Shown: piece by piece, positions 1 to 64,000 of the stretch
Numbering within the stretch: position 1 is the first letter of the stretch
Layout: every line of letters begins with the position of its first letter
DNA from: an uncultured Bordetella sp.
GTDB lineage: Bacteria > Pseudomonadota > Gammaproteobacteria > Burkholderiales > SG8-39
DNA: 64,000 nucleotides
Assembly: GCA_964564865.1 (NCBI GenBank)
Contig: CAZMDA010000002.1
Coordinates: forward strand, 33,375-97,374
Direction: 5' to 3'
The notes under the pieces: generated by a model
Seen by the model: the letters and a program-made list of their open reading frames with translations, nothing else
Told to the model about the DNA's origin: nothing
Databases searched by the model: none
Position numbers and translations under genes: made by a program

Positions 1-46
1 CGCCAACCCGGAGGTGCGCGCCGCCTACCTCGGGGAGGAGATCTGA
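1..46 (+). CDS. 3' end of a LivG-like branched-chain amino acid ABC transporter ATP-binding gene, truncated by the window edge
   Basis: Frame starting at base 2 reads ANPEVRAAYLGEEI then TGA at 44-46. This stop overlaps the ATG at 46-48 of the next ABC ATPase (TGATG). The C-terminal ..AYLG.. ending is typical of LivG-type proteins. Confidence 0.5.
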   Translation, partial: ANPEVRAAYLGEEI

Positions 47-747
47 TGCTCGCCGTCGAGGGCCTGGAGACCAGCTACGGCCTGTCGCAGGTGCTGTTCG
101 GCGTCGACCTGAAGGTCGACGCCGGCGAGGTGGTCACCCTGCTGGGCCGCAACGGCATGGGCAAGACCACCACCGTGAACAGCATCATGGGCATCGTCCG
201 GGGCCGGGCCGGGAAGGTGGCCTTCGAGGGCCGCGAGCTGCGCGGCGTCGCCTCCTACAAGGTGGCGCAGGCGGGCCTGGGCCTGGTGCCGGAGGGCCGG
301 CAGGTGTTCCCCAACCTCACGGTGCGCGAGAACCTGGTCGCCACGGCGGCCAACCGCACCGGCCGCGCCTCGCCCTGGACGCTGGAGCGGGTGTACGCGC
401 TGTTCCCGAACCTGCGCGAACGGGCCGCGAACTACGGCAACCAGCTCTCCGGCGGCGAGCAGCAGATGCTCGCCATCGGCCGCGCGCTCATGACCAACCC
501 GAAGCTGCTGATCCTGGACGAGGCCACCGAGGGCCTCGCGCCGCTGATCCGCAACGACATCTACCGTTCCATCGCCGCGCTCAAGGACGAGGGCCTGTCC
601 ATCCTGGTGATCGACAAGGACGTCAAGGCGCTGACGCGCGTCGCCGACCGGCACTACGTGCTGGAGAAGGGCAAGGTGGTCTGGAGCGGCACCTCGCCGG
701 AACTGGCGGCGCAGGAAGACCTCCAGCACCGCTACCTCGGCGTGTAG
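46..747 (+). CDS. livF: branched-chain amino acid ABC transporter ATP-binding protein (LivF-like)
   Basis: 233-aa ORF with Walker A GRNGMGKTT, signature LSGGEQQM and Walker B LLILDEATEGL. The start overlaps the upstream stop. Confidence 0.85.
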   Translation: MLAVEGLETSYGLSQVLFGVDLKVDAGEVVTLLGRNGMGKTTTVNSIMGIVRGRAGKVAFEGRELRGVASYKVAQAGLGLVPEGRQVFPNLTVRENLVATAANRTGRASPWTLERVYALFPNLRERAANYGNQLSGGEQQMLAIGRALMTNPKLLILDEATEGLAPLIRNDIYRSIAALKDEGLSILVIDKDVKALTRVADRHYVLEKGKVVWSGTSPELAAQEDLQHRYLGV

Positions 748-752
748 GACCT

Positions 753-2138
753 TCAGTACAGCTCGAAGTACTCGCGCTGTTCCCAGTCGGTGACTTCGAG
801 GTTGAAGCGCGCGATCTCGGCTTCCTTGATGCGGCAGAAGTAGTCGACGAAGGTCGCGCCGACGCCTTCCTTGAGCGCTTCGTCCCCGCGCAACGCGCCG
901 ATGGCATCCTCCAGCGAAGCCGGCAGCGCCTTGCCGCGCTTGTCGTAGGGCGTCTCGGCCGGCGGGCCGGGGTCGAGCCTGCGCTTCACGCCGTCCATGC
1001 CCGCCACGATCTGCGAGGCGAAGTAGAGGTACGGGTTGGCCGCCGGCTCGCCGATGCGGTTCTCGATGCGCGAGGCGGGGTCGCCCGGCCCGCCCAGCAC
1101 GCGGATCATGACGCCGCGGTTGTCCCGGCCCCAGAGGATGCTGTCCGGGGCGAGGGCATAGGGCCGGTAGCGCTTGTAGCCGTTGATGGTGGGCGTGGAG
1201 AACACGGCGCTCGCGCGCGCATGCTCGATCAGGCCGCCCAGGAACTGCATGCCGAGCGGCGACAGGACCGCGCCCGCGCCCGGCATGAAGGCGTTGCCGC
1301 CATCGGCCGCGCGCAGCGACTGGTGCAGGTGCCAGCCGCTGGACATCAGGTTCGGCAGCTTGGGCCGGCACATGAACGTGGCGTGGTAGCCGTGGCGGCG
1401 CAGGATCTGCTTGGTGGCGCTGCGGAACAGCACCATGGCGTCGGCCGCCGCGAGGCCGTCCATGGCGCCCAGCGTCACCTCGACCTGGCTCGGGCCGTAT
1501 TCCATTTCGTAGGAGCGCAGCGGCAGGCCGAGGCCGGCCAGGTTGGCGCGCAGGATCTCGAGCGCCGCCTCCATCTGGTCGTAGCGCAGCTCGGACAGCA
1601 GGTGATAGCCGTTGGCGAGCAGCGCCACCTCGGGCGGCGTGCCGGGCTGGCCGGCATCCTCGGGCCGCAGGCGCGGGTCGAGCAGCCGGAAGATGTGGAA
1701 CTCGATCTCCAGCCCCGCGAGGAAGCCGTAGCCGGACTGCTTGAGCGCCGCCAGCGACCGGTGCAGCAGCCCGCGCGTGTCGAAGGGCACCGGCTTGCCG
1801 TTGGGAAAGCGCAGGTCGCACAGCACCCAGCCGGTGCCGGGCGCCCAGGGCAGCACCTTGAAGGTCCGGGGATCGGCCACCATCACCGCGTCGGCCGCGC
1901 CCTGCAGCTCGGGAATGTCGAAGCCGGCGCCGGCGGAGAACACCGGGAACACGGTCTTGCCCGAGGTGTCCTTCATCAGCAGCGAACTGGGGAAGCCGAC
2001 GCCGTTCGCGAGCGCGGAGGCCACTTCCGCCGCGGCAACGGCCTTCACGTGCAGCAGGCCGTGCTGGTCCGCGAAGGCGAAGCGCACGGTCTCGAGGCCG
2101 CGGGCGGCGACCTCCTTCAGGAGTTCCTTGGCGTCCAC
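753..2138 (-). CDS. glutamine synthetase family protein (gamma-glutamyl-amine ligase-like)
   Basis: This is the last 461 codons of the 753..4211 ORF. An in-frame GTG at 2138 lies 5 nt downstream of the Rieske gene stop at 2144. GS-like blocks present: GLEIEFHIF, FMCRPKLPNLMSSGWHLHQSL, NRGVMIRV, IENRIGEPAANPYLY. Confidence 0.85.
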   Translation of the reverse strand: MDAKELLKEVAARGLETVRFAFADQHGLLHVKAVAAAEVASALANGVGFPSSLLMKDTSGKTVFPVFSAGAGFDIPELQGAADAVMVADPRTFKVLPWAPGTGWVLCDLRFPNGKPVPFDTRGLLHRSLAALKQSGYGFLAGLEIEFHIFRLLDPRLRPEDAGQPGTPPEVALLANGYHLLSELRYDQMEAALEILRANLAGLGLPLRSYEMEYGPSQVEVTLGAMDGLAAADAMVLFRSATKQILRRHGYHATFMCRPKLPNLMSSGWHLHQSLRAADGGNAFMPGAGAVLSPLGMQFLGGLIEHARASAVFSTPTINGYKRYRPYALAPDSILWGRDNRGVMIRVLGGPGDPASRIENRIGEPAANPYLYFASQIVAGMDGVKRRLDPGPPAETPYDKRGKALPASLEDAIGALRGDEALKEGVGATFVDYFCRIKEAEIARFNLEVTDWEQREYFELY

Positions 2139-2143
2139 GCGGG

Positions 2144-3460
2144 CTAGGCGGCCTTCGCGTTCCAGGGCGCGCGCGAGCGGCGCGCCGCGTCGGCTTCCTT
2201 GTAGTACTCCTCCCAGCGCCCGGTGGGGCCGATGCCGTCCACCGCCGGCGGCCCGGTGAGCGAGGCGGCCTGCGCGGCGTCCAGCATCATCATCGTCTTC
2301 TCGCCCTTCGCGGTCTTGTTGATGGCATCCACCAGCAGGCGCCGGTAGAGCACGATGCCCTTGTCGGTGGTGCCGAGGTTCTCCCTGGTGCGGTCGGCGA
2401 TGCGCCCGGGCGACTCGCAGGCGAACTGGTCGTGGATGTTGATGTCGAAGCCCATCCCGGTGTAGGTGGCCTTCCTCTGCTGCTCGGCGTCGAAGCCCCA
2501 GCCGGTGTCCCGGTTGTGGACCGGCTTGTAGTCCGGCGCCGGGTAGGTCTTCAGGCGCTGCTCGCGCATGGTCTTCTTGTCCACCGGCGCGGTGAAGCTG
2601 GTGAAGATGGAGAACCAGTAGCAGCCGTAGTCGTCCACCGGCACGTGCCACTGCGTGATGGTCATCTCCGCGTTCATCGGGATGACGAAGGCCTGCGGGA
2701 ACAGGATGTGCGTGGAGCGGCCATGCGTCTTGTGCTCGTCGATGCGGCGCAGCGTGACCAGGCGGATGCCGTAGTCGGTCCTCGCCACCGTGATTTCCGG
2801 CCGGTCGTACTCGCGCAGCACCTTGGTGATGGGGAGCTCGGAATCCGAGGGCCGGCCGCGGAACTGCTTGCCGTAGCTCGCGGCGGGATCCTCGTCCTCG
2901 AAGTAGCGGTGCAGGAACGAGGCGTGCGCGGGGTCGATGCCCACCTCCAGCGCCTGCAGCCAGTTGCAGTCCCAGTAGCCCTTGAAGGCGAAGGTGTGCG
3001 ATTCCGGCGCGGTGAAGCAGTCGAAGTGCGGGAACGCCGAGGGCTCGCCGGCGCCCAGCCACGCGAACAGGATGCCGCTGCGCTCCACCACGGGATAGGC
3101 GCGCTGCCGGATGTGCTCGCACAGCCGGCTGCCGGCGGGCTCGGCCGGCGTCTCCAGGCACTTGCCCTCGACGTCGAACAGCCAGCCGTGGAACGCGCAG
3201 CGCAGGCCGCCGTCCTCCCGGCGCCCGTAGGCGAGGTCCGCCTGGCGGTGCGGGCAGCGCCGGTCGAGCAGCCCGTAGCGGCCGCGCTCGTCCCGGAACA
3301 GGACGAAGTCCTCGCCCAGCAGCGTGCGCGCGAGCACCGGGCGGTCGCCCTGGAGCTCGTCCACGAGGGCCACCGGCTGCCAGTAGTTGCGCAGCAGCTT
3401 GCCGGCCGGGGTGCCGGGGCCGACGCGGGTCATGAGGTCGTTCTGTTCGGCGCTGATCAT
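2144..3460 (-). CDS. Rieske (2Fe-2S) aromatic-ring-hydroxylating oxygenase alpha subunit family protein
   Basis: 438 aa from ATG 3460 (MISAEQNDLMTRVGPGTPAG..). Rieske motif CPHRQADL..CAFHGWLF and mononuclear iron block DPAHASFLH are present. The upstream part of the track ORF (to 3829) is antisense to the Bug gene and was discarded. Confidence 0.85.
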   Translation of the reverse strand: MISAEQNDLMTRVGPGTPAGKLLRNYWQPVALVDELQGDRPVLARTLLGEDFVLFRDERGRYGLLDRRCPHRQADLAYGRREDGGLRCAFHGWLFDVEGKCLETPAEPAGSRLCEHIRQRAYPVVERSGILFAWLGAGEPSAFPHFDCFTAPESHTFAFKGYWDCNWLQALEVGIDPAHASFLHRYFEDEDPAASYGKQFRGRPSDSELPITKVLREYDRPEITVARTDYGIRLVTLRRIDEHKTHGRSTHILFPQAFVIPMNAEMTITQWHVPVDDYGCYWFSIFTSFTAPVDKKTMREQRLKTYPAPDYKPVHNRDTGWGFDAEQQRKATYTGMGFDINIHDQFACESPGRIADRTRENLGTTDKGIVLYRRLLVDAINKTAKGEKTMMMLDAAQAASLTGPPAVDGIGPTGRWEEYYKEADAARRSRAPWNAKAA

Positions 3461-3548
3461 GGTTGGCTCGCAAATTGCATCGTCTGCACGCGAAAAACTG
3501 CTCGATAATTCCATTATAGACAGGACCGATCCCGTCCAAGGAGAACCC

Positions 3549-4496
3549 GTGAAGCTCGCCAAGCTGCTCTGCGTCCTTGCTGTCCTCGGCGTCGCCCAGG
3601 CCCATGCCCAGGGCTTTCCTTCCAAGCCGATCCGCATCGTGGTGCCGTTCCCGCCCGGGGGCAGCACCGACGTCATCGGGCGGCGCATCGCGGAGAAGTT
3701 CCAGGCCTCCATGGGCCAGCCGGCGATCGTCGAGAACAAGCCGGGCGCGGGCGGCGCCGTCGGCGCCGCGGAGGTGGCGCGCGCCGCGCCCGACGGCCAC
3801 ACGCTGCTGGTCGGCGTCACCGGCTCCAACGCGGTGAGCTACTCGCTCAACCCCAAGCTGCCCTACCAGCCGAAGGACTTCGCGCCGGTGTCGCTGGTGG
3901 TCTCGGCGCCGCTCACCATCGTGGTCGGCCCGTCGGTGGCGGCGAGGAACCTGAAGGAGCTGGCGGCGCTGAACCAGGCCCTCAACCACGGCACGCCCGG
4001 CAACGGCACCTCGATGCACCTCACCGCGGAGATGTTCAACCTCGCCGCGGGCACCAAGTTCGTGCACGTGCCCTACAAGGGGACCGCCGCGGCGCTGAAC
4101 GACCTCATCGGCGGCCAGATCCAGATGATGTTCGGCGACTTCCTCATCACGCTGCCGCAGGTGAAGGCGGGCAAGATCCGCGCGCTGGCGGTGACCTCGG
4201 CGCAGCGCCATCCGCTGCTGCCGGAGGTGCCGACGGTGGCCGAGGCGGGCTACCCGGGCTTCGAGGCGCTGTCCTGGCAGGGCCTGTTCGCGCCGGCGGG
4301 CACGCCGGCCGCGGTGCTGTCGAAGCTCAATGCCGAGCTGGTGAAGGCCATCGGCGCCCCGGACATGAAGGAGTACTTCGCCACGCAGGGCTTCTTCGTC
4401 GGCGGCAACTCGCCCGAGGAGTTCCGCGCCTTCGTCGACCGGGAGATCCCGAAATGGGCGCAGATCATCAAGTCGGCCAACGTGACGCTGAACTGA
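3549..4496 (+). CDS. Bug family tripartite tricarboxylate transporter substrate-binding protein (TctC-like)
   Basis: GTG 3549 is preceded by AAGGAG at 3538-3543. Signal peptide VKLAKLLCVLAVLGVAQAHA, then the family hallmark KPIRIVVPFPPGGSTD and later VPYKG. Confidence 0.85.
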   Translation: MKLAKLLCVLAVLGVAQAHAQGFPSKPIRIVVPFPPGGSTDVIGRRIAEKFQASMGQPAIVENKPGAGGAVGAAEVARAAPDGHTLLVGVTGSNAVSYSLNPKLPYQPKDFAPVSLVVSAPLTIVVGPSVAARNLKELAALNQALNHGTPGNGTSMHLTAEMFNLAAGTKFVHVPYKGTAAALNDLIGGQIQMMFGDFLITLPQVKAGKIRALAVTSAQRHPLLPEVPTVAEAGYPGFEALSWQGLFAPAGTPAAVLSKLNAELVKAIGAPDMKEYFATQGFFVGGNSPEEFRAFVDREIPKWAQIIKSANVTLN

Positions 4497-4500
4497 TCGC

Positions 4501-5256
4501 CTAAGGCTGCAGGAACGCCGCCATCAGCGCGGCGACGCGCCCGGGGCACTCGATCAGCAGGGCGTGGCGCATGCCGGCGAGGATCTCCAGCCGCGAGCCG
4601 GCGATGCGCTGGTGCATCAGCCGCGCCATGCGCGCGGTGGCGGCGGCGTCGAATTCGCCGGCCACCACCAGCGTCGGCGCGCGGATCTCGCCCAGGCGCT
4701 CGACGAAGTCGCCCTTCGCGAACACCGCGAAGGCGTGCAGGTAGGACACCGGGTCGCAGGCCATGAACTGGCGCACGCGCGCCTCCACCGCCTCCGGGTG
4801 CTCGCGCCGGAAGGCGTCGCTGAACCAGAACTCGCGGTTGCCGGCGGCGATCGCCGCCAGGCCCTTCTCGCGCACCACCTCGATGCGCGCCGCCGAGCGC
4901 GCCTGTTCCTCCGGCGTGCGCCCCGCGACCGTGGCGACCAGCACCAGCCTGTCGACGCGCTCGGGCGCCTCCAGCGCGATGGCCTGCGCGATCAGGCCGC
5001 CGAGCGAGAAGCCGGCGATCGACGCCTTGCGCACGCCCAGCTCGTCCATGACGTCGGTGACGTCGCGCGCCAGGTCCTGCACCGTCACCGGCGAGCCGAT
5101 CAGGGGCGAGCGGCCGTGGCCCCGCAAGTCCACGCGGATGGTGCGGAAGCGCCGCGGCAGCGCGGATACCACGCCGTCCCACATCCCGCCGTCGCCGCCC
5201 ACGCCGTGCACCAGCACCAGCGGCTCGCCTTCGCCCTCGGCGCGGTACGCGATCAC
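4501..5256 (-). CDS. alpha/beta hydrolase (3-oxoadipate enol-lactonase-like)
   Basis: 251 aa from in-frame GTG 5256, which overlaps the stop of the upstream small gene (GTGA). Contains HGVGGD, nucleophile elbow GFSLGG and a late His (GMRHALL). Confidence 0.8.
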   Translation of the reverse strand: MIAYRAEGEGEPLVLVHGVGGDGGMWDGVVSALPRRFRTIRVDLRGHGRSPLIGSPVTVQDLARDVTDVMDELGVRKASIAGFSLGGLIAQAIALEAPERVDRLVLVATVAGRTPEEQARSAARIEVVREKGLAAIAAGNREFWFSDAFRREHPEAVEARVRQFMACDPVSYLHAFAVFAKGDFVERLGEIRAPTLVVAGEFDAAATARMARLMHQRIAGSRLEILAGMRHALLIECPGRVAALMAAFLQP

Positions 5257-5504
5257 CCGCCGATCGCCTTCCTGAGCGCGGCGAGCTCGCCGGGGACGGA
5301 CGGTTGGGCCGGGAACGGGCGCTTCGCCTCGCCGTACCAGTAGCGGGCGTTCGGCAGGTCGCCCTCGAGGATGTGGACGATGCCGTGCGCCCAGCAGGCG
5401 AGCGCCGAGTCCTCGTCGCGCTGGACGATGGCGTGCGCGGCCTGCCAGTCGCCGCGCGCCAGGTGCGCGAGCGCGTCGGAAAGCTCGGTGGTCGAAAGCG
5501 GCAT
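5253..5504 (-). CDS. small conserved hypothetical protein (83 aa)
   Basis: ATG 5504 (MPLSTTELSDAL..). GC-rich third codon positions. The stop is translationally coupled to the hydrolase start. I recognised no catalytic motif. Confidence 0.55.
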   Translation of the reverse strand: MPLSTTELSDALAHLARGDWQAAHAIVQRDEDSALACWAHGIVHILEGDLPNARYWYGEAKRPFPAQPSVPGELAALRKAIGG

Positions 5505-5526
5505 CGAATAGAATCCCCGGCGCAAA

Positions 5527-5546
5527 ATACCACGGGATACCACGGG
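5527..5546. promoter_or_regulatory. tandem 10-bp direct repeat ATACCACGGG x2 in a roughly 50-nt divergent promoter region
   Basis: Read directly from the sequence. It lies between the minus-strand start at 5504 and the ABC ATPase gene. Confidence 0.4.
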
Positions 5547-5596
5547 ACCCTCGCCTGCTCCGCCTCAAAGACGTCTCCAAGCGCTTCGGTTCGCGG

Positions 5597-6214
5597 GTGC
5601 TCCTCCAGGGCGTATCGCTGGAGCTGGGCGAGGGCGAGTACGCCGCCATCGTCGGCGAGTCCGGCATCGGCAAGTCCACCCTGCTCAACATCATCGCCGG
5701 GCTGGAGCCGGCGGACGGGGGCAGCGTGCTGGTCGGCGAGGCCGACCTCGCCGCCATGGACGACGATGCGCGCACGCTGCTCAGGCGCGAGCAGTTCGGC
5801 TTCGTGTTCCAGGCCTTCCACATCCTGCCGCACCTCACCGTGGCGCAGAACGTCGGCCTGCCGCTGCTGCTGCGCGGCCGGCCGCAGGCGGAGATCGACG
5901 CCCGGACCGCCGACCTGATGGCCGCGGTGGGGCTGGCCGGGCGCGAGGCCAGCGCGCCGCGGGAGCTCTCGGGGGGCGAGCTGCAGCGCGTGGCCATCGC
6001 GCGCGCCCTGGTGGGCGACCCGAGGCTGGTGCTGGCGGACGAGCCGACCGGGAACCTGGATCCGGAGAACGCGCGCGGCGTGCTGGCGCTGCTGCGGGAG
6101 CAGGTGAAGGGGCGGGGGGCGGCCGGGATCCTCGTCACGCATTCCGAGGCCGCCGCCGCCGGGTGCGACAAGCGCTTTCGCCTGACCGCGCGCGGGCTCT
6201 CGCCGATTCCCTAG
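5597..6214 (+). CDS. ABC transporter ATP-binding protein (LolD/YbbA-like), orphan; true start probably upstream
   Basis: Walker A GESGIGKST, signature LSGGELQR, Walker B LVLADEPTGNLD. The first ATG/GTG/TTG is GTG 5597, only about 20 residues before Walker A. The open frame continues upstream as L(CTG 5555)LRLKDVSKRFGSR, which is the usual first strand of ABC ATPases. Confidence 0.75.
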   Translation: MLLQGVSLELGEGEYAAIVGESGIGKSTLLNIIAGLEPADGGSVLVGEADLAAMDDDARTLLRREQFGFVFQAFHILPHLTVAQNVGLPLLLRGRPQAEIDARTADLMAAVGLAGREASAPRELSGGELQRVAIARALVGDPRLVLADEPTGNLDPENARGVLALLREQVKGRGAAGILVTHSEAAAAGCDKRFRLTARGLSPIP

Positions 6215-7113
6215 GCGACGCGGTTCGCCAGCGCTTCGCCGCGCGCCAGGCGGCGGGCATTCTCCAGCGCCAGCCCCAGGCTGCGCGCGATCGTCTCCGG
6301 CGTGAGCCAGGCGAGGTGGGGCGAGGCGACCACGTTGGGCAGGGCGAGCAGGGGGTGCGCCGGGTTCACCGGCTCCTCGCCGAACACATCCAGGCCGGCG
6401 GCGCGCAGGTGGCCGGAGCGGAGGGCTTCCAGCAATCCGGCTTCATTCACCAATCCGCCCCGGGCGGTGTTGACGAGGATGGCGCCTTTCTTCATCCGGC
6501 GCGGATCGATCATGCCGCTCGTTTCGCTGGTCAAAGGCACATGGAGCGAGACGATGTCGGATTGCGAGAGCACGGTTTCGAGGTCGGCAGAAGACGCCGA
6601 CCTCGACCAGTAGAAAACCGTGCAGCCCATCGCCTCGAGGATCGCTTTGAGGATCTTGGGAACGGCGCCATAGCCGACCAGGCCTACGGTCCGGCCGCCC
6701 AGTTCGCCGAAACTGTCCTGCAGGTTCCAGGCTTCCAGCCAGCCTCCGGGCTTCCGCACCGCGGCATCCAGCTCGCGAATCCTTCTCAGGCAGGCGAGCA
6801 TCAGCAGCAGCGCCATCTCCGCCACCGCGCGGCTGTTGGTGCCCGGCAGGTTGCACACCGCGATGCCGCGCGCCTTGCAGGCCTCGACGTCGATGGTGTT
6901 CACGCCGCTGCCGATCTTGTGCACCAGGCGCAGCTTCGGCGCGCGGGCGATGACTTCCGCGGTCACCGGCTTGAGGACGTGCCAGAGGACTTCCACCTCC
7001 GGCAGCAGGCGGGCGAATGCGGCGTCGTCGCTCTCGGGGCAGAGCTCGACGCCCATGCCGGCCAGCTGCGAGCGCAGCGCGGCGCTGCCGTCGAAGTGGA
7101 ACACGATCTTCAT
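6211..7113 (-). CDS. D-isomer specific 2-hydroxyacid dehydrogenase family protein (hydroxypyruvate/glyoxylate reductase or PGDH-like)
   Basis: 300 aa from ATG 7113 (MKIVFHFDGS..). NAD motif GLVGYGAVP, and RGGLVNE..HLRAAGLDVF..PHLAW. The ATG overlaps the enolase-like stop (ATGA at 7110-7113). Confidence 0.85.
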   Translation of the reverse strand: MKIVFHFDGSAALRSQLAGMGVELCPESDDAAFARLLPEVEVLWHVLKPVTAEVIARAPKLRLVHKIGSGVNTIDVEACKARGIAVCNLPGTNSRAVAEMALLLMLACLRRIRELDAAVRKPGGWLEAWNLQDSFGELGGRTVGLVGYGAVPKILKAILEAMGCTVFYWSRSASSADLETVLSQSDIVSLHVPLTSETSGMIDPRRMKKGAILVNTARGGLVNEAGLLEALRSGHLRAAGLDVFGEEPVNPAHPLLALPNVVASPHLAWLTPETIARSLGLALENARRLARGEALANRVA

Positions 7114-8369
7114 TTCTGGCCCAGGCGGCGAAAGAGCTTGCGCGCCGGGTAGGGCAGGGCGGCGGCGCCCAGCGCTTCCTCGATGCGCAGGCCCTCGTTC
7201 CATTTCGCCATGCGCTCGGAGCGGGCGAAGCTGCCCACCTTGAGCTGCGGCACGCCCCAGCCCACGGCGAGGTGCACGATGGACACGTCCTCGGTCTCGC
7301 CGGAGCGCGCCGAGACGATGGCGCCGTAGCCGGCCGCCTTCGCCGCCTCCCAGCAGGCGAGGGTCTCGGTGAGGGTGCCGACCTGGTTGGGCTTGAGGAG
7401 CACGGTGTTGCAGGCGCCCTGCCCCGCGGCGGCGGCGACGCGCGCGGCGCTGGTGACGAAGAAGTCGTCGCCCACTACCTGCACCCGGCTGCCGGCGGTG
7501 CGGGTGAAGGAGGCCATGGCCTCGGCGTCGTGCTCGGCGAACGGGTCCTCGATGGACACGATCGGGTAGCGCTCGATCCACGAGAGCAGCATGGCGTGCA
7601 ATTGCTCGGCCGAGAGGCTGCGGTTCTCGACCGCGAGCCGGTAGCGGCCGTCCCGGTAGAACTGGTTGGCGGCGATGTCGAGCGCGATGGCGGCGTCCGT
7701 GCCGGGCTTGAAGCCGGCGTCGGCAATCGCGCCGGTCAGTTCGGCAAGGCCTTCCTCGTTGGACTTGAAGGCCGGCCACCAGCCGCCCTCGTCGGCCACG
7801 CCCTGCAGCGCGCCCTTCTTCGCCATCCGGGCGCCGGCGGCGCGGTAGATCTCCGCGGTCCATTCCAGGCTCTCGGCGAAGCTGCCGGCGCCGGTGCAGA
7901 TCACCATGTAGTCCTGGATGTCGACGCGCGCGCCGGCGTGCGCGCCGCCGCCGAAGACCTGGATCTGCGGCACCGGCAGCGCCACCTTGCGCTCGCCTGC
8001 CAGGTGCTGCCACAGGGGTCTCCTCGCCGCCGCCGCGGCCGCGTGGGCGCAGGCGAGGGACACCGCCACGATCGCGTTGCCGCCCAGCCGGCTGCGGTCG
8101 GCGGTGCCGTCCAGCTTCACCAGCCGCTCGTCCAGCGTCGCCTGGTCGCGCGGATCGCTGCCGATGAGCGCGGTGCGGATGCGGCCGTTGATCGCCGCCA
8201 CCGCCTTGGCCACGTCGATGCTCTTCGCCTCGCCGGCGCCGGTGGAGGCGCCCGCCGGGGCGATGGCGCGGCCCTGCTTGCCGTTCTTGAGCGTGATCTC
8301 CGCCTCGACGGTGGGGCGGCCGCGGGAATCCCAGACCTTGCGGCCGCGGATGTCTACGATGGTTGCCAT
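7110..8369 (-). CDS. enolase family protein (divergent phosphopyruvate hydratase paralog)
   Basis: 419-aa ORF. Enolase blocks present: DSRGRPTVEAE, GASTG, VADEGG, SIEDPFAE, VVGDDFFVT, LLKPNQVGT, SARSGETED, LKVGSFARSERMAKWN, LRIEEALG. Confidence 0.85.
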   Translation of the reverse strand: MATIVDIRGRKVWDSRGRPTVEAEITLKNGKQGRAIAPAGASTGAGEAKSIDVAKAVAAINGRIRTALIGSDPRDQATLDERLVKLDGTADRSRLGGNAIVAVSLACAHAAAAAARRPLWQHLAGERKVALPVPQIQVFGGGAHAGARVDIQDYMVICTGAGSFAESLEWTAEIYRAAGARMAKKGALQGVADEGGWWPAFKSNEEGLAELTGAIADAGFKPGTDAAIALDIAANQFYRDGRYRLAVENRSLSAEQLHAMLLSWIERYPIVSIEDPFAEHDAEAMASFTRTAGSRVQVVGDDFFVTSAARVAAAAGQGACNTVLLKPNQVGTLTETLACWEAAKAAGYGAIVSARSGETEDVSIVHLAVGWGVPQLKVGSFARSERMAKWNEGLRIEEALGAAALPYPARKLFRRLGQK

Positions 8370-9337
8370 GCCTGCCTGACCTGGTTGAGGTTCATGGGGG
8401 CGTCGCGCAGCAGCGCGCCGGCGACGGCGCGCACGCGGGCCTTCTGCTCATCGCGCTCGAGATACTCCACGGGCGACTTGCCGTCCACGCGCGCGAGCAG
8501 CAGGCCGGGGAGCAGCGAGGCGGCGCGGGCTTCCGCCGCGCCGGCCGGCTCCCAGTGCACGCCGGCGAGGTACGCCGCGCGCAGCGCGTCGAAAGATGCC
8601 AGGTAGGCAGTGGCGTGCTGCGGCCGCCACAGGCACTTCAGCAGCAGGTGGTTGAGGCAGAAGGCGAGGTCGAAGGCGGGATCGCCGTACCAGGCGCATT
8701 CCGCGTCCAGGAACACCGGGCCGCCGCGTCGCTCGCTGCCGCCGACCAGGATGTTCTTCGGGCTGACGTCGCCGTGCACCAGCGCGAGGCGCGTGGCGGC
8801 GGTTCGTTCCGCCAGCCGCGCCAGCTGCGCCGCATGCGCCGGGTGCGCGCGCGCCGTGGCGAGCAGGTAGGGCTCCAGCCGGATGGCGTGGAAGTTGGCG
8901 TCGGTGGCGAAGGCCCGCGCGATGTCCCCGCGTCCCGCGGTGGCGGCATGGATCGCGGCCAGGTCGCCGCCGACCCGGGCGGCGAAGGCGGGATCGGCGC
9001 GCCCGTCGCGCAGCTCGGCCTTCCACAGCGGCAGCCCGCCCAGGTCCTCCATGGCGAAGACGCCGGCCTCGTCGTGCGCGAGCACCCGCGGCGCGGCGCC
9101 CGGCACGGCGGCACGGGCCGCCTCCATCCAGCGCCACTCGAAGCGGTTGCGCTCCACCGGGGCTTCCCACACCTGCGCCACGCGCAGGCGCGCCAGCGCC
9201 TGCTTGACCACGATCGGCGCGCCGCCGCGCGGGCGCACGCGCCAGATGTCGGAGGACACGCCGCCGGCGAGGGCCTCGGCGGTCGGCGCCTCGTCCGCGG
9301 CCAGCAGGCCGCTCGCGCGCAGGAACGCCTGCACGCG
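8354..9337 (-). CDS. aminoglycoside phosphotransferase (APH)/methylthioribose-kinase-like small-molecule kinase; start uncertain
   Basis: Catalytic loop HGDVSPKNILV and metal-binding FLDAECAWYGDPAFDLAF. Nucleotide-loop region LAGGVSSDIWRV. GTG 9337 sits 1 nt after the pdxH stop. Alternative in-frame starts are TTG 9358 and ATG 9409. The 3' end overlaps the enolase-like start by 16 nt. Confidence 0.75.
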   Translation of the reverse strand, partial: RVQAFLRASGLLAADEAPTAEALAGGVSSDIWRVRPRGGAPIVVKQALARLRVAQVWEAPVERNRFEWRWMEAARAAVPGAAPRVLAHDEAGVFAMEDLGGLPLWKAELRDGRADPAFAARVGGDLAAIHAATAGRGDIARAFATDANFHAIRLEPYLLATARAHPAHAAQLARLAERTAATRLALVHGDVSPKNILVGGSERRGGPVFLDAECAWYGDPAFDLAFCLNHLLLKCLWRPQHATAYLASFDALRAAYLAGVHWEPAGAAEARAASLLPGLLLARVDGKSPVEYLERDEQKARVRAVAGALLRDAPMNLNQVRQAWQPS

Positions 9338-9338
9338 G

Positions 9339-9980
9339 TCAGGGAGCAAGGCGCTCAACGGTCCAGGCGGAAGCGGCCGCAGGATCCGGGCGGTACAGCA
9401 GGCGGTCATGGAGCCGGTTCTCGCGGCCCTGCCAGAACTCGATCCGGGAGGGCAGCACGCGGTAGCCGCCCCAGTGCGCCGGTCGCGGCGGGTTGTCGCC
9501 GTGCCGCGCTTTCTGCTCGGCCACGGCGCGCTCGAGCGCCTCGCGCCCCGGCACCACGGCGCTCTGCGTCGAGGCGTGCGCCGAGAGCCGGGCGCCGAGG
9601 GGGCGGCTGGCGAAGTACGCATCGGAGGCCGCCTCCGGCACCTTCTCCACCCGGCCCTCGATGCGCACCTGGCGCTCCAGCGGCGCCCAGAGGAAGACGA
9701 GGCACGCCTGCGGCCGCGCGGCAAGCTGGCGGCCCTTGCGGCTGTCGTAGTTGGTGTAGAAGACGAAGGCGCCGTCCTCGACGCCCTTGAGCAGGACGAT
9801 GCGCGCATCCGGCTCGCCCGAACCGGACACCGTGGCGAGCGTCATGGCGTTGGCGAGCGGCAGCTCCGCCGCGAGGGCCTCCCTGAACCAGAGCCCGAAC
9901 TGCGCCAGCGGATCGGGCAGGGCGTCGGCCTCGGCCAGCCCGGCGCGCATGTATTCCTGCCTCAGGTCCGCGATGTTCAC
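9339..9980 (-). CDS. pdxH: pyridoxamine 5'-phosphate oxidase
   Basis: 213-aa ORF with GTG start. PdxH-like throughout: ..[21 protein letters not shown].., [25 protein letters not shown], and the C-terminal RLAP ending. Confidence 0.9.
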
Positions 9981-9990
9981 CGGCGGATTT

Positions 9991-9996
9991 TATAAT
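9991..9996 (+). promoter_or_regulatory. perfect TATAAT hexamer 7 nt upstream of the MBL hydrolase GTG (possible -10 of a leaderless transcript)
   Basis: Read directly from the sequence. I found no convincing -35 element at 17-nt spacing. Confidence 0.3.
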
Positions 9997-10002
9997 GCGG
10001 CG

Positions 10003-10950
10003 GTGAAGCCCCCCTCGGTGTTCCACTACGGCGCCGGCATCTGCGCCGTGGACAGCGTGTTCGATCGCGAGCAGCAGACCGCGATCCACCTCGTGGTCGA
10101 GGGCGGGCGCGCGGCGATCGTGGACACCGGCACCGCGCGCGCCGCGCCCCTGGCGCTCGCCGCCCTGGCGCAGCAGGGGATCGGGCCCGATGCGGTGGAC
10201 TACGTCGTCCTCACCCACGTCCACCTGGACCACGCCGGCGGCGCCGGCGTGCTCATGGCGCAATGTCCCAATGCGCGGCTTACCGTGCACCCCAGGGGTG
10301 CGCGGCACGTCATCGACCCGTCCCGTCTCCACGCGGCGACAGTGGCGATCTATGGCGAGGCGGAGACGCGCCGGATCTACGGCACGATCCTGCCGGTGGC
10401 GCGCGAGCGGGTGCTGGAGACCCCCGAGGGCGCCGATATCGCCCTTGCCGGGCGAAGGCTGCGGTTCCTGGATGCGCCGGGCCATGCACGCCACCATGTC
10501 GTCGTGCAGGACGAGGCCACCGGCCACCTGTTCGCCGGGGACAGCTTCGGCCTGTCCTACCGGGAGCTGGACGCCGGCGGCCGCCAGTTCGCCTTCCCGA
10601 CCACCAGCCCGTCGCAGTTCGACCCCCCGGCCCTGCGCCGCACGCTGGAGCGCATGCTTGCCCTGGCGCCGGAGGCGATCTATGTCGCGCACTTCGGGCA
10701 GGTGCGGGACGCGGCGCGCCTCGGCGCCGACCTGCTGCGCCTGGTGGAGGCGCATGCCGCGCTCGGCGAGCGCTGCCGGGGCGCGGGCGAGCGCCGGTTC
10801 CCGCTGCTGAAAGAAGGCGTTACCGCGCTGGTGCTGGCCGAGCGGGCGCGCCAGGGATGGGCGGTTTCGGAGCAGCAGGCGCTGGAAATCTTCGCGCTGG
10901 ACATCGAACTGAACGCGCAGGGCCTCGACGCCTGGCTCGGCGCCGAGTGA
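10003..10950 (+). CDS. MBL-fold metallo-hydrolase
   Basis: HxHxDH motif (THVHLDHAGG), later HARHH and FAGD. In-frame GTG 10003 was chosen. ATG 9973 is also in frame but would overlap the divergent pdxH start. Confidence 0.75.
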   Translation: MKPPSVFHYGAGICAVDSVFDREQQTAIHLVVEGGRAAIVDTGTARAAPLALAALAQQGIGPDAVDYVVLTHVHLDHAGGAGVLMAQCPNARLTVHPRGARHVIDPSRLHAATVAIYGEAETRRIYGTILPVARERVLETPEGADIALAGRRLRFLDAPGHARHHVVVQDEATGHLFAGDSFGLSYRELDAGGRQFAFPTTSPSQFDPPALRRTLERMLALAPEAIYVAHFGQVRDAARLGADLLRLVEAHAALGERCRGAGERRFPLLKEGVTALVLAERARQGWAVSEQQALEIFALDIELNAQGLDAWLGAE

Positions 10951-11085
10951 AAAAACGCCACGTTTCCCTCTGAAACGATTGACATGCTCCGCCGGATTCG
11001 GCATCGTTGCGGCTCCGCTGCAGCAGTGCGGAGTGCATCACGGGATCCCAACGTTCCGTATCGATCGATTCAGAGGAGAAATCAG

Positions 11086-11373
11086 ATGGCGAAGAAGAAG
11101 GCGAAGAAGGCCGGCAAGAAGCGCAAGCCCAATGCGGCGTTCATGAAGCCGATGACCCCGACCGCGACCCTCGCGGCCGTGATCGGCGGCAGCGCGATGC
11201 CGCGCACCGAAGTCACCAAGAAGATCTGGGCCTACATCAAGCGCAACGGCCTGCAGGACAAGAAGAACCGCCGCAACATCAACGCCGACGAGAAGCTCAA
11301 GCCGGTGTTCGGCGGCAAGTCGACCGTCTCGATGTTCGAGATGACCAAGCTGGTCAACAAGCACCTGAAGTAA
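11086..11373 (+). CDS. SWIB/MDM2 domain-containing protein
   Basis: ATG 11086 is preceded by GAGGAG. Lys-rich N-terminus MAKKKAKKAGKKRKPN, then a typical SWIB block: PRTEVTKKIWAYIKRNGLQDKKNRRNINADEKLKPVFG. Confidence 0.85.
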   Translation: MAKKKAKKAGKKRKPNAAFMKPMTPTATLAAVIGGSAMPRTEVTKKIWAYIKRNGLQDKKNRRNINADEKLKPVFGGKSTVSMFEMTKLVNKHLK

Positions 11374-11439
11374 CCCCGCACGAGACGCACGGCGACCGGG
11401 GGCCACGAGCCCCCGGTTGCATTTCAGGGGGGGCATCGC

Positions 11440-12009
11440 ATGGCCACGTCCTATTCCATAGCCGATCTCGTGGCGGACCTGCGGCGCATCCGCGCCTCCG
11501 GCGCCGACGAGCGCGAGACCCTGAAGCAGCTGCGGCCGCTCGCCGAGCGCGCCGCCCGGTCGAAGGACGCCTGGCTGGCGAAGCGCCACTACGAGGCCGA
11601 CCCGCAGCAGGGCTTCGGCGTGCACCTGCTGCACGAGGAACCGGACCACAGCCTGGCGGTGTTCGCCATCGCCTGGCTGCCCGACCGCGGCACCCCGCCG
11701 CATGACCACGGCACCTGGGCGGTGGTGGCCGGGGTGGACGGGCAGGAGAAGAACGAGTTCTTCGAGCGCGTGGACGACCGCTCGCAGCCCGGCCACGCCG
11801 AGCTGAAGCGGGTCGCGGGGAAGTCCTTCGACGTCGGCGAGGTGCTCGCCATGCCGGCGGGCACCATCCACAGCGTCTGGAACGAGACCCAGGCGACGAC
11901 CGTGTCGCTGCACATCTACGGCCGGCACATCAACCACACCGCGCGCTCGCAGTTCGACCTGGAGAAGCGGGCCGAGACGCCGTATCTCGTCAAGGTCGCC
12001 GGCCAGTAG
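11440..12009 (+). CDS. cupin / cysteine dioxygenase type I-like metalloprotein
   Basis: 189-aa ORF. Cupin metal motif PPHDHGTWAVV and late TIHSVWN..SLHIYG, resembling the bacterial CDO-like family. Confidence 0.75.
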   Translation: MATSYSIADLVADLRRIRASGADERETLKQLRPLAERAARSKDAWLAKRHYEADPQQGFGVHLLHEEPDHSLAVFAIAWLPDRGTPPHDHGTWAVVAGVDGQEKNEFFERVDDRSQPGHAELKRVAGKSFDVGEVLAMPAGTIHSVWNETQATTVSLHIYGRHINHTARSQFDLEKRAETPYLVKVAGQ

Positions 12010-12017
12010 GCGGGCAA

Positions 12018-12037
12018 ATGTAACCGATCGGTTACAT
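12018..12037. repeat. 20-bp perfect palindrome ATGTAACCGATCGGTTACAT (copy 1)
   Basis: Read directly from the sequence. It starts 9 nt after the cupin gene stop. It is identical to the copies at 13311 and 27364. Confidence 0.95.
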
Positions 12038-12064
12038 CGGGGGCCGGCGGGCGCCCTGGTTGCT

Positions 12065-12106
12065 TTACTCAGGATATTGAGTAAAAATACTCAGTATATT
12101 GAGTAA
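12065..12106 (+). promoter_or_regulatory. AT-rich tandem operator-like element: two inverted repeats TACTCA-N6-TGAGTA spaced 21 bp apart
   Basis: The sequence is TTACTCAGGATATTGAGTAA (12065-12084) followed by TACTCAGTATATTGAGTA (12088-12105). The TTG start of the ATPase gene (12099) lies inside the second repeat. Confidence 0.5.
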
Positions 12107-13301
12107 ATCGTCAAATCCGTACCAACGCCCCCAGGCCGCCCGGCTCGTGCGCCGCCTTGCCGGCCCGCGCCGGTTCCTCCAGGTCATCACCGGCCCGCGC
12201 CAGGTCGGCAAGACCACGCTCGTCCAGCAGGTGACCGAGGCGCTCCGTGTCCCCGTGCGCTACGCCAGCGCCGACGAGCCCATGCTGCGCGGCGCGGACT
12301 GGATCCGCCAGCAGTGGGAGGCGGCGAGGCTGGAAGCCGGCAAGGCGGGCGCCGTGCTGGTGCTGGACGAGATTCAGAAGATTCCCCAGTGGTCCGAGAC
12401 GGTTAAACGGCTGTGGGACGAGGATTCGCGCGCGAAGCGGCCGGTGAAGGCAGTACTGCTGGGCTCGGCGCCGCTGCTGGTCGCGCAGGGCCTGACCGAG
12501 AGCCTGGCGGGGCGCTTCGAGGCGCTGCACCTTCCACATTGGTCCTTCGCCGAGATGCGCGAGGCCTTCGGCTGGTCGGTGGAGGACTACCTCTACTTCG
12601 GCGGCTACCCGGGCGCGGCGCCTCTGATGGCGGAGCCGGAGCGCTGGGCGCGCTATGTCTCCGACAGCCTGATCGAAACCTCGATTTCTCGCGACGTGCT
12701 GCTGCTTACCCGGGTGGACAAGCCGGCGCTGCTGCGCCGGCTGTTCGAGCTGGCCTGCCGCTACTCGGGGCAGGTGCTGTCGTACAACAAGATGCTCGGG
12801 CAGCTTCAGGACGCCGGCAACACCACCACGCTTGCCCACTATCTGGACTTGCTGGCTGGCGCCGGGATGGTCTGCGGCCTGCCCAAGTACGCGGGTGATG
12901 AGGCGCGGAGCCGTGGGTCCAGTCCCAAGCTGCAGGTGCTGAATACGGCGCTGATGACCGCGACCGCGGGTTTGTCGCCTGCTGAAGCTCGGGCAGATCG
13001 GGAGTTCCGGGGGAGGCTGGCGGAGTCTGCGGTTGGGGCGCATCTGGCGAATGCGGCGGCGTCGGGGGCCTGCCGGGTGTGGTACTGGCGGGAACGCAAT
13101 CGGGAGGTGGACTTCATCGTCCAGGCGGGGAGACGGCTGGTGTCGATCGAGGTCAAGAGTGGGCGTGTTCCGGGCGCGCACGCCGGGAGCGCGGCGTTCG
13201 CGGCGCAGTTCAAGGTGCACCGCAGTCTGCTGGTGGGTGGGGACGGGATCGGGCTGGAGGCGTTTCTCGTGCGGCCAGTGGAGCACTGGGTGGGTGCTTG
13301 A
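12099..13301 (+). CDS. AAA+ ATPase with C-terminal DUF4143-like domain (COG1373-type)
   Basis: 400-aa ORF with a TTG start inside the AT-rich tandem repeat. Walker A GPRQVGKTTL, Walker B VLVLDEIQ. C-terminal region ..WRERNREVDFIV..IEVKSG.. is typical of the DUF4143 nuclease-like fold. Confidence 0.85.
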   Translation: MSKSSNPYQRPQAARLVRRLAGPRRFLQVITGPRQVGKTTLVQQVTEALRVPVRYASADEPMLRGADWIRQQWEAARLEAGKAGAVLVLDEIQKIPQWSETVKRLWDEDSRAKRPVKAVLLGSAPLLVAQGLTESLAGRFEALHLPHWSFAEMREAFGWSVEDYLYFGGYPGAAPLMAEPERWARYVSDSLIETSISRDVLLLTRVDKPALLRRLFELACRYSGQVLSYNKMLGQLQDAGNTTTLAHYLDLLAGAGMVCGLPKYAGDEARSRGSSPKLQVLNTALMTATAGLSPAEARADREFRGRLAESAVGAHLANAAASGACRVWYWRERNREVDFIVQAGRRLVSIEVKSGRVPGAHAGSAAFAAQFKVHRSLLVGGDGIGLEAFLVRPVEHWVGA

Positions 13302-13310
13302 GCGGGTGAA

Positions 13311-13330
13311 ATGTAACCGATCGGTTACAT
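13311..13330. repeat. 20-bp perfect palindrome ATGTAACCGATCGGTTACAT (copy 2)
   Basis: Read directly from the sequence. It lies between the stop of the AAA+ ATPase gene (13301) and the convergent fbp stop (13343). Confidence 0.95.
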
Positions 13331-13342
13331 CTGGCGCGCCGC

Positions 13343-14344
13343 TCAGGGGTGGTAGGACGCGACCTTCTCGACCTCGTTCTTCGACCCCAGCACCACCGCG
13401 ATCCGCTGGTGCAGCCCCTTGGGCTGGAGGTCCAGGATCCGGGCCTTGCCCTCGGTCGCCGCGCCGCCCGCCTGCTCGACGATGAACGCCATCGGGTTGG
13501 CCTCGTACATCAGGCGCAGGCGCCCGTCCTTGTTCTTCGCATCCCGCGGGTACATGAAGATGCCGCCGCGCGAGAGCACGCGGAACACGTCCGCCACCAT
13601 CGAGGCCACCCAGCGCATGTTGAAGTCGCGCCCGCGCGGCCCGTCCTTGCCGGCGAGGCACTCGTCGATGTAGCGCTTCACCGGCGCCTCCCAGCGGCGC
13701 ATGTTGGAGGCGTTGATGGCGAACTCCGAGGTTTCCTCGGGGATGCGGATGTCCGGGTGGGTGAGGGCGAAGCTGAAGGTCTCGCGGTCCAGGGTGAAGC
13801 CGTGGGTGCCGTCGCCCACCGTCACCACCAGCACCGTGGTCGGGCCGTAGACGGCGAAGCCGGCCGCGACCTGCCGGTTGCCCGGCTGCAGGAAGGCCTG
13901 CTCGTCGGGCTCGCAGGGCTTGCCGTCGGCGCCGTGCGGGCAGCGCAGCACCGAGAAGATGGTGCCCACCGAGATGTTGACGTCGATGTTGGAGGAGCCG
14001 TCCAGCGGATCGAACAGGAGCAGGTACTCGCCGCGCGGGTAGTGGGTGGGGATCGGGCTGGGGGTCTCCATTTCCTCCGAGGCGAGCGCCGCCAGGTTGC
14101 CGCCCCACTCGTTGGCCTCGAGCAGGATCTCGTTCGACAGCACGTCCAGCGCCTTCTGCGTCTCGCCCTGCACGTTCTCCACGCCGAGCGAGGCGCCGCC
14201 GCCGCCCAGGGTGCCCTTGTTCACCCGCACGCTGATGGCCTTGCAGGCGCGGGCGATGGTTTCGATGAGCAGGCGCAGGTCGGCGTTGATGCGGCCGGCG
14301 CGCTCGCGCTCGATGAGGAACTGCGTCAGTGTGGTGCGTCGCAT
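13343..14344 (-). CDS. fbp: class 1 fructose-1,6-bisphosphatase
   Basis: 333-aa ORF with Fbp blocks: [64 protein letters not shown]. Confidence 0.92.
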
Positions 14345-14370
14345 GGCCGGATTCTAGCGCCGGGCGGCGA

Positions 14371-15513
14371 TCAGGCCGGGCGGATGCGCCGGCGCGCGAG
14401 CCAGCTGCCCGCCAGCAGCGCCGCGGCCATGGTCCAGAGCACCGGCCCCATGCCGAGGGCCGCGCCCACCGCGCCGAAGCCCAGCGGCATGACGGTCGAG
14501 CTGGCGTTGATCATGGTGGTGCGCACGCCCACCACCTCGCCCTGGCGCCCGGGCGGCGAGGCGGCGTAGAGCGCGGCCATGATCATGGGCTGCGCGCAGC
14601 CCAGCCCCAGGCCCAGCAGGAAGGAGGCCGCCATCAGCAGCGGCGCGGCCTTGGCCAGGGGAAACAGCGCATAGGCAAGGCCGGCGACCAGCAGGGCCGC
14701 GCAGATCACGCTCCACTCGGTGAGGCGGCGCGCGACGACGGGCATCACCAGGCGCACGACGAAGGTCGCCAGCGCGAAGCTGCTCATGACGATGCCGATG
14801 GTGGAGGCCGACAGGCCGATGCTGTTGCCGTAGACCGGGATGACGAAGGTGTACAGGTCCCAGCCGGAGGCGAGCAGGGCGCTGAACAGGTACACCGGCA
14901 GCAGGCGCGGGTTGCGCAGCAGGTCGGCCAGGCGGTGCTGCGCCGTGTCGGCGCGCGGCGCTTGCGTCGCGGGCAGCAGGCTGCGCCGCCACAGCAGCAG
15001 CCCGGTGCCGATCGCCGGGGGCAGCGCGAGCAGCAGGAACGCGGCGCGCTCGCCGGCGTAGTCCAGCGCGAAGCCGGCCAGCAGCGGGCCCAGGGTGCCG
15101 CTGATGGCATAGCCCAGCGCGAACCAGCTGAAGTTCACCGGCCGCTGCGAGGCGTCGCCCAGCGAGCCGATGACGTGGTTGAGCGCGATGTGCTGCAGCA
15201 TGAAGGCGGTGCCCACCACCACGGCGGCGACGAACAGCGCCGGCAGCCCGTGCCAGGCGAAGGGCAGCAGCGTGCCGGCGGCGACCACGGCGCCCCCGAT
15301 CGCGATCGGCCGGAAGGCGCCGACGCGGTCCACCAGGCGCCCGGCATAGACCGCCAGCAGCATCGGCACCACGGCATAGAGCGACATCAGCGCGCCGACG
15401 GTGAACGGCGTGGCGCCGTGGCCGAGGGCGGAGAGCGAGACGCTGATCCGCCCGCCGACGAAGCCGGCGTGGCTCAGCGCCGTCAGCAGGACGAAAAAGG
15501 CGAGCTGTCTCAC
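14371..15513 (-). CDS. MFS transporter
   Basis: 380-aa ORF that is hydrophobic throughout with about 12 predicted helices. Contains the MFS loop motif GRLVDRVG. Confidence 0.8.
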   Translation of the reverse strand: MRQLAFFVLLTALSHAGFVGGRISVSLSALGHGATPFTVGALMSLYAVVPMLLAVYAGRLVDRVGAFRPIAIGGAVVAAGTLLPFAWHGLPALFVAAVVVGTAFMLQHIALNHVIGSLGDASQRPVNFSWFALGYAISGTLGPLLAGFALDYAGERAAFLLLALPPAIGTGLLLWRRSLLPATQAPRADTAQHRLADLLRNPRLLPVYLFSALLASGWDLYTFVIPVYGNSIGLSASTIGIVMSSFALATFVVRLVMPVVARRLTEWSVICAALLVAGLAYALFPLAKAAPLLMAASFLLGLGLGCAQPMIMAALYAASPPGRQGEVVGVRTTMINASSTVMPLGFGAVGAALGMGPVLWTMAAALLAGSWLARRRIRPA

Positions 15514-15544
15514 GACAGCTCGCCTTCAGGGGACCGGCGTGGAC

Positions 15545-16435
15545 TCAGACTTGCCCGGGGACGCGGGCCTGGCGCGACTGCAGGGCCGCGATGCGCTCCT
15601 CGATCGGCGGGTGCGAGGCCAGCAGCGCCATCATGTCTCCGGCGTTGCTGATGCCCAGCGCCTGCATGGTCTGGGGCAGCGCGCCTGCCTGCAGCCCGCC
15701 CAGGCGCCGCAGCGCCGAGACCATCGGGCGCGGGCTGCCCAGGTAGTCCGCGGCGCCGGCGTCGGCGCGGAATTCGCGCTGGCGCGAGAACCAGGCCACG
15801 ATCATCGAGGCCAGCAGGCCCAGCACGATCTGCGCCACGATCATGGTGGCGTAGTATCCGATGCCCAGGCCGCGGTCGTTCTTCAGGATCACGCGGTCGA
15901 CGATGTAGCCGATGACACGCGAGAGGAAGAAGACGAAGGTGTTGACCACGCCCTGGATCAGCGTCAGCGTCACCATGTCGCCGTTGGCGACGTGCGCCAC
16001 CTCGTGGCCCAGCACCGCCTCCACTTCCTCGCGGCTCATGGTCTGCACCAGGCCGGTGGACACCGCCACCAGCGAGTCGTTGCGGGAGAAGCCGGTGGCG
16101 AAGGCGTTGGGCTCGCCGTCGTAGACCGCGACCTCCGGCATGCCGATGCCGGCCTTCTGCGACAGCCGGCGCACGGTTTCGACCAGCCAGTACTCGGTGC
16201 TGCCCTCGCTGCCGTCGATGGTGCGCGCGCCGGTGGACCACTTGGCCATGGGCTTGGAGATCAGCAGCGAGATGAAGGCGCCGCCAAAGCCGAACAGCGC
16301 CGACAGCCCGAGCAGGGCGGCCAGGTTGAGCCCGTTCTCGGTCAGGATGCGATCCAGGCCCAGCACGCTGGCCGCGATGGACAGCACAACCATGATCGCG
16401 ATGTTGGTGGCGATCAGCAGGAACACCCGCTTCAT
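15545..16435 (-). CDS. htpX: membrane zinc metalloprotease HtpX
   Basis: 296-aa ORF with N-terminal TM helices, the HEVAH zinc motif ([13 protein letters not shown]) and a C-terminal SHPPIEERI block. Confidence 0.92.
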
Positions 16436-16521
16436 TGCATCTCCTTGAAAGTAGGCCGCTTGTCCAACTGCCGTCCAGCTGCTTCAGGCGGCGCGAATCA
16501 TACCTTAACCGGACGCCCGTT

Positions 16522-16548
16522 AGATGGGGGCTTGGCCTGCAAGTTCAA
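16522..16548 (-). promoter_or_regulatory. candidate sigma-32 (RpoH) promoter for htpX
   Basis: The minus strand reads TTGAA (16548..16544), a 14-nt spacer, then CCCCATCT (16529..16522). This is close to the heat-shock consensus CTTGAA-N13-15-CCCCATNT. It lies about 90 nt upstream of the htpX ATG and overlaps the GMC gene stop codon. Confidence 0.45.
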
Positions 16549-18116
16549 TCACCTGAGCGCAGGAACCCGGCGCCCCGCTCGGCGATGACGTAGGTGGGGG
16601 CGTTCGTGTTCCCGGACGTGATCCGGGGCATCACCGAGGCGTCCATGACCCGCAGCCCGGCCACCCCCCGCACCCGCAGGCGGTCGTCCACCACCGCGTC
16701 GGCGTCGTTTCCCACGTTCCCCATCCGGCAGGTGCCCACCGGATGGAAGATGGTGGTGCCCAGCTCCCCGGCGGCGCGCGCCAGGTCCTCGTCCGACTGG
16801 ATCGCCGGCCCGGGGCGGAACTCCTCCGGCTGGCACTTCACCAGCGCCTTCGCCGCCATGATGCGGCGGGTGAAGCGCATCCCGTCCACCGCCACCTGGC
16901 GGTCCTCCGGCGTGGAGAGGTAATTCAGCCGCACCTCCGGGTAGGCGGCCGGGTCCGGGGACTTGATCCGGACATGGCCGCGGGAGGTCGGCCGCAGGTT
17001 GCACACGCTGGGCGTGATGGCCGGGAACGGGTGCAGGGGATCGCCGAACTTGTCCAGCGACAGCGGCTGCACATGCCACTCGATGTTGGGCGTGGGCTGC
17101 GACGGATCGCTCTTCGCGAACGCGCCCGCCTGCGACGGCGGCATGGTGAGCGGGCCGGTACGGAACAGCAGGTACTCCAGGCCCATCTTCGCCTTGCCGA
17201 CGAGGCTGTTGGCCATCTCGTTCAAGGTGCGCACGTTCCAGACCTTGTACTGCATGCGGATCTGCAGGTGGTCGTGCAAATTTCCGCCCACGCCGGGCGA
17301 ATCGTGCACGACCGGTATGCCCAGCGATTGCAGATGCGCACCCGGCCCGATTCCCGACAACTGGAGAATCTGGGGTGACCCGATCGCGCCGGCGGCGAGC
17401 ACCACCTCCCGCTTCGCCGCCACGCAATGCTCGCCGCCGGCGCGAAACTCGACGCCGGTCGCGCGACCGCCTTCAATCCGGACCTTCGACACCAGCGCAC
17501 CGGTGATGACCTTCAGGTTGGGGCGATGCAAGGCCGGCCGCAGGAACGCATCCGCCGCGCTCCAGCGCCGCCCGCTCTTCTGGCTCATCTGGAAATAGGC
17601 GCAGCCGAAGTTGTCGCCGTGGTTGAATTCCCTGATCGGCGGGATGCCGCACTCGGCCGCGGCCTCGCGCCAGGCGTCGATGACGTCCCAGCGCACGCGC
17701 GGGTCCTCGATGTAGAGGTCCTGCTCCACGCGCCTGAACACCGGCAGCACTTCGTCCCAGGACCAGCCGCGGTTGCCCAGGCTCGCCCAATGATCCCAGT
17801 CCTCCTTCTGGCCGCGCATGTGGATCATGGCGTTGATGGAGGAGCACCCGCCCAGCACCTTGCCGCGGGCGTAGTGGATGGAGCGGCCCGCGAGGTGCTC
17901 GTCGGGCTCGGTCTTGTAGCACCAGTCGGTGCGCGGGTTGGCGATGGTGTACAGGTACCCGACCGGGACCTTGATCCAGAACCAGTCGTCCTGGCCGCCG
18001 GCTTCCAGCAGCAGCACCGTGGTATCCGGGTCGGCGGAGAGTCGATTGGCAAGCAGGCACCCGGCGCTGCCGGCGCCGACGATGACGTAGTCGTACTTAT
18101 CGGGTAGCACAGTCAC
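16545..18116 (-). CDS. GMC family oxidoreductase (choline dehydrogenase-like)
   Basis: 523-aa ORF. N-terminal FAD motif DYVIVGAGSAGCLLANRLS, GGCSSINAM, and C-terminal HPVGTCRMG. The GTG start overlaps the stop of the upstream RHH gene (GTGA). Confidence 0.9.
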   Translation of the reverse strand: MTVLPDKYDYVIVGAGSAGCLLANRLSADPDTTVLLLEAGGQDDWFWIKVPVGYLYTIANPRTDWCYKTEPDEHLAGRSIHYARGKVLGGCSSINAMIHMRGQKEDWDHWASLGNRGWSWDEVLPVFRRVEQDLYIEDPRVRWDVIDAWREAAAECGIPPIREFNHGDNFGCAYFQMSQKSGRRWSAADAFLRPALHRPNLKVITGALVSKVRIEGGRATGVEFRAGGEHCVAAKREVVLAAGAIGSPQILQLSGIGPGAHLQSLGIPVVHDSPGVGGNLHDHLQIRMQYKVWNVRTLNEMANSLVGKAKMGLEYLLFRTGPLTMPPSQAGAFAKSDPSQPTPNIEWHVQPLSLDKFGDPLHPFPAITPSVCNLRPTSRGHVRIKSPDPAAYPEVRLNYLSTPEDRQVAVDGMRFTRRIMAAKALVKCQPEEFRPGPAIQSDEDLARAAGELGTTIFHPVGTCRMGNVGNDADAVVDDRLRVRGVAGLRVMDASVMPRITSGNTNAPTYVIAERGAGFLRSGD

Positions 18117-18388
18117 TTCAATCCAATTGATTCTGTCTCTTTAGCGGTCCGGCAATCGGCGTTCGCGCTGGACGTGCGGGATGGAATCTCCAAATTCAAT
18201 CCGCCAAACGGTTGGAATCTCTTGCGAATCGCGTCACCAAGGCTCCTCGCCTTATAGTCGCGATCCGCAAGCGCGCATCCAATGATGGCGCTAGCTTCTT
18301 CTTGAACTGAGCGGTTGTGTACAGCGGCCTGCATGCGGAGGCGGGACAGGAGCGCCGAGTCAAGGTTGCGTATGGTCAATCTGCTCAT
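18113..18388 (-). CDS. ribbon-helix-helix (Arc/FitA/VapB-like) antitoxin-type DNA-binding protein, no cognate toxin present
   Basis: 91-aa ORF. The N-terminus MSRLTIRNLDSALLSRLRMQAAVHNRSVQEEASAII matches the FitA/VapB RHH pattern (TIRNLD..L..R..A...RS.E.E). It lies in a visibly lower-GC patch. Confidence 0.7.
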   Translation of the reverse strand: MSRLTIRNLDSALLSRLRMQAAVHNRSVQEEASAIIGCALADRDYKARSLGDAIRKRFQPFGGLNLEIPSRTSSANADCRTAKETESIGLK

Positions 18389-18480
18389 CTACCGGCCTCA
18401 GATTCGGTCAGTTGGTATTGTATTAAAGCTGGGTCCAACGTGCGGTGATTGCGATGAGCAACATGCTCTAAACTCGTCGT

Positions 18481-19305
18481 ATGCGCATCGGGGTTGATTT
18501 GGGAGGAACGAAGATTGAGCTGCTCGCGCTGGATGTCGCGGGCCGGGAATCCTTCCGCAAGCGCATCCCGACTCCGCAAGGCGACTACGCGGCGACCGTC
18601 GATGCCATCGCGGCGCTGGTTTGGGAAGCGCAGTCGGCGCTGGGCGAGGTCGCCACGGTCGGCATTTGCACACCCGGTGCGCTGTCGTCAGTGACCGGTC
18701 GCATCAAGAACGCGAACTCGACCTGCCTCAACGGCCAGCCGCTGAAGGAAGACCTCGAGTCCGTGCTGGGCCAGCAGGTCCGCCTCGCCAACGACGCCAA
18801 CTGCTTCGCCCTGTCCGAAGCCGTGGACGGGGCCGGGCAGGGCGCCCGGGTGGTGTTCGGCGTCATCCTGGGCACCGGTGTGGGCGGCGGGATCGTGGTG
18901 GACGGCATGGTCCTCACCGGCCCCAACGCCATCGCCGGCGAATGGGGCCACAACCCGTTGCCCGGCCCGCGTAAGGAAGACCTGCCCCTGCGCGACTGCT
19001 ACTGCGGCAGGCAGGGTTGCATCGAAACCTACCTGTCCGGTCCGGCCCTGCAGGCCGATCCGGACATGGACCGGTACGAGGCGCGCCTTGCCCGGTCGCT
19101 CGCCGGCGTGATCAATGTCCTCGATCCGGACGTCATCGTCCTGGGCGGGGGAATATCGGGCATCAGGCGGCTGTATGCGAACGTACCGGCGCTGTGGACG
19201 GCGCACGTGTTCTCGGACCGGGTGGCGACGCGCTTGCTGCCGCCGGTGCACGGGGACGCGAGCGGGGTGCGCGGGGCGGCGTGGTTGTGGGGAGCGCAGG
19301 AATAA
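18481..19305 (+). CDS. ROK family sugar kinase (fructokinase/N-acetylglucosamine kinase-like)
   Basis: 274-aa ORF with MRIGVDLGGTK, NANSTCLNG, LANDANCFALSE, GTGVGGG, the zinc motif EWGHNP..CYCGRQGCIETY, and HGDASGVRGAAWLW. Confidence 0.85.
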   Translation: MRIGVDLGGTKIELLALDVAGRESFRKRIPTPQGDYAATVDAIAALVWEAQSALGEVATVGICTPGALSSVTGRIKNANSTCLNGQPLKEDLESVLGQQVRLANDANCFALSEAVDGAGQGARVVFGVILGTGVGGGIVVDGMVLTGPNAIAGEWGHNPLPGPRKEDLPLRDCYCGRQGCIETYLSGPALQADPDMDRYEARLARSLAGVINVLDPDVIVLGGGISGIRRLYANVPALWTAHVFSDRVATRLLPPVHGDASGVRGAAWLWGAQE

Positions 19306-19321
19306 AAAGGGGGAGGGAAGG

Positions 19322-20107
19322 ATGAAAGCGTACAAGGCAATCGTGATCTCGATCGGCGCGCTGGCCTTTGGCACGGCGAGCGCTGGCCCGGAGAAGATCA
19401 AGTTCCCGTCGGACTACCTGAAGGGCACGCTGTACGCCACGGTGGACCGGCCCGACACCAAGCAGTACCGCGAGCTCTACGCCTCGCCCGGCGTGGTGGA
19501 GTCCGTGCGCGCCGGGAAAGGCGTGCCCTACGGCGCGGTGCTGACCCTCGTCCAATGGAGCGTGCACCAGGACGCCCAGGGCAACCCGATCAAGGACGGC
19601 AACGGCCGCTTCATCAAGAAGGACATCCTGGCGCACACCGTGATGCAGAAGGAGAAGGGCTGGGGCGCGGAATACCCGGACAGCCTGCGCAACGGCGAGT
19701 GGGAGTACTCGGTGTTCAACCGCCAGGGAGACTTCAATCCCAAGGCCAACTTCAAGGCCTGCTTCGAGTGCCACAAGCCGCACGCCAGCATGGACTACGT
19801 GACCTCGCTGGCGAAGCTGGCGGGGAAGTTCCCGGACGCGAGCGCCGTGGCGAAGGCGCCCAAGGGCGACGTCAGCATCGTCGGCTTCCTGTTCAACCCG
19901 GCGAAGATCGTGGCGGCCGTGGGCAAGCCCCTCAGGTTCCTCAACACCGACGATTCGCCGCACTTCATCGTGGTGCAGGGCTCGGGGCAGAAGTCCGAGG
20001 TGATCCTGCGCGGCCAGTCCACCACCATGACCTTCGACAAGGCGGGTGCCTTCAACTACATCTGCGGGCTGCACCCGTCGATGAAGGGCACCATCGAAGT
20101 CAAATAG
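19322..20107 (+). CDS. secreted fusion protein: cytochrome P460-like heme domain plus cupredoxin (type-1 copper) domain
   Basis: ATG 19322 follows GGGAGGGAAGG. Signal peptide MKAYKAIVISIGALAFGTASA. The P460-family region ends in the heme motif CFECH. The C-terminal domain has the cupredoxin pattern ..FNP..I..VGKPLRFLNTDDSPH.. and YICGLHPSMKGTIEV (His, Cys, His, Met ligand pattern). Confidence 0.75.
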   Translation: MKAYKAIVISIGALAFGTASAGPEKIKFPSDYLKGTLYATVDRPDTKQYRELYASPGVVESVRAGKGVPYGAVLTLVQWSVHQDAQGNPIKDGNGRFIKKDILAHTVMQKEKGWGAEYPDSLRNGEWEYSVFNRQGDFNPKANFKACFECHKPHASMDYVTSLAKLAGKFPDASAVAKAPKGDVSIVGFLFNPAKIVAAVGKPLRFLNTDDSPHFIVVQGSGQKSEVILRGQSTTMTFDKAGAFNYICGLHPSMKGTIEVK

Positions 20108-20835
20108 TGGTCTCGCGGCGGTCGGTCCTGGCCCTGTGCGCCGCCACGCTGCTGCCGCGCGTCGCGCGGGCGCACGCCGTCGCCGCGCTGCCATTCTCGT
20201 CGCTTGCGCCCGGCGCAGCGCTGCCCGCCTGGCTGGAGTCGGTCACGTTCGGCGGCAATGCGAAGCCCAACCAGTTCGCGCTGGTGGCCGACGGTGGGCG
20301 CACGGTGCTGCAGGTGCGCTCCGACGCGTCCGCCTCAGGCCTCGCGCGCAAGCTGCGCGTCGATCCCGGAACGCAGCCGCTGCTCGCCTGGCGCTGGAAG
20401 GCGAGCCGGCTGGTCGAGAAGGGGCGGCTGGACGCGAAGGAGGGCGACGACTTCGCGCTGCGACTCTATGTCACGTTCGACCTGGATCCCGCCACGCTGC
20501 CCTTCGGCGACCGGATGAAGCTGTCGCTGGCGCGCGGCATCTGGGGCGACCACCTGCCGATCGCGGCGTTGTGCTACGTCTGGGATGCGGTCGCCGCGCC
20601 AGGCACGATCGCGCCCAATGCCTACACCGACCGCGTGCGCATGGTGGTCGTGGACAGCGGGCCGGCGCAGCTGGGCCGCTGGGTGGCGAGGGAACGCGAC
20701 GTGGCGGCGGATTTCCGCGCCGCGTTCGGGCAGCCGGCCCCGGCGGTGACCAGCGTGATCGTCTCGGCGGACACCGACAACACCGGCGAGCGCGCCGAGT
20801 CCTGGTTCGGCGACGTCGCCTTCAACGCGCGCTGA
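20107..20835 (+). CDS. DUF3047 domain-containing periplasmic protein
   Basis: GTG 20107 overlaps the upstream TAG (TAGTG). Twin-arginine-like signal VVSRRSVLALCAATLLPRVARAHA. The remainder (..LAWRWKA....DDFALRLYVTF..) resembles DUF3047. Confidence 0.7.
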   Translation: MVSRRSVLALCAATLLPRVARAHAVAALPFSSLAPGAALPAWLESVTFGGNAKPNQFALVADGGRTVLQVRSDASASGLARKLRVDPGTQPLLAWRWKASRLVEKGRLDAKEGDDFALRLYVTFDLDPATLPFGDRMKLSLARGIWGDHLPIAALCYVWDAVAAPGTIAPNAYTDRVRMVVVDSGPAQLGRWVARERDVAADFRAAFGQPAPAVTSVIVSADTDNTGERAESWFGDVAFNAR

Positions 20836-21577
20836 TCGCTTCCAGGAACGCGGCCACTTCCTGCAGCACCACCTTTTCGCCGCCGGCGAGGAACGGGCCG
20901 CCGTCGGGTACCGAGAGCTGCTTCGAACCGGGCAGCGCACGCAGGATCTCCGCGCGATCCCGCGCCGGGCCGCGGATGCCGCGGTAGTCCCGCGCGCCGT
21001 AGAGGTCGAGCACCGGGAAGGCGGCGCCCGCGACGCCGTCGAACACGCCATAGAAGGACAGCGCGACCCAGCCCGAGACCGGCGCCTGGCGGTTGGCGCG
21101 CAGGTACTCGTGCGCCATCCCGGCGCCCATGGCGTGCGAGACGATGGCGACGCGCCTGGCGCCCTTTTCCTGCAGGAACCTCATCCCGGCCTCGATGCGC
21201 CGCGCGGCTTCCGGGTACAGCGCGCGGTAGGCCGCGCCGTCGTCGACTTCCGCGGGCAGCACCGGCATCTGCAGCGACAGGGTCGTGTAGCCCCGGTCGG
21301 CGAGGTGCACGCGCAATTCGCCGGTGAGGCCGTGATCCGGGTGCAGCCCGGGGCCGTGGGCGAGGATCACCGCGCCGCGGGCGGGCTCGGCCTTCGTGTA
21401 CAGGGCGAGGAAGCGGCCGTCGGCCGTCTGGAGCTGGACCGCGTCGCCGACCACGAGGCTGGGCAGGACCTGGTCCGCCCAGCGCTTCTCGCGCGCCGCG
21501 TCGGAACGCGATTGCGCGAGCGCCGTGGCGCCGCACAGCGCGAGGGCGAGGAAAACGGCCGCGGCGCGCAGGTTCAT
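20822..21577 (-). CDS. secreted alpha/beta hydrolase-fold protein (DUF3530-like)
   Basis: 251-aa ORF with signal peptide MNLRAAAVFLALALCGATALA. Contains the blocks AVILAHGPG and VAIVSHAMGAG. The ATG overlaps the stop of the upstream lipoprotein gene (ATGA). Confidence 0.7.
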   Translation of the reverse strand: MNLRAAAVFLALALCGATALAQSRSDAAREKRWADQVLPSLVVGDAVQLQTADGRFLALYTKAEPARGAVILAHGPGLHPDHGLTGELRVHLADRGYTTLSLQMPVLPAEVDDGAAYRALYPEAARRIEAGMRFLQEKGARRVAIVSHAMGAGMAHEYLRANRQAPVSGWVALSFYGVFDGVAGAAFPVLDLYGARDYRGIRGPARDRAEILRALPGSKQLSVPDGGPFLAGGEKVVLQEVAAFLEAISAR

Positions 21578-22140
21578 TTCGGCGCCGGCGCCCCGGGCGG
21601 CAGCCGGCCGTGGCGCCTCAGGTGCTCGGCATCGAGCTGCGCGTCGGTCTTGTAGTGCGGCACCTTGAATGCCAGGCGCTTGAAGTTCTGCCAGCGGTAG
21701 GGGACGTCCTTCGTCTCCTTCTCCCAGTACTCGTCGCCCAGCCTGATGTTGGCGTCCGCGTCCAGCAGCCAGTTGGCCTTGCTGCGCTCGCTGCCGAACA
21801 GGTAGAGGCGCCCCTTGTAGACGAGATACACGTCGGCGTGGATCGCCGCCTTGAGCGCGTAATGCACGCCGCTGGCGCAGAAGCCGGCCCAGGCGGGGGC
21901 GTACTTCTTCGGGTCGGCGTCGAACAGGCGCTTGTTCCCGGCGCTGGCGAAGCGGTAGGTGTCGCCGTCGAACACCGACTTCAGCGCCGGGTCGCCCTTC
22001 AGCGGCGCGGGCGCGGTGAAGTACGACACCGGGTCGTTGCCGCGCAGCATCAGGCGCTCGTCATCGCCGTCCTTCACGGTGTTGTGCACGGTGCCGCAGC
22101 CCGCGAGCAGCGCGGCGAGGAGGAGCAGGAGGATTCTCAT
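21574..22140 (-). CDS. YHS domain-containing lipoprotein
   Basis: 188 aa from ATG 22140. Lipobox LLAGC. Pattern NDPVSYF..G.....DGDTYRFAS..N..LF..DP.KYAP.W.GFCA.G, as in YHS-domain proteins. ATGA overlaps occur at both ends. Confidence 0.75.
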   Translation of the reverse strand: MRILLLLLAALLAGCGTVHNTVKDGDDERLMLRGNDPVSYFTAPAPLKGDPALKSVFDGDTYRFASAGNKRLFDADPKKYAPAWAGFCASGVHYALKAAIHADVYLVYKGRLYLFGSERSKANWLLDADANIRLGDEYWEKETKDVPYRWQNFKRLAFKVPHYKTDAQLDAEHLRRHGRLPPGAPAPK

Positions 22141-23420
22141 GAGGCGGTCTCTCCGGTCAGGCGCAGCAGGTTCAGGATCTCGGCGTAGCGGCGGTTGAGC
22201 AGATCCTCGCTCGCCGCGCCCATGTTGATCACGGCGTAGCGGTAGCTGCCCAGCCACTTCATCTCGCGCGCGAGGGCCCGGCCGCGCTTCAGGTACAGCA
22301 TCACCGCCGCGTCCGGGTAGCGCGCGCGCACGCTGGCGACGTCCGCCTCGCGCGGCTCGCGCGCCAGCGGCCGGCCGTCGAAGCGCCGGGAGACGAGGCT
22401 GGCGGCGATGGCGCAGCCGGTGGGCGCGCGCCGCGCCTGCGGCTCGGCGCCGGTGCACAGCTCGAGCAGCATGCGGTGCGGGTCGATGCCGTCCACGCGC
22501 TGGTACAGGCCCGCCAGTTGCGAGGCGAGGCGCGGATTGAGCTCGATGATGGTCAACCGGTCGGTGCGCGGATTCCAGAACAGCTCGATGTTGAAGAAGC
22601 CGTGGCGATAGCCCATCCCGGCGAGCAGGAGCTGCGCCAGTTCGCGCATGCGTTCCTGCACCGGCGCCGGGACGCGGGAGGGGTAGACGAAGCGTTCGAA
22701 GGCGTCCGTGCCCGGGAACATCACCGCGTCGCTCAGGCCTAGGAAGGTGACGCGGCCCTCGCGCACGTAGCCGTCCACGTTCACCTCCATGCCCTGCACC
22801 GGCTCCTCGGCGATGAGGTGGTGCGCATCGAGCGTGTAATCGGTATAGGCCGGCATCAGGTCGTTGAACGGCTTCACCAGGCGCCGGATGATCAGTTCCT
22901 CCAGGCGCGAGAACGCGAGGTGGCGGCGCAGCTCCTCGAAGCCGGCCACGCGGCGCGCCAGCACCGAGAAGGTGGCGCGCACCGGCTTGACGTAGAACGG
23001 GAAGGGCAGCCCGACCTGCTCCGGTTCCTGGATGCCGTACGGGAACACGGAGAACGCGGGCACCGCGCCCGGCGCGATCCGGCGCTGCTCCAGCCGCGCG
23101 TAGTACTTGTGCTGCGCGGTCACCACCACCGCCGGCGGCGTGCCGGGCAGGCCGAGGCGCCCGGCGACCGCGGCCGCGATCAGGGCGCCGAAGTACTCGT
23201 TGTTGCTGAACACCCCGTCGATGCGGCCGCGCCAGCGCTCGACCAGCTCGTCCACGAAGGCGCGCGCATCGAAGGTCAGGAGGCGCGCGTTCGACGGGAA
23301 GCGGAACAGGTCGAAGCCGGCCTCGACGAACTCGTAGTCCTCGTAGCCTCCGCGCGCGAAGGCCTCCCGGTCCCATTCCTTGGGAAAGACGACCAGGATC
23401 CGCTTGCGTGGCCTGGTCAT
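22137..23420 (-). CDS. ATP-grasp domain-containing protein
   Basis: 427 aa from ATG 23420 (MTRPRKRILVVFPKEWD..). ATP-grasp-like blocks FPFYVKPVRATFS, LIAEEPVQGMEVNVDGY and FFNIELFWNP..LTIIELNPR. The ATG overlaps the methyltransferase stop. Confidence 0.8.
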   Translation of the reverse strand: MTRPRKRILVVFPKEWDREAFARGGYEDYEFVEAGFDLFRFPSNARLLTFDARAFVDELVERWRGRIDGVFSNNEYFGALIAAAVAGRLGLPGTPPAVVVTAQHKYYARLEQRRIAPGAVPAFSVFPYGIQEPEQVGLPFPFYVKPVRATFSVLARRVAGFEELRRHLAFSRLEELIIRRLVKPFNDLMPAYTDYTLDAHHLIAEEPVQGMEVNVDGYVREGRVTFLGLSDAVMFPGTDAFERFVYPSRVPAPVQERMRELAQLLLAGMGYRHGFFNIELFWNPRTDRLTIIELNPRLASQLAGLYQRVDGIDPHRMLLELCTGAEPQARRAPTGCAIAASLVSRRFDGRPLAREPREADVASVRARYPDAAVMLYLKRGRALAREMKWLGSYRYAVINMGAASEDLLNRRYAEILNLLRLTGETAS

Positions 23421-24088
23421 CCCGGGACCGCGGCCGGATGCACGGTGCCGCGCGCAAGGTAGTTGGTGCCGAAGAGGACCGGCTCGATCCTCAGGTCCGG
23501 CACATAGGCCTGCAGCAGGCGCCACGGCGCGTCCAGCCCGGACAACGTGGTGACGTAGGGACTCGCCTTCAGCAGGCGGTACAGGCGCAGCGGGAACAGC
23601 CAGCGCGAGGCATGCTTGATCCCGGCGATGGCGACGCGGGCGCGCGGCCGCGCCCGGGCGAAGATGCGCTCCAGCGCCGAGGGCGATTGCAGCACGTCGT
23701 GGGTGTAGTTGAACAGGATGGCGTCCAGCGGCGCGCCCGGGTCGGCCTGCTCCATGGGCGCCTGGATGAGCCGGACGTTGTCCCAGCCCGCGGCGGACAC
23801 CCGCTCGCGGGCAAGGGCGATCATCTCCGGGCTGACCTCGACGCCGATGACGCGGCCCGAGGGGCCGACCGCCTCGCGCAGCAGCGGCAGGGACAGGCCG
23901 GTGCCGCAGGCGACGTCCAGCACCGTGTCCCCGGGCGCGAGACCCAGCAGGGCGATCACGCGCCGCCGCAGGGCCATGGTGCGCCGCGCGCTGGCGTCGT
24001 AGCCGGCGGCGTGCCGGCGGTACTTCTCGATCGCGAGGCTGGAATCGGGTTGCAGGGGCAGTGCTCCGCTCGTTTGCGCCGCCGTCAT
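23417..24088 (-). CDS. class I SAM-dependent methyltransferase
   Basis: 223 aa from ATG 24088. SAM motif I VLDVACGTGLS, then VIGVEVSPEM. Confidence 0.8.
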   Translation of the reverse strand: MTAAQTSGALPLQPDSSLAIEKYRRHAAGYDASARRTMALRRRVIALLGLAPGDTVLDVACGTGLSLPLLREAVGPSGRVIGVEVSPEMIALARERVSAAGWDNVRLIQAPMEQADPGAPLDAILFNYTHDVLQSPSALERIFARARPRARVAIAGIKHASRWLFPLRLYRLLKASPYVTTLSGLDAPWRLLQAYVPDLRIEPVLFGTNYLARGTVHPAAVPG

Positions 24089-24147
24089 GGGCTGGTGGTC
24101 GGCGCCGGGCTGTCGTTCATGACGCGGCGAACAGGGATTGCGGCGCT

Positions 24148-25398
24148 TTAGTCCGGCGGCCGGCCGCCGCCGATCACGATCCGGGCATTGCGCTCGAAGG
24201 TCCAGTAGGCCCAGGCCCAGTCGATCAGCACCACGATCCGGTTGCGGAAGCCGATCAGGAAGTAGATGTGGGCGAGCAGCCACAGCAGCCACGCCGGGTA
24301 GCCCGAGAAGCGCAGCTTGCCCAGCACCGCCACCGCGGCGTTGCGGCCGATGGTGGCCAGCATGCCGACGTCCTGGTAGCGGAACGGCGCCAGGGGCCTG
24401 CCGCGCAGCGAGGCGACGATGTTGCGGGCGACGTGGCGCCCCATCTGCTTCGCCGCCGGCGCGATGCCCGGGACCGCTGGGGCGTGCCAGGGCAGGGCGG
24501 CGAGGTCCCCGATCACCGCCACCTCCGGGTGTCCGGGAACGGAAAGATCCTCGCCCACGATGACCCGCCCGGCGCGGTCCAGCGGCACCCCCAGGCTCGC
24601 GCCCAGCGGCGAGGCCGCCACGCCCGCCGCCCAGACCACGGTGCGCGCCGCGAGGCGGTCCGCCCCGAGCTGCACGCCGCCGGCATCGATGCCACTCACC
24701 CTCCGGCCCAGCCAGACGGTGACGCCCAGGCGCTCCAGCTGCCGGCGCGCCTTCTCCGACAGGCTGGGCGGGTAGCCCGGCAGGACACGGTCGGTGCCCT
24801 CCACCAGCACCACGCGTGCGTTGCGCGGGTCGAAGCGGCGGAACTCGCCGTGAAGCGTGTGGCGCGCGATCTCGGCGAAAGCGCCCGCCAGCTCCACGCC
24901 GGTGGCGCCGCCGCCGATGACGACGAACGTCAGCCAGTCGGCGCGCTTCGCCGGGTCGGTTTCCCGCTCCGCGTGCTCGTAGGCGAGCAGCACCCGGCGG
25001 CGGATCTCGTAGGCGTCCTCCAGGGTCTTCAGGCTGGGCGCGTGCGCCGCCCAGTCGTCATGGCCGAAATAGCTGTTGGTGGCGCCGGTGGCGAGGATCA
25101 GGCGGTCGTAGGCGATCTCGTCGCCGCCGTCCAGCACCACGGCGCGCCGGGCCGCGTCGATGCGCGTCGCGTTGCCGTAGATCACGGTGGCGTTGTCCTG
25201 CCCGGCGAGGATGTGCCGGATCGGCGCCGCCACCGCGGGGGCGGAGAGGCCGGCCGTCGCCACCTGGTACAGCAGCGGCTGGAACAGGTGGTGATTGGTG
25301 CGGTCCACCACTGTGATCCTCACCGGCGCGCCGGCCAGGGCGCGCGCGGCGAACAGGCCGCCGAAACCGCAACCAAGGATGACGACATGGGGTTCCAC
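24148..25398 (-). CDS. NAD(P)/FAD-dependent oxidoreductase (type II NADH dehydrogenase-like)
   Basis: 416 aa from GTG 25398 (VEPHVVILGCGFGGL). Second dinucleotide fold VVIGGGATGVELAG, plus NHHLFQPLLYQVA and GDLAA. Confidence 0.85.
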   Translation of the reverse strand: MEPHVVILGCGFGGLFAARALAGAPVRITVVDRTNHHLFQPLLYQVATAGLSAPAVAAPIRHILAGQDNATVIYGNATRIDAARRAVVLDGGDEIAYDRLILATGATNSYFGHDDWAAHAPSLKTLEDAYEIRRRVLLAYEHAERETDPAKRADWLTFVVIGGGATGVELAGAFAEIARHTLHGEFRRFDPRNARVVLVEGTDRVLPGYPPSLSEKARRQLERLGVTVWLGRRVSGIDAGGVQLGADRLAARTVVWAAGVAASPLGASLGVPLDRAGRVIVGEDLSVPGHPEVAVIGDLAALPWHAPAVPGIAPAAKQMGRHVARNIVASLRGRPLAPFRYQDVGMLATIGRNAAVAVLGKLRFSGYPAWLLWLLAHIYFLIGFRNRIVVLIDWAWAYWTFERNARIVIGGGRPPD

Positions 25399-25419
25399 GC
25401 GGCTATGATAGCGGCTCGC

Positions 25420-25824
25420 ATGGAACTCTCCTCGATCCTCCGGCCCGGCGGCACCGGGAACGCCGCGTTGACCGTGGGCGAAGAGCACACCGCTCCGCGC
25501 GTCGGCAGCGGCCTGGTGCACGTGCTCGCCACGCCCGTGATGATCAACCTGTTCGAGGCCGCCGCGCTGGACGCGGTGGACCAGAACCTGCCGGCCGGCT
25601 ACCAGAGCCTCGGCACGGTGCTCAACGTGCGCCACATCGCGGCGACGCCGGTGGGGATGAAGGTGCGCGCGCGGGCGGAAGTGCTGCGGGTCGATGGGCG
25701 CACCGTGTACCTGAAGGTCGAGGCGCACGACGATAAGGACCTGATCGGCGATGGCCTGCACGAGCGCGTGGTGGTCAACGTCGAGAAATTCAGCCTGCGC
25801 GTGCAGCGCAAACTCAAGCCATGA
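25420..25824 (+). CDS. hotdog-fold thioesterase family protein
   Basis: 134 aa from ATG 25420 (MELSSILRPGG..). ATG 25405 is an alternative start. The pattern ..HTAPRVGSG.VHVLATP.MI.L.E.A..... is typical of FlK/PaaI-like thioesterases. Confidence 0.7.
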   Translation: MELSSILRPGGTGNAALTVGEEHTAPRVGSGLVHVLATPVMINLFEAAALDAVDQNLPAGYQSLGTVLNVRHIAATPVGMKVRARAEVLRVDGRTVYLKVEAHDDKDLIGDGLHERVVVNVEKFSLRVQRKLKP

Positions 25825-25834
25825 GGAGCGGCAC

Positions 25835-27076
25835 GTGAAGGCCGACATCGCGGTCCTCGGCGGCGGCATCGTCGGCGTCTGCGTCGCCCTGCACCTGCAG
25901 AAACGGGGACGGGCCACGATTCTGCTGGACCGGCGCGGCGCGGCCGAGGAAACCTCGTTCGGCAACGCCGGCCTGATCCAGCGCGAGGGCGTGGTGCCCT
26001 ACGGCTTCCCGCACGATTTCGGGGCCCTGCTGCGCTACGGCCTGAACCGCACCATCGACGCCCACTACCACCTCACCGCGCTGCCCGAGATCGCGCCCTT
26101 CCTGTGGAAATACTGGACCCACTCGCGCAAGGAGAGGCACGCCGAGATCGCGCGGCTGTACTCCAAGCTCATCGAGCATTGTGTCGTCGAGCACGACGCG
26201 CTCGCGGCCGAGGCGGGCGCGCAGGGGCTCATCCGGCGCGACGGCTGGATCCGCGCCTTCCGCACCGAGGCCAAGAGGGACGCCAGCTTCGCCGAGGCGG
26301 AGCTGTGGAAGCGCGAGTTCGGCGTCATCTACCGCACCCTCGATGCGCGCGCGCTGCAGGAAATGGAGCCCCACCTCGCGCCGGTGCTCTCCGGCGGCCT
26401 GCACTGGACCGAACCCACCACCGTCACCGACCCCAACGCGCTCGCGCTCGCCTACCTGCGGCGCTTCGAGTCCTTGGGCGGGCGCTTCGTACAGGGCAAT
26501 GCGGCGACGCTGGAGGCGAATGGCACGGGCTGGCGCCTGCGCACCGCGGAAGGCCCCGTGGAGACCGGCGCCGCGGTGATCGCACTCGGCCCCTGGGCCG
26601 ATGTCGTCACGCGGATGCTGGGCTACGACCTGCCGCTGGCGGTGAAGCGCGGCTACCACATGCACTACCGCGCCGCGGGGGTGGCGAAGCTCAACCGGCC
26701 GGTGCTCGACAGCGAGTCCGGCTACTGCCTCGCGCCGATGGCGCGCGGCATCCGCCTGACCACCGGCGCGGAGTTCGCCCTGCGCGACGCGATCCGCACC
26801 CCGGTGCAGCTCGGCCGCGCCGAGCCCATCGCCCGCAACCTGTTCCCGTTGGCGGAACGCGTCGATGCGGAGCCGTGGATGGGCGCGCGGCCCTGCACGC
26901 CGGACATGATGCCCATCATCGGGCCCGCGCCGCGGCACGGGAACCTGTGGTTCGCCTTCGGCCATGCCCACCACGGGCTGACGCTGGGGCCGGTGACCGG
27001 ACGGCTGATCGCGGAGATGGTGACCGGGGAACAACCGTTCGTGGATCCGGCGCCGTACCGGGCGGAGCGGTTCTGA
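25835..27076 (+). CDS. FAD-dependent oxidoreductase (D-amino acid dehydrogenase/DAO family)
   Basis: GTG 25835 follows GAGGAG. N-terminal FAD motif DIAVLGGGIVGVCVALHL, and C-terminal FGHAHHGLTLGPVTG. Confidence 0.85.
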   Translation: MKADIAVLGGGIVGVCVALHLQKRGRATILLDRRGAAEETSFGNAGLIQREGVVPYGFPHDFGALLRYGLNRTIDAHYHLTALPEIAPFLWKYWTHSRKERHAEIARLYSKLIEHCVVEHDALAAEAGAQGLIRRDGWIRAFRTEAKRDASFAEAELWKREFGVIYRTLDARALQEMEPHLAPVLSGGLHWTEPTTVTDPNALALAYLRRFESLGGRFVQGNAATLEANGTGWRLRTAEGPVETGAAVIALGPWADVVTRMLGYDLPLAVKRGYHMHYRAAGVAKLNRPVLDSESGYCLAPMARGIRLTTGAEFALRDAIRTPVQLGRAEPIARNLFPLAERVDAEPWMGARPCTPDMMPIIGPAPRHGNLWFAFGHAHHGLTLGPVTGRLIAEMVTGEQPFVDPAPYRAERF

Positions 27077-27096
27077 AGCGCGTCGTTTGACCCGGC

Positions 27097-27363
27097 ATGA
27101 CCCCTGCCCAACGCCTCGTCAACCTGATCACCCCCGACCGCAGCCGCTGGCTGCCGATGCTCGGGTGCCTCGCCATCGCCGGCGCCTGCATCCAGGCGGT
27201 GCTGTTCCTCAAGCCCGCCGAGCCGCTGCTCTCGATCCTCGTGATCGGCGCGCTGATGAGCTGGTTCATCGGCGCGCTGGCCGCGATCGGCTATACGCGC
27301 TGGTTCTTCGGCAGGGAGTTCGCCCGTGGCAAGCAGGAGAGCGGAGACGTGAAGCGGGAGTGA
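27097..27363 (+). CDS. small membrane protein (88 aa, two predicted TM helices)
   Basis: ORF starts 20 nt after the oxidoreductase gene. Hydrophobic stretches LPMLGCLAIAGACIQAVLFL and LLSILVIGALMSWFIGALAAIGY. Third codon positions are GC-rich. Confidence 0.55.
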   Translation: MTPAQRLVNLITPDRSRWLPMLGCLAIAGACIQAVLFLKPAEPLLSILVIGALMSWFIGALAAIGYTRWFFGREFARGKQESGDVKRE

Positions 27364-27383
27364 ATGTAACCGATCGGTTACAT
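27364..27383. repeat. 20-bp perfect palindrome ATGTAACCGATCGGTTACAT (copy 3)
   Basis: Read directly from the sequence. It begins immediately after the TGA at 27361-27363 and ends 12 nt before the convergent kinase stop at 27395. Confidence 0.95.
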
Positions 27384-27394
27384 CGGCCCCCGGT

Positions 27395-28443
<1,049 letters not shown>

Positions 28444-28447
<4 letters not shown>

Positions 28448-29109
28448 CAGGCCCTCGCGCCAAAGACGACGGGGTGGAGCCAGAGGAACGCGGCGTAGAG
28501 CGCGAGGCCGATCGCCGGGTTGCGCAGCCCGATCTCCGAGGCGACGACGCGGTTGCGGCCGGCGGCGATGGCGGCGAAGGGCACGAAGGAGGTCGCCGCG
28601 GCGAAGCGCTTCCAGTCCTCGCCCGCGCTCGCCGCCCGGCGCCGGTCGATGGACCGCGCGCCCAGCAGGGCCAGGACGAGGAAGCTGCCGAAGAACACCG
28701 TGGCCTTCAGCTCGCCGCGCGCGAGGATGTGCGCCCCGGCCCACAGCGCGAAGCCCCACATCAGCGGGTGGCGCGTGACGCGCAGGATGCCGCTCGCGGC
28801 GTCCTCGCGCTTGAGCAGCCGGCCGGCGCCGACCAGCGTCGGGTTGCGCGACAGCAGGCCGCAGGCCATGAGGATGAAGGCGAAGGGCATCACGATCGCC
28901 GGGGCGAGGCGAAGGCCCGGCCAGAGGACTTCAATCGGCGCCTTGCCGTACGCCCAGATCATCCAGCCCAGCGTGGCGAAGGCCGCCAGCGAATACACCG
29001 CCTGGTAGGCCTTCTCGCCCATGGCGCCGGCGAGCGCGCCGCGCAGCGGCGTGCTGGAGACGAAATGCGTCGCCAGGAACGCGGCGCAGGCGAGAACCAG
29101 CTGCTCCAT
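28444..29109 (-). CDS. NnrU family membrane protein
   Basis: 221 aa from ATG 29109 (MEQLVLACAAFLATHF..). Multi-pass hydrophobic protein with the RHPLMWGFALWAGAH block typical of NnrU. Confidence 0.75.
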
Positions 29110-31595
29110 CAGGCGAGCGCCCGGGTCACGATCTCGGCGACGTCGCGCGACAGGCCATCCGCCGCGCGGATGCGCTCCAGCTGCCGGCGGGCATGGCCCT
29201 GCCGTCCGGCGTCGAGCTTGCGCCAGCGGTCGAAGCCGCGCGCCATGCGCGCCGCCACCTGCGGGTTGAGCTGGTCCAGCGCCAGCACCTGGTCGGCGAG
29301 GAACGCGTAGCCGCCGCCGTCGGCGGCGTGGAAGCGGACGTGGTTGGCGGAGAAGCCGCGGATGAGCGAGTACACCTTGTTCGGCACCTTGATGTCGAAG
29401 GCCTCGTGCGACAACAGCTCGCGCACGCGGGCGAGCGTCCCGGGCAGGCGCGAGCCCGCCTGCACCGCGAGCCACTTGTCCACCACCAGCGGCTCGTGCT
29501 TCCACTTGCCGTAGAAGGAATCGAGGGCGATGGCGCGCTGCGGCGCGTTCGAGTTGGCGAGGAAGCCCAGCGCCGCCATGCACTCGGTCATGTTGTCCGA
29601 CTGGCCATACTGCTCGTAGCACAGCGCCACCAGGTCGGCGGTCTCCAGCTCCATCAGGTAGCCCAGCGCCAGGTTGCGCAGCGAGCGGCGGCCGATCGCG
29701 GCCGCATCCGGCGAGTACGGCCCCTTCAACTCCATGGCGCGGTAGGCGGCAAGCAGCTCGTCCTTGAGCGCCTGCGCGAGCGCGCGGCGCAGGCGGTTGC
29801 GCGCGGCGTGCAGCGCGTCCGGGTCCACCGTGTCCATCTGCTCGGCGAGGAAGGTCTCCGAGGGCAGGGCGAGCGCCTCGGCGGCGAAGGCGGGGTCGGG
29901 ATCGGACAGCAGCCGGCGCGCGGCGTCGATGAAGGCCGCCGGCGGCTCGCCGCCGCGCTCCAGGATGATGGTCGCCGCCAGGCGCTGGCCGGCCTCCCAG
30001 CGGTTGAACGGGTCGTCGTCGTGCGCCATCAGGTGCAGAAGCTCGTCGTCCGTGTAGGCGTAGTTGACGATCACCGGCGCCGAGAAGCCGCGCAGCAGCG
30101 ACGGCGCCGTGCCGGCGGGGGCGTCGAACACCAGCGTCTCCTCGCGTGCTTTGAGCGAATGCAGGCGCTCGTCATTGCCGACCTTGACCGCGAATGGGAT
30201 GTGGAACGGCGGCTCCATGGACTGCTTCACCTTGAGCGTGTAGCGCCCATCCTTCCATGCGCCGCTGCAGTCCAGCACCGGCGTGCCGGCGATGTCGTAC
30301 CAGCGCCGGAACTGGGAAAGGTCGATGCCGGAAGCATCTTCCATGGCCTGGACGAAGTCGTCGCAGGTGACCGCCTGGCCGTCGTGGCGCTGGAAATACA
30401 GCTTCATCCCGGCCTGGAACTTCGCCTCGCCCAGCAGGGTGTGCTGCATGCGCACCACCTCGGCGCCCTTCTCGTACACCGTCATGGTGTAGAAGTTGCG
30501 GATCTCCATGTAGGACTGCGGCCGCACCGGGTGCGCCATCGGGCCGGCGTCCTCGGGGAACTGCATGGCGCGCAGGCTGCGCACCTCCTGGATGCGCGAC
30601 ACCGCGCGCGAGTAGGTGTCGGCGCCGTATTCCTGGTCGCGGAACACGGTCAGGCCTTCCTTCAGCGACAGCTGGAACCAGTCGCGGCAGGTGACGCGGT
30701 TGCCGGTCCAGTTGTGGAAGTACTCGTGCGCCACGACGCGGTCGATGTTCACGTAGTCAGTGTCGGTCGCGGTGTCCGGGCGCGCGAGGACATACTTGGC
30801 GTTGAAGATGTTGAGGCCCTTGTTCTCCATCGCGCCGGAGTTGAAGTCCCCCACGGCGACGATCTTGTATTCGTCGAGATCGAGCGCCAGGCCGAAGCGC
30901 TTCTCGTCCCAGTCGATGGCGCGCTTGAGGCAATCCATGGACCAGGCGGCCTGGTCCAGCTTGCCGGGCTCGACGTAGATTGCGAGCTTCTTTCCCCGGT
31001 GCGTCTCCTCCAGCACCTCGAGCTTCGCCGCCACCAGCGCGAACAGGTACGAGGGCTTGGGAAAGGGATCCTCGAAGGTGGCCCATCCTTCGCCCGCGGC
31101 CACCCGGTTGCCGTTGGACAGCAGCACCGGATACTTCGCCGGGTCGGCGCGCACCGTGGTGCGGAAGGTCGCCAGCACGTCGGGCCGGTCCGGGTACCAG
31201 GTGATGCGCCGGAAGCCCTGCGCCTCGCACTGGGTGACGAATCCGCTCGCGGCCTGGTAGAGCCCCTCCAGCTTGGTGTTCCGTTGCGGGACGATGCGCG
31301 TCAGGGTCTTCAGCGCGAAGGCGTCCGGCACGCCGGGAATGGTCAGCAGTTCCGGCGTGACGGCGTGGGCGGCGGGCTTGCCGTCCAGTTCCAGCGACAC
31401 CAGTTCCAGCTCGTCGCCGTTCAGCTCCAGCGGCGCATTGGGGGTGCGGGCCGCCGGATTGCGGCGCAGGGACAGGACGGCGGTGACCAGGGCGTCCTGG
31501 TCGCGGATCGCCACGTCCAGCTCGACGCGTTCGACGAGGAACGCCGGCGGGGTGTAGTCCTTGAGGTGGATGGTCTTCGGGGTGGGTTCGCGCAT
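29109..31595 (-). CDS. pepN: aminopeptidase N
   Basis: 828-aa ORF with GAMEN and the zinc motif HEYFHNWTGNRVTCRDWFQLSLKEG. Confidence 0.92.
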   Translation of the reverse strand: MREPTPKTIHLKDYTPPAFLVERVELDVAIRDQDALVTAVLSLRRNPAARTPNAPLELNGDELELVSLELDGKPAAHAVTPELLTIPGVPDAFALKTLTRIVPQRNTKLEGLYQAASGFVTQCEAQGFRRITWYPDRPDVLATFRTTVRADPAKYPVLLSNGNRVAAGEGWATFEDPFPKPSYLFALVAAKLEVLEETHRGKKLAIYVEPGKLDQAAWSMDCLKRAIDWDEKRFGLALDLDEYKIVAVGDFNSGAMENKGLNIFNAKYVLARPDTATDTDYVNIDRVVAHEYFHNWTGNRVTCRDWFQLSLKEGLTVFRDQEYGADTYSRAVSRIQEVRSLRAMQFPEDAGPMAHPVRPQSYMEIRNFYTMTVYEKGAEVVRMQHTLLGEAKFQAGMKLYFQRHDGQAVTCDDFVQAMEDASGIDLSQFRRWYDIAGTPVLDCSGAWKDGRYTLKVKQSMEPPFHIPFAVKVGNDERLHSLKAREETLVFDAPAGTAPSLLRGFSAPVIVNYAYTDDELLHLMAHDDDPFNRWEAGQRLAATIILERGGEPPAAFIDAARRLLSDPDPAFAAEALALPSETFLAEQMDTVDPDALHAARNRLRRALAQALKDELLAAYRAMELKGPYSPDAAAIGRRSLRNLALGYLMELETADLVALCYEQYGQSDNMTECMAALGFLANSNAPQRAIALDSFYGKWKHEPLVVDKWLAVQAGSRLPGTLARVRELLSHEAFDIKVPNKVYSLIRGFSANHVRFHAADGGGYAFLADQVLALDQLNPQVAARMARGFDRWRKLDAGRQGHARRQLERIRAADGLSRDVAEIVTRALA

Positions 31596-31655
31596 GGGCC
31601 CGATTTTACAGGCCGCACCCCGAGGTGGCCCTACGCGTTCTGTCCCAGGAGAACG

Positions 31656-32243
31656 CTAGGCGTTCTTCTCCGCCAGGCGCTTGATCAGGCCCTCGATGCC
31701 CGAGGTGCGCGTGACCTGCTCGAACTCCGAGCGGTAGGTGAGCACCAGGCTCACCCCTTCGACGCTGATGTCGTAGATCTTCCAGCCCTCCGGGGTCTTC
31801 TTCATCGCGTACTCCACCGGCACCGGCGGCGCGCCGGGCTTCAGGTACCGGTTGCGCACCGTGGTCTCGGTGGCGCCGGCGGCCATGCGCACCGGCAGCA
31901 CCTGCATGGTCTGGCCGCGGTAGGTGTCGATGGCGTTGGAGTAGATGCGGATCAGCAGGCTGCGGAACTCGGCGACGATGCGCTCGCGCTGGGCCGGGGT
32001 GGCGTTCCACCACGGCTTGCCCACGGCGAGCTGCGCCGCCTCGCGGAAGTCCACGTGCGGCAGCACCTTCTGCTCGGCCAGCTGCAGCGACTTCTTGCGG
32101 TCGCCGGCCTGCAGGTCCTTGTCGGACTTGATGCTCTCCAGGACGTCGGCCGTGATTTTTCGCACCAGTTCCTCGGGGCCGAGTTGCTGTGCCGCCGCGT
32201 TGAATGCGACCAGGAGAGACAGGACTGCGATGGCGGTTTTCAT
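31656..32243 (-). CDS. MlaC/Ttg2D family phospholipid-binding periplasmic protein (orphan)
   Basis: 195 aa from ATG 32243 (MKTAIAVLSLLVAFNAAAQ signal). Typical blocks ..VLPHVDF...A.L.VG..W......QR..F..EF..LL...Y...... No mlaD, mlaE or mlaF gene is nearby. Confidence 0.75.
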   Translation of the reverse strand: MKTAIAVLSLLVAFNAAAQQLGPEELVRKITADVLESIKSDKDLQAGDRKKSLQLAEQKVLPHVDFREAAQLAVGKPWWNATPAQRERIVAEFRSLLIRIYSNAIDTYRGQTMQVLPVRMAAGATETTVRNRYLKPGAPPVPVEYAMKKTPEGWKIYDISVEGVSLVLTYRSEFEQVTRTSGIEGLIKRLAEKNA

Positions 32244-32274
32244 GCGCTCTTTGACCTCCTCGGGTCGGCCAAGT

Positions 32275-33150
32275 TCAAAATCCGTACTGCGCCGCAGGGT
32301 TGTGGCACAGGATGGCCTGCCGCAGGGCCTCGTCGCCAACCCACGACATGAACAGGTCCACCAGGTGCCCGACGTCCGGGGCCGCGGCCCCCATCCGGAC
32401 GTGCGGCCAGTCGCTGCCCCAGGTCAGGCGGTGCGGGCAGGCGTGCAGCCAGGCATCGAAGAAAGGCCGGACGTCAGGATAGTCCGGCGGCGCCTTGGAC
32501 ACGCGCAGCGCGGCAGTCTTCACCCAGATGCCCTCGGCCGCGGCGATCGCGACCACGCGCCGGAACGCGGCGTCGTCCGCGCCGCGCGAGACGTCGAAGT
32601 AGCCCAAATGGTCGAGCGACAGCGCCAGGCCCAGCTTCAGGAGGCGCGGCAGTTCCGCCGCCAGCGTGTCGCACGGCGCCCACAGCTGCGCCTGCCAGCC
32701 CAGTTGCCTCATGCGGGGCGCGAGCCGGTCCAGCTCCGCGAAGCCGATCACGCCCTTGTACCGTTGGCCCGTGCCGGGCACGGTGACCTCGGTGAAGCGC
32801 AGGCCGCGCACGCCGCGGCGGTGCATCGCCTCCAGCTCGGCGTCGGTGGCGGCGGGGTCGGCGACCGCGATGCCGCGCAGCCGCCCGCCGGAAGCGTCCA
32901 GCGCGTCGAGCAGGGTGCTGCAATCCATGCCCAGCGCCGAGGCCTGCACCACGACGCCGCGCGCGAAGCCCATGCGATCGAGCAGCGCGAGGTGCGCGGT
33001 CGCGGGCGCGAGCGGAGGCGTGTAGCTGCGGTCGGCCGCGAGCGGGTAGCGGTCGAAGGGACCGAACACGTGCGCGTGCGTGTCGCAGGCGCCGGGCGGC
33101 GGCAGCCGCCGCGGCACCGAGGGCGTGCGGGGGATCTCGAGGTCCGTCAC
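32275..33150 (-). CDS. amidohydrolase family protein (LigI/2-pyrone-4,6-dicarboxylate lactonase-like)
   Basis: 291 aa from GTG 33150, which overlaps the upstream stop (GTGA). Contains the CDTHAHVFGP motif and later DHLG and WGSDWPH. Confidence 0.8.
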   Translation of the reverse strand: MTDLEIPRTPSVPRRLPPPGACDTHAHVFGPFDRYPLAADRSYTPPLAPATAHLALLDRMGFARGVVVQASALGMDCSTLLDALDASGGRLRGIAVADPAATDAELEAMHRRGVRGLRFTEVTVPGTGQRYKGVIGFAELDRLAPRMRQLGWQAQLWAPCDTLAAELPRLLKLGLALSLDHLGYFDVSRGADDAAFRRVVAIAAAEGIWVKTAALRVSKAPPDYPDVRPFFDAWLHACPHRLTWGSDWPHVRMGAAAPDVGHLVDLFMSWVGDEALRQAILCHNPAAQYGF

Positions 33151-33737
33151 TTGAGGACCGGCAGCGGCGGCGGCGTGCCCTCGGGCAGGGGCAGCTGGTG
33201 CGCGTTGAGCGTCATCGCCACCATGCCGTAGTAGCCGCACAGCGCGGTGAGCTCCACCACGCCCTTGACGCCGAAGCGTTCCAGCGCCCTGGCGTAGGTG
33301 GCGTCGCCGACGAAGTGGCTGCGGTGCAGCTCGACGGCGAACCGGTAGACCGTTTCGTCATCCGCGTCCTCGAACGCCGGACGCCGGCCGTGGCGGATGG
33401 CCTCGATCACCGCGTCGGGCACGCCGCCCTTGCGCGCCGGCGGCTCGTGCGCGAACCACTCGAACTGGCAGCTCCAGTGGCGCGCGGTGGCGAGGATCGC
33501 CAGCTCGCTGTGGCGCGGCGCGAGGCTGGTGCGGTAGCGCAGCAGCTCGCCCAGCTGCTGCCACTTGTCGGCCAGCTCCGGGTTGTGGAGCGCGGCGCGG
33601 ATCGGGCCGCGCAGCGCGCCGCGCGGCCCGCTCACCACCGCGTCGTGCACGCGGCGCTGCTCGGGCGTCATGTCCTCGAGCGACGGCAGGGGAATCCGGG
33701 GCGTATTGCGGTGCGGGTGGGTGCTGTCGGCGCTCAT
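33147..33737 (-). CDS. carboxymuconolactone decarboxylase family protein
   Basis: 196-aa ORF with the block ..SELAILATARHWSCQFEWFAH.. typical of the CMD/AhpD-like family. ATGA overlap with the upstream gene. Confidence 0.8.
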   Translation of the reverse strand: MSADSTHPHRNTPRIPLPSLEDMTPEQRRVHDAVVSGPRGALRGPIRAALHNPELADKWQQLGELLRYRTSLAPRHSELAILATARHWSCQFEWFAHEPPARKGGVPDAVIEAIRHGRRPAFEDADDETVYRFAVELHRSHFVGDATYARALERFGVKGVVELTALCGYYGMVAMTLNAHQLPLPEGTPPPLPVLK

Positions 33738-34918
33738 GGCTCGAGTCCAAGTTCCCTGAGGATGTCGGCGGTGTGCTCGCCCAGCAGGGGCGGGGCGCGC
33801 TCCGGGCGCAGCGGCGCATTGCGAAAGCGCAGCGGGTTGGCCACCTGCGGCACCTTGACCCCGCTCGCGTGCGGCAGCTCGAACAGCATGCCGCGGTGCC
33901 GGACCTGGGGCTCGGCGAAGGCTTCCGGGATGCTGTTGATCGGGCCGCAGGGCACGCCGGCCGCCTCCAGCGCCGCCACCCAGTGGGCGCGGTCCTGCTT
34001 GCGCAGTTCGCCCTCGATCATCGGGTTGAGCTGCGCCAGGTTGCGCACGCGCGCCGGATTGGCGGCGAAGCGCTCGTCAGCGGCCCACTCCGGGCGCCCG
34101 AGCGCTTCGCAGAACTTGGCGAACTGGCCGTCGTTGCCGACCACGATCACCACCTTGCCGTCGCGGCAGGCAAACACGTCCTGCGGCTGGATGTTCGGGT
34201 GCGCATTGCCGCTGCGCCGGGGCGTGTTCCCGGAGACGAGGTAGTTCTGCGCCTGGTTGGCGAGGTAACCCACCTGCACGTCGAGCATGGCGAGATCGAT
34301 GTGCTCGCCCTCGCCGGTGCGCTCGCGCCGCGCCAGCGCCGCCAGCATGCCGACGGCGGCGTACATGCCGGTCATGAGGTCGGTGATCGGCAGGCCCACC
34401 TTCTGCGGGCCGCCGCCGGGCTTGTCGTCGCGCTCGCCGGTGATGCTCATCAGCCCGCCCATGGCCTGGATCAGGAAGTCGTAGGCCGCCTGGTCCTTGC
34501 GCGGCCCGGTCTGGCCGAAGCCGGTGACCGAGCAGTAGATGAGGCGGGGATTGATCGCCTTCAGTTCCTCGTAGCCCAGGCCGAAGCGCGCGAGCGTCCC
34601 GACCTTGTAGTTCTCCAGCAGGATGTCCGAGCGCGCCGCGAGCGCCTTCACGACGCGCTGCCCCTCCGGCTTGTCCAGTTCCACGGTGATGGAGCGCTTG
34701 CCGCGGTTCACCGACAGGAAGTAGCCCGCTTCCCTCGTGTCCCTGCCGTCCGGTCCCTTCAGGAACGGCGGTCCCCAGCTGCGCGTGTCGTCGCCGGCGC
34801 CGGGGCGCTCCACCTTGATGACATCCGCGCCCAGGTCCGCGAGCAGCTGGCTCGCCCACGGCCCGGCCATGATGCGCGACAGGTCGAGGACGCGGAGGTG
34901 GGAGAGGGGGCCGGGCAT
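33734..34918 (-). CDS. CaiB/BaiF family CoA transferase
   Basis: 394 aa from ATG 34918 (MPGPLSHLRVLDLSRIMAGPWASQLLADLGADVIKVE), followed by YDFLIQAMGGLMSITG. Confidence 0.88.
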   Translation of the reverse strand: MPGPLSHLRVLDLSRIMAGPWASQLLADLGADVIKVERPGAGDDTRSWGPPFLKGPDGRDTREAGYFLSVNRGKRSITVELDKPEGQRVVKALAARSDILLENYKVGTLARFGLGYEELKAINPRLIYCSVTGFGQTGPRKDQAAYDFLIQAMGGLMSITGERDDKPGGGPQKVGLPITDLMTGMYAAVGMLAALARRERTGEGEHIDLAMLDVQVGYLANQAQNYLVSGNTPRRSGNAHPNIQPQDVFACRDGKVVIVVGNDGQFAKFCEALGRPEWAADERFAANPARVRNLAQLNPMIEGELRKQDRAHWVAALEAAGVPCGPINSIPEAFAEPQVRHRGMLFELPHASGVKVPQVANPLRFRNAPLRPERAPPLLGEHTADILRELGLEP

Positions 34919-34963
34919 CAATGTGGAACTATAAGGCCTGCGCGCTTGACGTAAACTGCGTTG

Positions 34964-35743
34964 ATGAACACCGACTACCGCCAGTTGCGCGTCGCGCTCG
35001 ACGGCCACGTCGCCGTCCTCACCATGGACGCGCCGCCGGTCAACGCGCTGACGAAGACGCTCAACGACGAGCTCACCCATGCCCTGGACTTGATCTCGGA
35101 GACCGACGCCATCCGCTGCGTGGTGCTGACCGGCGCCGGGAAGCAGTTCTGCGCCGGCGCCGACCTGAAGGGCCGCGCCGAAGTCATCAAGGGGCCGGGC
35201 GACCTGCTCGCGCATTCCCGCCGCACCCGCGAGTGCTTCCACGCCATCCGCGAATGCGCCAAGCCGGTGGTGGCGGCGATCAACGGCGCGGCGCTCGGCT
35301 CCGGGCTTGCCATCGTCGCCTCGGCGGACGTGCTGCTCGCCTCGGAGAACGCGGTGATCGGCGCGCCCGAGGTGGACGTCGGCCTGCTGGGCGGCGGCCG
35401 GCATGCCATGCGCCTGTTCGGGCATTCGCGGTTGCGCCGCATGATGCTGACCGGCTACCGCGTGCCGGCGGCGGAGTTGTACCGCCTGGGCGTGATCGAG
35501 GCCTGCACCACGCCGGAGGAGCTGATGCCGAAGGCGCTGGAGCTGGCGCAGGCCATCGCCTCGAAGAGCCCGGTCTCCACGCGCATGATCAAGCACAGCC
35601 TGAACGTCATCGAGGACATGAGCCTGCGCGACGGCTACCGCTACGAGCAGGACATGACGGCGGCGATCGCGAAGACCGAGGACGCGAAGGAGGCGCAGGC
35701 GGCGTTCCGGGAGAAGCGCAAGCCCGAGTTCAAGGGAAGGTAG
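34964..35743 (+). CDS. enoyl-CoA hydratase/isomerase family protein
   Basis: ATG 34964 (the track starts at TTG 34961). Crotonase blocks VVLTGAGKQFCAGADL and KPVVAAINGAALGSGLAI. Confidence 0.88.
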   Translation: MNTDYRQLRVALDGHVAVLTMDAPPVNALTKTLNDELTHALDLISETDAIRCVVLTGAGKQFCAGADLKGRAEVIKGPGDLLAHSRRTRECFHAIRECAKPVVAAINGAALGSGLAIVASADVLLASENAVIGAPEVDVGLLGGGRHAMRLFGHSRLRRMMLTGYRVPAAELYRLGVIEACTTPEELMPKALELAQAIASKSPVSTRMIKHSLNVIEDMSLRDGYRYEQDMTAAIAKTEDAKEAQAAFREKRKPEFKGR

Positions 35744-35753
35744 GCGGCCGCCG

Positions 35754-36361
35754 ATGAAGCTGCACTGGTCGCCGCGTTCGCCCTACGTGCGCAAGGTGAT
35801 GGCCTGCGCCATCGAGCTGGGCCTCGCGGACCGGCTGGAGAAGGTCCGCTCGCCGGTGGCGATGACCGAGCCCAACCTCGAGCTCATGCGCGAGAACCCG
35901 CTCGGGCGGCTGCCGACGCTGGTGACGGACGAGGGCCTGGCGCTGTTCGATTCCATCGTCATCTGCGAGTACCTGGACGGGCTGGCGGGGAACAAGCTGT
36001 TTCCTCCGGCCGGACCGGCGCGCATCCAGGCGCTGCGCTGGCACGCGCTGGGCGACGGCATGCTGGACACCGGAATCCTGTGGCGCAACGAGCGCGACAA
36101 GCCGGCGGCGCGGCAGACGCCGGAGTGGCTGGGCAACTTCGAGCTGAAGACGCGCAATGCGCTCGACTTCCTGGAGGGCGAGGCCGCGGCGCTCGAGAAG
36201 GCGCCGGTGGGCATCGGCCACGTCGCCATCGGCTGCGCGCTGGGCTACCTCGATTTCCGCTTCCAGGACATCCGCTGGCGGGAGAGCCGGCCGGCGATCG
36301 CCGGCTGGTACGCGCGCTTCGCCGAGCGCGCGTCCATGAAGGACACGCAGCCCAGCCTGGC

Positions 36362-36365
<4 letters not shown>
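35754..36365 (+). CDS. glutathione S-transferase
   Basis: 203-aa ORF. N-terminal thioredoxin-like GST fold (SPYVRKV..., [21 protein letters not shown]). Confidence 0.85.
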
Positions 36366-41830
<5,465 letters not shown>

Positions 41831-42003
41831 TCTACGGCCACTTGAAACCGGCGCGCGGACCACCATATCGGCGGATTTCCCGTCGCGCGGCGGGGTTTCG
41901 CCAGTGCCCGCCGGCGCGGAACTTTCCCGGCGCGGCCCCGGTCGATGGCAGCGAGCGATGCCGGGCATCCTGCCTGGCCGTATCCACAAAGAGGAGAGCA
42001 GAC

Positions 42004-42231
42004 ATGTTTGCGAAGAAACTGGCCGTCCTCGGTGCGGCGTGCGCGTTCGCCACGGTTCCCGCCTTTGCGGCGGAGTGGCCGGAGTTCGATCCCCAGCCGG
42101 TGACGCTGGAGGAGCCGGCGGAGATGCCGGTGACCGCGGCGACCGCCGGCGAGGACGCGGTCCACGCCTCCAGCGCGGCGTCGGACAAGCCCGCCGACCA
42201 GGGCGAGAAGCCGGCCGACTCGCAGTCCTGA
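42004..42231 (+). CDS. small secreted acidic protein (75 aa)
   Basis: ATG 42004 follows AGAGGAGAG. Signal peptide [22 protein letters not shown], then an acidic Pro/Ala-rich tail. I recognised no family. Confidence 0.5.
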
Positions 42232-42400
42232 GGCGGTGGCGCCGGGGCGGGCACGGCGCAAGGCGCCGTGCTCAGTCCCCGGTGGGGGCAATGCGGTCGT
42301 CCATGACGCCGTCGGCGCGCCGGAGGGTTTGCGTCATTCACTTCGCCGGGGAGCGCGAAGGTTCGAAGCGTTGGTGCGACGCAATACCATCTGTAAAGAC

Positions 42401-42429
42401 TTGCCAATGCGCGACAACTTGGCCATATT
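42401..42429 (+). promoter_or_regulatory. candidate sigma-70 promoter for the Liv-type ABC operon
   Basis: TTGCCA (42401-42406), a 17-nt spacer, then CATATT (42424-42429). This lies 47 nt upstream of GTG 42476. Confidence 0.35.
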
Positions 42430-42475
42430 ACGCGGGCTCCGGCGTTCGCCGGCAGCGTTTACGGGGGAGGGGATC

Positions 42476-43684
42476 GTGAGAATTTCGACGACATTGAAGC
42501 TCGGCCTGGTCGCGGCGTCGTTCACTGCCGTTGCCGCGACGGCGCAGGCGCAGACCGTCAGGATCGGCGTGGTGCTGCCGTACACCGGCATCGGCGCGGA
42601 ACTCGGGCAGCAGGTGGACCGGGGCATCCAGACCTACATGAAGATGAACCCGAACGCGTTCGGGGGCATCAAGGTCGAGATCGTGAAGCGCGACTCGAAG
42701 AACCCGAGCGGCGCCGAGGCCAAGACCGCGGTGCAGGAGCTGATCACGCAGGAGAAGGTGGACATCCTCACCGGCTTCATCTACTCGCCCGACGCCATCG
42801 CTTCCGCGTCGCTGCTCACCGAGGCGAAGAAGCCCGCCGTGATCATGAACGCGGGCACGGCCTGGATCACCAACCTGTCGCCCATGATCTCGCGGGTGTC
42901 GTTCTCGATGTGGCACGCGGGCTACGCCATGGGCGAGGCCGCGGTGAAGATGCTCAATGCCAAGACCGCGGTGGTCGGCTACACCGACTTCCCGCCGGGC
43001 AAGGACAGCCTGGACGCGTTCAAGCGCGCCTTCGAGGGGGCCGGCGGCAAGGTGATCGACGCCATCCCGATGGGCGGCGCCGGTCAGGTGCCGGATTTCA
43101 CGCCCTTCTTCCAGCGCGCCAAGGACCGCAAGCCCGACGTGTTCTTCGTCTTCGTGCCCGCGGGCGACCATACCCTGGCGGCGATCAAGACCTACGGCGC
43201 CCTGGGCATGCGCGCGGCCGGCATCAAGCTGATCGGCCCGGGCGACATCACCCAGGACATCAAGCTGCAGGCGATGGGCGACGACGCGGTGGGCCTCATC
43301 ACCACCCACCACTACAACGCCGACCTGGACAACCCGCACAACAAGCGCTTCGTGGAGACCTGGAAGAAGGAGTTCGGCGCCAACTCGACGCCGGACTTCA
43401 TGGGCGTGCAGGGCTACGACGGCATGGCCGCCATCGCCCACGCGGTGCGCACGCTGAAGGGCCGCATGGACCCGGACAAGGTGATGGATTCGCTCAAGGG
43501 CTGGAAATTCGACGAGAGCCCGCGCGGCCCGATCATGATCGACCCGGCCACCCGGGACATCGTCATGAACGAGTACATCAGCGAGCTGGTGAAGGTGGGC
43601 GGCCGCCTGGTGCAGAAGCAGATCGGCGTGCTGCGCGCGGTGAAGGACATGTGCAAGGAGCTCAAGGAAGGGAAGTGCAAGTAG
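42476..43684 (+). CDS. ABC transporter substrate-binding protein (LivK/branched-chain amino acid type)
   Basis: GTG 42476 is preceded by GGGGGAGGGG. Signal [25 protein letters not shown], then the type-I periplasmic binding fold pattern [11 protein letters not shown].. ATG 42407 is an alternative start. Confidence 0.85.
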
Positions 43685-43712
43685 CGCAGGCCGCTTCCAC
43701 TTCGAAACAACG

Positions 43713-43751
43713 CCGCCGCCCGCGGTAGCCTGACGGGCGGCGGTTTTTTTT
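43713..43751 (+). terminator. intrinsic terminator/attenuator hairpin between the binding-protein gene and livH
   Basis: Stem CCGCCGCCCG (43713-43722) pairs with CGGGCGGCGG (43734-43743) around an 11-nt loop. An eight-T run (43744-43751) follows and ends 1 nt before the livH ATG. Confidence 0.7.
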
Positions 43752-43752
43752 C

Positions 43753-44616
43753 ATGGACCTGGTCAACACTCTCCTGGGCGGCGTCGCCGCCGGCATGGTG
43801 CTGTTCATCGTGTCGGTGGGGCTGTCCGTCACCATGGGGTTGATGGGCATCGTCAACCTGGCGCACGGCGCCTTCGCCATGCTGGGCGGCTACGTCATCT
43901 CCCTCAGCATGCGGCACTGGGGGGTGCCGTTTCCGGCCGCGCTGCTGCTGGGCTTCGTCGCCATCGCCGCGTTCTCGGTGGTGATGGAGCGCCTGTTCTA
44001 CTCGCGCCTGTACAAGGCCGGGGAGCTCGACCAGGTGCTGTTCACGATCGGCCTGGTGTTCGTGCTGTCGGCGGCCGTGACGCTGGGCATCGGGCCGACG
44101 TCGGTGACGGTTCCGCTCCCGGAGTGGCTCCGCGGCCAGACCGACCTGGGGTTCCTCAAGTACCGCACCTACAGCCTCGCCCTGATCGTGGCGGGCACGC
44201 TCATCATGCTCGGCCTGTGGCTCGGATTCGAGCGCACGCGCTTCGGCGCGCGCATCCGCGCCGCGGTGGACAACCGGCGCATGGCGCAGTCCATGGGCGT
44301 GGACGTGGGGCGCCTGTTCACCGTCACCTTCGCCTTCGGCAGCGGCCTGGCCGCGGTCGGCGGCGGCCTGGGCGCCGAGATGCTGGGCCTGGACCCCAAC
44401 TACCCGCTGCGGTATCTCGTCTACTTCCTGATCGTGGTCGCGGTGGGCGGCCTGGGCCGGGTGACCGGGGTGTTCTTCGCCGCGATCCTGATCGGCGTGC
44501 TCGATTTCGTGCTCAAGATCTACTTCCCCAAGGGCGGCACGGTCTTCATCTATGCGCTGACCCTGATCCTGCTGCTCGCCCGGCCGCAGGGCCTGTTTGG
44601 CAGGAAGGGCGCCTGA
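43753..44616 (+). CDS. livH: branched-chain amino acid ABC transporter permease (LivH-like)
   Basis: 287-aa hydrophobic ORF with the pattern ..IVNLAHGAF.MLG.Y... typical of LivH. Confidence 0.88.
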   Translation: MDLVNTLLGGVAAGMVLFIVSVGLSVTMGLMGIVNLAHGAFAMLGGYVISLSMRHWGVPFPAALLLGFVAIAAFSVVMERLFYSRLYKAGELDQVLFTIGLVFVLSAAVTLGIGPTSVTVPLPEWLRGQTDLGFLKYRTYSLALIVAGTLIMLGLWLGFERTRFGARIRAAVDNRRMAQSMGVDVGRLFTVTFAFGSGLAAVGGGLGAEMLGLDPNYPLRYLVYFLIVVAVGGLGRVTGVFFAAILIGVLDFVLKIYFPKGGTVFIYALTLILLLARPQGLFGRKGA

Positions 44617-45611
44617 TGGCCGCGCCGCAGACCGCCGCCGCGCAGCTCGCGCGCCGCCACCGCTTCCAGTGGTGGGAGCTGCTGCCGTGGATCGCCGCCA
44701 TCGCCGCGTTCTACGCCTTCCCGACCTACCTCGCCTTCGGCACGCAGCTCCTGATCACCATCCTGTTCGCGCTGTCGCTGGACCTGGTGCTGGGCTACGC
44801 CGGCATCGTCACCCTCGGCCATGCCGCCTTCTTCGGCGCGGGCGCCTATACGGTCGGCATGCTTGCCTCGCAACTGGGCTGGAACGAACCCTTGTCCGGC
44901 CTTCTCGCCGCGGCGGCGGTGGCCGGGCTGATCGGCCTGGTGAGCGGGCTGGTGCTGCTGCGCACGCACGGCCTGACGCTGCTGATGCTGACGCTGTGCA
45001 CCATGGCGCTGCTGGAGCAGGCGGCGAACATGGGCGCGCACTGGACCGGGGGGTTCGACGGCATTCCGGGCCTGAGCTTCGGCAAGATCTTCGGCCTGTT
45101 CTCCTTCGACGTGCTCTACTTCCGCTCGCAGTACCTCTATGTGCTCGCGGTGCTGCTGATCTGCTTCGTGGTGGTGCGCACCCTGGTGTATTCCTCCTTC
45201 GGCCAGAGCCTGACCGGGGTGCGCGAGAACCTGCTGCGCATGCACGCGGTCGGCGCGCCGGTGCGCGCGCGCCTGGTGCTCGCCTACACCATCTCGGCGG
45301 CGCTGGCCGGCATCGCGGGCGGCCTGTTCACGCAGGCCACCGGCTACGTCAACCTCTCGGCCCTGAGCCTGGAGCGGGCCGCCGGGGTGATGATCATCCT
45401 GATCCTGGGCGGCTACGGGCGCCTGTACGGCGCCTTCGTCGGCGCGGTGGCCTACATGGTCCTGGAGCACATGCTCGCCAAGGCCTACCCGACGGCGTGG
45501 CAGCTGGGCATCGGCGTGACCCTGATCCTGGTCGCGCTGTACGCGCGCAACGGCATCATCGGCATCGGCGAATCCCTGGTGCGGCGCCTGCGCGGCGGAG
45601 GCGCGGCATGA
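44616..45611 (+). CDS. livM: branched-chain amino acid ABC transporter permease (LivM-like)
   Basis: 331 aa from ATG 44616, sharing one base with the livH stop (TGATG). Contains the block GYAGIVTLGHAAFFGAGAY. Confidence 0.88.
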   Translation: MAAPQTAAAQLARRHRFQWWELLPWIAAIAAFYAFPTYLAFGTQLLITILFALSLDLVLGYAGIVTLGHAAFFGAGAYTVGMLASQLGWNEPLSGLLAAAAVAGLIGLVSGLVLLRTHGLTLLMLTLCTMALLEQAANMGAHWTGGFDGIPGLSFGKIFGLFSFDVLYFRSQYLYVLAVLLICFVVVRTLVYSSFGQSLTGVRENLLRMHAVGAPVRARLVLAYTISAALAGIAGGLFTQATGYVNLSALSLERAAGVMIILILGGYGRLYGAFVGAVAYMVLEHMLAKAYPTAWQLGIGVTLILVALYARNGIIGIGESLVRRLRGGGAA

Positions 45612-46363
45612 GCACGGCGCGGCTCGAGACGAAGGGGCTGAGCAAGAACTTCGGCGCGCTGGAGGTGGCGCGCGAGGTGAACTTCCGGCTCGATGCCGGC
45701 GCGCGGCACGCGCTCATCGGCCCCAACGGCGCAGGCAAGACCACGTTCATCAACCTGCTCACCGGGGCGCTGGCGCCCTCGCGCGGCAGCGTGCTGCTGG
45801 AAGGCGAGGACGTCACCGGCCTGGCGCAGGCGACGCGCGTCAAGCGCGGCATCGCGCGCACCTTCCAGATCAACCAGCTGTTCCGCGGCCTGACGGTGCT
45901 CGAGAACGTGTGCATCTCGGTGTCCGAGCGCATGGGCCAGGGCGGGGGCATGGTGCGCGCCGCCGGGCGGCGCGCCGGAGTGCTGGACGAGGCCATGCGC
46001 CTGATCGGGATGCTGAAGCTGGAGGAGGACGCCGGCCGGCGCATCGTGGAGCTGCCCTACGGCCGGCAGCGCCTGGTGGAGATCGCCATCGCGCTGGGCC
46101 TGCAGCCGCGCGTGCTGCTGCTCGACGAGCCGGCCGCGGGCATCCCGAGCGCGGAGACGCACATCCTGCTGGATGCCATCGCGACGCTGCCGCGCGACAT
46201 CGCCGTGCTCATCATCGAGCACGACATGGACCTGGTGTTCCGCTTCGCCGAGCGCATCACGGTGCTGGTGAGCGGGGCGATCTTCGCCGAGGGCACGCCG
46301 CAGGAGATCGCCGCCAACCGCGACGTGCGCGCGGTGTACCTGGGGAGCGCGCTGGATGCCTGA
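45608..46363 (+). CDS. livG: ABC transporter ATP-binding protein (LivG-like)
   Basis: 251 aa from ATG 45608 (ATGA overlap). Walker A GPNGAGKTT, Walker B LLLDEPAAG, and the C-terminal AVYLG motif. Confidence 0.88.
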   Translation: MSTARLETKGLSKNFGALEVAREVNFRLDAGARHALIGPNGAGKTTFINLLTGALAPSRGSVLLEGEDVTGLAQATRVKRGIARTFQINQLFRGLTVLENVCISVSERMGQGGGMVRAAGRRAGVLDEAMRLIGMLKLEEDAGRRIVELPYGRQRLVEIAIALGLQPRVLLLDEPAAGIPSAETHILLDAIATLPRDIAVLIIEHDMDLVFRFAERITVLVSGAIFAEGTPQEIAANRDVRAVYLGSALDA

Positions 46364-47057
46364 AGCGCTTGCGTTGCAGGGCGTCGGCGCCGGCTACGGC
46401 GAGACGCACGTGCTGGAGGACATCAACCTGGCCTTGGGGCAGGGCGAGAGCCTGTCGGTGATCGGGCGCAACGGCGTGGGCAAGTCCACGCTGCTGGAGA
46501 CGATCATGGGCCACACCACGATGCACGCGGGTTCGATCGCCCTCAACGGGGGCGACGTGTCCGCCTTTCCGCCCCACCGGCGCGCGCTCGCCGGCCTGGG
46601 CTACGTGCCGCAGGAACGCGAGATCTTTCCCTCGCTCACCGTGCTGGAGAACCTGGAACTGGGCGCGCGCCCCGGGCCCTGGACGCTGGCGCGGGTGTTC
46701 GAGCTGTTCCCCAACCTGAAGGAGCGCCTCGCCAACGCCGGCACCCAGCTCTCCGGCGGCGAGCAGCAGATGCTGGCGGTGGCGCGCGCGCTGCTCACCA
46801 ACCCCTCCGTGCTGCTGATGGACGAGCCCACCGAGGGCCTGGCGCCGGTGATCGTGCAGGCGCTCACGCAGGTGCTGCTCAAGCTGCGCGGCGAGGGCGG
46901 CTTCGCCATCGTCCTGGTGGAGCAGAACAGCCGCGTGGCGCTGGAGTTCTCCGAGCGCACCGTGGTGATGGACCGCGGCCGGATCGTGTACGACGGCGCC
47001 TCCGAGCGCCTGCGCCGCGACCCCGACTACCTCGCCAGCCTGATCGCGGCGCAGTAG
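46356..47057 (+). CDS. livF: ABC transporter ATP-binding protein (LivF-like)
   Basis: 233-aa ORF with Walker A GRNGVGKST, signature LSGGEQQM and Walker B LLMDEPTEGL. It overlaps the livG 3' end by 8 nt. Confidence 0.88.
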   Translation: MPEALALQGVGAGYGETHVLEDINLALGQGESLSVIGRNGVGKSTLLETIMGHTTMHAGSIALNGGDVSAFPPHRRALAGLGYVPQEREIFPSLTVLENLELGARPGPWTLARVFELFPNLKERLANAGTQLSGGEQQMLAVARALLTNPSVLLMDEPTEGLAPVIVQALTQVLLKLRGEGGFAIVLVEQNSRVALEFSERTVVMDRGRIVYDGASERLRRDPDYLASLIAAQ

Positions 47058-47074
47058 GCCGCGGGCCCCGCTAG

Positions 47075-48599
<1,525 letters not shown>

Positions 48600-48603
<4 letters not shown>

Positions 48604-49652
48604 GGCACGATCTTCTCGGCCCGGAACCGGCTCAGCAGCCGCACGAACATCTCCTCCGAGTCCACCACGGCGTGGAAGCCGTGCAGGCGCGACTTGGTGA
48701 CGCTGGACATCACGTCCCAGTTGCAGCCGAACACGTAGTCGCCGAACGGCCAGGCCACCACCTCGTCGAAGCGGAACGGCTGCAGGCCGTGCTTCGCCAC
48801 CAGCGCATCCCACAGCGCGCCCTGGCCGCCCATGGTCTTCACCAGCGACATCGGCTCGGGATCGCCCGCCGGCATGTCGAACACCTCCGCCAGGCGCGGC
48901 CACAGCCGGCTCCAGCGGAAGTAGTCGCCGTTGGTGATGTTGTAGGCCTGGTTGGCGCAGCGCGGCTCGGTCGCCGCCCAGTAGGCGGACTCGGCGAAAT
49001 GCGCCGAATCGGTCACCTGGTAGATCGTGTTCCACGCGGTGCCCGGGAACGAGAACGGCAGCCCCTGGGCCTTGCGCAGGGCGGCGTAGACCGCGATCAC
49101 GGGCACGATGCTCATCGCGGTCCCCGGGGCGAAGCCGCACAGGGTCTGCGGGCGCAGCTCGGTCCAGCTCCAGCGCTTGCCGCGCTGGAACGCGGTCAGC
49201 CAGTCGATCTGGTCGAAGTAGAAGTTCGGGCCGGCATGGCGCGGGTCGGTTTCCCGCGCCGGGGTGGGGTAAGGTCCGAGGTGCGTCCCGTAGTACTTGG
49301 TCCCGGTCACCAGCACCACCCGCTGCAGGCCGGGCGCGACGGCCTCCACGGCCGAGACCGCGTTCACCAGCATGTCCCGGTTGGGGTCGATGTTGGCAGC
49401 GTACCCGGCGGCGGCGCCCGCCGAAGGCTGGAACGCGGCGTAGAAGAGGTGGGTCGCATCCCGCAGTTCCGCGAGTTTCGCCGCCGCTCCCGGACGATCG
49501 AGCAGGTCCACCGCGATATGGCGCACGTTGCCCGCGTCCACGCCCCGCCGGCGCGACAGCCCGACCACCTGCCAGTCCGGCAGCCCGGCCAGCCGCTCGA
49601 CGATGTAGCGGCCGATGACGCCCTGCGCGCCGACGACGACGGCTGTGTTCAT
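48600..49652 (-). CDS. SDR family NAD-dependent oxidoreductase (PRISE/progesterone 5-beta-reductase-like)
   Basis: 350-aa ORF. N-terminal Rossmann motif VVVGAQGVIGRYIVERL, and VLVTGTKYYG. Confidence 0.8.
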
Positions 49653-49751
49653 TTCGCCACGCCGCAGCGCATCTGAAACCTTTTTGCGACTCGCGCGTTG
49701 TCCATGTCATCCCCGTGTAAGAAACTGCGGGAAGGATACGAGGAAACACCC

Positions 49752-49904
49752 ATGGACTTCATCCGCCGCCTGTTCCGCCCCTTCGAGCGCCGCCGCTGGG
49801 CGCGCGTGCGCGCGGGCTATGGGGTGGAAGTCCTGTTCGCCGGCTGGGTCGACCTGCCCAAGCCCCTGAAGGAGCGCAAGGCGCATAAAATCCCCGGCAA
49901 ATGA
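49752..49904 (+). CDS. possible small basic protein (50 aa) translationally coupled to the downstream peptidase gene
   Basis: ATG 49752 lies 7 nt after GAGGAA. The stop overlaps the ATG of the M20 gene (ATGA at 49901-49904). No recognisable family, so it could instead be a regulatory leader ORF or spurious. Confidence 0.35.
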   Translation: MDFIRRLFRPFERRRWARVRAGYGVEVLFAGWVDLPKPLKERKAHKIPGK

Positions 49905-51295
49905 GCCGGGACCGGGCGATCGCCCGCGCAGAGCGCTACTTCGACGACGGCCGGTTCCTCGAGGACCTGGCCCGGCGCGTCGCCATCCCCACCGAGAGCC
50001 AGAACCCGGACCGCGGCGCGGAGCTCGGGCGCTACCTCTCCGAGGAAATGTCCGAGTCGCTGGAGCGCCTCGGCTTCCAGTGCCGCATCTACCCCAATCC
50101 CGACGGCAAGCACGGCCCCTTCCTCATCGCCGAGCGGATCGAAGCGGCTGATCTGCCGACGGTTTTCACCTACGCCCACGGCGACGTGATCCGCGGCCAG
50201 GAAGGGTCCTGGCGCGCCGGCATCGAACCCTGGAAGACCGTGGTGGAGGGCGAGCGCATCTATGGCCGCGGCACCGCCGACAACAAGGGCCAGCACACCA
50301 TCAACATCGGCGCCATGGCCGCTGTGCTGGCCGAGCGCGGGAAACTGGGCTTCAACGTCAAGTTCCTGGTCGAGACCGGGGAGGAAATGGGCTCGCCCGG
50401 CCTGCGCGAGTTCTGCAGCCAGCATCGGGACGAGCTGAAGGCGGACGTGCTCATCGCCTCCGACGGCCCCCGGGTTTCGCCCGGCCGCCCGACCCTGTTC
50501 CTCGGTTCCCGCGGCGCGCTCAACATGGACCTCGTCGTGGACCTGCGCGAGGGCGGCCATCACTCCGGCAACTGGGGCGGGCTGCTCGCCAATCCCGGGA
50601 TCATCCTCGCCCAGGCGCTCGCGACCATCACCGGCCCGAAAGGCGAGATCCGGGTGCCCGAGTGGCGGCCCGATACCCTGACGGCCCGAGTCAAGGAAGT
50701 GCTGGCGGACATCGAGGTGGACGGCGGGGAGGATGCGCCCGCCATCGATACCGGCTGGGGCGAACCGGGCCTCACGCCTTCCGAGCGCGTGTTCGGCTGG
50801 CCCAGCTTCGAGGTGCTCGCCTTCACCTGCGGCAACCCGGACCGGCCGGTGAACGCCATCCCGCCGCGGGCGAGCTGCCATTGCCAGCTGCGCACGGTGG
50901 TGGGCATCGATTCGGCGGACGTGGTGCCGGCGCTGCAGCGGCACCTGGACAGGCACGGGTTCCCGATGGTCAAGGTGTCGCGGGCGCGGGCGGAGTTGAT
51001 GCACCCGACGCGGCTGGACCCGGACCATCCCTGGGTGAGGTGGGCCGCCGGTTCGCTGGAGAAGACGTCCGGGAAGAAGGCGGCGATCCTGCCCAATCTC
51101 GGCGGCTCGTTGCCGAATGACATTTTCGCTGACCTCCTTGGCCTGCCGACGGTGTGGGTGCCGCATTCCTACGCGTCGTGCAGCCAGCATGCGCCGAACG
51201 AGCACCTGCTCGCGCCGGTGGCGCGCGATGCGCTCCGGCTGATGGCGGGGGTGTGGTGGGACCTGGGCGAGAAGGCGGCGGTACCGCGGGGCTAG
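49901..51295 (+). CDS. M20 family metallopeptidase (dipeptidase/ArgE-DapE-like)
   Basis: 464-aa ORF with HGDV, RGTADNKG, ETGEEMGS and late VPHSYASCSQHAPNEH. Confidence 0.85.
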   Translation: MSRDRAIARAERYFDDGRFLEDLARRVAIPTESQNPDRGAELGRYLSEEMSESLERLGFQCRIYPNPDGKHGPFLIAERIEAADLPTVFTYAHGDVIRGQEGSWRAGIEPWKTVVEGERIYGRGTADNKGQHTINIGAMAAVLAERGKLGFNVKFLVETGEEMGSPGLREFCSQHRDELKADVLIASDGPRVSPGRPTLFLGSRGALNMDLVVDLREGGHHSGNWGGLLANPGIILAQALATITGPKGEIRVPEWRPDTLTARVKEVLADIEVDGGEDAPAIDTGWGEPGLTPSERVFGWPSFEVLAFTCGNPDRPVNAIPPRASCHCQLRTVVGIDSADVVPALQRHLDRHGFPMVKVSRARAELMHPTRLDPDHPWVRWAAGSLEKTSGKKAAILPNLGGSLPNDIFADLLGLPTVWVPHSYASCSQHAPNEHLLAPVARDALRLMAGVWWDLGEKAAVPRG

Positions 51296-51320
51296 GGCAA
51301 ATGTGCACGGTCGTGCACAT
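51277..51320. repeat. 44-nt repeat ending in palindrome ATGTGCACGGTCGTGCACAT (variant family, copy 4)
   Basis: 41 of 44 bases match 53122-53165. The 5' part of the repeat encodes the last codons and the TAG of the M20 peptidase gene. Confidence 0.9.
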
Positions 51321-51412
51321 CGGGTGGCGGTCGTCCATGCAGGTTCGCGCGAGGCGGCGGGCGAGGCGTCGGCCAGCGGTTAGACTGACGTGACCAACCG
51401 AGGAGATTCCCG

Positions 51413-52384
51413 ATGATGAAGCTAGTCAAGCTGCTGGCGATGGCAGCGTCGCTCGGCATTGCCGCCTCGCCGGCATATGCGCAGACCTATCCTGCGAACG
51501 TGGTGAAGATCATCGTGCCCCAGGCGCCAGGGGGTGCCACGGACGTGTTCGCGCGCTACCTGGGCCAGAAGCTGGGCGATCGCTGGGGGCAATCGGTCGT
51601 CATCGAGAACCGCGCGGGCGCGGCCGGCATCGTCGGCACGGATGCGGTGGCCAAGGCGGCGCCGGACGGCTACACGCTGCTGTTCACCTATGAGGGCTCC
51701 CAGGCGATCAACCAGAGCCTGTACAGCCGGGTGCCGTACGACGGCGTCAAGGATTTCGCCACCATCGCCACCGCCGCGACCACGCCGTTCTTCCTCGTCG
51801 TCGGCGGCCAGTCGCCGATCAAGGACTTCCCCGACCTGATCGCGCGGGCGAAGGCGAAGCCGGGCGGCGTCACCTACGCCACCTCCGGCAGCGGGTCCAT
51901 CAACCACCTGCTCTCGGAGTCGCTTAAGGCCGAGGCCGGCATCGACATGCTGCACGTGCCCTACAAGGGGATCGCCGGCGCCCTGGCCGACGTCATGGGC
52001 GGCACGGTGGACAACGCCTTCGCCTCCGTGCCCTCGGCGATCGGGATGATCCGGGGCGGAAAGCTGCGGGCGATCGCGGTCTCGAGCGCGAAGCGCGTCG
52101 CCGCGATGCCGGATGTCCCGAGCATCGCGGAGCGCGGCTACCCGAAGTTCAACATCAATCCGTGGTGGGGCCTGCTCGGGCCCGCCGGCATGCCGAAGGC
52201 GATCGTGGACAAGATCAATGCCGACGTGGCGCAGATCCTGCGCACCCCGGATGCGGAGGCGTTCTTCGCCAAGACCGGCGCGGAAGTGCTGCTCTCCAGC
52301 CCGGAGGCCTTCCAGAAGATGCTCGAGGCGGACGTCGCGCGCTGGGCGAGGGTGGTCAAGGCATCGGGGGCCAAGGTCGACTGA
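51413..52384 (+). CDS. Bug family tripartite tricarboxylate transporter substrate-binding protein
   Basis: 323-aa ORF. Signal peptide, then VKIIVPQAPGGATD, VENRAGAAG and HVPYKG. Confidence 0.88.
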   Translation: MMKLVKLLAMAASLGIAASPAYAQTYPANVVKIIVPQAPGGATDVFARYLGQKLGDRWGQSVVIENRAGAAGIVGTDAVAKAAPDGYTLLFTYEGSQAINQSLYSRVPYDGVKDFATIATAATTPFFLVVGGQSPIKDFPDLIARAKAKPGGVTYATSGSGSINHLLSESLKAEAGIDMLHVPYKGIAGALADVMGGTVDNAFASVPSAIGMIRGGKLRAIAVSSAKRVAAMPDVPSIAERGYPKFNINPWWGLLGPAGMPKAIVDKINADVAQILRTPDAEAFFAKTGAEVLLSSPEAFQKMLEADVARWARVVKASGAKVD

Positions 52385-53100
52385 TGCCCAGGTCCACGGT
52401 CTACCTGCACGTCGATCGAGTAGATGCCGGGGTGGTGGCCGCCGCGCGCGCGGCCAGCGTGTCCGACCTGCATGAGGCGATGGGCGGCGCCGCGGGCAAG
52501 CAGGCCACCATGGCACCCGGCATGCGCCCGCTGCTGCCTGGCATGCGCATCGCCGGCCCCGCGGTCACGGCGTGGTGCTCCGCGGGCGACAACCTCATGA
52601 TGCACCGGGCCCTGTCGCTCGCGCGGCCGGGGGACGTGCTGGTCGTGCAGGCGACCGATGGCGGCGCCCAGTGGGGCGACATCGCGGCCTACTACGCCAG
52701 GAAGCTCGGCCTTGCGGGGATCGTGGTGGACGGGTTCATCCGCGACATCGACGAGCTCGTGGCCATGCAGTCGCCCGTGTGGTCGACGCGGATCGGGCCG
52801 AGCAGCCCGCAGAAGACCGGCCATGGGACGGTCAACGCGCCGATCGTTTGCGCCGGCGTGCGCGTCGAGCCCGGCGACCTCGTGGTGGCCGACGGCGACG
52901 GCGTCATCGTGGTGCCGAAGGCGGTCGCGGCGTCCATCGTGGAAACGGCGCGGCAGCGGATGGCGCGCGAGCAGGGGCAACGCGCGCAGATCGACGCCGG
53001 CGGGCTGCCCTGGGTGCTGCACGGCGGGGCGGACAACTACACCCGGATCGACGTCGAGGAGATCGACGCGCCGTGGTCGCCCGCCGGCCGGCAGCCCTGA
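52384..53100 (+). CDS. RraA family protein (4-hydroxy-4-methyl-2-oxoglutarate aldolase/RNase E regulator-like)
   Basis: 238 aa from ATG 52384, sharing one base with the upstream stop. Contains DNLMMHRAL..ARPGDVLVV, GIVVDGFIRD and GDLVVADGDGVIVVP. Confidence 0.8.
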   Translation: MPRSTVYLHVDRVDAGVVAAARAASVSDLHEAMGGAAGKQATMAPGMRPLLPGMRIAGPAVTAWCSAGDNLMMHRALSLARPGDVLVVQATDGGAQWGDIAAYYARKLGLAGIVVDGFIRDIDELVAMQSPVWSTRIGPSSPQKTGHGTVNAPIVCAGVRVEPGDLVVADGDGVIVVPKAVAASIVETARQRMAREQGQRAQIDAGGLPWVLHGGADNYTRIDVEEIDAPWSPAGRQP

Positions 53101-53121
53101 TCGAACGGCGACCGTGCCCCG

Positions 53122-53165
53122 GGCGGTACTGCGGGGCTGGGGCAAATGTGCACGATCGTGCACAT
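53122..53165. repeat. 44-nt repeat ending in perfect palindrome ATGTGCACGATCGTGCACAT (variant family, copy 5)
   Basis: Read directly from the sequence. It starts 22 nt after the RraA-like gene stop. The palindrome is followed by TTTT. Confidence 0.9.
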
Positions 53166-53252
53166 TTTGCGGCTGCGCAGGGATGTCGGAACCTTCAGAA
53201 CCAAGCCCTGCGGCAGGCGGTCTGAACACCTTTCCCACGAGATAATGCGTCC

Positions 53253-54368
53253 ATGAACCCTCGTTCGCTTCTTCCAGGGCTGCTCGCACTCGCCACCGCG
53301 ACCGCCCACGCCCAGACCTACCGGTCGGAGGAACACAGCTTCACCGTCACCCGGGTCGTCTCCGGCCTGAGCCACCCCTGGGCGCTCGCCTTCCTGCCTG
53401 ACGGCCGGATGCTGATCACGGAGCGCGAAGGCCGCCTGCGGATCGCCAGGGACGGCAAGCTGGAGCCGCAGCCGGTCGCCGGCCTGCCGCAGGTGACCCC
53501 GCACGGCCAGGGCGGGCTGATGGACGTGGTGCTGCATCCCAACTACGCGCAGAACCAGCTCGTCTACTGGAGCTACTCGGCACGCGGCAACGACGGGGTC
53601 GGCACCGAGGTCGCGCGCGGCAAGCTGGTGGGGAACAAGGTCGAGGGCGCGGAGGTGATCTTCCGCCAGAGCCCGAAGGGCGGCGCCGGACGGCACTTCG
53701 GTTCGCGGTTGGTGTTCGACCGCGCCGGGTTCCTCTACATCGCGCTGGGCGACCGCGGCGAGCAGGACCGCGCGCAGAAGCCGGACGACCATGCCGGCTC
53801 GGTGATCCGGCTGCACGACGACGGCAAGGTGCCGAAGGACAACCCGTTCGTCGGCAAGGCGGGCTGGAAGCCGGAGAAGTACACGCTGGGCAACCGCAAC
53901 CAGCAGGGTGCGGCGCTGCACCCGGGGACCGGCGTGCTGTGGACGCACGAGCACGGCCCGCAGGGCGGCGACGAGGTGAACGTGATCCGTGCCGGGACCA
54001 ACTACGGCTGGCCGGTGATCACCTACGGCGTCAACTACGGCATCGGGACGAAGATCGGCGAGGGCACGGCGAAGGCCGGCATGGCGCAGCCGGTGCACAA
54101 GTGGGTGCCCTCCATCGCGCCCTCGGGGATGGCGTTCTATGCCGGGGACAAGTTCCCGCGCTGGAAGGGCGACCTGTTCGTGGGCTCGCTCAAGGACCAG
54201 ATGCTGGTGCGCCTGAAGCTGGAGGGCGAGAAGGTGGTGAAGGAGGAACGGATGCTGCGCGGCGTGATGGGGCGGATCCGGGACGTCAGGACGGGACCCG
54301 ACGGGTTCCTGTACGTGGTGACCGACGAGCCGATCGGCATCGTCGCGAGAATCGAACCCGCAAACTAG
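53253..54368 (+). CDS. yliI: PQQ-dependent soluble sugar (aldose) dehydrogenase
   Basis: 371-aa ORF. Signal peptide, then HPWALAFLPDGRMLITER, GQGGLMDV, GSRLVFD, HEHGPQGGDE and NYGWPV. Confidence 0.85.
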   Translation: MNPRSLLPGLLALATATAHAQTYRSEEHSFTVTRVVSGLSHPWALAFLPDGRMLITEREGRLRIARDGKLEPQPVAGLPQVTPHGQGGLMDVVLHPNYAQNQLVYWSYSARGNDGVGTEVARGKLVGNKVEGAEVIFRQSPKGGAGRHFGSRLVFDRAGFLYIALGDRGEQDRAQKPDDHAGSVIRLHDDGKVPKDNPFVGKAGWKPEKYTLGNRNQQGAALHPGTGVLWTHEHGPQGGDEVNVIRAGTNYGWPVITYGVNYGIGTKIGEGTAKAGMAQPVHKWVPSIAPSGMAFYAGDKFPRWKGDLFVGSLKDQMLVRLKLEGEKVVKEERMLRGVMGRIRDVRTGPDGFLYVVTDEPIGIVARIEPAN

Positions 54369-54394
54369 TCGGATAACGACAACCAGAAAGAGCC

Positions 54395-56036
<1,642 letters not shown>

Positions 56037-56056
<20 letters not shown>

Positions 56057-57140
56057 GGAGAGGGAAGGCGCTGAAGACGCCGGGCTCGCCGACCGGCGCC
56101 GCCGCGGCAAGGTGCTGCGGGCCTAGCTCGTCGAGCGAGTTCACGCCCAGCAGCGCGAGGCAGACGCGGATTTCCTCTTCCAGCAGCTCCAGCGCGCGCA
56201 CCAGGCCCGGCTCGCCCGCGGCCGCCAGTCCGAGGCAGGGCAGGCGCCCGAGACCCACGGTCTTCGCCCCCAGCGCGATCGCCTTCACCACGTCCGAGCC
56301 GCGCATGAAGCCGCCGTCCACCCAGACCTCGGCTTTCCCGTCCACGGCCGCGACCACCTGCGGCAGCACCGTGGTGCTGCCCAGGCCGTGGTCCAGCTGC
56401 CGGCCGCCATGGTTGGAGACGTAGACCACCTCCACGCCGTGCTCCACCGCGAGCGCCGCGTCCTCGGCGGTGGCGATGCCCTTGAGGATCAGGGGGAACT
56501 CCGGGTGGCGGTCCTTGAAGCGCCGGACGTGGTCCCAGCTGAGCGCAGCCTGGAACGCGGCACCCTGCGCGGCATTCGCGCGCCAGGGCTTGACGAAGCG
56601 GCCCAGCAGGTCGCGCTCGCGGCGGCTGTAGTGGGCGGAGTCCACCGTGTAGCAGAACGCGACGTAGCCGTGGTCGCGGGCGCGCCGGATGTGGTCCTCC
56701 ACCCAGGCCTCGTCGCCGCGGACATAGAGCTGGAACACGCGCGTGGCGTCGGAGGCCGCGGCGGTGGCTTCCAGGCCGGGCTGGCAGACCGACGAGAGCA
56801 CCTGCGGCACGCCGAAGCGCGCCGCGCCGCGCGCCGCGGTGGCGGCGCCGCCCTCGACCAGCGATTCCAGCCCGCCGATGGGTGCCAGCATCACCGGGAG
56901 GCGCATGCGCTTGCCGACGCGGGGCGCGAGGAACGGGGCGCTCGCATCCAGCTGGCGCATGTCGCGCAGCACGCGCGGGCGGAAGGCGATCGAATCCAGC
57001 GCCTGGCGGTTGCGCTTCAGCGTGGTCTCGGTCTCGGTGCCGCCGACGAGGTAGGCCCAGGGCCCTGGCGCGAGCCGGCGCCGCGCCGCAGCGACGATCT
57101 CCTGCAGGGTGAGAAACTCCTCGGTGGCGGGCGCGTTCAT
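56037..57140 (-). CDS. FMN-dependent alpha-hydroxy acid dehydrogenase/oxidase (lactate/mandelate/glycolate family)
   Basis: 367-aa ORF with blocks ..FRPRVL.., FQLY, LKGI, VSNHGGRQLD and VWVDGGFMRGSDVVKAIALGA. Its 3' end overlaps ettA by 20 nt (convergent). Confidence 0.85.
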
Positions 57141-57214
57141 CGAGGCAGGAATCTAGCATCGAAGGGTAGACTTGCGGCTGCGCAGGACCACCCCGTTTCG
57201 AACAGGAGCCGGAC

Positions 57215-58072
57215 TTGAAGCTGCTGACCTACCGCCTGAAAAAGGGCGGCGCGCCGCGCGTCGGCGTATTGCTCGAGGGCGACCGCATCGCCCCGCTGGC
57301 GGCGCCGGACATGCTGGCCGTGATCGCGGCGGGGCGCAAGGCGATCAGGGTGCCGAAGACAGGCACCCGGGGCCTGGTGCCGCTGTCGGCGGTGAAGCTG
57401 CTGGCGCCGATCCCGCGCCCGCGCAAGAACGTGTTCTGCGTCGGCTGGAACTACCTGGAGCACTTCCAGGAAGGGGCGAAGTCGCGCGCGCCGGGCGTGG
57501 AGCTGCCCGCGCACCCGACCTTCTTCACCAAGGCGCCGACCACAGTGAACGGGCCCTACGACCGGGTGCCCCTGCACGCGGGCGTGACGCAGAAGGTGGA
57601 CTGGGAGGTGGAGCTGGGCGTGATCATCGGCAAGGGCGGCACCAACATCTCCGAAGCCAGCGCCATGAAGCACATCTTCGGCTACTGCGTCATCAACGAC
57701 GTCTCGGCGCGCGAGATCCAGCGCCAGCACGGCAACCAGTGGTTCAAGGGCAAGAGCCTGGACGGGCACTGCCCGATGGGGCCCTGGATCGTCACCGCCG
57801 ACGAGCTGAAGGACCCGTTCAACCTGGAGGTGCAGACGCGCGTCAACGGCGTCGTCAAGCAGAGCTCCAACACGCGGCACATGTACTTCAAGCTCCCGCG
57901 CATCATCGCCTCGCTCTCGGCCGGGCTGACCCTCGAGCCCGGCGACATCATCTCCACCGGCACGCCCGAGGGCGTCGGCCACGCCCGCACCCCGCCGGAG
58001 TTCCTGAAGAAAGGCGACCTGCTCGAGACCGAGATCAAGGGCCTCGGCCTGCTCCGGAACCGGATCGGCTAG
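57215..58072 (+). CDS. fumarylacetoacetate hydrolase family protein
   Basis: 285-aa ORF. TTG start 7 nt after AGGAG. Blocks: CVGWNY, DWEVELGVIIGK, INDVSAR, KGKSLDG and GDIISTGTPEGVG. Confidence 0.85.
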   Translation: MKLLTYRLKKGGAPRVGVLLEGDRIAPLAAPDMLAVIAAGRKAIRVPKTGTRGLVPLSAVKLLAPIPRPRKNVFCVGWNYLEHFQEGAKSRAPGVELPAHPTFFTKAPTTVNGPYDRVPLHAGVTQKVDWEVELGVIIGKGGTNISEASAMKHIFGYCVINDVSAREIQRQHGNQWFKGKSLDGHCPMGPWIVTADELKDPFNLEVQTRVNGVVKQSSNTRHMYFKLPRIIASLSAGLTLEPGDIISTGTPEGVGHARTPPEFLKKGDLLETEIKGLGLLRNRIG

Positions 58073-59385
58073 CGCTTCCCCTTCTTCAGGGCGGCGAAGG
58101 CTTCGTCGACGGCGCCGAGGGTGCGGTCCACCTCGGCGTCGCTGTGAACGATGGAGATGTAGATCTTCTCGTTCGGGTTGACCAGGATGCCGCGGCGGAT
58201 CATCTCGCAGGCCCAGCGGTAGCCGAGGTCCTTGTCCGCGGTGGTGAGGTCCATCCAGTTGCGCAGGGGCTTGCGCGCCGTGAAGCGCACGCCAAACACC
58301 GCGTCCTCGCCCGGGCACTGCACGGCGAAGCCGTGCTTCGCGCCCGCCTCCTCGATGCCCTTCCTCAGGCGCGAGCCGATGGCGTGCAGGCGGTCGTAGA
58401 CCCCGGGTTTCGCCAGCACCTCCAGCGCCGCGACGCCCGCCGCGGCGCAGACTGGGTTGCCGTTCAGGGTGTTGGTGGCCCACACCACCTCGGCGCGATT
58501 GCGCTTGCGCGCATCCAGCACCTGCATCACATCCGCGCCGCCGGCGATCGCCGCCAGCGCAAAGCCGCCGCTCACCGCCTTGCCGTAGCAGGCCATGTCC
58601 GGCACCACGCCGTACTTCTCCTGCGCCCCGCCCCAGGCGATGCGGAAGCCGGTCACGATCTCGTCGAAGATGAGCACGATGCCGTGCTTCTTTGTCACCT
58701 CGCGCACCGCCTGCAGGAACCCGGGCTCGGGCAGAAGGACGCGCTGCAGCGGCTCGACGATCACCGCCGCCAGTTCCTTGGCGTGGCGCTCGATCATCTC
58801 GACGGCCTTCGCCGCATCATTGAACGGGCTCACCAGCACCAGCTCGCCCGCCATCGCCGGCACGCCCACGGAGTCGGGCCTGGAGCGCGGGTAGTCGGAG
58901 GGCGTCGAGGGCACCGTGCCCCACAGGCCGTAGTCGTGCATGCCGTGCCAGGCGCCCTCGAACTTCATCACCTTGTCGCGCCCGGTGCGCGCGCGCGCGA
59001 TGCGCAGCGCGTAGAACGTGGCCTCGGTGCCCGAGCCGGTGTAGAGCACCTCGTCGGCGCAGGGCACCGCGTCCACGATCTTCCGCGCCAGCCGGATTTC
59101 CGGTTCGTTGAGGAAGAAGTAGGTGGTGCCCTTGGGCAGCTGCGCCTGCACCGCCGCGATCACCTCCGGGTGCGCGTGGCCGAGCAGCGCCGGGCCGGAG
59201 GAGAGGTGATAGTCGATGTACTCCCGCCCGGCGACGTCCCAGACGCGGCTGCCTTCGCCGCGCGCGACCACCAGGTTCAGGTCCGCGGGGAGCTGGAACA
59301 GGCCCAGGCCGCCGCCGGCGAGGTAGCGGCCGGCGTCGGCAAGAAGGGCGGTCTGCGCGGCGAGCGCGGCATTGTCGGTGTTCAA
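58069..59385 (-). CDS. class III pyridoxal-phosphate aminotransferase (glutamate-1-semialdehyde aminomutase-like)
   Basis: 438 aa from TTG 59385, which lies 5 nt after AGGAGG. Contains SGTEA, DEIVTGFR and the PLP lysine context YGKAVSGGF. Confidence 0.82.
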   Translation of the reverse strand: MNTDNAALAAQTALLADAGRYLAGGGLGLFQLPADLNLVVARGEGSRVWDVAGREYIDYHLSSGPALLGHAHPEVIAAVQAQLPKGTTYFFLNEPEIRLARKIVDAVPCADEVLYTGSGTEATFYALRIARARTGRDKVMKFEGAWHGMHDYGLWGTVPSTPSDYPRSRPDSVGVPAMAGELVLVSPFNDAAKAVEMIERHAKELAAVIVEPLQRVLLPEPGFLQAVREVTKKHGIVLIFDEIVTGFRIAWGGAQEKYGVVPDMACYGKAVSGGFALAAIAGGADVMQVLDARKRNRAEVVWATNTLNGNPVCAAAGVAALEVLAKPGVYDRLHAIGSRLRKGIEEAGAKHGFAVQCPGEDAVFGVRFTARKPLRNWMDLTTADKDLGYRWACEMIRRGILVNPNEKIYISIVHSDAEVDRTLGAVDEAFAALKKGKR

Positions 59386-59404
59386 GCGGCCTCCTGGTCG
59401 TGGT

Positions 59405-60129
<725 letters not shown>

Positions 60130-60133
<4 letters not shown>

Positions 60134-60876
60134 CCACGCCCTTCAAATGGCATCTTCGTGGCCTTGATGGTCATGAACAGCACGTTGGTCTCGATGGGGA
60201 AACCGGCCATGTGCGCCACCGCCTGCCCGACGTGGGCCACGTCCATCAGCGGCTCGACCTTGATCTCGCCGTCGGCCTGGGGTACGCCCTTGGCCATGCG
60301 CTCGGCCATCTCGGTGCGCGCGTTGCCGATGTCGATCTGGCCCACCGCGATGTCGTACTTGCGGCCGTCCAGGGCGCCGCTCTTCGTCAACCCCGTCACC
60401 GCGTGCTTGGTGGCGGTGTAGGGCGCCGAGCCCGGGCGCGGCGCGTGCGCCGAAATCGAGCCGTTGTTGATGATGCGGCCGCCGCGTGGCGACTGGTCCT
60501 TCATCACCCGGAACGCCTCCTGCATGCACAGGAACATGCCGGTGAGGTTGATGTCCACGACGTACTGCCACTTCTCCAGCGTCAGTTCCTCGAAGGAGCT
60601 GCCCGGCGCATTGACGCCGGCGTTGTTGAACAGGCAGTCGACGCGGCCCCATTTCTGCTTCACTGCCGCGAAGAGCGCCTTCACCGACTCCTGCTTCGAG
60701 ACGTCGGTCGGCACGCATAGCGCGCGCTCGCCGGCGCCGGATTCCCGCGCCGCCTGCTCCAGCACGTCCTTGCGCCGCCCGGCGAGGGCGACGTTCCAGC
60801 CATCCTTCAGCAGCGCCAGCGCCGCGGCCTTGCCGACGCCGCTGCCGGCGCCGGTGACGATTGCGATCCTTGCCAT
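60130..60876 (-). CDS. SDR family oxidoreductase
   Basis: 248 aa from ATG 60876. [10 protein letters not shown] glycine motif, NNAG, and the catalytic YTATK. Confidence 0.85.
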
Positions 60877-60937
60877 GTGCGGTTCCCTCGCGTGGACAGG
60901 CGCGAATGGTAACGCAGGCCCGACGGCCGGAAGCGGT

Positions 60938-62146
60938 TCAGGAGCGCTCGCCCCGCCGCTGCGGGCGGTCGTTTCGCGCCTCGCTGCGGGGCTGGCCCCG
61001 CGGCGCCGGGGCGTGCTCGCGCCGAGGCTCCGCATGGGGCCTTGCCCGGGGCGCGTCTGGACGCAGGACTTCCTGGCGCCGGACCTCCGGCCTGGGCGCC
61101 TGGATCGGCTGCACCTGAACCTGCGGCACCTGCACCCGCGCCGGCTCGCGCCGGTGCTCGAGCAGGTGCTCAGGCCGGTGTTCAGACCGACGTTCTGGCC
61201 GATGCTCTGGCCAGCCGTGCGCCTCGCGGCGCGGCCGAGGCGATTCGATGGCGCGCGCGGGCGGCGGCGCCGCGGGGCGCATTTCCACGACCCGGCGTTC
61301 CGCCACCGGCCGCTCGACCACGCGGTGCTCGATCACCCGCCGCTCCGGGAAGCGATCGCGGCGGGGCTCGTGGCGCCAGTGGCCCGGCGCGAGGTGCAGG
61401 TGCCGGTGCGCATGGACGTAGTGGTTGTGCACGTGCACCACGCGCACCTGCCGGTGATGCCAGTCCACGCCGCCGAAGAAGAAGCCGAACGACAGCCGCG
61501 CCGGCGCGCCCCACCAGAACGCCACCGAGACGCCCGGGTGATGCACCCGCACGTAGCCCGGCCATGGCGCCCAGTAGACCGGCCGGTAGGCCGGCCACCA
61601 CCACGGCCCGTACACCACCAGCGGATCGTAGTAGGGCACGTAGACCAGGTGCGGCTGGACCGGGGCGATGGCGATCGCCTGGCCCTGCGGCTGCACCAGG
61701 ATGCGCTCGTCCGAGCGCAGGTGGCCGGCGGCATGGGCGCGGCGGCGCAACTGCTGCACCGTGTCCATGACCTGCGGTTCCCGGGCGAGGAAGGCTTCGC
61801 CCAGCGCGCGCGTCCAGTCCAGCTTCTCGTCCATGCGCTGCAGCAGGTGCGGGAAGGCGAGCAGGGATTTCACGCTCGGATCCCAGTCCTGGCCGTCCGC
61901 GGCGCGCACGGCCTCGTCGCCGGCGAGGTGCGGGTTGGCACGCGACCAGCGGGCCGCCTCGACCACGTCGGCCGGGTAGGTCGCCGCCATCAGCACCTGC
62001 GACAGCAGGGAATCGGGATACAGCGCGACCGGCGCCAGCAGGCGATCCAGCTCGGGCTGCGAGAAGCGATCCTGCGCCGGCGCGGGGGCCGGGGCGAGGA
62101 GCAGCGCCGAGAGCAGGGCGGCAACGAACGTCCGGAGCATCGTCAT
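60938..62146 (-). CDS. DUF3300 domain-containing secreted protein with a His/Arg/Pro-rich repetitive tail
   Basis: 402-aa ORF. Signal peptide, then the DUF3300 hallmark [26 protein letters not shown]. The C-terminal third is low-complexity ([19 protein letters not shown].., [22 protein letters not shown]). Confidence 0.75.
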
Positions 62147-62264
62147 GAGCGCCTCCTTAGGGCTGACGACGATTGGACCTCCTTCAGTTCATGCGCACCC
62201 GCTCAAATTGCAACCACTTGTTACGGCCGTCGCCCGGGGGCGACGCCGTTCCCTCGCCGCGCGG

Positions 62265-63218
62265 CTACTCCACCTTGGCGCCGCAGCCCTTGATCGCCCG
62301 CTCGATGCGGGGCGCCTCGGCCAGGATCTCGGCGGCGAAGGCCTCGGGCGAGGCCGAGGGCAGCGCGTCCATGCCCTGCGAGGCGATCTTCTCCTTCACC
62401 TCGGGCTTGGACAGGCCGCGCACCGCGGCGGCGTGGAGCTTGCGCACGATCTCCATCGGCGTGCCGGCGGGCACGTGCAGGCCGAACCAGAACGTGGACT
62501 CGAAGCCCGGCAGCCCGGCTTCCTCCGCCCCCGGGATGCCGGGGATGGAAGGCGAGGCCTTGTTCAGGCTCACCACCAGCGGCCGCATGCGGTTCGCCTT
62601 GATGAAGCCGGTCACGGTGGGCGAGGTGGCGAACATCATCTGCGTGTCGCCCGCCAGCAGCGACTGCGAGGCCGGGCCGCCGCCCTTGAACTGCACCGAG
62701 GTGATCTTCACGCCCGCCGCCGCCTCGAAGGCGCAGGCCGCCAGGTGCGGCGCCGAGCCGAAGCCGGCCGAGGCGTTGAACAGCTTGCCCGGGTTCGCCC
62801 TGGCGAAGGCCACCAGCTCGCGCAGGGTCTTGAACGGGGTGTCGTTGTTCACCACCAGCACCGTGGCGCCGTTGGCCACCCGCGACACCGGGATGAAGTC
62901 CTTGAAGTCGTACGCCAGGTTCTTGTACAGGTTCTTGTTGATGGCGTGGTTGCCCTGGTTGAGGATGGTGTAGCCGTCGGGCACCGACTTGGCGACGAAC
63001 TCCGAGGCGATCGAGCCGCCGGCGCCGGGCTTGTTCTCGACGATCACGTTCGCCTTCAGTTCCTTGCCCAGCTCGTCGGCGATGAGGCGGGTGGTGAAGT
63101 CCCCCGAGCCGCCCGGGGGGTAGCCGACCACGATGCGGATCGGCTTGACCGGGTAGTCCGCCTGCGCGAACAGGGCCGTCGAGGCGGCCAGCAGCGTGAT
63201 GCCGATGATGCCCTTCAT
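62265..63218 (-). CDS. Bug family tripartite tricarboxylate transporter substrate-binding protein
   Basis: 317-aa ORF. Signal peptide, then KPIRIVVGYPPGGSGD, VENKPGAGG and a VQFKG variant of the family motif. Confidence 0.88.
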   Translation of the reverse strand: MKGIIGITLLAASTALFAQADYPVKPIRIVVGYPPGGSGDFTTRLIADELGKELKANVIVENKPGAGGSIASEFVAKSVPDGYTILNQGNHAINKNLYKNLAYDFKDFIPVSRVANGATVLVVNNDTPFKTLRELVAFARANPGKLFNASAGFGSAPHLAACAFEAAAGVKITSVQFKGGGPASQSLLAGDTQMMFATSPTVTGFIKANRMRPLVVSLNKASPSIPGIPGAEEAGLPGFESTFWFGLHVPAGTPMEIVRKLHAAAVRGLSKPEVKEKIASQGMDALPSASPEAFAAEILAEAPRIERAIKGCGAKVE

Positions 63219-63222
63219 GTCG

Positions 63223-64000
63223 TCACCTCCCGTGAAATTGCGGCGTCCTCTTCTCCATGAAGGCCTTGCGGCCCTCCTTGTGGTCCTCGCTGGCGAAGCA
63301 GGCTTCCACCATCTGCATCGCCTTCTTCATGTCGCGCTCCTCCGGGTCCTTCAGGCCCTGCTGCACGGCGAACTTGGCCGCGGCGACGGTGAGCGGGGCG
63401 TTCTCGGCGATCAGCCTGCAGGTCTCGGCGGTGGCGCCCTCGAGCTCGGCCACCGGCACCACGCGCGAGACGAAGCCCATGCGCAGCGCCTCGGCGGCGC
63501 CGAACTTCTTCGCCGTGGCGAAGATCTCCAGGGTGTTGGCGGCGCCGATCACGTTCATGAAGCGGCGCACGCCCGAGGGGCTGTAGCCCAGCCCCAGGCG
63601 CGCCGCCGGCATGCGGAACACCGCGTCCTCGGCGCAGATGCGCAGGTCGCAGGCCGCGGCGAGGCCGAGGCCGCCGCCGATGCAGATGCCGCGGATGCTG
63701 GCGATCACCGGCTTCTGCGCCCGCATCGGCGCGGTGTAGGCGTTCTCGACCGCGCGGTTGTACTCGACCTGCGCCTCCACCGTGCCGCGCAGCTTCTCGA
63801 ACTGCGAGATGTCCGCGCCGGAGATGAAGGCCTTCTCGCCTTCGCCCTTGAACACGATGACGCGCACCGCGGGGTTGGCGTCCAGCTCCGCCACCGCCTT
63901 CGGCAGGCCGTTCCACATGTCGATGGACATGGCGTTCATCTTCGCCGGGTTGGAGAACACGACGACGCCGACGGCGCCCTCGACGCGGGTAATCAGCTCG
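63223..64000 (-). CDS. enoyl-CoA hydratase/isomerase family protein, 5' end beyond the window
   Basis: The frame stays open to base 64000 (..ELITRVEGAVGVVVFSNPAKMNAMS..). Crotonase blocks FISGADI and KPVIASIRGICIGGGLGLA. Stop at 63223. Confidence 0.85.
   Translation of the reverse strand, partial: ELITRVEGAVGVVVFSNPAKMNAMSIDMWNGLPKAVAELDANPAVRVIVFKGEGEKAFISGADISQFEKLRGTVEAQVEYNRAVENAYTAPMRAQKPVIASIRGICIGGGLGLAAACDLRICAEDAVFRMPAARLGLGYSPSGVRRFMNVIGAANTLEIFATAKKFGAAEALRMGFVSRVVPVAELEGATAETCRLIAENAPLTVAAAKFAVQQGLKDPEERDMKKAMQMVEACFASEDHKEGRKAFMEKRTPQFHGR

Follow-up and report, generated by a model that had tools for sequence, protein, structure and literature searches.

A conserved MtnK-like kinase and variant enolase pair as a candidate phosphorylation-elimination module

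Enolase is among the most conserved and most confidently annotated of enzymes, and all members of the enolase family proper are usually taken to share one function. The locus described here raises the question of what reaction might be carried out by a second enolase whose gene is lodged between those of a kinase and a dehydrogenase. In the window, that is the whole stretch of 64,000 nucleotides of DNA that was analysed, these three genes and pdxH are minus-strand neighbours:

9339..9980, minus strand: pdxH, pyridoxamine/pyridoxine 5'-phosphate oxidase, 213 aa (TIGR00558)
8354..9334, minus strand: MtnK-like APH-fold small-molecule kinase, 326 aa (PF01636, predicted fold)
7110..8369, minus strand: enolase-family paralog, 419 aa (TIGR01060, Enolase_N + Enolase_C)
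6211..7113, minus strand: D-isomer-specific 2-hydroxyacid dehydrogenase (DH), 300 aa (PF00389 + PF02826)

The close packing of the four genes, as given in a preliminary description of this DNA, is borne out by the reading frames and the domain matches. The pdxH gene runs from a GTG start at 9980 to a TGA stop at 9341-9339, the enolase paralog from the ATG at 8369 to a TGA stop at 7112-7110, and DH from the ATG at 7113 to 6211; the kinase frame closes with a TAG stop at 8356-8354. Both overlaps claimed earlier are seen in these coordinates: 16 nt between kinase and enolase paralog (8354-8369), and the ATGA common to the start of DH and the stop of the enolase gene. At the remaining junction the pdxH stop at 9339 stands, but a kinase start at 9337 does not, as the kinase frame has a CGC codon there and no start codon. 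The in-frame starts are a GTG at 9334, 4 nt downstream of the pdxH stop, and TTGs at 9349 and 9358, from which the kinase gene would extend 11 or 20 nt into pdxH; we have taken the GTG at 9334, because the spacing TGA-NNNN-GTG is found again in 6 of 10 related loci and the product given by gene callers has 326 aa (P0001). The tight packing exceeds chance: the juxtaposition of kinase and enolase is kept across phyla at 45-60% protein identity.

As a unit, however, the four-gene operon is not supported by the comparison with other genomes: what is conserved at its core is the pair of kinase and enolase. These lie side by side in 14 of 14 loci from a genome search, and in 76 of 77 evaluable loci on genome contigs drawn from five phyla or classes (Burkholderiales, Alphaproteobacteria, Acidobacteriota, Methylomirabilales and Chloroflexota); one locus (L100) has a kinase without any enolase inside 8 kb. 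In Planctomycete-like genomes the pair occurs as a fused single protein of 760-810 aa, of which there are many examples; the APH domain lies at the N terminus, Enolase_N and then Enolase_C come after it, and these fusions are 53-59% identical to the concatenated pair across 97-99% of the length. Among 41 related genomes, a second enolase match is present in every one that bears the kinase, the kinase-free complete genomes have exactly one enolase each, and the paralog is confined to genomes with the kinase. Neither neighbour clustering nor the annotation of flanking genes revealed a conserved transporter, regulator or downstream enzyme beside the pair, and therefore gene context does not name the substrate; literature searches found no publication on the kinase-enolase module, nor biochemical or genetic data on any of its members.

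The dehydrogenase is a frequent but dispensable accessory of this pair. It matches PF00389 (2-Hacid_dh, 2.3e-26) and PF02826 (2-Hacid_dh_C, 2.3e-47) and falls under every NCBIfam equivalog cut-off (PGDH, glyoxylate reductase, GhrA/B, PdxB, VanH, FDH), the best score being 186 bits on PGDH versus a cut-off of 454; its nearest solved relatives include the T. thermophilus glycerate dehydrogenase/glyoxylate reductase and short PGDHs. In 29 of 80 loci a gene beside the pair belongs to a single DH orthogroup (50-89% identity), whose members also come after the fusion gene in 5 of 5 Planctomycete-like loci (50% identity, full length), so that the trio of kinase, enolase and DH does recur in other genomes and phyla. 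Other D-2-HADHs of the same genus are 35-40% identical to DH, and where same-genus genomes have the pair without an adjacent DH, there is no DH ortholog anywhere in the genome. Since DH is missing from about two thirds of the loci and from some genomes of the same genus, the step of entry from an oxo acid is not essential. One Chloroflexota locus has a PanE/ApbA 2-oxoacid reductase in the upstream place.

The enolase paralog scores 440 bits on TIGR01060 (cut-off 300), as against 650-700 bits for canonical copies from the same genomes; it matches Enolase_N (PF03952, 2.5e-37) and Enolase_C (PF00113, 5e-87), and is labelled 'phosphopyruvate hydratase' in public records. It has the same two-domain fold as canonical enolase (EC 4.2.1.11; E. 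coli Eno, PDB 1E9I/3H8A; yeast Eno1), with about 45% identity to E. coli Eno (E 3e-105). Like the canonical enzyme, 65 of 65 paralogs keep S39, H159, Q167, E211, D246, E295, D320, K345, R374, S375 and K396 (yeast numbering), which include the metal ligands (the three Mg ligands D246, E295 and D320, and S39), the general base K345, the general acid E211 and the phosphate-binding R374 and S375. Unlike the canonical enzyme, they carry the family-wide signature E168D, H373A and PSGAS>PAGAS: Asp stands at Glu168 and Ala at His373 in all 65, whereas 18 of 18 canonical enolases have Glu and His. Besides positions 168 and 373, about 15 others are family-specific; further paralog-specific changes include A213W, T394V, G207A, N155G and M151I. 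A single branch with 100/100 support separates paralogs from canonical enolases, and the paralog is always a second copy beside canonical eno, linked or fused to the kinase. In E. coli enolase, Glu167, His369 and Lys392 hydrogen-bond a hydroxyl that mimics the C3-OH of 2-PGA, and Glu167 and His369 are the residues that bind the key hydroxyl of SF2312 (PMC6863902). These two residues correspond to the yeast-numbered E168 and H373 changed in the paralogs; the earlier argument that an altered active site speaks for a substrate other than 2-PG is thus reinforced, the changed residues being exactly those that contact the C3-OH. A precedent within the enolase family for a 2-O-substituted glycerate other than 2-PG is the carboxyphosphonoenolpyruvate-forming homologue of the phosphinothricin pathway; in contrast to that system, no phosphonate genes (PEP mutase set) are found consistently near the kinase-enolase pair. 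A neighbour of the PEP_mutase/ICL family was seen at a single locus (L044).

The kinase matches APH (PF01636) at 3e-18, and this general superfamily model is the only one whose cut-off it passes: it scores 62 bits on TIGR01767 (MTRK; cut-off 275) and 27 bits on the APH(3') model NF033068 (cut-off 205). An aminoglycoside kinase and a true MTR kinase, both of which had been raised as possibilities to be checked, are ruled out by these curated cut-offs. The motifs are HGDVSPKN in the catalytic loop, DAECAWYGDPAFD (DxE) and a C-terminal RxDGKSP; HGDVSPKN, DAE and the C-terminal RxDGKSPxxY are invariant in 71 kinase sequences. For the AF2 model (pLDDT 95.4) the best PDB folds are those of MtnK (2PUL, 2OLC, 2PYW; TM 0.82-0.84 normalised to the query), which is also the only significant PDB sequence match (E 5.5e-6), and corramycin, capreomycin and macrolide kinases are weaker fold matches. 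The predicted fold is confidently MtnK-like, with the catalytic loop and the DxE motif intact. Compared with MtnK itself (B. subtilis 2OLC/2PUL; A. thaliana 2PYW), the kinase has the same HGD...N loop and DxE, but it is 16-17% identical, about 70 residues shorter and endowed with its own RxDGKSPxxY motif. The hydroxyl that MtnK phosphorylates is the anomeric one of a sugar and does not belong to a hydroxy acid; no genes of methionine salvage (mtnA and others) were seen among about 40 Pfam-annotated flanking genes or in the neighbour clusters, and the constant partner of the kinase is instead the enolase paralog. An APH/ePK-like kinase is likewise tightly paired with an elimination enzyme in the lanthipeptide dehydratase LxmK/LxmY (PDB 9DK1-3), and LxmK is among the better fold matches of the kinase model (ranks 17-20); in that system, however, the leaving group is the phosphate on a peptide Ser/Thr, whereas the enolase scaffold is built to retain the phosphate and drive out the group at C3.

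The reading that we favour, with a probability of roughly 0.55, is that kinase and variant enolase form a two-enzyme module that would phosphorylate, and then eliminate from, a substrate modified at C3. With ATP, the MtnK-like kinase would place a phosphate on the 2-hydroxyl of an (R)-2-hydroxy acid carrying a leaving group at C3, most simply OH; the variant enolase would hold the 2-phospho acid by means of its unchanged two-Mg2+, carboxylate and phosphate sites; the conserved Lys345 would take the C2 proton and the C3 group would leave with the assistance of Glu211, to give an enol phosphate, either PEP or a 3-substituted PEP. Where present, DH would convert the matching 2-oxo acid to the (R)-2-hydroxy acid. 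What we observe is how the genes are ordered, coupled and fused, that they occur together, which residues are conserved and what the fold is; from this we infer where phosphorylation takes place, in which order the steps run, and what substrate and product are like. D-glycerate/2-PG is an improbable substrate, because every member has a remodelled C3 pocket (E168D, H373A and nearby hydrophobic changes) and because the carriers have retained an ordinary enolase and an ordinary glycerate 2-kinase; it is probably a C3-modified 2-phospho acid on which the module acts. E168D is a conservative change, and together with H373A it might merely lower the activity on 2-PG, not shift the specificity. At slightly less than even odds, the enolase family proper would hold a large, phylum-spanning branch with a different substrate, and the MtnK-like kinase and enolase would make up an ATP-recoverable 'phospho-dehydratase' route from a C3-modified (R)-2-hydroxy acid, for example a C4 2,3-dihydroxy acid (2,3-dihydroxybutanoate, erythronate, threonate), to a 3-substituted phosphoenolpyruvate or, less likely, from sulfolactate to PEP and sulfite.

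By analogy, the module would share its logic (a 2-oxo acid reduced to a D-2-hydroxy acid, then phosphorylated to a 2-phospho acid and converted to an enol phosphate) with the lower part of the serine cycle and of the pathways that break down glyoxylate, tartrate and glucarate, where a glycerate 2-kinase (GckA/TtuD of the MOFRL type, or GlxK/GarK) acts together with enolase and a hydroxypyruvate reductase of the same superfamily as DH. The locus could then encode a plain glycerate route, that is a dedicated, perhaps channelled branch from hydroxypyruvate to PEP parallel to glycolysis, with the kinase as a non-orthologous D-glycerate 2-kinase, the paralog as a working 2-PG/PEP enolase and DH as a hydroxypyruvate/glycerate dehydrogenase. 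In its favour, the three activities would follow directly on one another, the paralog is above the curated eno cut-off with metal, base and acid residues all kept, the nearest solved relatives of DH are compatible with such a role, the kinase-enolase fusion would suit channelling, and scattered neighbours (a gene of the galactarate/altronate dehydratase family, a lactonase) point to sugar-acid catabolism able to end in glycerate. We nonetheless consider this route unlikely. A kinase that makes 2-PG would need only the housekeeping enolase, yet the paralog accompanies it essentially always, and both residues that hold the C3-OH are replaced in every paralog. The check for a canonical eno elsewhere in this genome found one (contig C38, 668 bits), so that the paralog is not the sole enolase; gpmA and a MOFRL glycerate 2-kinase are also present, the latter likewise in 5 of 5 other carriers, while Gly_kinase is found in 2 of these 5 and is absent from the genome under study. 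The module is therefore no replacement for the standard route, and it differs from the glycerate 2-kinase branch in the unrelated fold of its kinase, in the altered C3 pocket of its enolase and in the retention of the standard enzymes by its carriers. Of the sequence of dehydrogenase, kinase and 2-phospho-acid dehydratase that the preliminary description proposed, the trio itself is upheld by its synteny and a dehydratase acting on something other than 2-PG fits the enolase pocket, whereas the idea of a non-orthologous glycerate kinase is weakened by the presence of MOFRL in 6 of 6 carriers.

Elimination of an anionic C3 group from the 2-phospho acid would give PEP itself, either from (R)-sulfolactate through 2-phospho-3-sulfolactate, with release of sulfite, or from 3-PG through 2,3-bisphosphoglycerate, with release of phosphate; the former amounts to the ComC/ComB/ComA chemistry of coenzyme M synthesis, reversed and with a kinase. 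The C3 pocket is enlarged by H373A and E168D, the stereochemistry suits the supply of an (R)-2-hydroxy acid by a D-2-hydroxyacid dehydrogenase, and the families closest to our DH, the phosphoglycerate dehydrogenases, bind an anionic group at C3. Such a reaction is nevertheless improbable, as the pocket changes (Asp, Ala, Trp, Val, Ile) bring none of the positive charge that a sulfonate or phosphate would call for, the neighbours include no recurrent sulfite exporter, sulfite dehydrogenase or sulfonate gene, and gpmA makes a mutase bypass unneeded. APH-fold kinases commonly inactivate antibiotics, and the pair might be imagined as a cassette for resistance or target bypass, in which the kinase inactivates an enolase antimetabolite of the SF2312/phosphonate type and the variant enolase is the drug-insensitive target. 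The antibiotic kinases among the weaker fold matches would agree with this, as would the replacement of the two residues through which E. coli enolase binds the key SF2312 hydroxyl (PMC6863902). We find it very hard to sustain: the closest fold is MtnK and no antibiotic kinase, with the APH(3') score far under its cut-off, a dedicated DH partner and covalent kinase-enolase fusions fit poorly, a mobile-element context is absent and the pair is stably inherited within lineages, and E168D and H373A would be expected to harm normal catalysis too. The coupling to pdxH had also been taken as a hint of a vitamin B6 side route, with a PdxB-like DH and with kinase and enolase acting on intermediates of the 4-phosphoerythronate or 4-hydroxythreonine type. 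PdxB does belong to the same dehydrogenase superfamily as DH, and pdxH is translationally coupled to the kinase in one Burkholderiales lineage, but this is the only lineage in which they are adjacent, and none of the alphaproteobacterial, acidobacterial, Chloroflexota or Planctomycete-like loci shows the linkage; moreover, pdxH (254 bits on TIGR00558, cut-off 180) is the sole match in its genome and hence the housekeeping copy, and DH scores 91 bits on the PdxB model versus a cut-off of 434. Thus pdxH is a lineage-specific upstream neighbour outside the conserved module, and the B6 route is largely refuted by distribution, with a negligible likelihood left to it.

In hundreds of species there is a second enolase copy, which exceeds the curated cut-off and for this reason receives the name 'phosphopyruvate hydratase' from annotation pipelines, and the residue signature QD[YF]M + SARSGETED provides an immediate rule to flag misannotated enolases; direct tests are made possible by the natural fusion and by several culturable carriers (Inquilinus, Bosea, Neoroseomonas/Roseomonas). 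Should the pair act on a substrate other than glycerate, the enolase family would gain a new reaction and MtnK-like kinases a new substrate class, and common soil and freshwater bacteria would have a so far unrecognised way into central metabolism.

Read on the minus strand, the window carries four closely packed genes between positions 6211 and 9980:

9980-9339, minus strand: pdxH (NCBIfam equivalog, 254 bits against a cut-off of 180)
9334-8354, minus strand: APH-fold kinase, from a GTG start (matched by the general APH model of Pfam only)
8369-7110, minus strand: enolase-family gene (440 bits on the curated eno model, above its cut-off of 300)
7113-6211, minus strand: D-2-hydroxyacid dehydrogenase, DH (both D-2-HADH domains; no named equivalog reached)

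When the window sequence was reread, the 16-nt overlap of the kinase and enolase genes and the ATGA common to the enolase and DH genes were found exactly as in the preliminary description; the kinase start placed there at 9337 had to be moved, as there is no start codon at that position, to the GTG at 9334, 4 nt past the pdxH stop. Six of 10 related loci show the same TGA-NNNN-GTG junction; in-frame TTG codons at 9349 and 9358 are alternative starts, either of which would make the kinase gene overlap pdxH. The DH gene (stop 6213-6211) ends in a 4-nt overlap, at 6211-6214, with the 3' end of a convergent ABC ATPase gene (ORF 5597-6214), leaving no terminator space between the two, while pdxH stands head to head with a divergent MBL-fold hydrolase gene at 9973-10005, with almost zero intergenic DNA; the order MBL-pdxH-kinase-enolase is kept throughout the genus. 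An Rfam search of eight loci found no riboswitch or RNA leader, a tRNA being the sole match.

The question of a canonical eno elsewhere in the genome is settled by a gene on another contig (668 bits), which makes the window enolase a second copy. In a set of 41 related genomes, most members of the genus have the kinase, against just 2 of the 16 other families in the order. All kinase-bearing genomes of this set have two enolase matches, one canonical (650-700 bits) and one of 410-500 bits adjoining the kinase, and the complete genomes lacking the kinase have exactly one enolase each. The module is patchy in the class, since sampling 399 other genomes added only five carriers to our own. Kinase is followed by enolase in all 14 extended loci, down to 45% kinase identity, and a scan with one genome per GTDB species returned at least 590 loci, of which the best 80 were analysed. 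Kinase and enolase stand side by side in 76 of these 80; three of the others are cut by contig ends and one is truly without enolase. This last (L100:8001-8966), the only evaluable locus with a kinase and no enolase inside 8 kb, has a CaiB/BaiF-type CoA-transferase-like gene 131 nt upstream. Carriers among the best 80 loci include uncultured Burkholderiales, Alphaproteobacteria (Roseomonas/Neoroseomonas, Inquilinus, Bosea, Alsobacter, Azospirillum), Acidobacteriota (Vicinamibacterales, Bryobacterales), Methylomirabilales and Chloroflexota. The module in a record labelled 'Mycobacterium sp. KBS0706' (L093) is nearly identical to that of Inquilinus ginsengisoli (L072), the two being sister tips with a branch length of 0.037, and the organism label looks wrong.

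The two proteins also occur as one. Querying the protein collection with joined kinase and enolase sequences recovered dozens of natural proteins of 760-810 aa, with 53-59% identity over 97-99% of both halves and the domain order APH, Enolase_N, Enolase_C. In three longer fusions of 940-1004 aa (P0204, P0206, P0207) the two domains are joined by a linker of about 130-200 residues of low-complexity, Pro-rich, extensin-like sequence. Four related Planctomycete-like contigs (L130-L133) carry 3keto-disac_hyd (DUF1080) and PD40/Tricorn beta-propeller genes upstream of the fusion, the propeller gene overlapping the start of the fusion gene by 4 nt. At another fusion locus (L134:1-5945) the genes immediately upstream are rhaM (rhamnose mutarotase), those of a sugar ABC transporter and one for an FGGY kinase, neighbours that may hint at deoxy-sugar metabolism or be a coincidence.

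Our alignment, in yeast numbering, comprised 65 paralogs linked to the kinase and 18 canonical enolases. All 65 paralogs retain the Mg ligands, Ser39, His159, Gln167, Glu211, Lys345, Arg374, Ser375 and Lys396, so the parts that bind a 2-phospho-carboxylate and take off its alpha proton are intact and strongly selected. In the same 65 sequences Glu168 is replaced by Asp and His373 by Ala, residues 153 and 354 of the window enolase; PAGAS is found in 63 of the paralogs, versus PSGAS in the canonical enzymes, and the further fixed differences A213W, T394V, G207A, N155G and M151I include several changes to hydrophobic residues. In the structure of E. coli enolase with SF2312, Glu167, Lys392 and His369 hold the hydroxyl by which the ligand imitates the C3-OH of 2-PGA (PMC6863902); Glu167 and His369 of that enzyme are the two residues replaced in the paralogs. 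Judged from the alignment, the C3 pocket is rebuilt. A substrate with an anionic leaving group, of the sulfolactate or 2,3-BPG type, is to our mind improbable. In a phylogenetic tree a single branch with support 100/100 parts the paralogs from the canonical enolases, the latter sampled from Burkholderiales and E. coli only. At about 8220-8228 of the window (enolase residues 49-50), 11 residues (canonical ...LRDGDKSRFLGKG...) are missing just past active-site loop 1; a shortened loop was rejected as a family trait, the deletion being confined to 11 of the 65 paralogs, all from the Burkholderiales lineage of the window.

The best specific NCBIfam match of the kinase is methylthioribose kinase (MtnK), at 62 bits far under the cut-off of 275. 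An AlphaFold2 model built from 71 sequences (pLDDT 95.4, pTM 0.93) finds as its top PDB folds MtnK of B. subtilis and A. thaliana (TM 0.82-0.84, 16-17% identity), followed in order by the tryptamine kinase PsiK, the lanthipeptide kinase LxmK and then clearly weaker antibiotic kinases; that the module is a resistance cassette has, in our estimate, a very small chance of being correct. Residues unchanged in all 71 sequences include the catalytic loop HGDxSPKN, the DxE motif in the form DAE, several Arg and Lys residues, and a block RxDGKSPxxY at the C-terminal end. In MtnK structures the vicinal ribose hydroxyls are bound by the Glu of DxE, and by analogy the DxE of the present kinase would suit a diol-bearing substrate.

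In 29 of the best 80 loci the pair is flanked by an orthologue of the window DH (50-89% identity), placed either immediately behind the enolase or divergently ahead of the kinase, and a 2-Hacid_dh gene follows directly on the fusion gene in all five loci checked, on long Planctomycete-like contigs, so the anticipated synteny of the trio extends to other genomes. Over its full length, the DH encoded behind the fusions shares 50% identity with that of the window, whereas unrelated D-2-HADH paralogs of the same genus reach only 35-40%, which indicates that the pair is associated with a single, specific DH orthogroup in different phyla. This DH is nonetheless dispensable, as four same-genus genomes having the pair without an adjacent DH contain no DH orthologue anywhere. 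One Chloroflexota locus has, in place of the DH, a 2-oxoacid reductase of the PanE/ApbA type directly upstream. A small divergent subfamily (L087, L091 and L096, each at about 5600-8960) has the gene order DH-enolase-kinase; its enolases are 43-45% and its DHs 34-36% identical to those of the window, and the enolases retain the E168D/H373A signature.

Apart from DH, a survey of context, in which about 1,160 flanking ORFs were clustered and about 40 immediate same-strand neighbours annotated with Pfam, found no consistent transporter, regulator or downstream enzyme. The 40 or so neighbours include enzymes of organic and sugar acids (SDR, lactonase, two FAA hydrolases, galactarate/altronate dehydratase family, GFO/MocA oxidoreductase, PrpD, PEP_mutase/ICL family), a PanE-like reductase, two PhyH, assorted transporters (EamA, MatE, BT1, SSF), regulators (LysR, LacI) and many unrelated genes, which gives at most a loose organic-acid flavour. 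The preliminary description had also seen in the coupling to pdxH a possible side route of vitamin B6. This link was rejected: pdxH precedes the kinase in the Burkholderiales lineage only and is the sole pdxH of its own genome, and hence a housekeeping neighbour and no pathway partner; we leave such a route a chance of a few per cent.

The plain reading, a glycerate route with a non-orthologous kinase, is weakened. A MOFRL-type glycerate 2-kinase is present in all six carriers tested (our own genome, Roseomonas, Neoroseomonas, Inquilinus, Bosea and a Vicinamibacterales MAG), with a GlxK-type kinase in addition in two of the five other than our own, which weakens the idea that a missing glycerate kinase is being replaced. 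Nor is a phosphoglycerate-mutase bypass a necessity, an idea we rejected on finding gpmA in our own genome, where no iPGM was found and none is needed. A kinase that made 2-phosphoglycerate (2-PG) could leave the following step to the housekeeping enolase, and an obligatory special enolase, sometimes even fused to it, would be superfluous. The module therefore fills no gap in the standard route, which argues for, without proving, a substrate that differs from glycerate/2-PG at C3. We regard plain glycerate as an unlikely substrate, although a better candidate than the other specific alternatives. What probability remains falls to a kinase product that is no substrate of the enolase at all.

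A full-text literature search on second enolases, gene clusters with APH and enolase, possible 2-phospho acids and resistance to enolase inhibitors returned no description of the pair, and public records name the paralog 'phosphopyruvate hydratase' or 'enolase'. The enzyme families are familiar ones, but their obligate pairing and the changed specificity pocket are undescribed. We favour, with a probability of about 0.55, a general phosphorylate-then-eliminate mechanism acting on a substrate other than 2-PG. The kinase would phosphorylate the 2-OH of an (R)-2-hydroxy acid at the expense of ATP, and the paralog would catalyse an enolase-type anti-elimination across C2-C3 to an enol phosphate; DH, where present, would supply the pathway from a 2-oxo acid. 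The ATP might conceivably be recovered from the enol phosphate through pyruvate kinase, in which case the net result would be an ATP-neutral dehydration to a 2-oxo-3-deoxy acid.

Follow-up and report, generated by a model that had tools for sequence, protein, structure and literature searches.

The five 20-bp palindromes of the window (the whole 64,000-nucleotide stretch of DNA that was analysed) belong to a large family of sites which, in our judgement, is probably read as double-stranded DNA by a dimeric protein, for which a lineage-specific pair of helix-turn-helix (HTH) paralogues is the candidate; their operator would have been amplified in one clade. As its alternative to a REP-like hairpin, the initial annotation had named an operator palindrome bound by a dimeric regulator; this is the best-fitting reading, the palindrome being the conserved upstream element of a co-occurring XRE-type HTH family.

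The five 20-mers were found exactly where the initial annotation had placed them. Those at 12018..12037, 13311..13330 and 27364..27383 read ATGTAACCGATCGGTTACAT (dialect A-A′), and those at 51301..51320 and 53146..53165, both of dialect B-B′, read ATGTGCACGGTCGTGCACAT and ATGTGCACGATCGTGCACAT, respectively; none is assigned a strand. With up to two mismatches, the 20-nt pattern has six matches in the window against 0.14 expected from shuffles, namely the five family members and one unrelated two-mismatch match at 8350. The architecture originally proposed, ATGT-N4-CGATCG-N4-ACAT, spans 22 nt and has zero matches, even with one mismatch; it is corrected here to ATGT-N3-CGATCG-N3-ACAT (or ATGT-N4-GATC-N4-ACAT), 20 nt in total. 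A left flank ending in AA precedes four of the five copies but not the one at 27364, where the flank is the stop codon TGA. By our own gene calls the copies begin 8, 9, 0, 5 and 45 nt after a stop codon, in line with the 0–46 nt first described, and two of them (13311 and 27364) are flanked by convergent genes, as had been noted. The T-run ascribed to a single copy amounts to just three Ts, which only the copy at 53146 precedes.

The copy at 12018 is located between the stop of gene 11440-12009 and an acquired gene downstream, which encodes an AAA_14 and DUF4143 (Pfam) ATPase (12147..13301, plus strand). Its orthologue in genome G012 is an identical 20-mer with different flanks, and that in G002 has decayed to ATGTAACCGCGGCTCTGTTACAT. 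The copy at 13311 closes the bracket around the ATPase gene and ends 12 nt from the stop of a convergent FBPase gene (13343-14344, minus strand); at an equal distance from the FBPase stop there is a copy in G043 (exact) and in G002 (one inserted G), with a different gene on the other side. The ATPase gene shares 70–83% identity with genes of many phyla and is missing from most congeners. As a possible reader of the palindrome it was rejected, since it is an acquired gene that is absent from G012 although the copy at 12018 is retained there. The copy at 27364 immediately follows the TGA of gene 27097-27363, and 11 nt separate its far end from the stop codon of a Ser/Thr kinase gene that runs convergently (27395-28447, minus strand); G012 has a copy at the orthologous gene end. 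The copy at 51301, with the mutated centre CGGTCG, follows an M20 peptidase gene (49901-51295), and that at 53146 an RraA-like gene (52384-53100). These last two form a direct repeat that includes the 24-nt left flank of the former (51277..51300, plus strand), found again with two mismatches at 53122-53145. They bracket a 1845-nt segment (51295..53139, plus strand) with TctC-family and RraA-like genes, in place of which contigs of related strains (~96–97% identical across the aligned pieces) have a single copy; contigs from run X6 (5243 nt) and from run X8 show the segment-less joint 51294->53140, at which 15 letters fit both sides.

The genome surveyed (G000) is a 3.69 Mb draft MAG of 144 contigs, in which genes were called with our own codon model. 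The pattern has 122 exact matches there, and the copies number 135 when up to three mismatches from half-site combinations are allowed; the reversed pattern, used as a control, has none. Of these copies, 89% lie within 25 nt of a stop codon (median distance 8 nt). Copies are carried by 59 of 448 convergent, 42 of 2603 tandem and 5 of 451 divergent gaps, and by ~40% of the convergent gaps of at least 30 nt. The density is ~1 copy per 27 kb, the closest pair is 638 nt apart and BIME-type clusters are absent. Convergent gaps have a median length of 46 nt with a copy and 4 nt without, which suggests that some intergenic copies may be added DNA. The genome-wide count, the gap survey and the comparison with congeners agree with the earlier view of a numerous, lineage-specific family tied to gene ends.

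The HTH paralogues are proteins of ~100 amino acid residues of the XRE family (HipB/Y4mF-like), encoded outside the window at C72:13066-13368 and C82:4641-4949 of G000. The palindrome lies 22–24 nt upstream of the ATG at all five genomic HTH loci and 14–23 nt upstream in six metagenomic homologues (63–91% identity), where it varies at N3 (ATGTCACCGATCGGTTACAT, ATGTCATCGATCGTTGACAT, ATGTGCACGATCGATTACAT and ATGTTCCCGATCGGGAACAT); it thus occupies a putative operator position at every HTH locus examined. The protein matches Pfam HTH_31 above the cut-off, and its nearest NCBIfam model, below the cut-off, is the Y4mF/HipB subfamily. The structures closest to its predicted five-helix fold are those of HipB (4pu7, TMt 0.84) and C.AhdI (1y7y), both of which are dimeric operator binders, with DdrO among the weaker matches. 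No HipA toxin or restriction/modification genes were found beside the HTH genes in G000.

The HTH family co-occurs with the amplified palindrome. Three genomes encode a family member and have 122 (G000), 129 (G012) and 135 (G043) exact copies, whereas 29 congeners have no member and 0–3 copies; in a palindrome search of 400 genomes from 167 genera of the order there were essentially no exact copies. A further genome, G021, has 34 exact copies and no HTH gene was seen in its assembly, which is only 56% complete. A single clade comprises all three genomes with both the amplification and an HTH gene, so the co-occurrence represents one gain and one loss rather than 32 independent observations. 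The loss is exemplified by the closest relative, G002 (~90% nucleotide identity, 96% complete), where neither protein nor profile searches found a family member and a ~30-nt remnant of the 3′ end of the HTH gene persists next to grxD. Only one of 12 orthologous copies is perfect in G002, compared with 23 of 27 in G012 (Fisher p = 8e-6). G002 is a natural knockout, in which the HTH gene was lost and the copies decayed afterwards.

The palindromes are modular, being built from the half-sites A (ATGTAACCGA), B (ATGTGCACGA), C (ATGTTACCGA) and D (ATGTGTACGA). The mirroring of every arm change that was described for the window holds for its five copies but not for the family, which includes 12 BC′, two BA′ and one AC′ chimeras beside 68 AA′, 17 BB′ and 16 CC′ copies. 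The chimeras are predicted to fold at −1.2 to −2.3 kcal/mol, symmetric copies at −8.5 to −10.6 kcal/mol. They are nevertheless conserved between species: the BC′ chimera at C5:14899 has the same letters in G000 and G012, and the D-C′ copy upstream of the second HTH paralogue has the same sequence and orientation in G000, G012 and G043. Across 27 orthologous sites of G000 and G012, the 20-mers are 96.5% identical (521/540) and the adjacent 20-nt flanks 62%. No T-run was found within 25 nt of any of 101 copies, and the two flanks of a copy show no better mutual pairing than flanks combined from different copies. The REP-like hairpin selected for pairing that the initial annotation put forward is not supported by these data, as half-sites mix into unpaired chimeras that are conserved. 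The constraint most likely acts on the sequence, each half-site on its own, and hairpin pairing would not be the selected feature. Symmetric copies do exceed random assortment (in the B/C group, 12 BC′ observed against 22.5 expected, p = 0.002), and some pressure or history favours symmetry.

Eight copies lie inside genes, in frame, and encode MLPIGNI, MCTIVHI or [NH]V[TY]DRAH. Their orthologues show no indel, and the outgroup G001 has native codons at all four of the sites for which it has an orthologue. In the MnmA-like gene atgtttccggtagggcacctg became ATGTTACCGATCGGTAACATt, a partly non-synonymous change that uses TTA, presumably a rare codon at the 70% GC of this genome; in G002 the site reads MFPIGNI, back to the F present in G001. 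For seven of the eight, those with a readable origin, these comparisons indicate point substitutions made in place on partly matching sequence, not transposition. The conserved copies in the MnmA-like and GalU-like genes argue against a strong roadblock.

The palindrome upstream of the HTH paralogues would be their operator, probably autoregulatory, which would have multiplied to 120–135 copies per genome in one clade of an uncultured Burkholderiales genus. Copies would persist where an exact 20-bp motif is least harmful, just past stop codons and above all between convergent genes; they would rarely persist near promoters, and the few in genes would be confined to two reading frames with tolerable peptides. 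Position and co-occurrence suggest that the HTH protein binds the dispersed copies, and we infer that binding, or a drive dependent on it, keeps them intact. As a guess by analogy, the occupied sites might serve chromosome-wide binding of the SlmA/Noc/MatP kind, or self-marking, rather than transcription termination. Recombination also acts on the copies: three neighbouring pairs share a flank of 22–24 nt, and relatives lack segments that such pairs enclose.

Multiplication of the 20-mer by preferential uptake and recombination, as for the DUS and USS uptake sequences, with the copy upstream of the HTH genes as a separate use, would account for the in-place origin of intragenic copies in frames with tolerable peptides, the concentration at gene ends, the decay in one lineage and the lineage-specific dialects, including whole-dialect changes at single sites (C7:60774 is CC′ in G000 and AA′ in G012; C5:87322 is CB′ and BB′, respectively). 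Dialects with a cognate receptor are documented for DUS (PMC3630211, PMC3868556). We nevertheless consider an uptake motif unlikely: a cytoplasmic HTH family carries the 20-mer as its conserved putative operator, also in homologues on other metagenome contigs, and this group is not known to have an uptake receptor or a competence phenotype. Furthermore, DUS and USS have a density of roughly one per kb and single DUS copies are common, whereas the 20-mer has a density of ~1 per 27 kb and its unit is an abutted pair, with only ~8 solitary A half-sites estimated (149 A half-sites, ~141 of them within full copies). Quite unlikely, too, is a REP- or MITE-like mobile palindrome, spread as a single-stranded hairpin by a transposase encoded elsewhere or since lost, with the HTH promoter copy a fixed insertion. 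Numerous, lineage-specific, extragenic copies past stop codons would fit such an element, as would copy-bearing gaps ~40 nt longer than copy-free ones and the presence of a RAYT-type Y1 gene. The search for a RAYT gene proposed by the initial annotation, however, turned up a sole gene flanked by inverted copies of a different repeat, CAGGGACAGTCCACGTTTTCC (a family of ~60 copies), which together with the intragenic copies made without insertion speaks against a RAYT-mobilised family. The palindrome also has no GTAG or CGTC head, loop or BIME-type cluster, its chimeras are conserved although they cannot fold, and its operator position is kept in HTH homologues at 63–68% identity; 26–27 of 29 alignable sites are common to G000 and G012, which gives little sign of recent movement.

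The bracketed segments raise the question of a recombination site, the core of a tyrosine recombinase (7-6-7 around CGATCG) or of a serine recombinase (9-AT-9), with cassettes moving between copies and central crossing-over generating chimeras. Segments bracketed by the same dialect are missing in relatives with one copy left, namely the 1845 nt of the window and, relative to G002, 6.7 kb at C10:31274/38002 and 1.36 kb at C8:6675/8038; the copies at 12018 and 13311 bracket an acquired gene; and the only two BA′ copies of the genome are neighbours, as are two CB′ copies. Against this, ten pairs lie within 3 kb of each other when 11.7 are expected from random placement in gene-end gaps, the neighbouring chimeras are identical and not reciprocal, no recombinase distributed like the family was encountered, and the three pairs with shared flanks are better explained by homologous recombination or by duplication than by exchange at a specific site; with the in-place intragenic copies left unexplained as well, we regard such a site as improbable. 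Least credible is a role as an RNA hairpin that terminates transcription in both directions or stabilises 3′ ends; a perfect palindrome would give the same hairpin from either strand. The position just past stop codons and the 59 copies between convergent genes, in some 40% of the longer gaps, would suit it, and a T/A run is present in 2% of copy-bearing gaps against 39% of comparable copy-free gaps, which could mean that copies replace ordinary terminators. The 8-bp stems are weak, however, and lack T-runs; the fold-less chimeras are conserved, as is every position, whereas a stem would tolerate compensated changes; and copies are conserved within essential-type genes and upstream of the HTH genes, a senseless place for a terminator. 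A hairpin role is thus highly improbable.

Compared with known systems, the family resembles REP/BIME elements in being short, palindromic, clade-specific, located past stop codons and present in 10^2–10^3 copies that promote rearrangements. REP/BIME elements reportedly come with RAYT transposases and as GTAG- and CGTC-tagged repeats; the palindrome differs from them as it is perfect and loop-less, has no tetranucleotide head and occurs in single units, base-perfect between species, with modular half-sites, an in-place intragenic origin and a RAYT gene that adjoins another repeat. With DUS (Neisseriaceae, ComP receptor; PMC3630211, PMC3868556) and USS (Pasteurellaceae) it shares an exact short motif in many copies with clade dialects, made in place by point mutation, even in coding frames, and frequent at gene ends. 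It is distinct in its roughly thirty-fold lower density, its unit of an abutted inverted pair and its candidate reader, a cytoplasmic HTH protein with the motif as its own putative operator. SlmA-SBS, Noc-NBS, MatP-matS and ParB-parS each pair a dimeric reader with 12–16-bp palindromes at tens to about a hundred scattered chromosomal sites that evolve in place. The present sites are similar in number, palindromy, in-place evolution and (candidate) dimeric reader, but the reader would be XRE/HipB-like, the site is longer (20 bp) and strongly biased to gene ends, and it is known from draft assemblies, from which chromosomal layout is not readable. In Deinococcus, DdrO is an XRE-family repressor of a stress regulon that comprises a few dozen genes, with a 17-bp palindrome (RDRM) in their promoters; an XRE-family protein and a conserved palindrome at many loci are common to both, whereas only five of 130 copies (at most one mismatch) lie in divergent promoter gaps here. 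The likeness extends to the autoregulatory operators of XRE dimers, namely the HipB operators, the C-boxes of C.AhdI and C.Esp1396I (controller proteins of restriction-modification systems) and the ClgR sites: a small five-helix HTH protein, modelled nearest to HipB and C.AhdI, has a dyad-symmetric site just upstream of its own gene at five genomic and six metagenomic loci. To our knowledge, such operators are located at promoters and number one or a few per genome. Here, the HTH genes of G000 stand without an adjoining toxin or restriction/modification gene, and the palindrome is present in ~130 copies, nearly all at gene ends or within genes.

The five 20-mers described in the initial annotation were all found, at window positions 12018, 13311, 27364, 51301 and 53146 (copies 1 to 5). 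They belong to a family of perfect 20-bp palindromes that have no spacer and start with ATGT; the architecture is ATGT-N3-CGATCG-N3-ACAT, and the form with N4 spacers given in the annotation (22 nt) has zero matches. By our own gene calls, made with our own codon model on a draft metagenome-assembled genome (MAG), the copies begin 8, 9, 0, 5 and 45 nt past a stop codon, in agreement with the annotated stop-codon proximity, and those at 13311 and 27364 do lie between convergent genes. The neighbouring genes are unremarkable and encode FBPase, a Ser/Thr kinase, an M20 peptidase, a TctC-family protein, an RraA-like protein and a glucose/sorbosone dehydrogenase.

The genome from which the window (C2:33375-97374) comes (G000; 3.69-Mb draft MAG, 69.6% G+C) contains 122 matches to the pattern, or 135 copies if as many as 3 mismatches to the half-site combinations are tolerated, a density of about 1 per 27 kb, and the reversed pattern, used as a control in the same genome, gave 0 matches. 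Three half-sites predominate, namely A (ATGTAACCGA), B (ATGTGCACGA) and C (ATGTTACCGA), and another, D (ATGTGTACGA), is seen more often in relatives than in G000. Nearly every half-site in G000 is paired with an abutting partner, either in symmetric copies (68 AA', 17 BB' and 16 CC') or in chimeras (12 BC', 2 BA' and 1 AC'). A positional bias to gene ends is evident genome-wide. Copies are present in 59 of 448 convergent gaps, 42 of 2603 tandem gaps and 5 of 451 divergent gaps, i.e. 2.15, 0.26 and 0.075 copies per kb of gap, respectively. The nearest stop codon is at a median distance of 8 nt, and in 22 copies the stop codon of the gene lies inside the element, where the A-type makes TAA available. 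The left flanks are generally G-rich and the right flanks C-rich, which is probably due to coding-strand composition, with nothing else beyond positions -3 to -1. A recurrent variant, ATGTAATCGATCGGTTACAT (T for C at position 7 or, on the opposite strand, A for G at position 14), is found at many sites of the congener G021 and once each in G000 and the congener G012, with a similar variant at one site of G002, the closest relative; it may represent a mutational hot spot (e.g. a methylated cytosine) or an additional dialect, i.e. half-site type.

Exact copies are as numerous in G012 (129) and G043 (135) as in G000, while G002 has 13 and 29 other congeners have 0-3; the 34 copies of G021 come from an assembly that is only 56% complete and are hence uninformative. 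Beyond these, essentially no copies turned up in 401 scanned genomes of the order, which represent 167 genera. Six stray single matches were checked (two in congeners, three in other genera and one in the congener G041) and none adjoins a helix-turn-helix gene, so they are taken to be chance matches or remnants. A literature search for the motif strings did not find the palindrome and gave one unrelated match.

Orthologous sites were located with a query of 44 flank pairs in which the element was masked. In G012 a copy is present at 26-27 of the 29 alignable G000 sites: 20 are identical to G000, four have one point change, one has a B to D change, and two sites hold a different perfect dialect (one of them, C7:60774, has CC' in G000 as opposed to AA' in G012). 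Identity between the two genomes is 96.5% inside the 20-mer as against 62% over the neighbouring 20 nt. In G002, which flank identity makes the nearest relative, copies occupy the same spots but have been damaged through point changes and short indels, such that only 1 of 12 is perfect compared with 23 of 27 in G012 (p = 8e-6). That the copies are intact in G000 and G012 and damaged in G002 suggests that something which keeps every position is present in the first two and missing from the third. The central GATC is gone from about half of the damaged G002 copies (loci L112-L131), through substitution or indels of 1-3 nt at the dyad centre, a higher proportion than expected for a centre that makes up 4 of 20 positions.

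A candidate reader of the palindrome was found by listing the genes that start within 120 nt of a copy. These include two paralogous genes of about 100 codons, both outside the window (paralogue 1, C72:13066-13368; paralogue 2, C82:4641-4949), the products of which are 66% identical. They are XRE-type helix-turn-helix (HTH) proteins, with scores of 32.9 and 28.4 bits to Pfam HTH_31 (cut-off 27); the nearest NCBIfam model, TIGR03070 (Y4mF/HipB antitoxin subfamily), gives 56.5 bits, under its cut-off of 71.65. The predicted fold, a disordered proline-rich N-terminus followed by five helices, is nearest to HipB, C.AhdI and ClgR. No toxin or restriction gene lies beside either paralogue in G000. 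Among the congeners, a protein search found full-length homologues only in G000 (two), G012 (two) and G043 (one), and a search with profiles in a selection of five congeners (G002, G012, G021, G041 and G043) agrees. In G002, a stretch of about 30 nt from the 3' end of this paralogue 1 survives beside grxD, past which the sequence diverges; the comparison indicates that this gene was lost through deletion.

The palindrome lies 22-23 nt upstream of the ATG of both G000 paralogues and 22-24 nt upstream at all five genomic HTH loci. The site is AA' at paralogue 1 in two species and D-C' at paralogue 2, in constant orientation, in three. The family is small, with 43 homologues in a large protein collection, and all six metagenomic homologues with fetchable DNA have ATGT-N3-CGATCG-N3-ACAT at a distance of 14-23 nt before the ATG, the N3 positions being variable, as in ATGTTCCCGATCGGGAACAT. 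A CATAAT-like hexamer, which we infer to be the -10 box, overlaps the left edge of the site in paralogue-1-type loci. The 20-kb loci of the metagenomic homologues contain the operator copy alone, which carries no information given a density of 1 per 27 kb. In the region C82:4225-7628, paralogue 2 is the first gene of an operon with YjbQ-family and nitroreductase-like genes, and genes for DUF188 and a UvrD-like helicase face it across the palindrome; a distant homologue from a metagenome contig (L188) likewise has YjbQ and DUF188 next to it.

The initial annotation had offered a palindromic operator as an alternative to a hairpin, and it is this alternative that gains ground, in the form of a putative operator of the HipB-like HTH family, with the palindrome at every family locus examined. 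The best-supported reading of these data is that the palindrome is a double-stranded site read by a protein, the putative operator of a HipB-like HTH regulator, which would have been multiplied in one clade. Likewise best supported is that copies are kept only while the HTH protein is present, a co-occurrence that rests on one clade and one loss.

The annotation's preferred reading was a hairpin maintained by compensatory pairing, with a role in termination or as a REP-type element. The mirrored changes in the two arms on which this was based hold for the window copies and break down family-wide: there are 15 chimeras in G000, and chimeras are kept across two or three species, which argues against compensatory pairing. 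Symmetric copies have folding energies of -8.5 to -10.6 kcal/mol and chimeras of -1.2 to -2.3 kcal/mol, and at C5:14899 G000 and G012 share an identical BC' copy that does not fold. Symmetric copies do exceed random half-site assortment (p = 0.002 within the B/C group), an excess that may reflect copy history. Nor is there a copy-specific extension of the stem into the flanks, since the energy is -15.1 kcal/mol for the flank pairs as they stand and -15.6 kcal/mol after permutation. A terminator would have a U-run after a stable G+C-rich stem-loop; here the fold is weak or absent and 0 of 101 copies have a T-run (at least four Ts, in the 25 nt to either side). T/A runs occur in 39% of comparable gaps without a copy and are wanting in gaps with one, and thus the copies may have a termination-related role. 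REP elements are imperfect palindromes with a loop and a conserved 5' tetranucleotide head (GTAG or CGTC), and they have many extragenic copies that are often clustered as BIMEs. The palindromes here are perfect, spacerless and start with ATGT; they are numerous and mostly extragenic, with eight copies inside genes, and always occur as single units, the nearest pair being 638 nt apart.

The annotation had proposed, as one option, that the palindromes are targets of a REP-associated transposase (RAYT, of the Y1 type); in REP systems such a gene has inverted copies of its own repeat on both sides. The sole PF01797 match in G000 (C11:55947-56282; our gene call C11:55917-56636) has the look of a RAYT, but it is bracketed by CAGGGACAGTCCACGTTTTCC and its reverse complement, which belong to a separate repeat family of about 60 copies, often in inverted pairs, and it was therefore rejected as the mobiliser of the palindrome. 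The second repeat family has the consensus aaatCAGGGACGGACCACGATTTCC, and two inverted copies lie within a large UvrA-like gene in the window (~36659-36726; C2:70033-70100).

The copies inside genes bear on how the sites originate. Twenty copies (with at most one mismatch) lie inside our gene calls, and eight of these are in strongly coding DNA with the same frame on either side; they encode MLPIGNI (four CC'), MCTIVHI (one BB') and [NH]V[TY]DRAH (three). The orthologues in G012, G043, G002 and the outgroup G001 are unchanged in length at these places, and the G001 orthologue, available for four of the copies, has ordinary codons in all four, which argues for substitution in place and not transposition. 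In the MnmA-like gene, the outgroup has atgtttccggtagggcacctg (MFPVGHL), G000 and G043 have ATGTTACCGATCGGTAACATt (MLPIGNI) and G002, where the HTH gene is lost, has atgttcccgattggtaacatt (MFPIGNI). The residue at the FPxG position is thus F in the outgroup, L in G000 and F again in G002; by comparison with E. coli MnmA, the altered residues lie in the conserved FPxG motif. In an oxidoreductase-like gene (C3:8016), aacgtgtacgaccgcggcgcg (NVYDRGA) of the outgroup corresponds to aATGTGTACGATCGTGCACAT (NVYDRAH) in G000. Synonymous sites within the 20-mer are fixed while adjacent codons vary, and a TTA codon is kept, presumably a rare one at the 70% G+C of G000. One intragenic copy, C5:87322, is CB' in G000 and BB' in G012. 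Where their origin is readable, the intragenic copies were thus made by directed DNA-level substitution, partly at the expense of the protein. The in-frame copies that encode MLPIGNI include those in the MnmA-like gene (C26:14783-15853) and in a GalU-like gene (C54:24105-24959), both outside the window. A strong transcriptional roadblock at the copies is unlikely because copies are kept within these two genes. The placement of the family fits a filter on harm and not a gene-end function, because promoters are avoided while gene ends and two coding frames are tolerated.

Some copies bound segments that vary between genomes. In contigs of a related strain, the aligned pieces of which are ~96-97% identical, 51294 is joined to 53140 and a single copy is left; the 1845-nt segment 51295-53139, with the TctC-family and RraA-like genes, is a presence/absence polymorphism that is absent in sediment metatranscriptome and soil metagenome contigs. 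Copies 4 and 5 have 24 nt of left flank in common. Metagenome contigs were also inspected for empty sites at strain level; the palindrome interrupts these assemblies, and the 1845-nt joint was the one informative case. G002 has one decayed copy where a G000 pair brackets 6.7 kb, and likewise at a 1.36-kb pair. Clustering into cassette-like pairs has no statistical support, close pairs not being enriched: 10 pairs less than 3 kb apart were observed and 11.7 expected, and pairs below 7 kb look slightly depleted (17 compared with 24.9 expected). Core sites of site-specific recombination (Xer/dif-like or hix/gix-like) would come with a recombinase of matching distribution and with reciprocal exchange products; neighbouring chimeras here are identical to each other and not reciprocal. 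We read the copies as repeats that promote deletion or duplication, which falls short of proving a cassette system.

Copies 1 and 2 flank an acquired ATPase gene (AAA_14/DUF4143; window 12147-13301) with a low codon score for G000. Its product is 70-83% identical to those of genes from Acidobacteriota, Chloroflexota, Planctomycetota, Gemmatimonadota and others, and the comparisons point to very recent and wide horizontal spread. As a candidate reader it was rejected: it is missing from G012, where the copy persists, and has homologues in congeners without the palindrome family. Directly upstream is an A+T-rich double palindrome (window 12064-12107; TTACTCAGGATATTGAGTAA, AAA, TACTCAGTATATTGAGTAA), which looks like an operator and is kept in G012 despite the absence of the gene.

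Short palindromes dispersed over the ends of genes tend to be classed as REPs or terminators and not pursued further. This family behaves otherwise, and its symmetric variants caution against reading such variants as RNA-style covariation. The evidence singles out a named candidate reader, G002 provides a natural gene-loss comparison, and the intragenic copies were built through substitutions for which conserved proteins have visibly paid. If the HTH protein binds the copies, an autoregulatory operator would have been multiplied to a genome-wide site set, which would provide a tractable model for the creation and maintenance of binding-site families and for conflict between DNA-level and protein-level selection, as well as insight into the role of orphan HipB-like regulators. 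More tentatively, and with the odds rather against it, the orphan HTH, together with its operator in about 130 copies, might form an undescribed chromosome-wide system, the sites of which rewrite protein motifs and decay after loss of the protein. Such a system could act as a self-mark or as a nucleoid-organising scaffold. Demand for sites would override conserved protein motifs, as in the FPxG of the MnmA-like gene and in the GalU-like gene, and once the HTH protein was lost the sites would decay and the MnmA-like motif would drift back toward the outgroup residue.

Operators of the XRE/HipB type are dyad sites that adjoin or overlap the regulator's own promoter, an arrangement found here at five genomic and six metagenomic loci. 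The DNA uptake sequences DUS and USS are single motifs in either orientation at very high density, about 1 per kb. The palindrome differs in both respects, at ~1 per 27 kb and with its half-sites in abutted pairs, and it shares with them an origin in place, including in coding DNA, and clade-specific dialects. The dynamics of the sites resemble those of uptake sequences (PMC3630211) or those of the site sets of nucleoid proteins.
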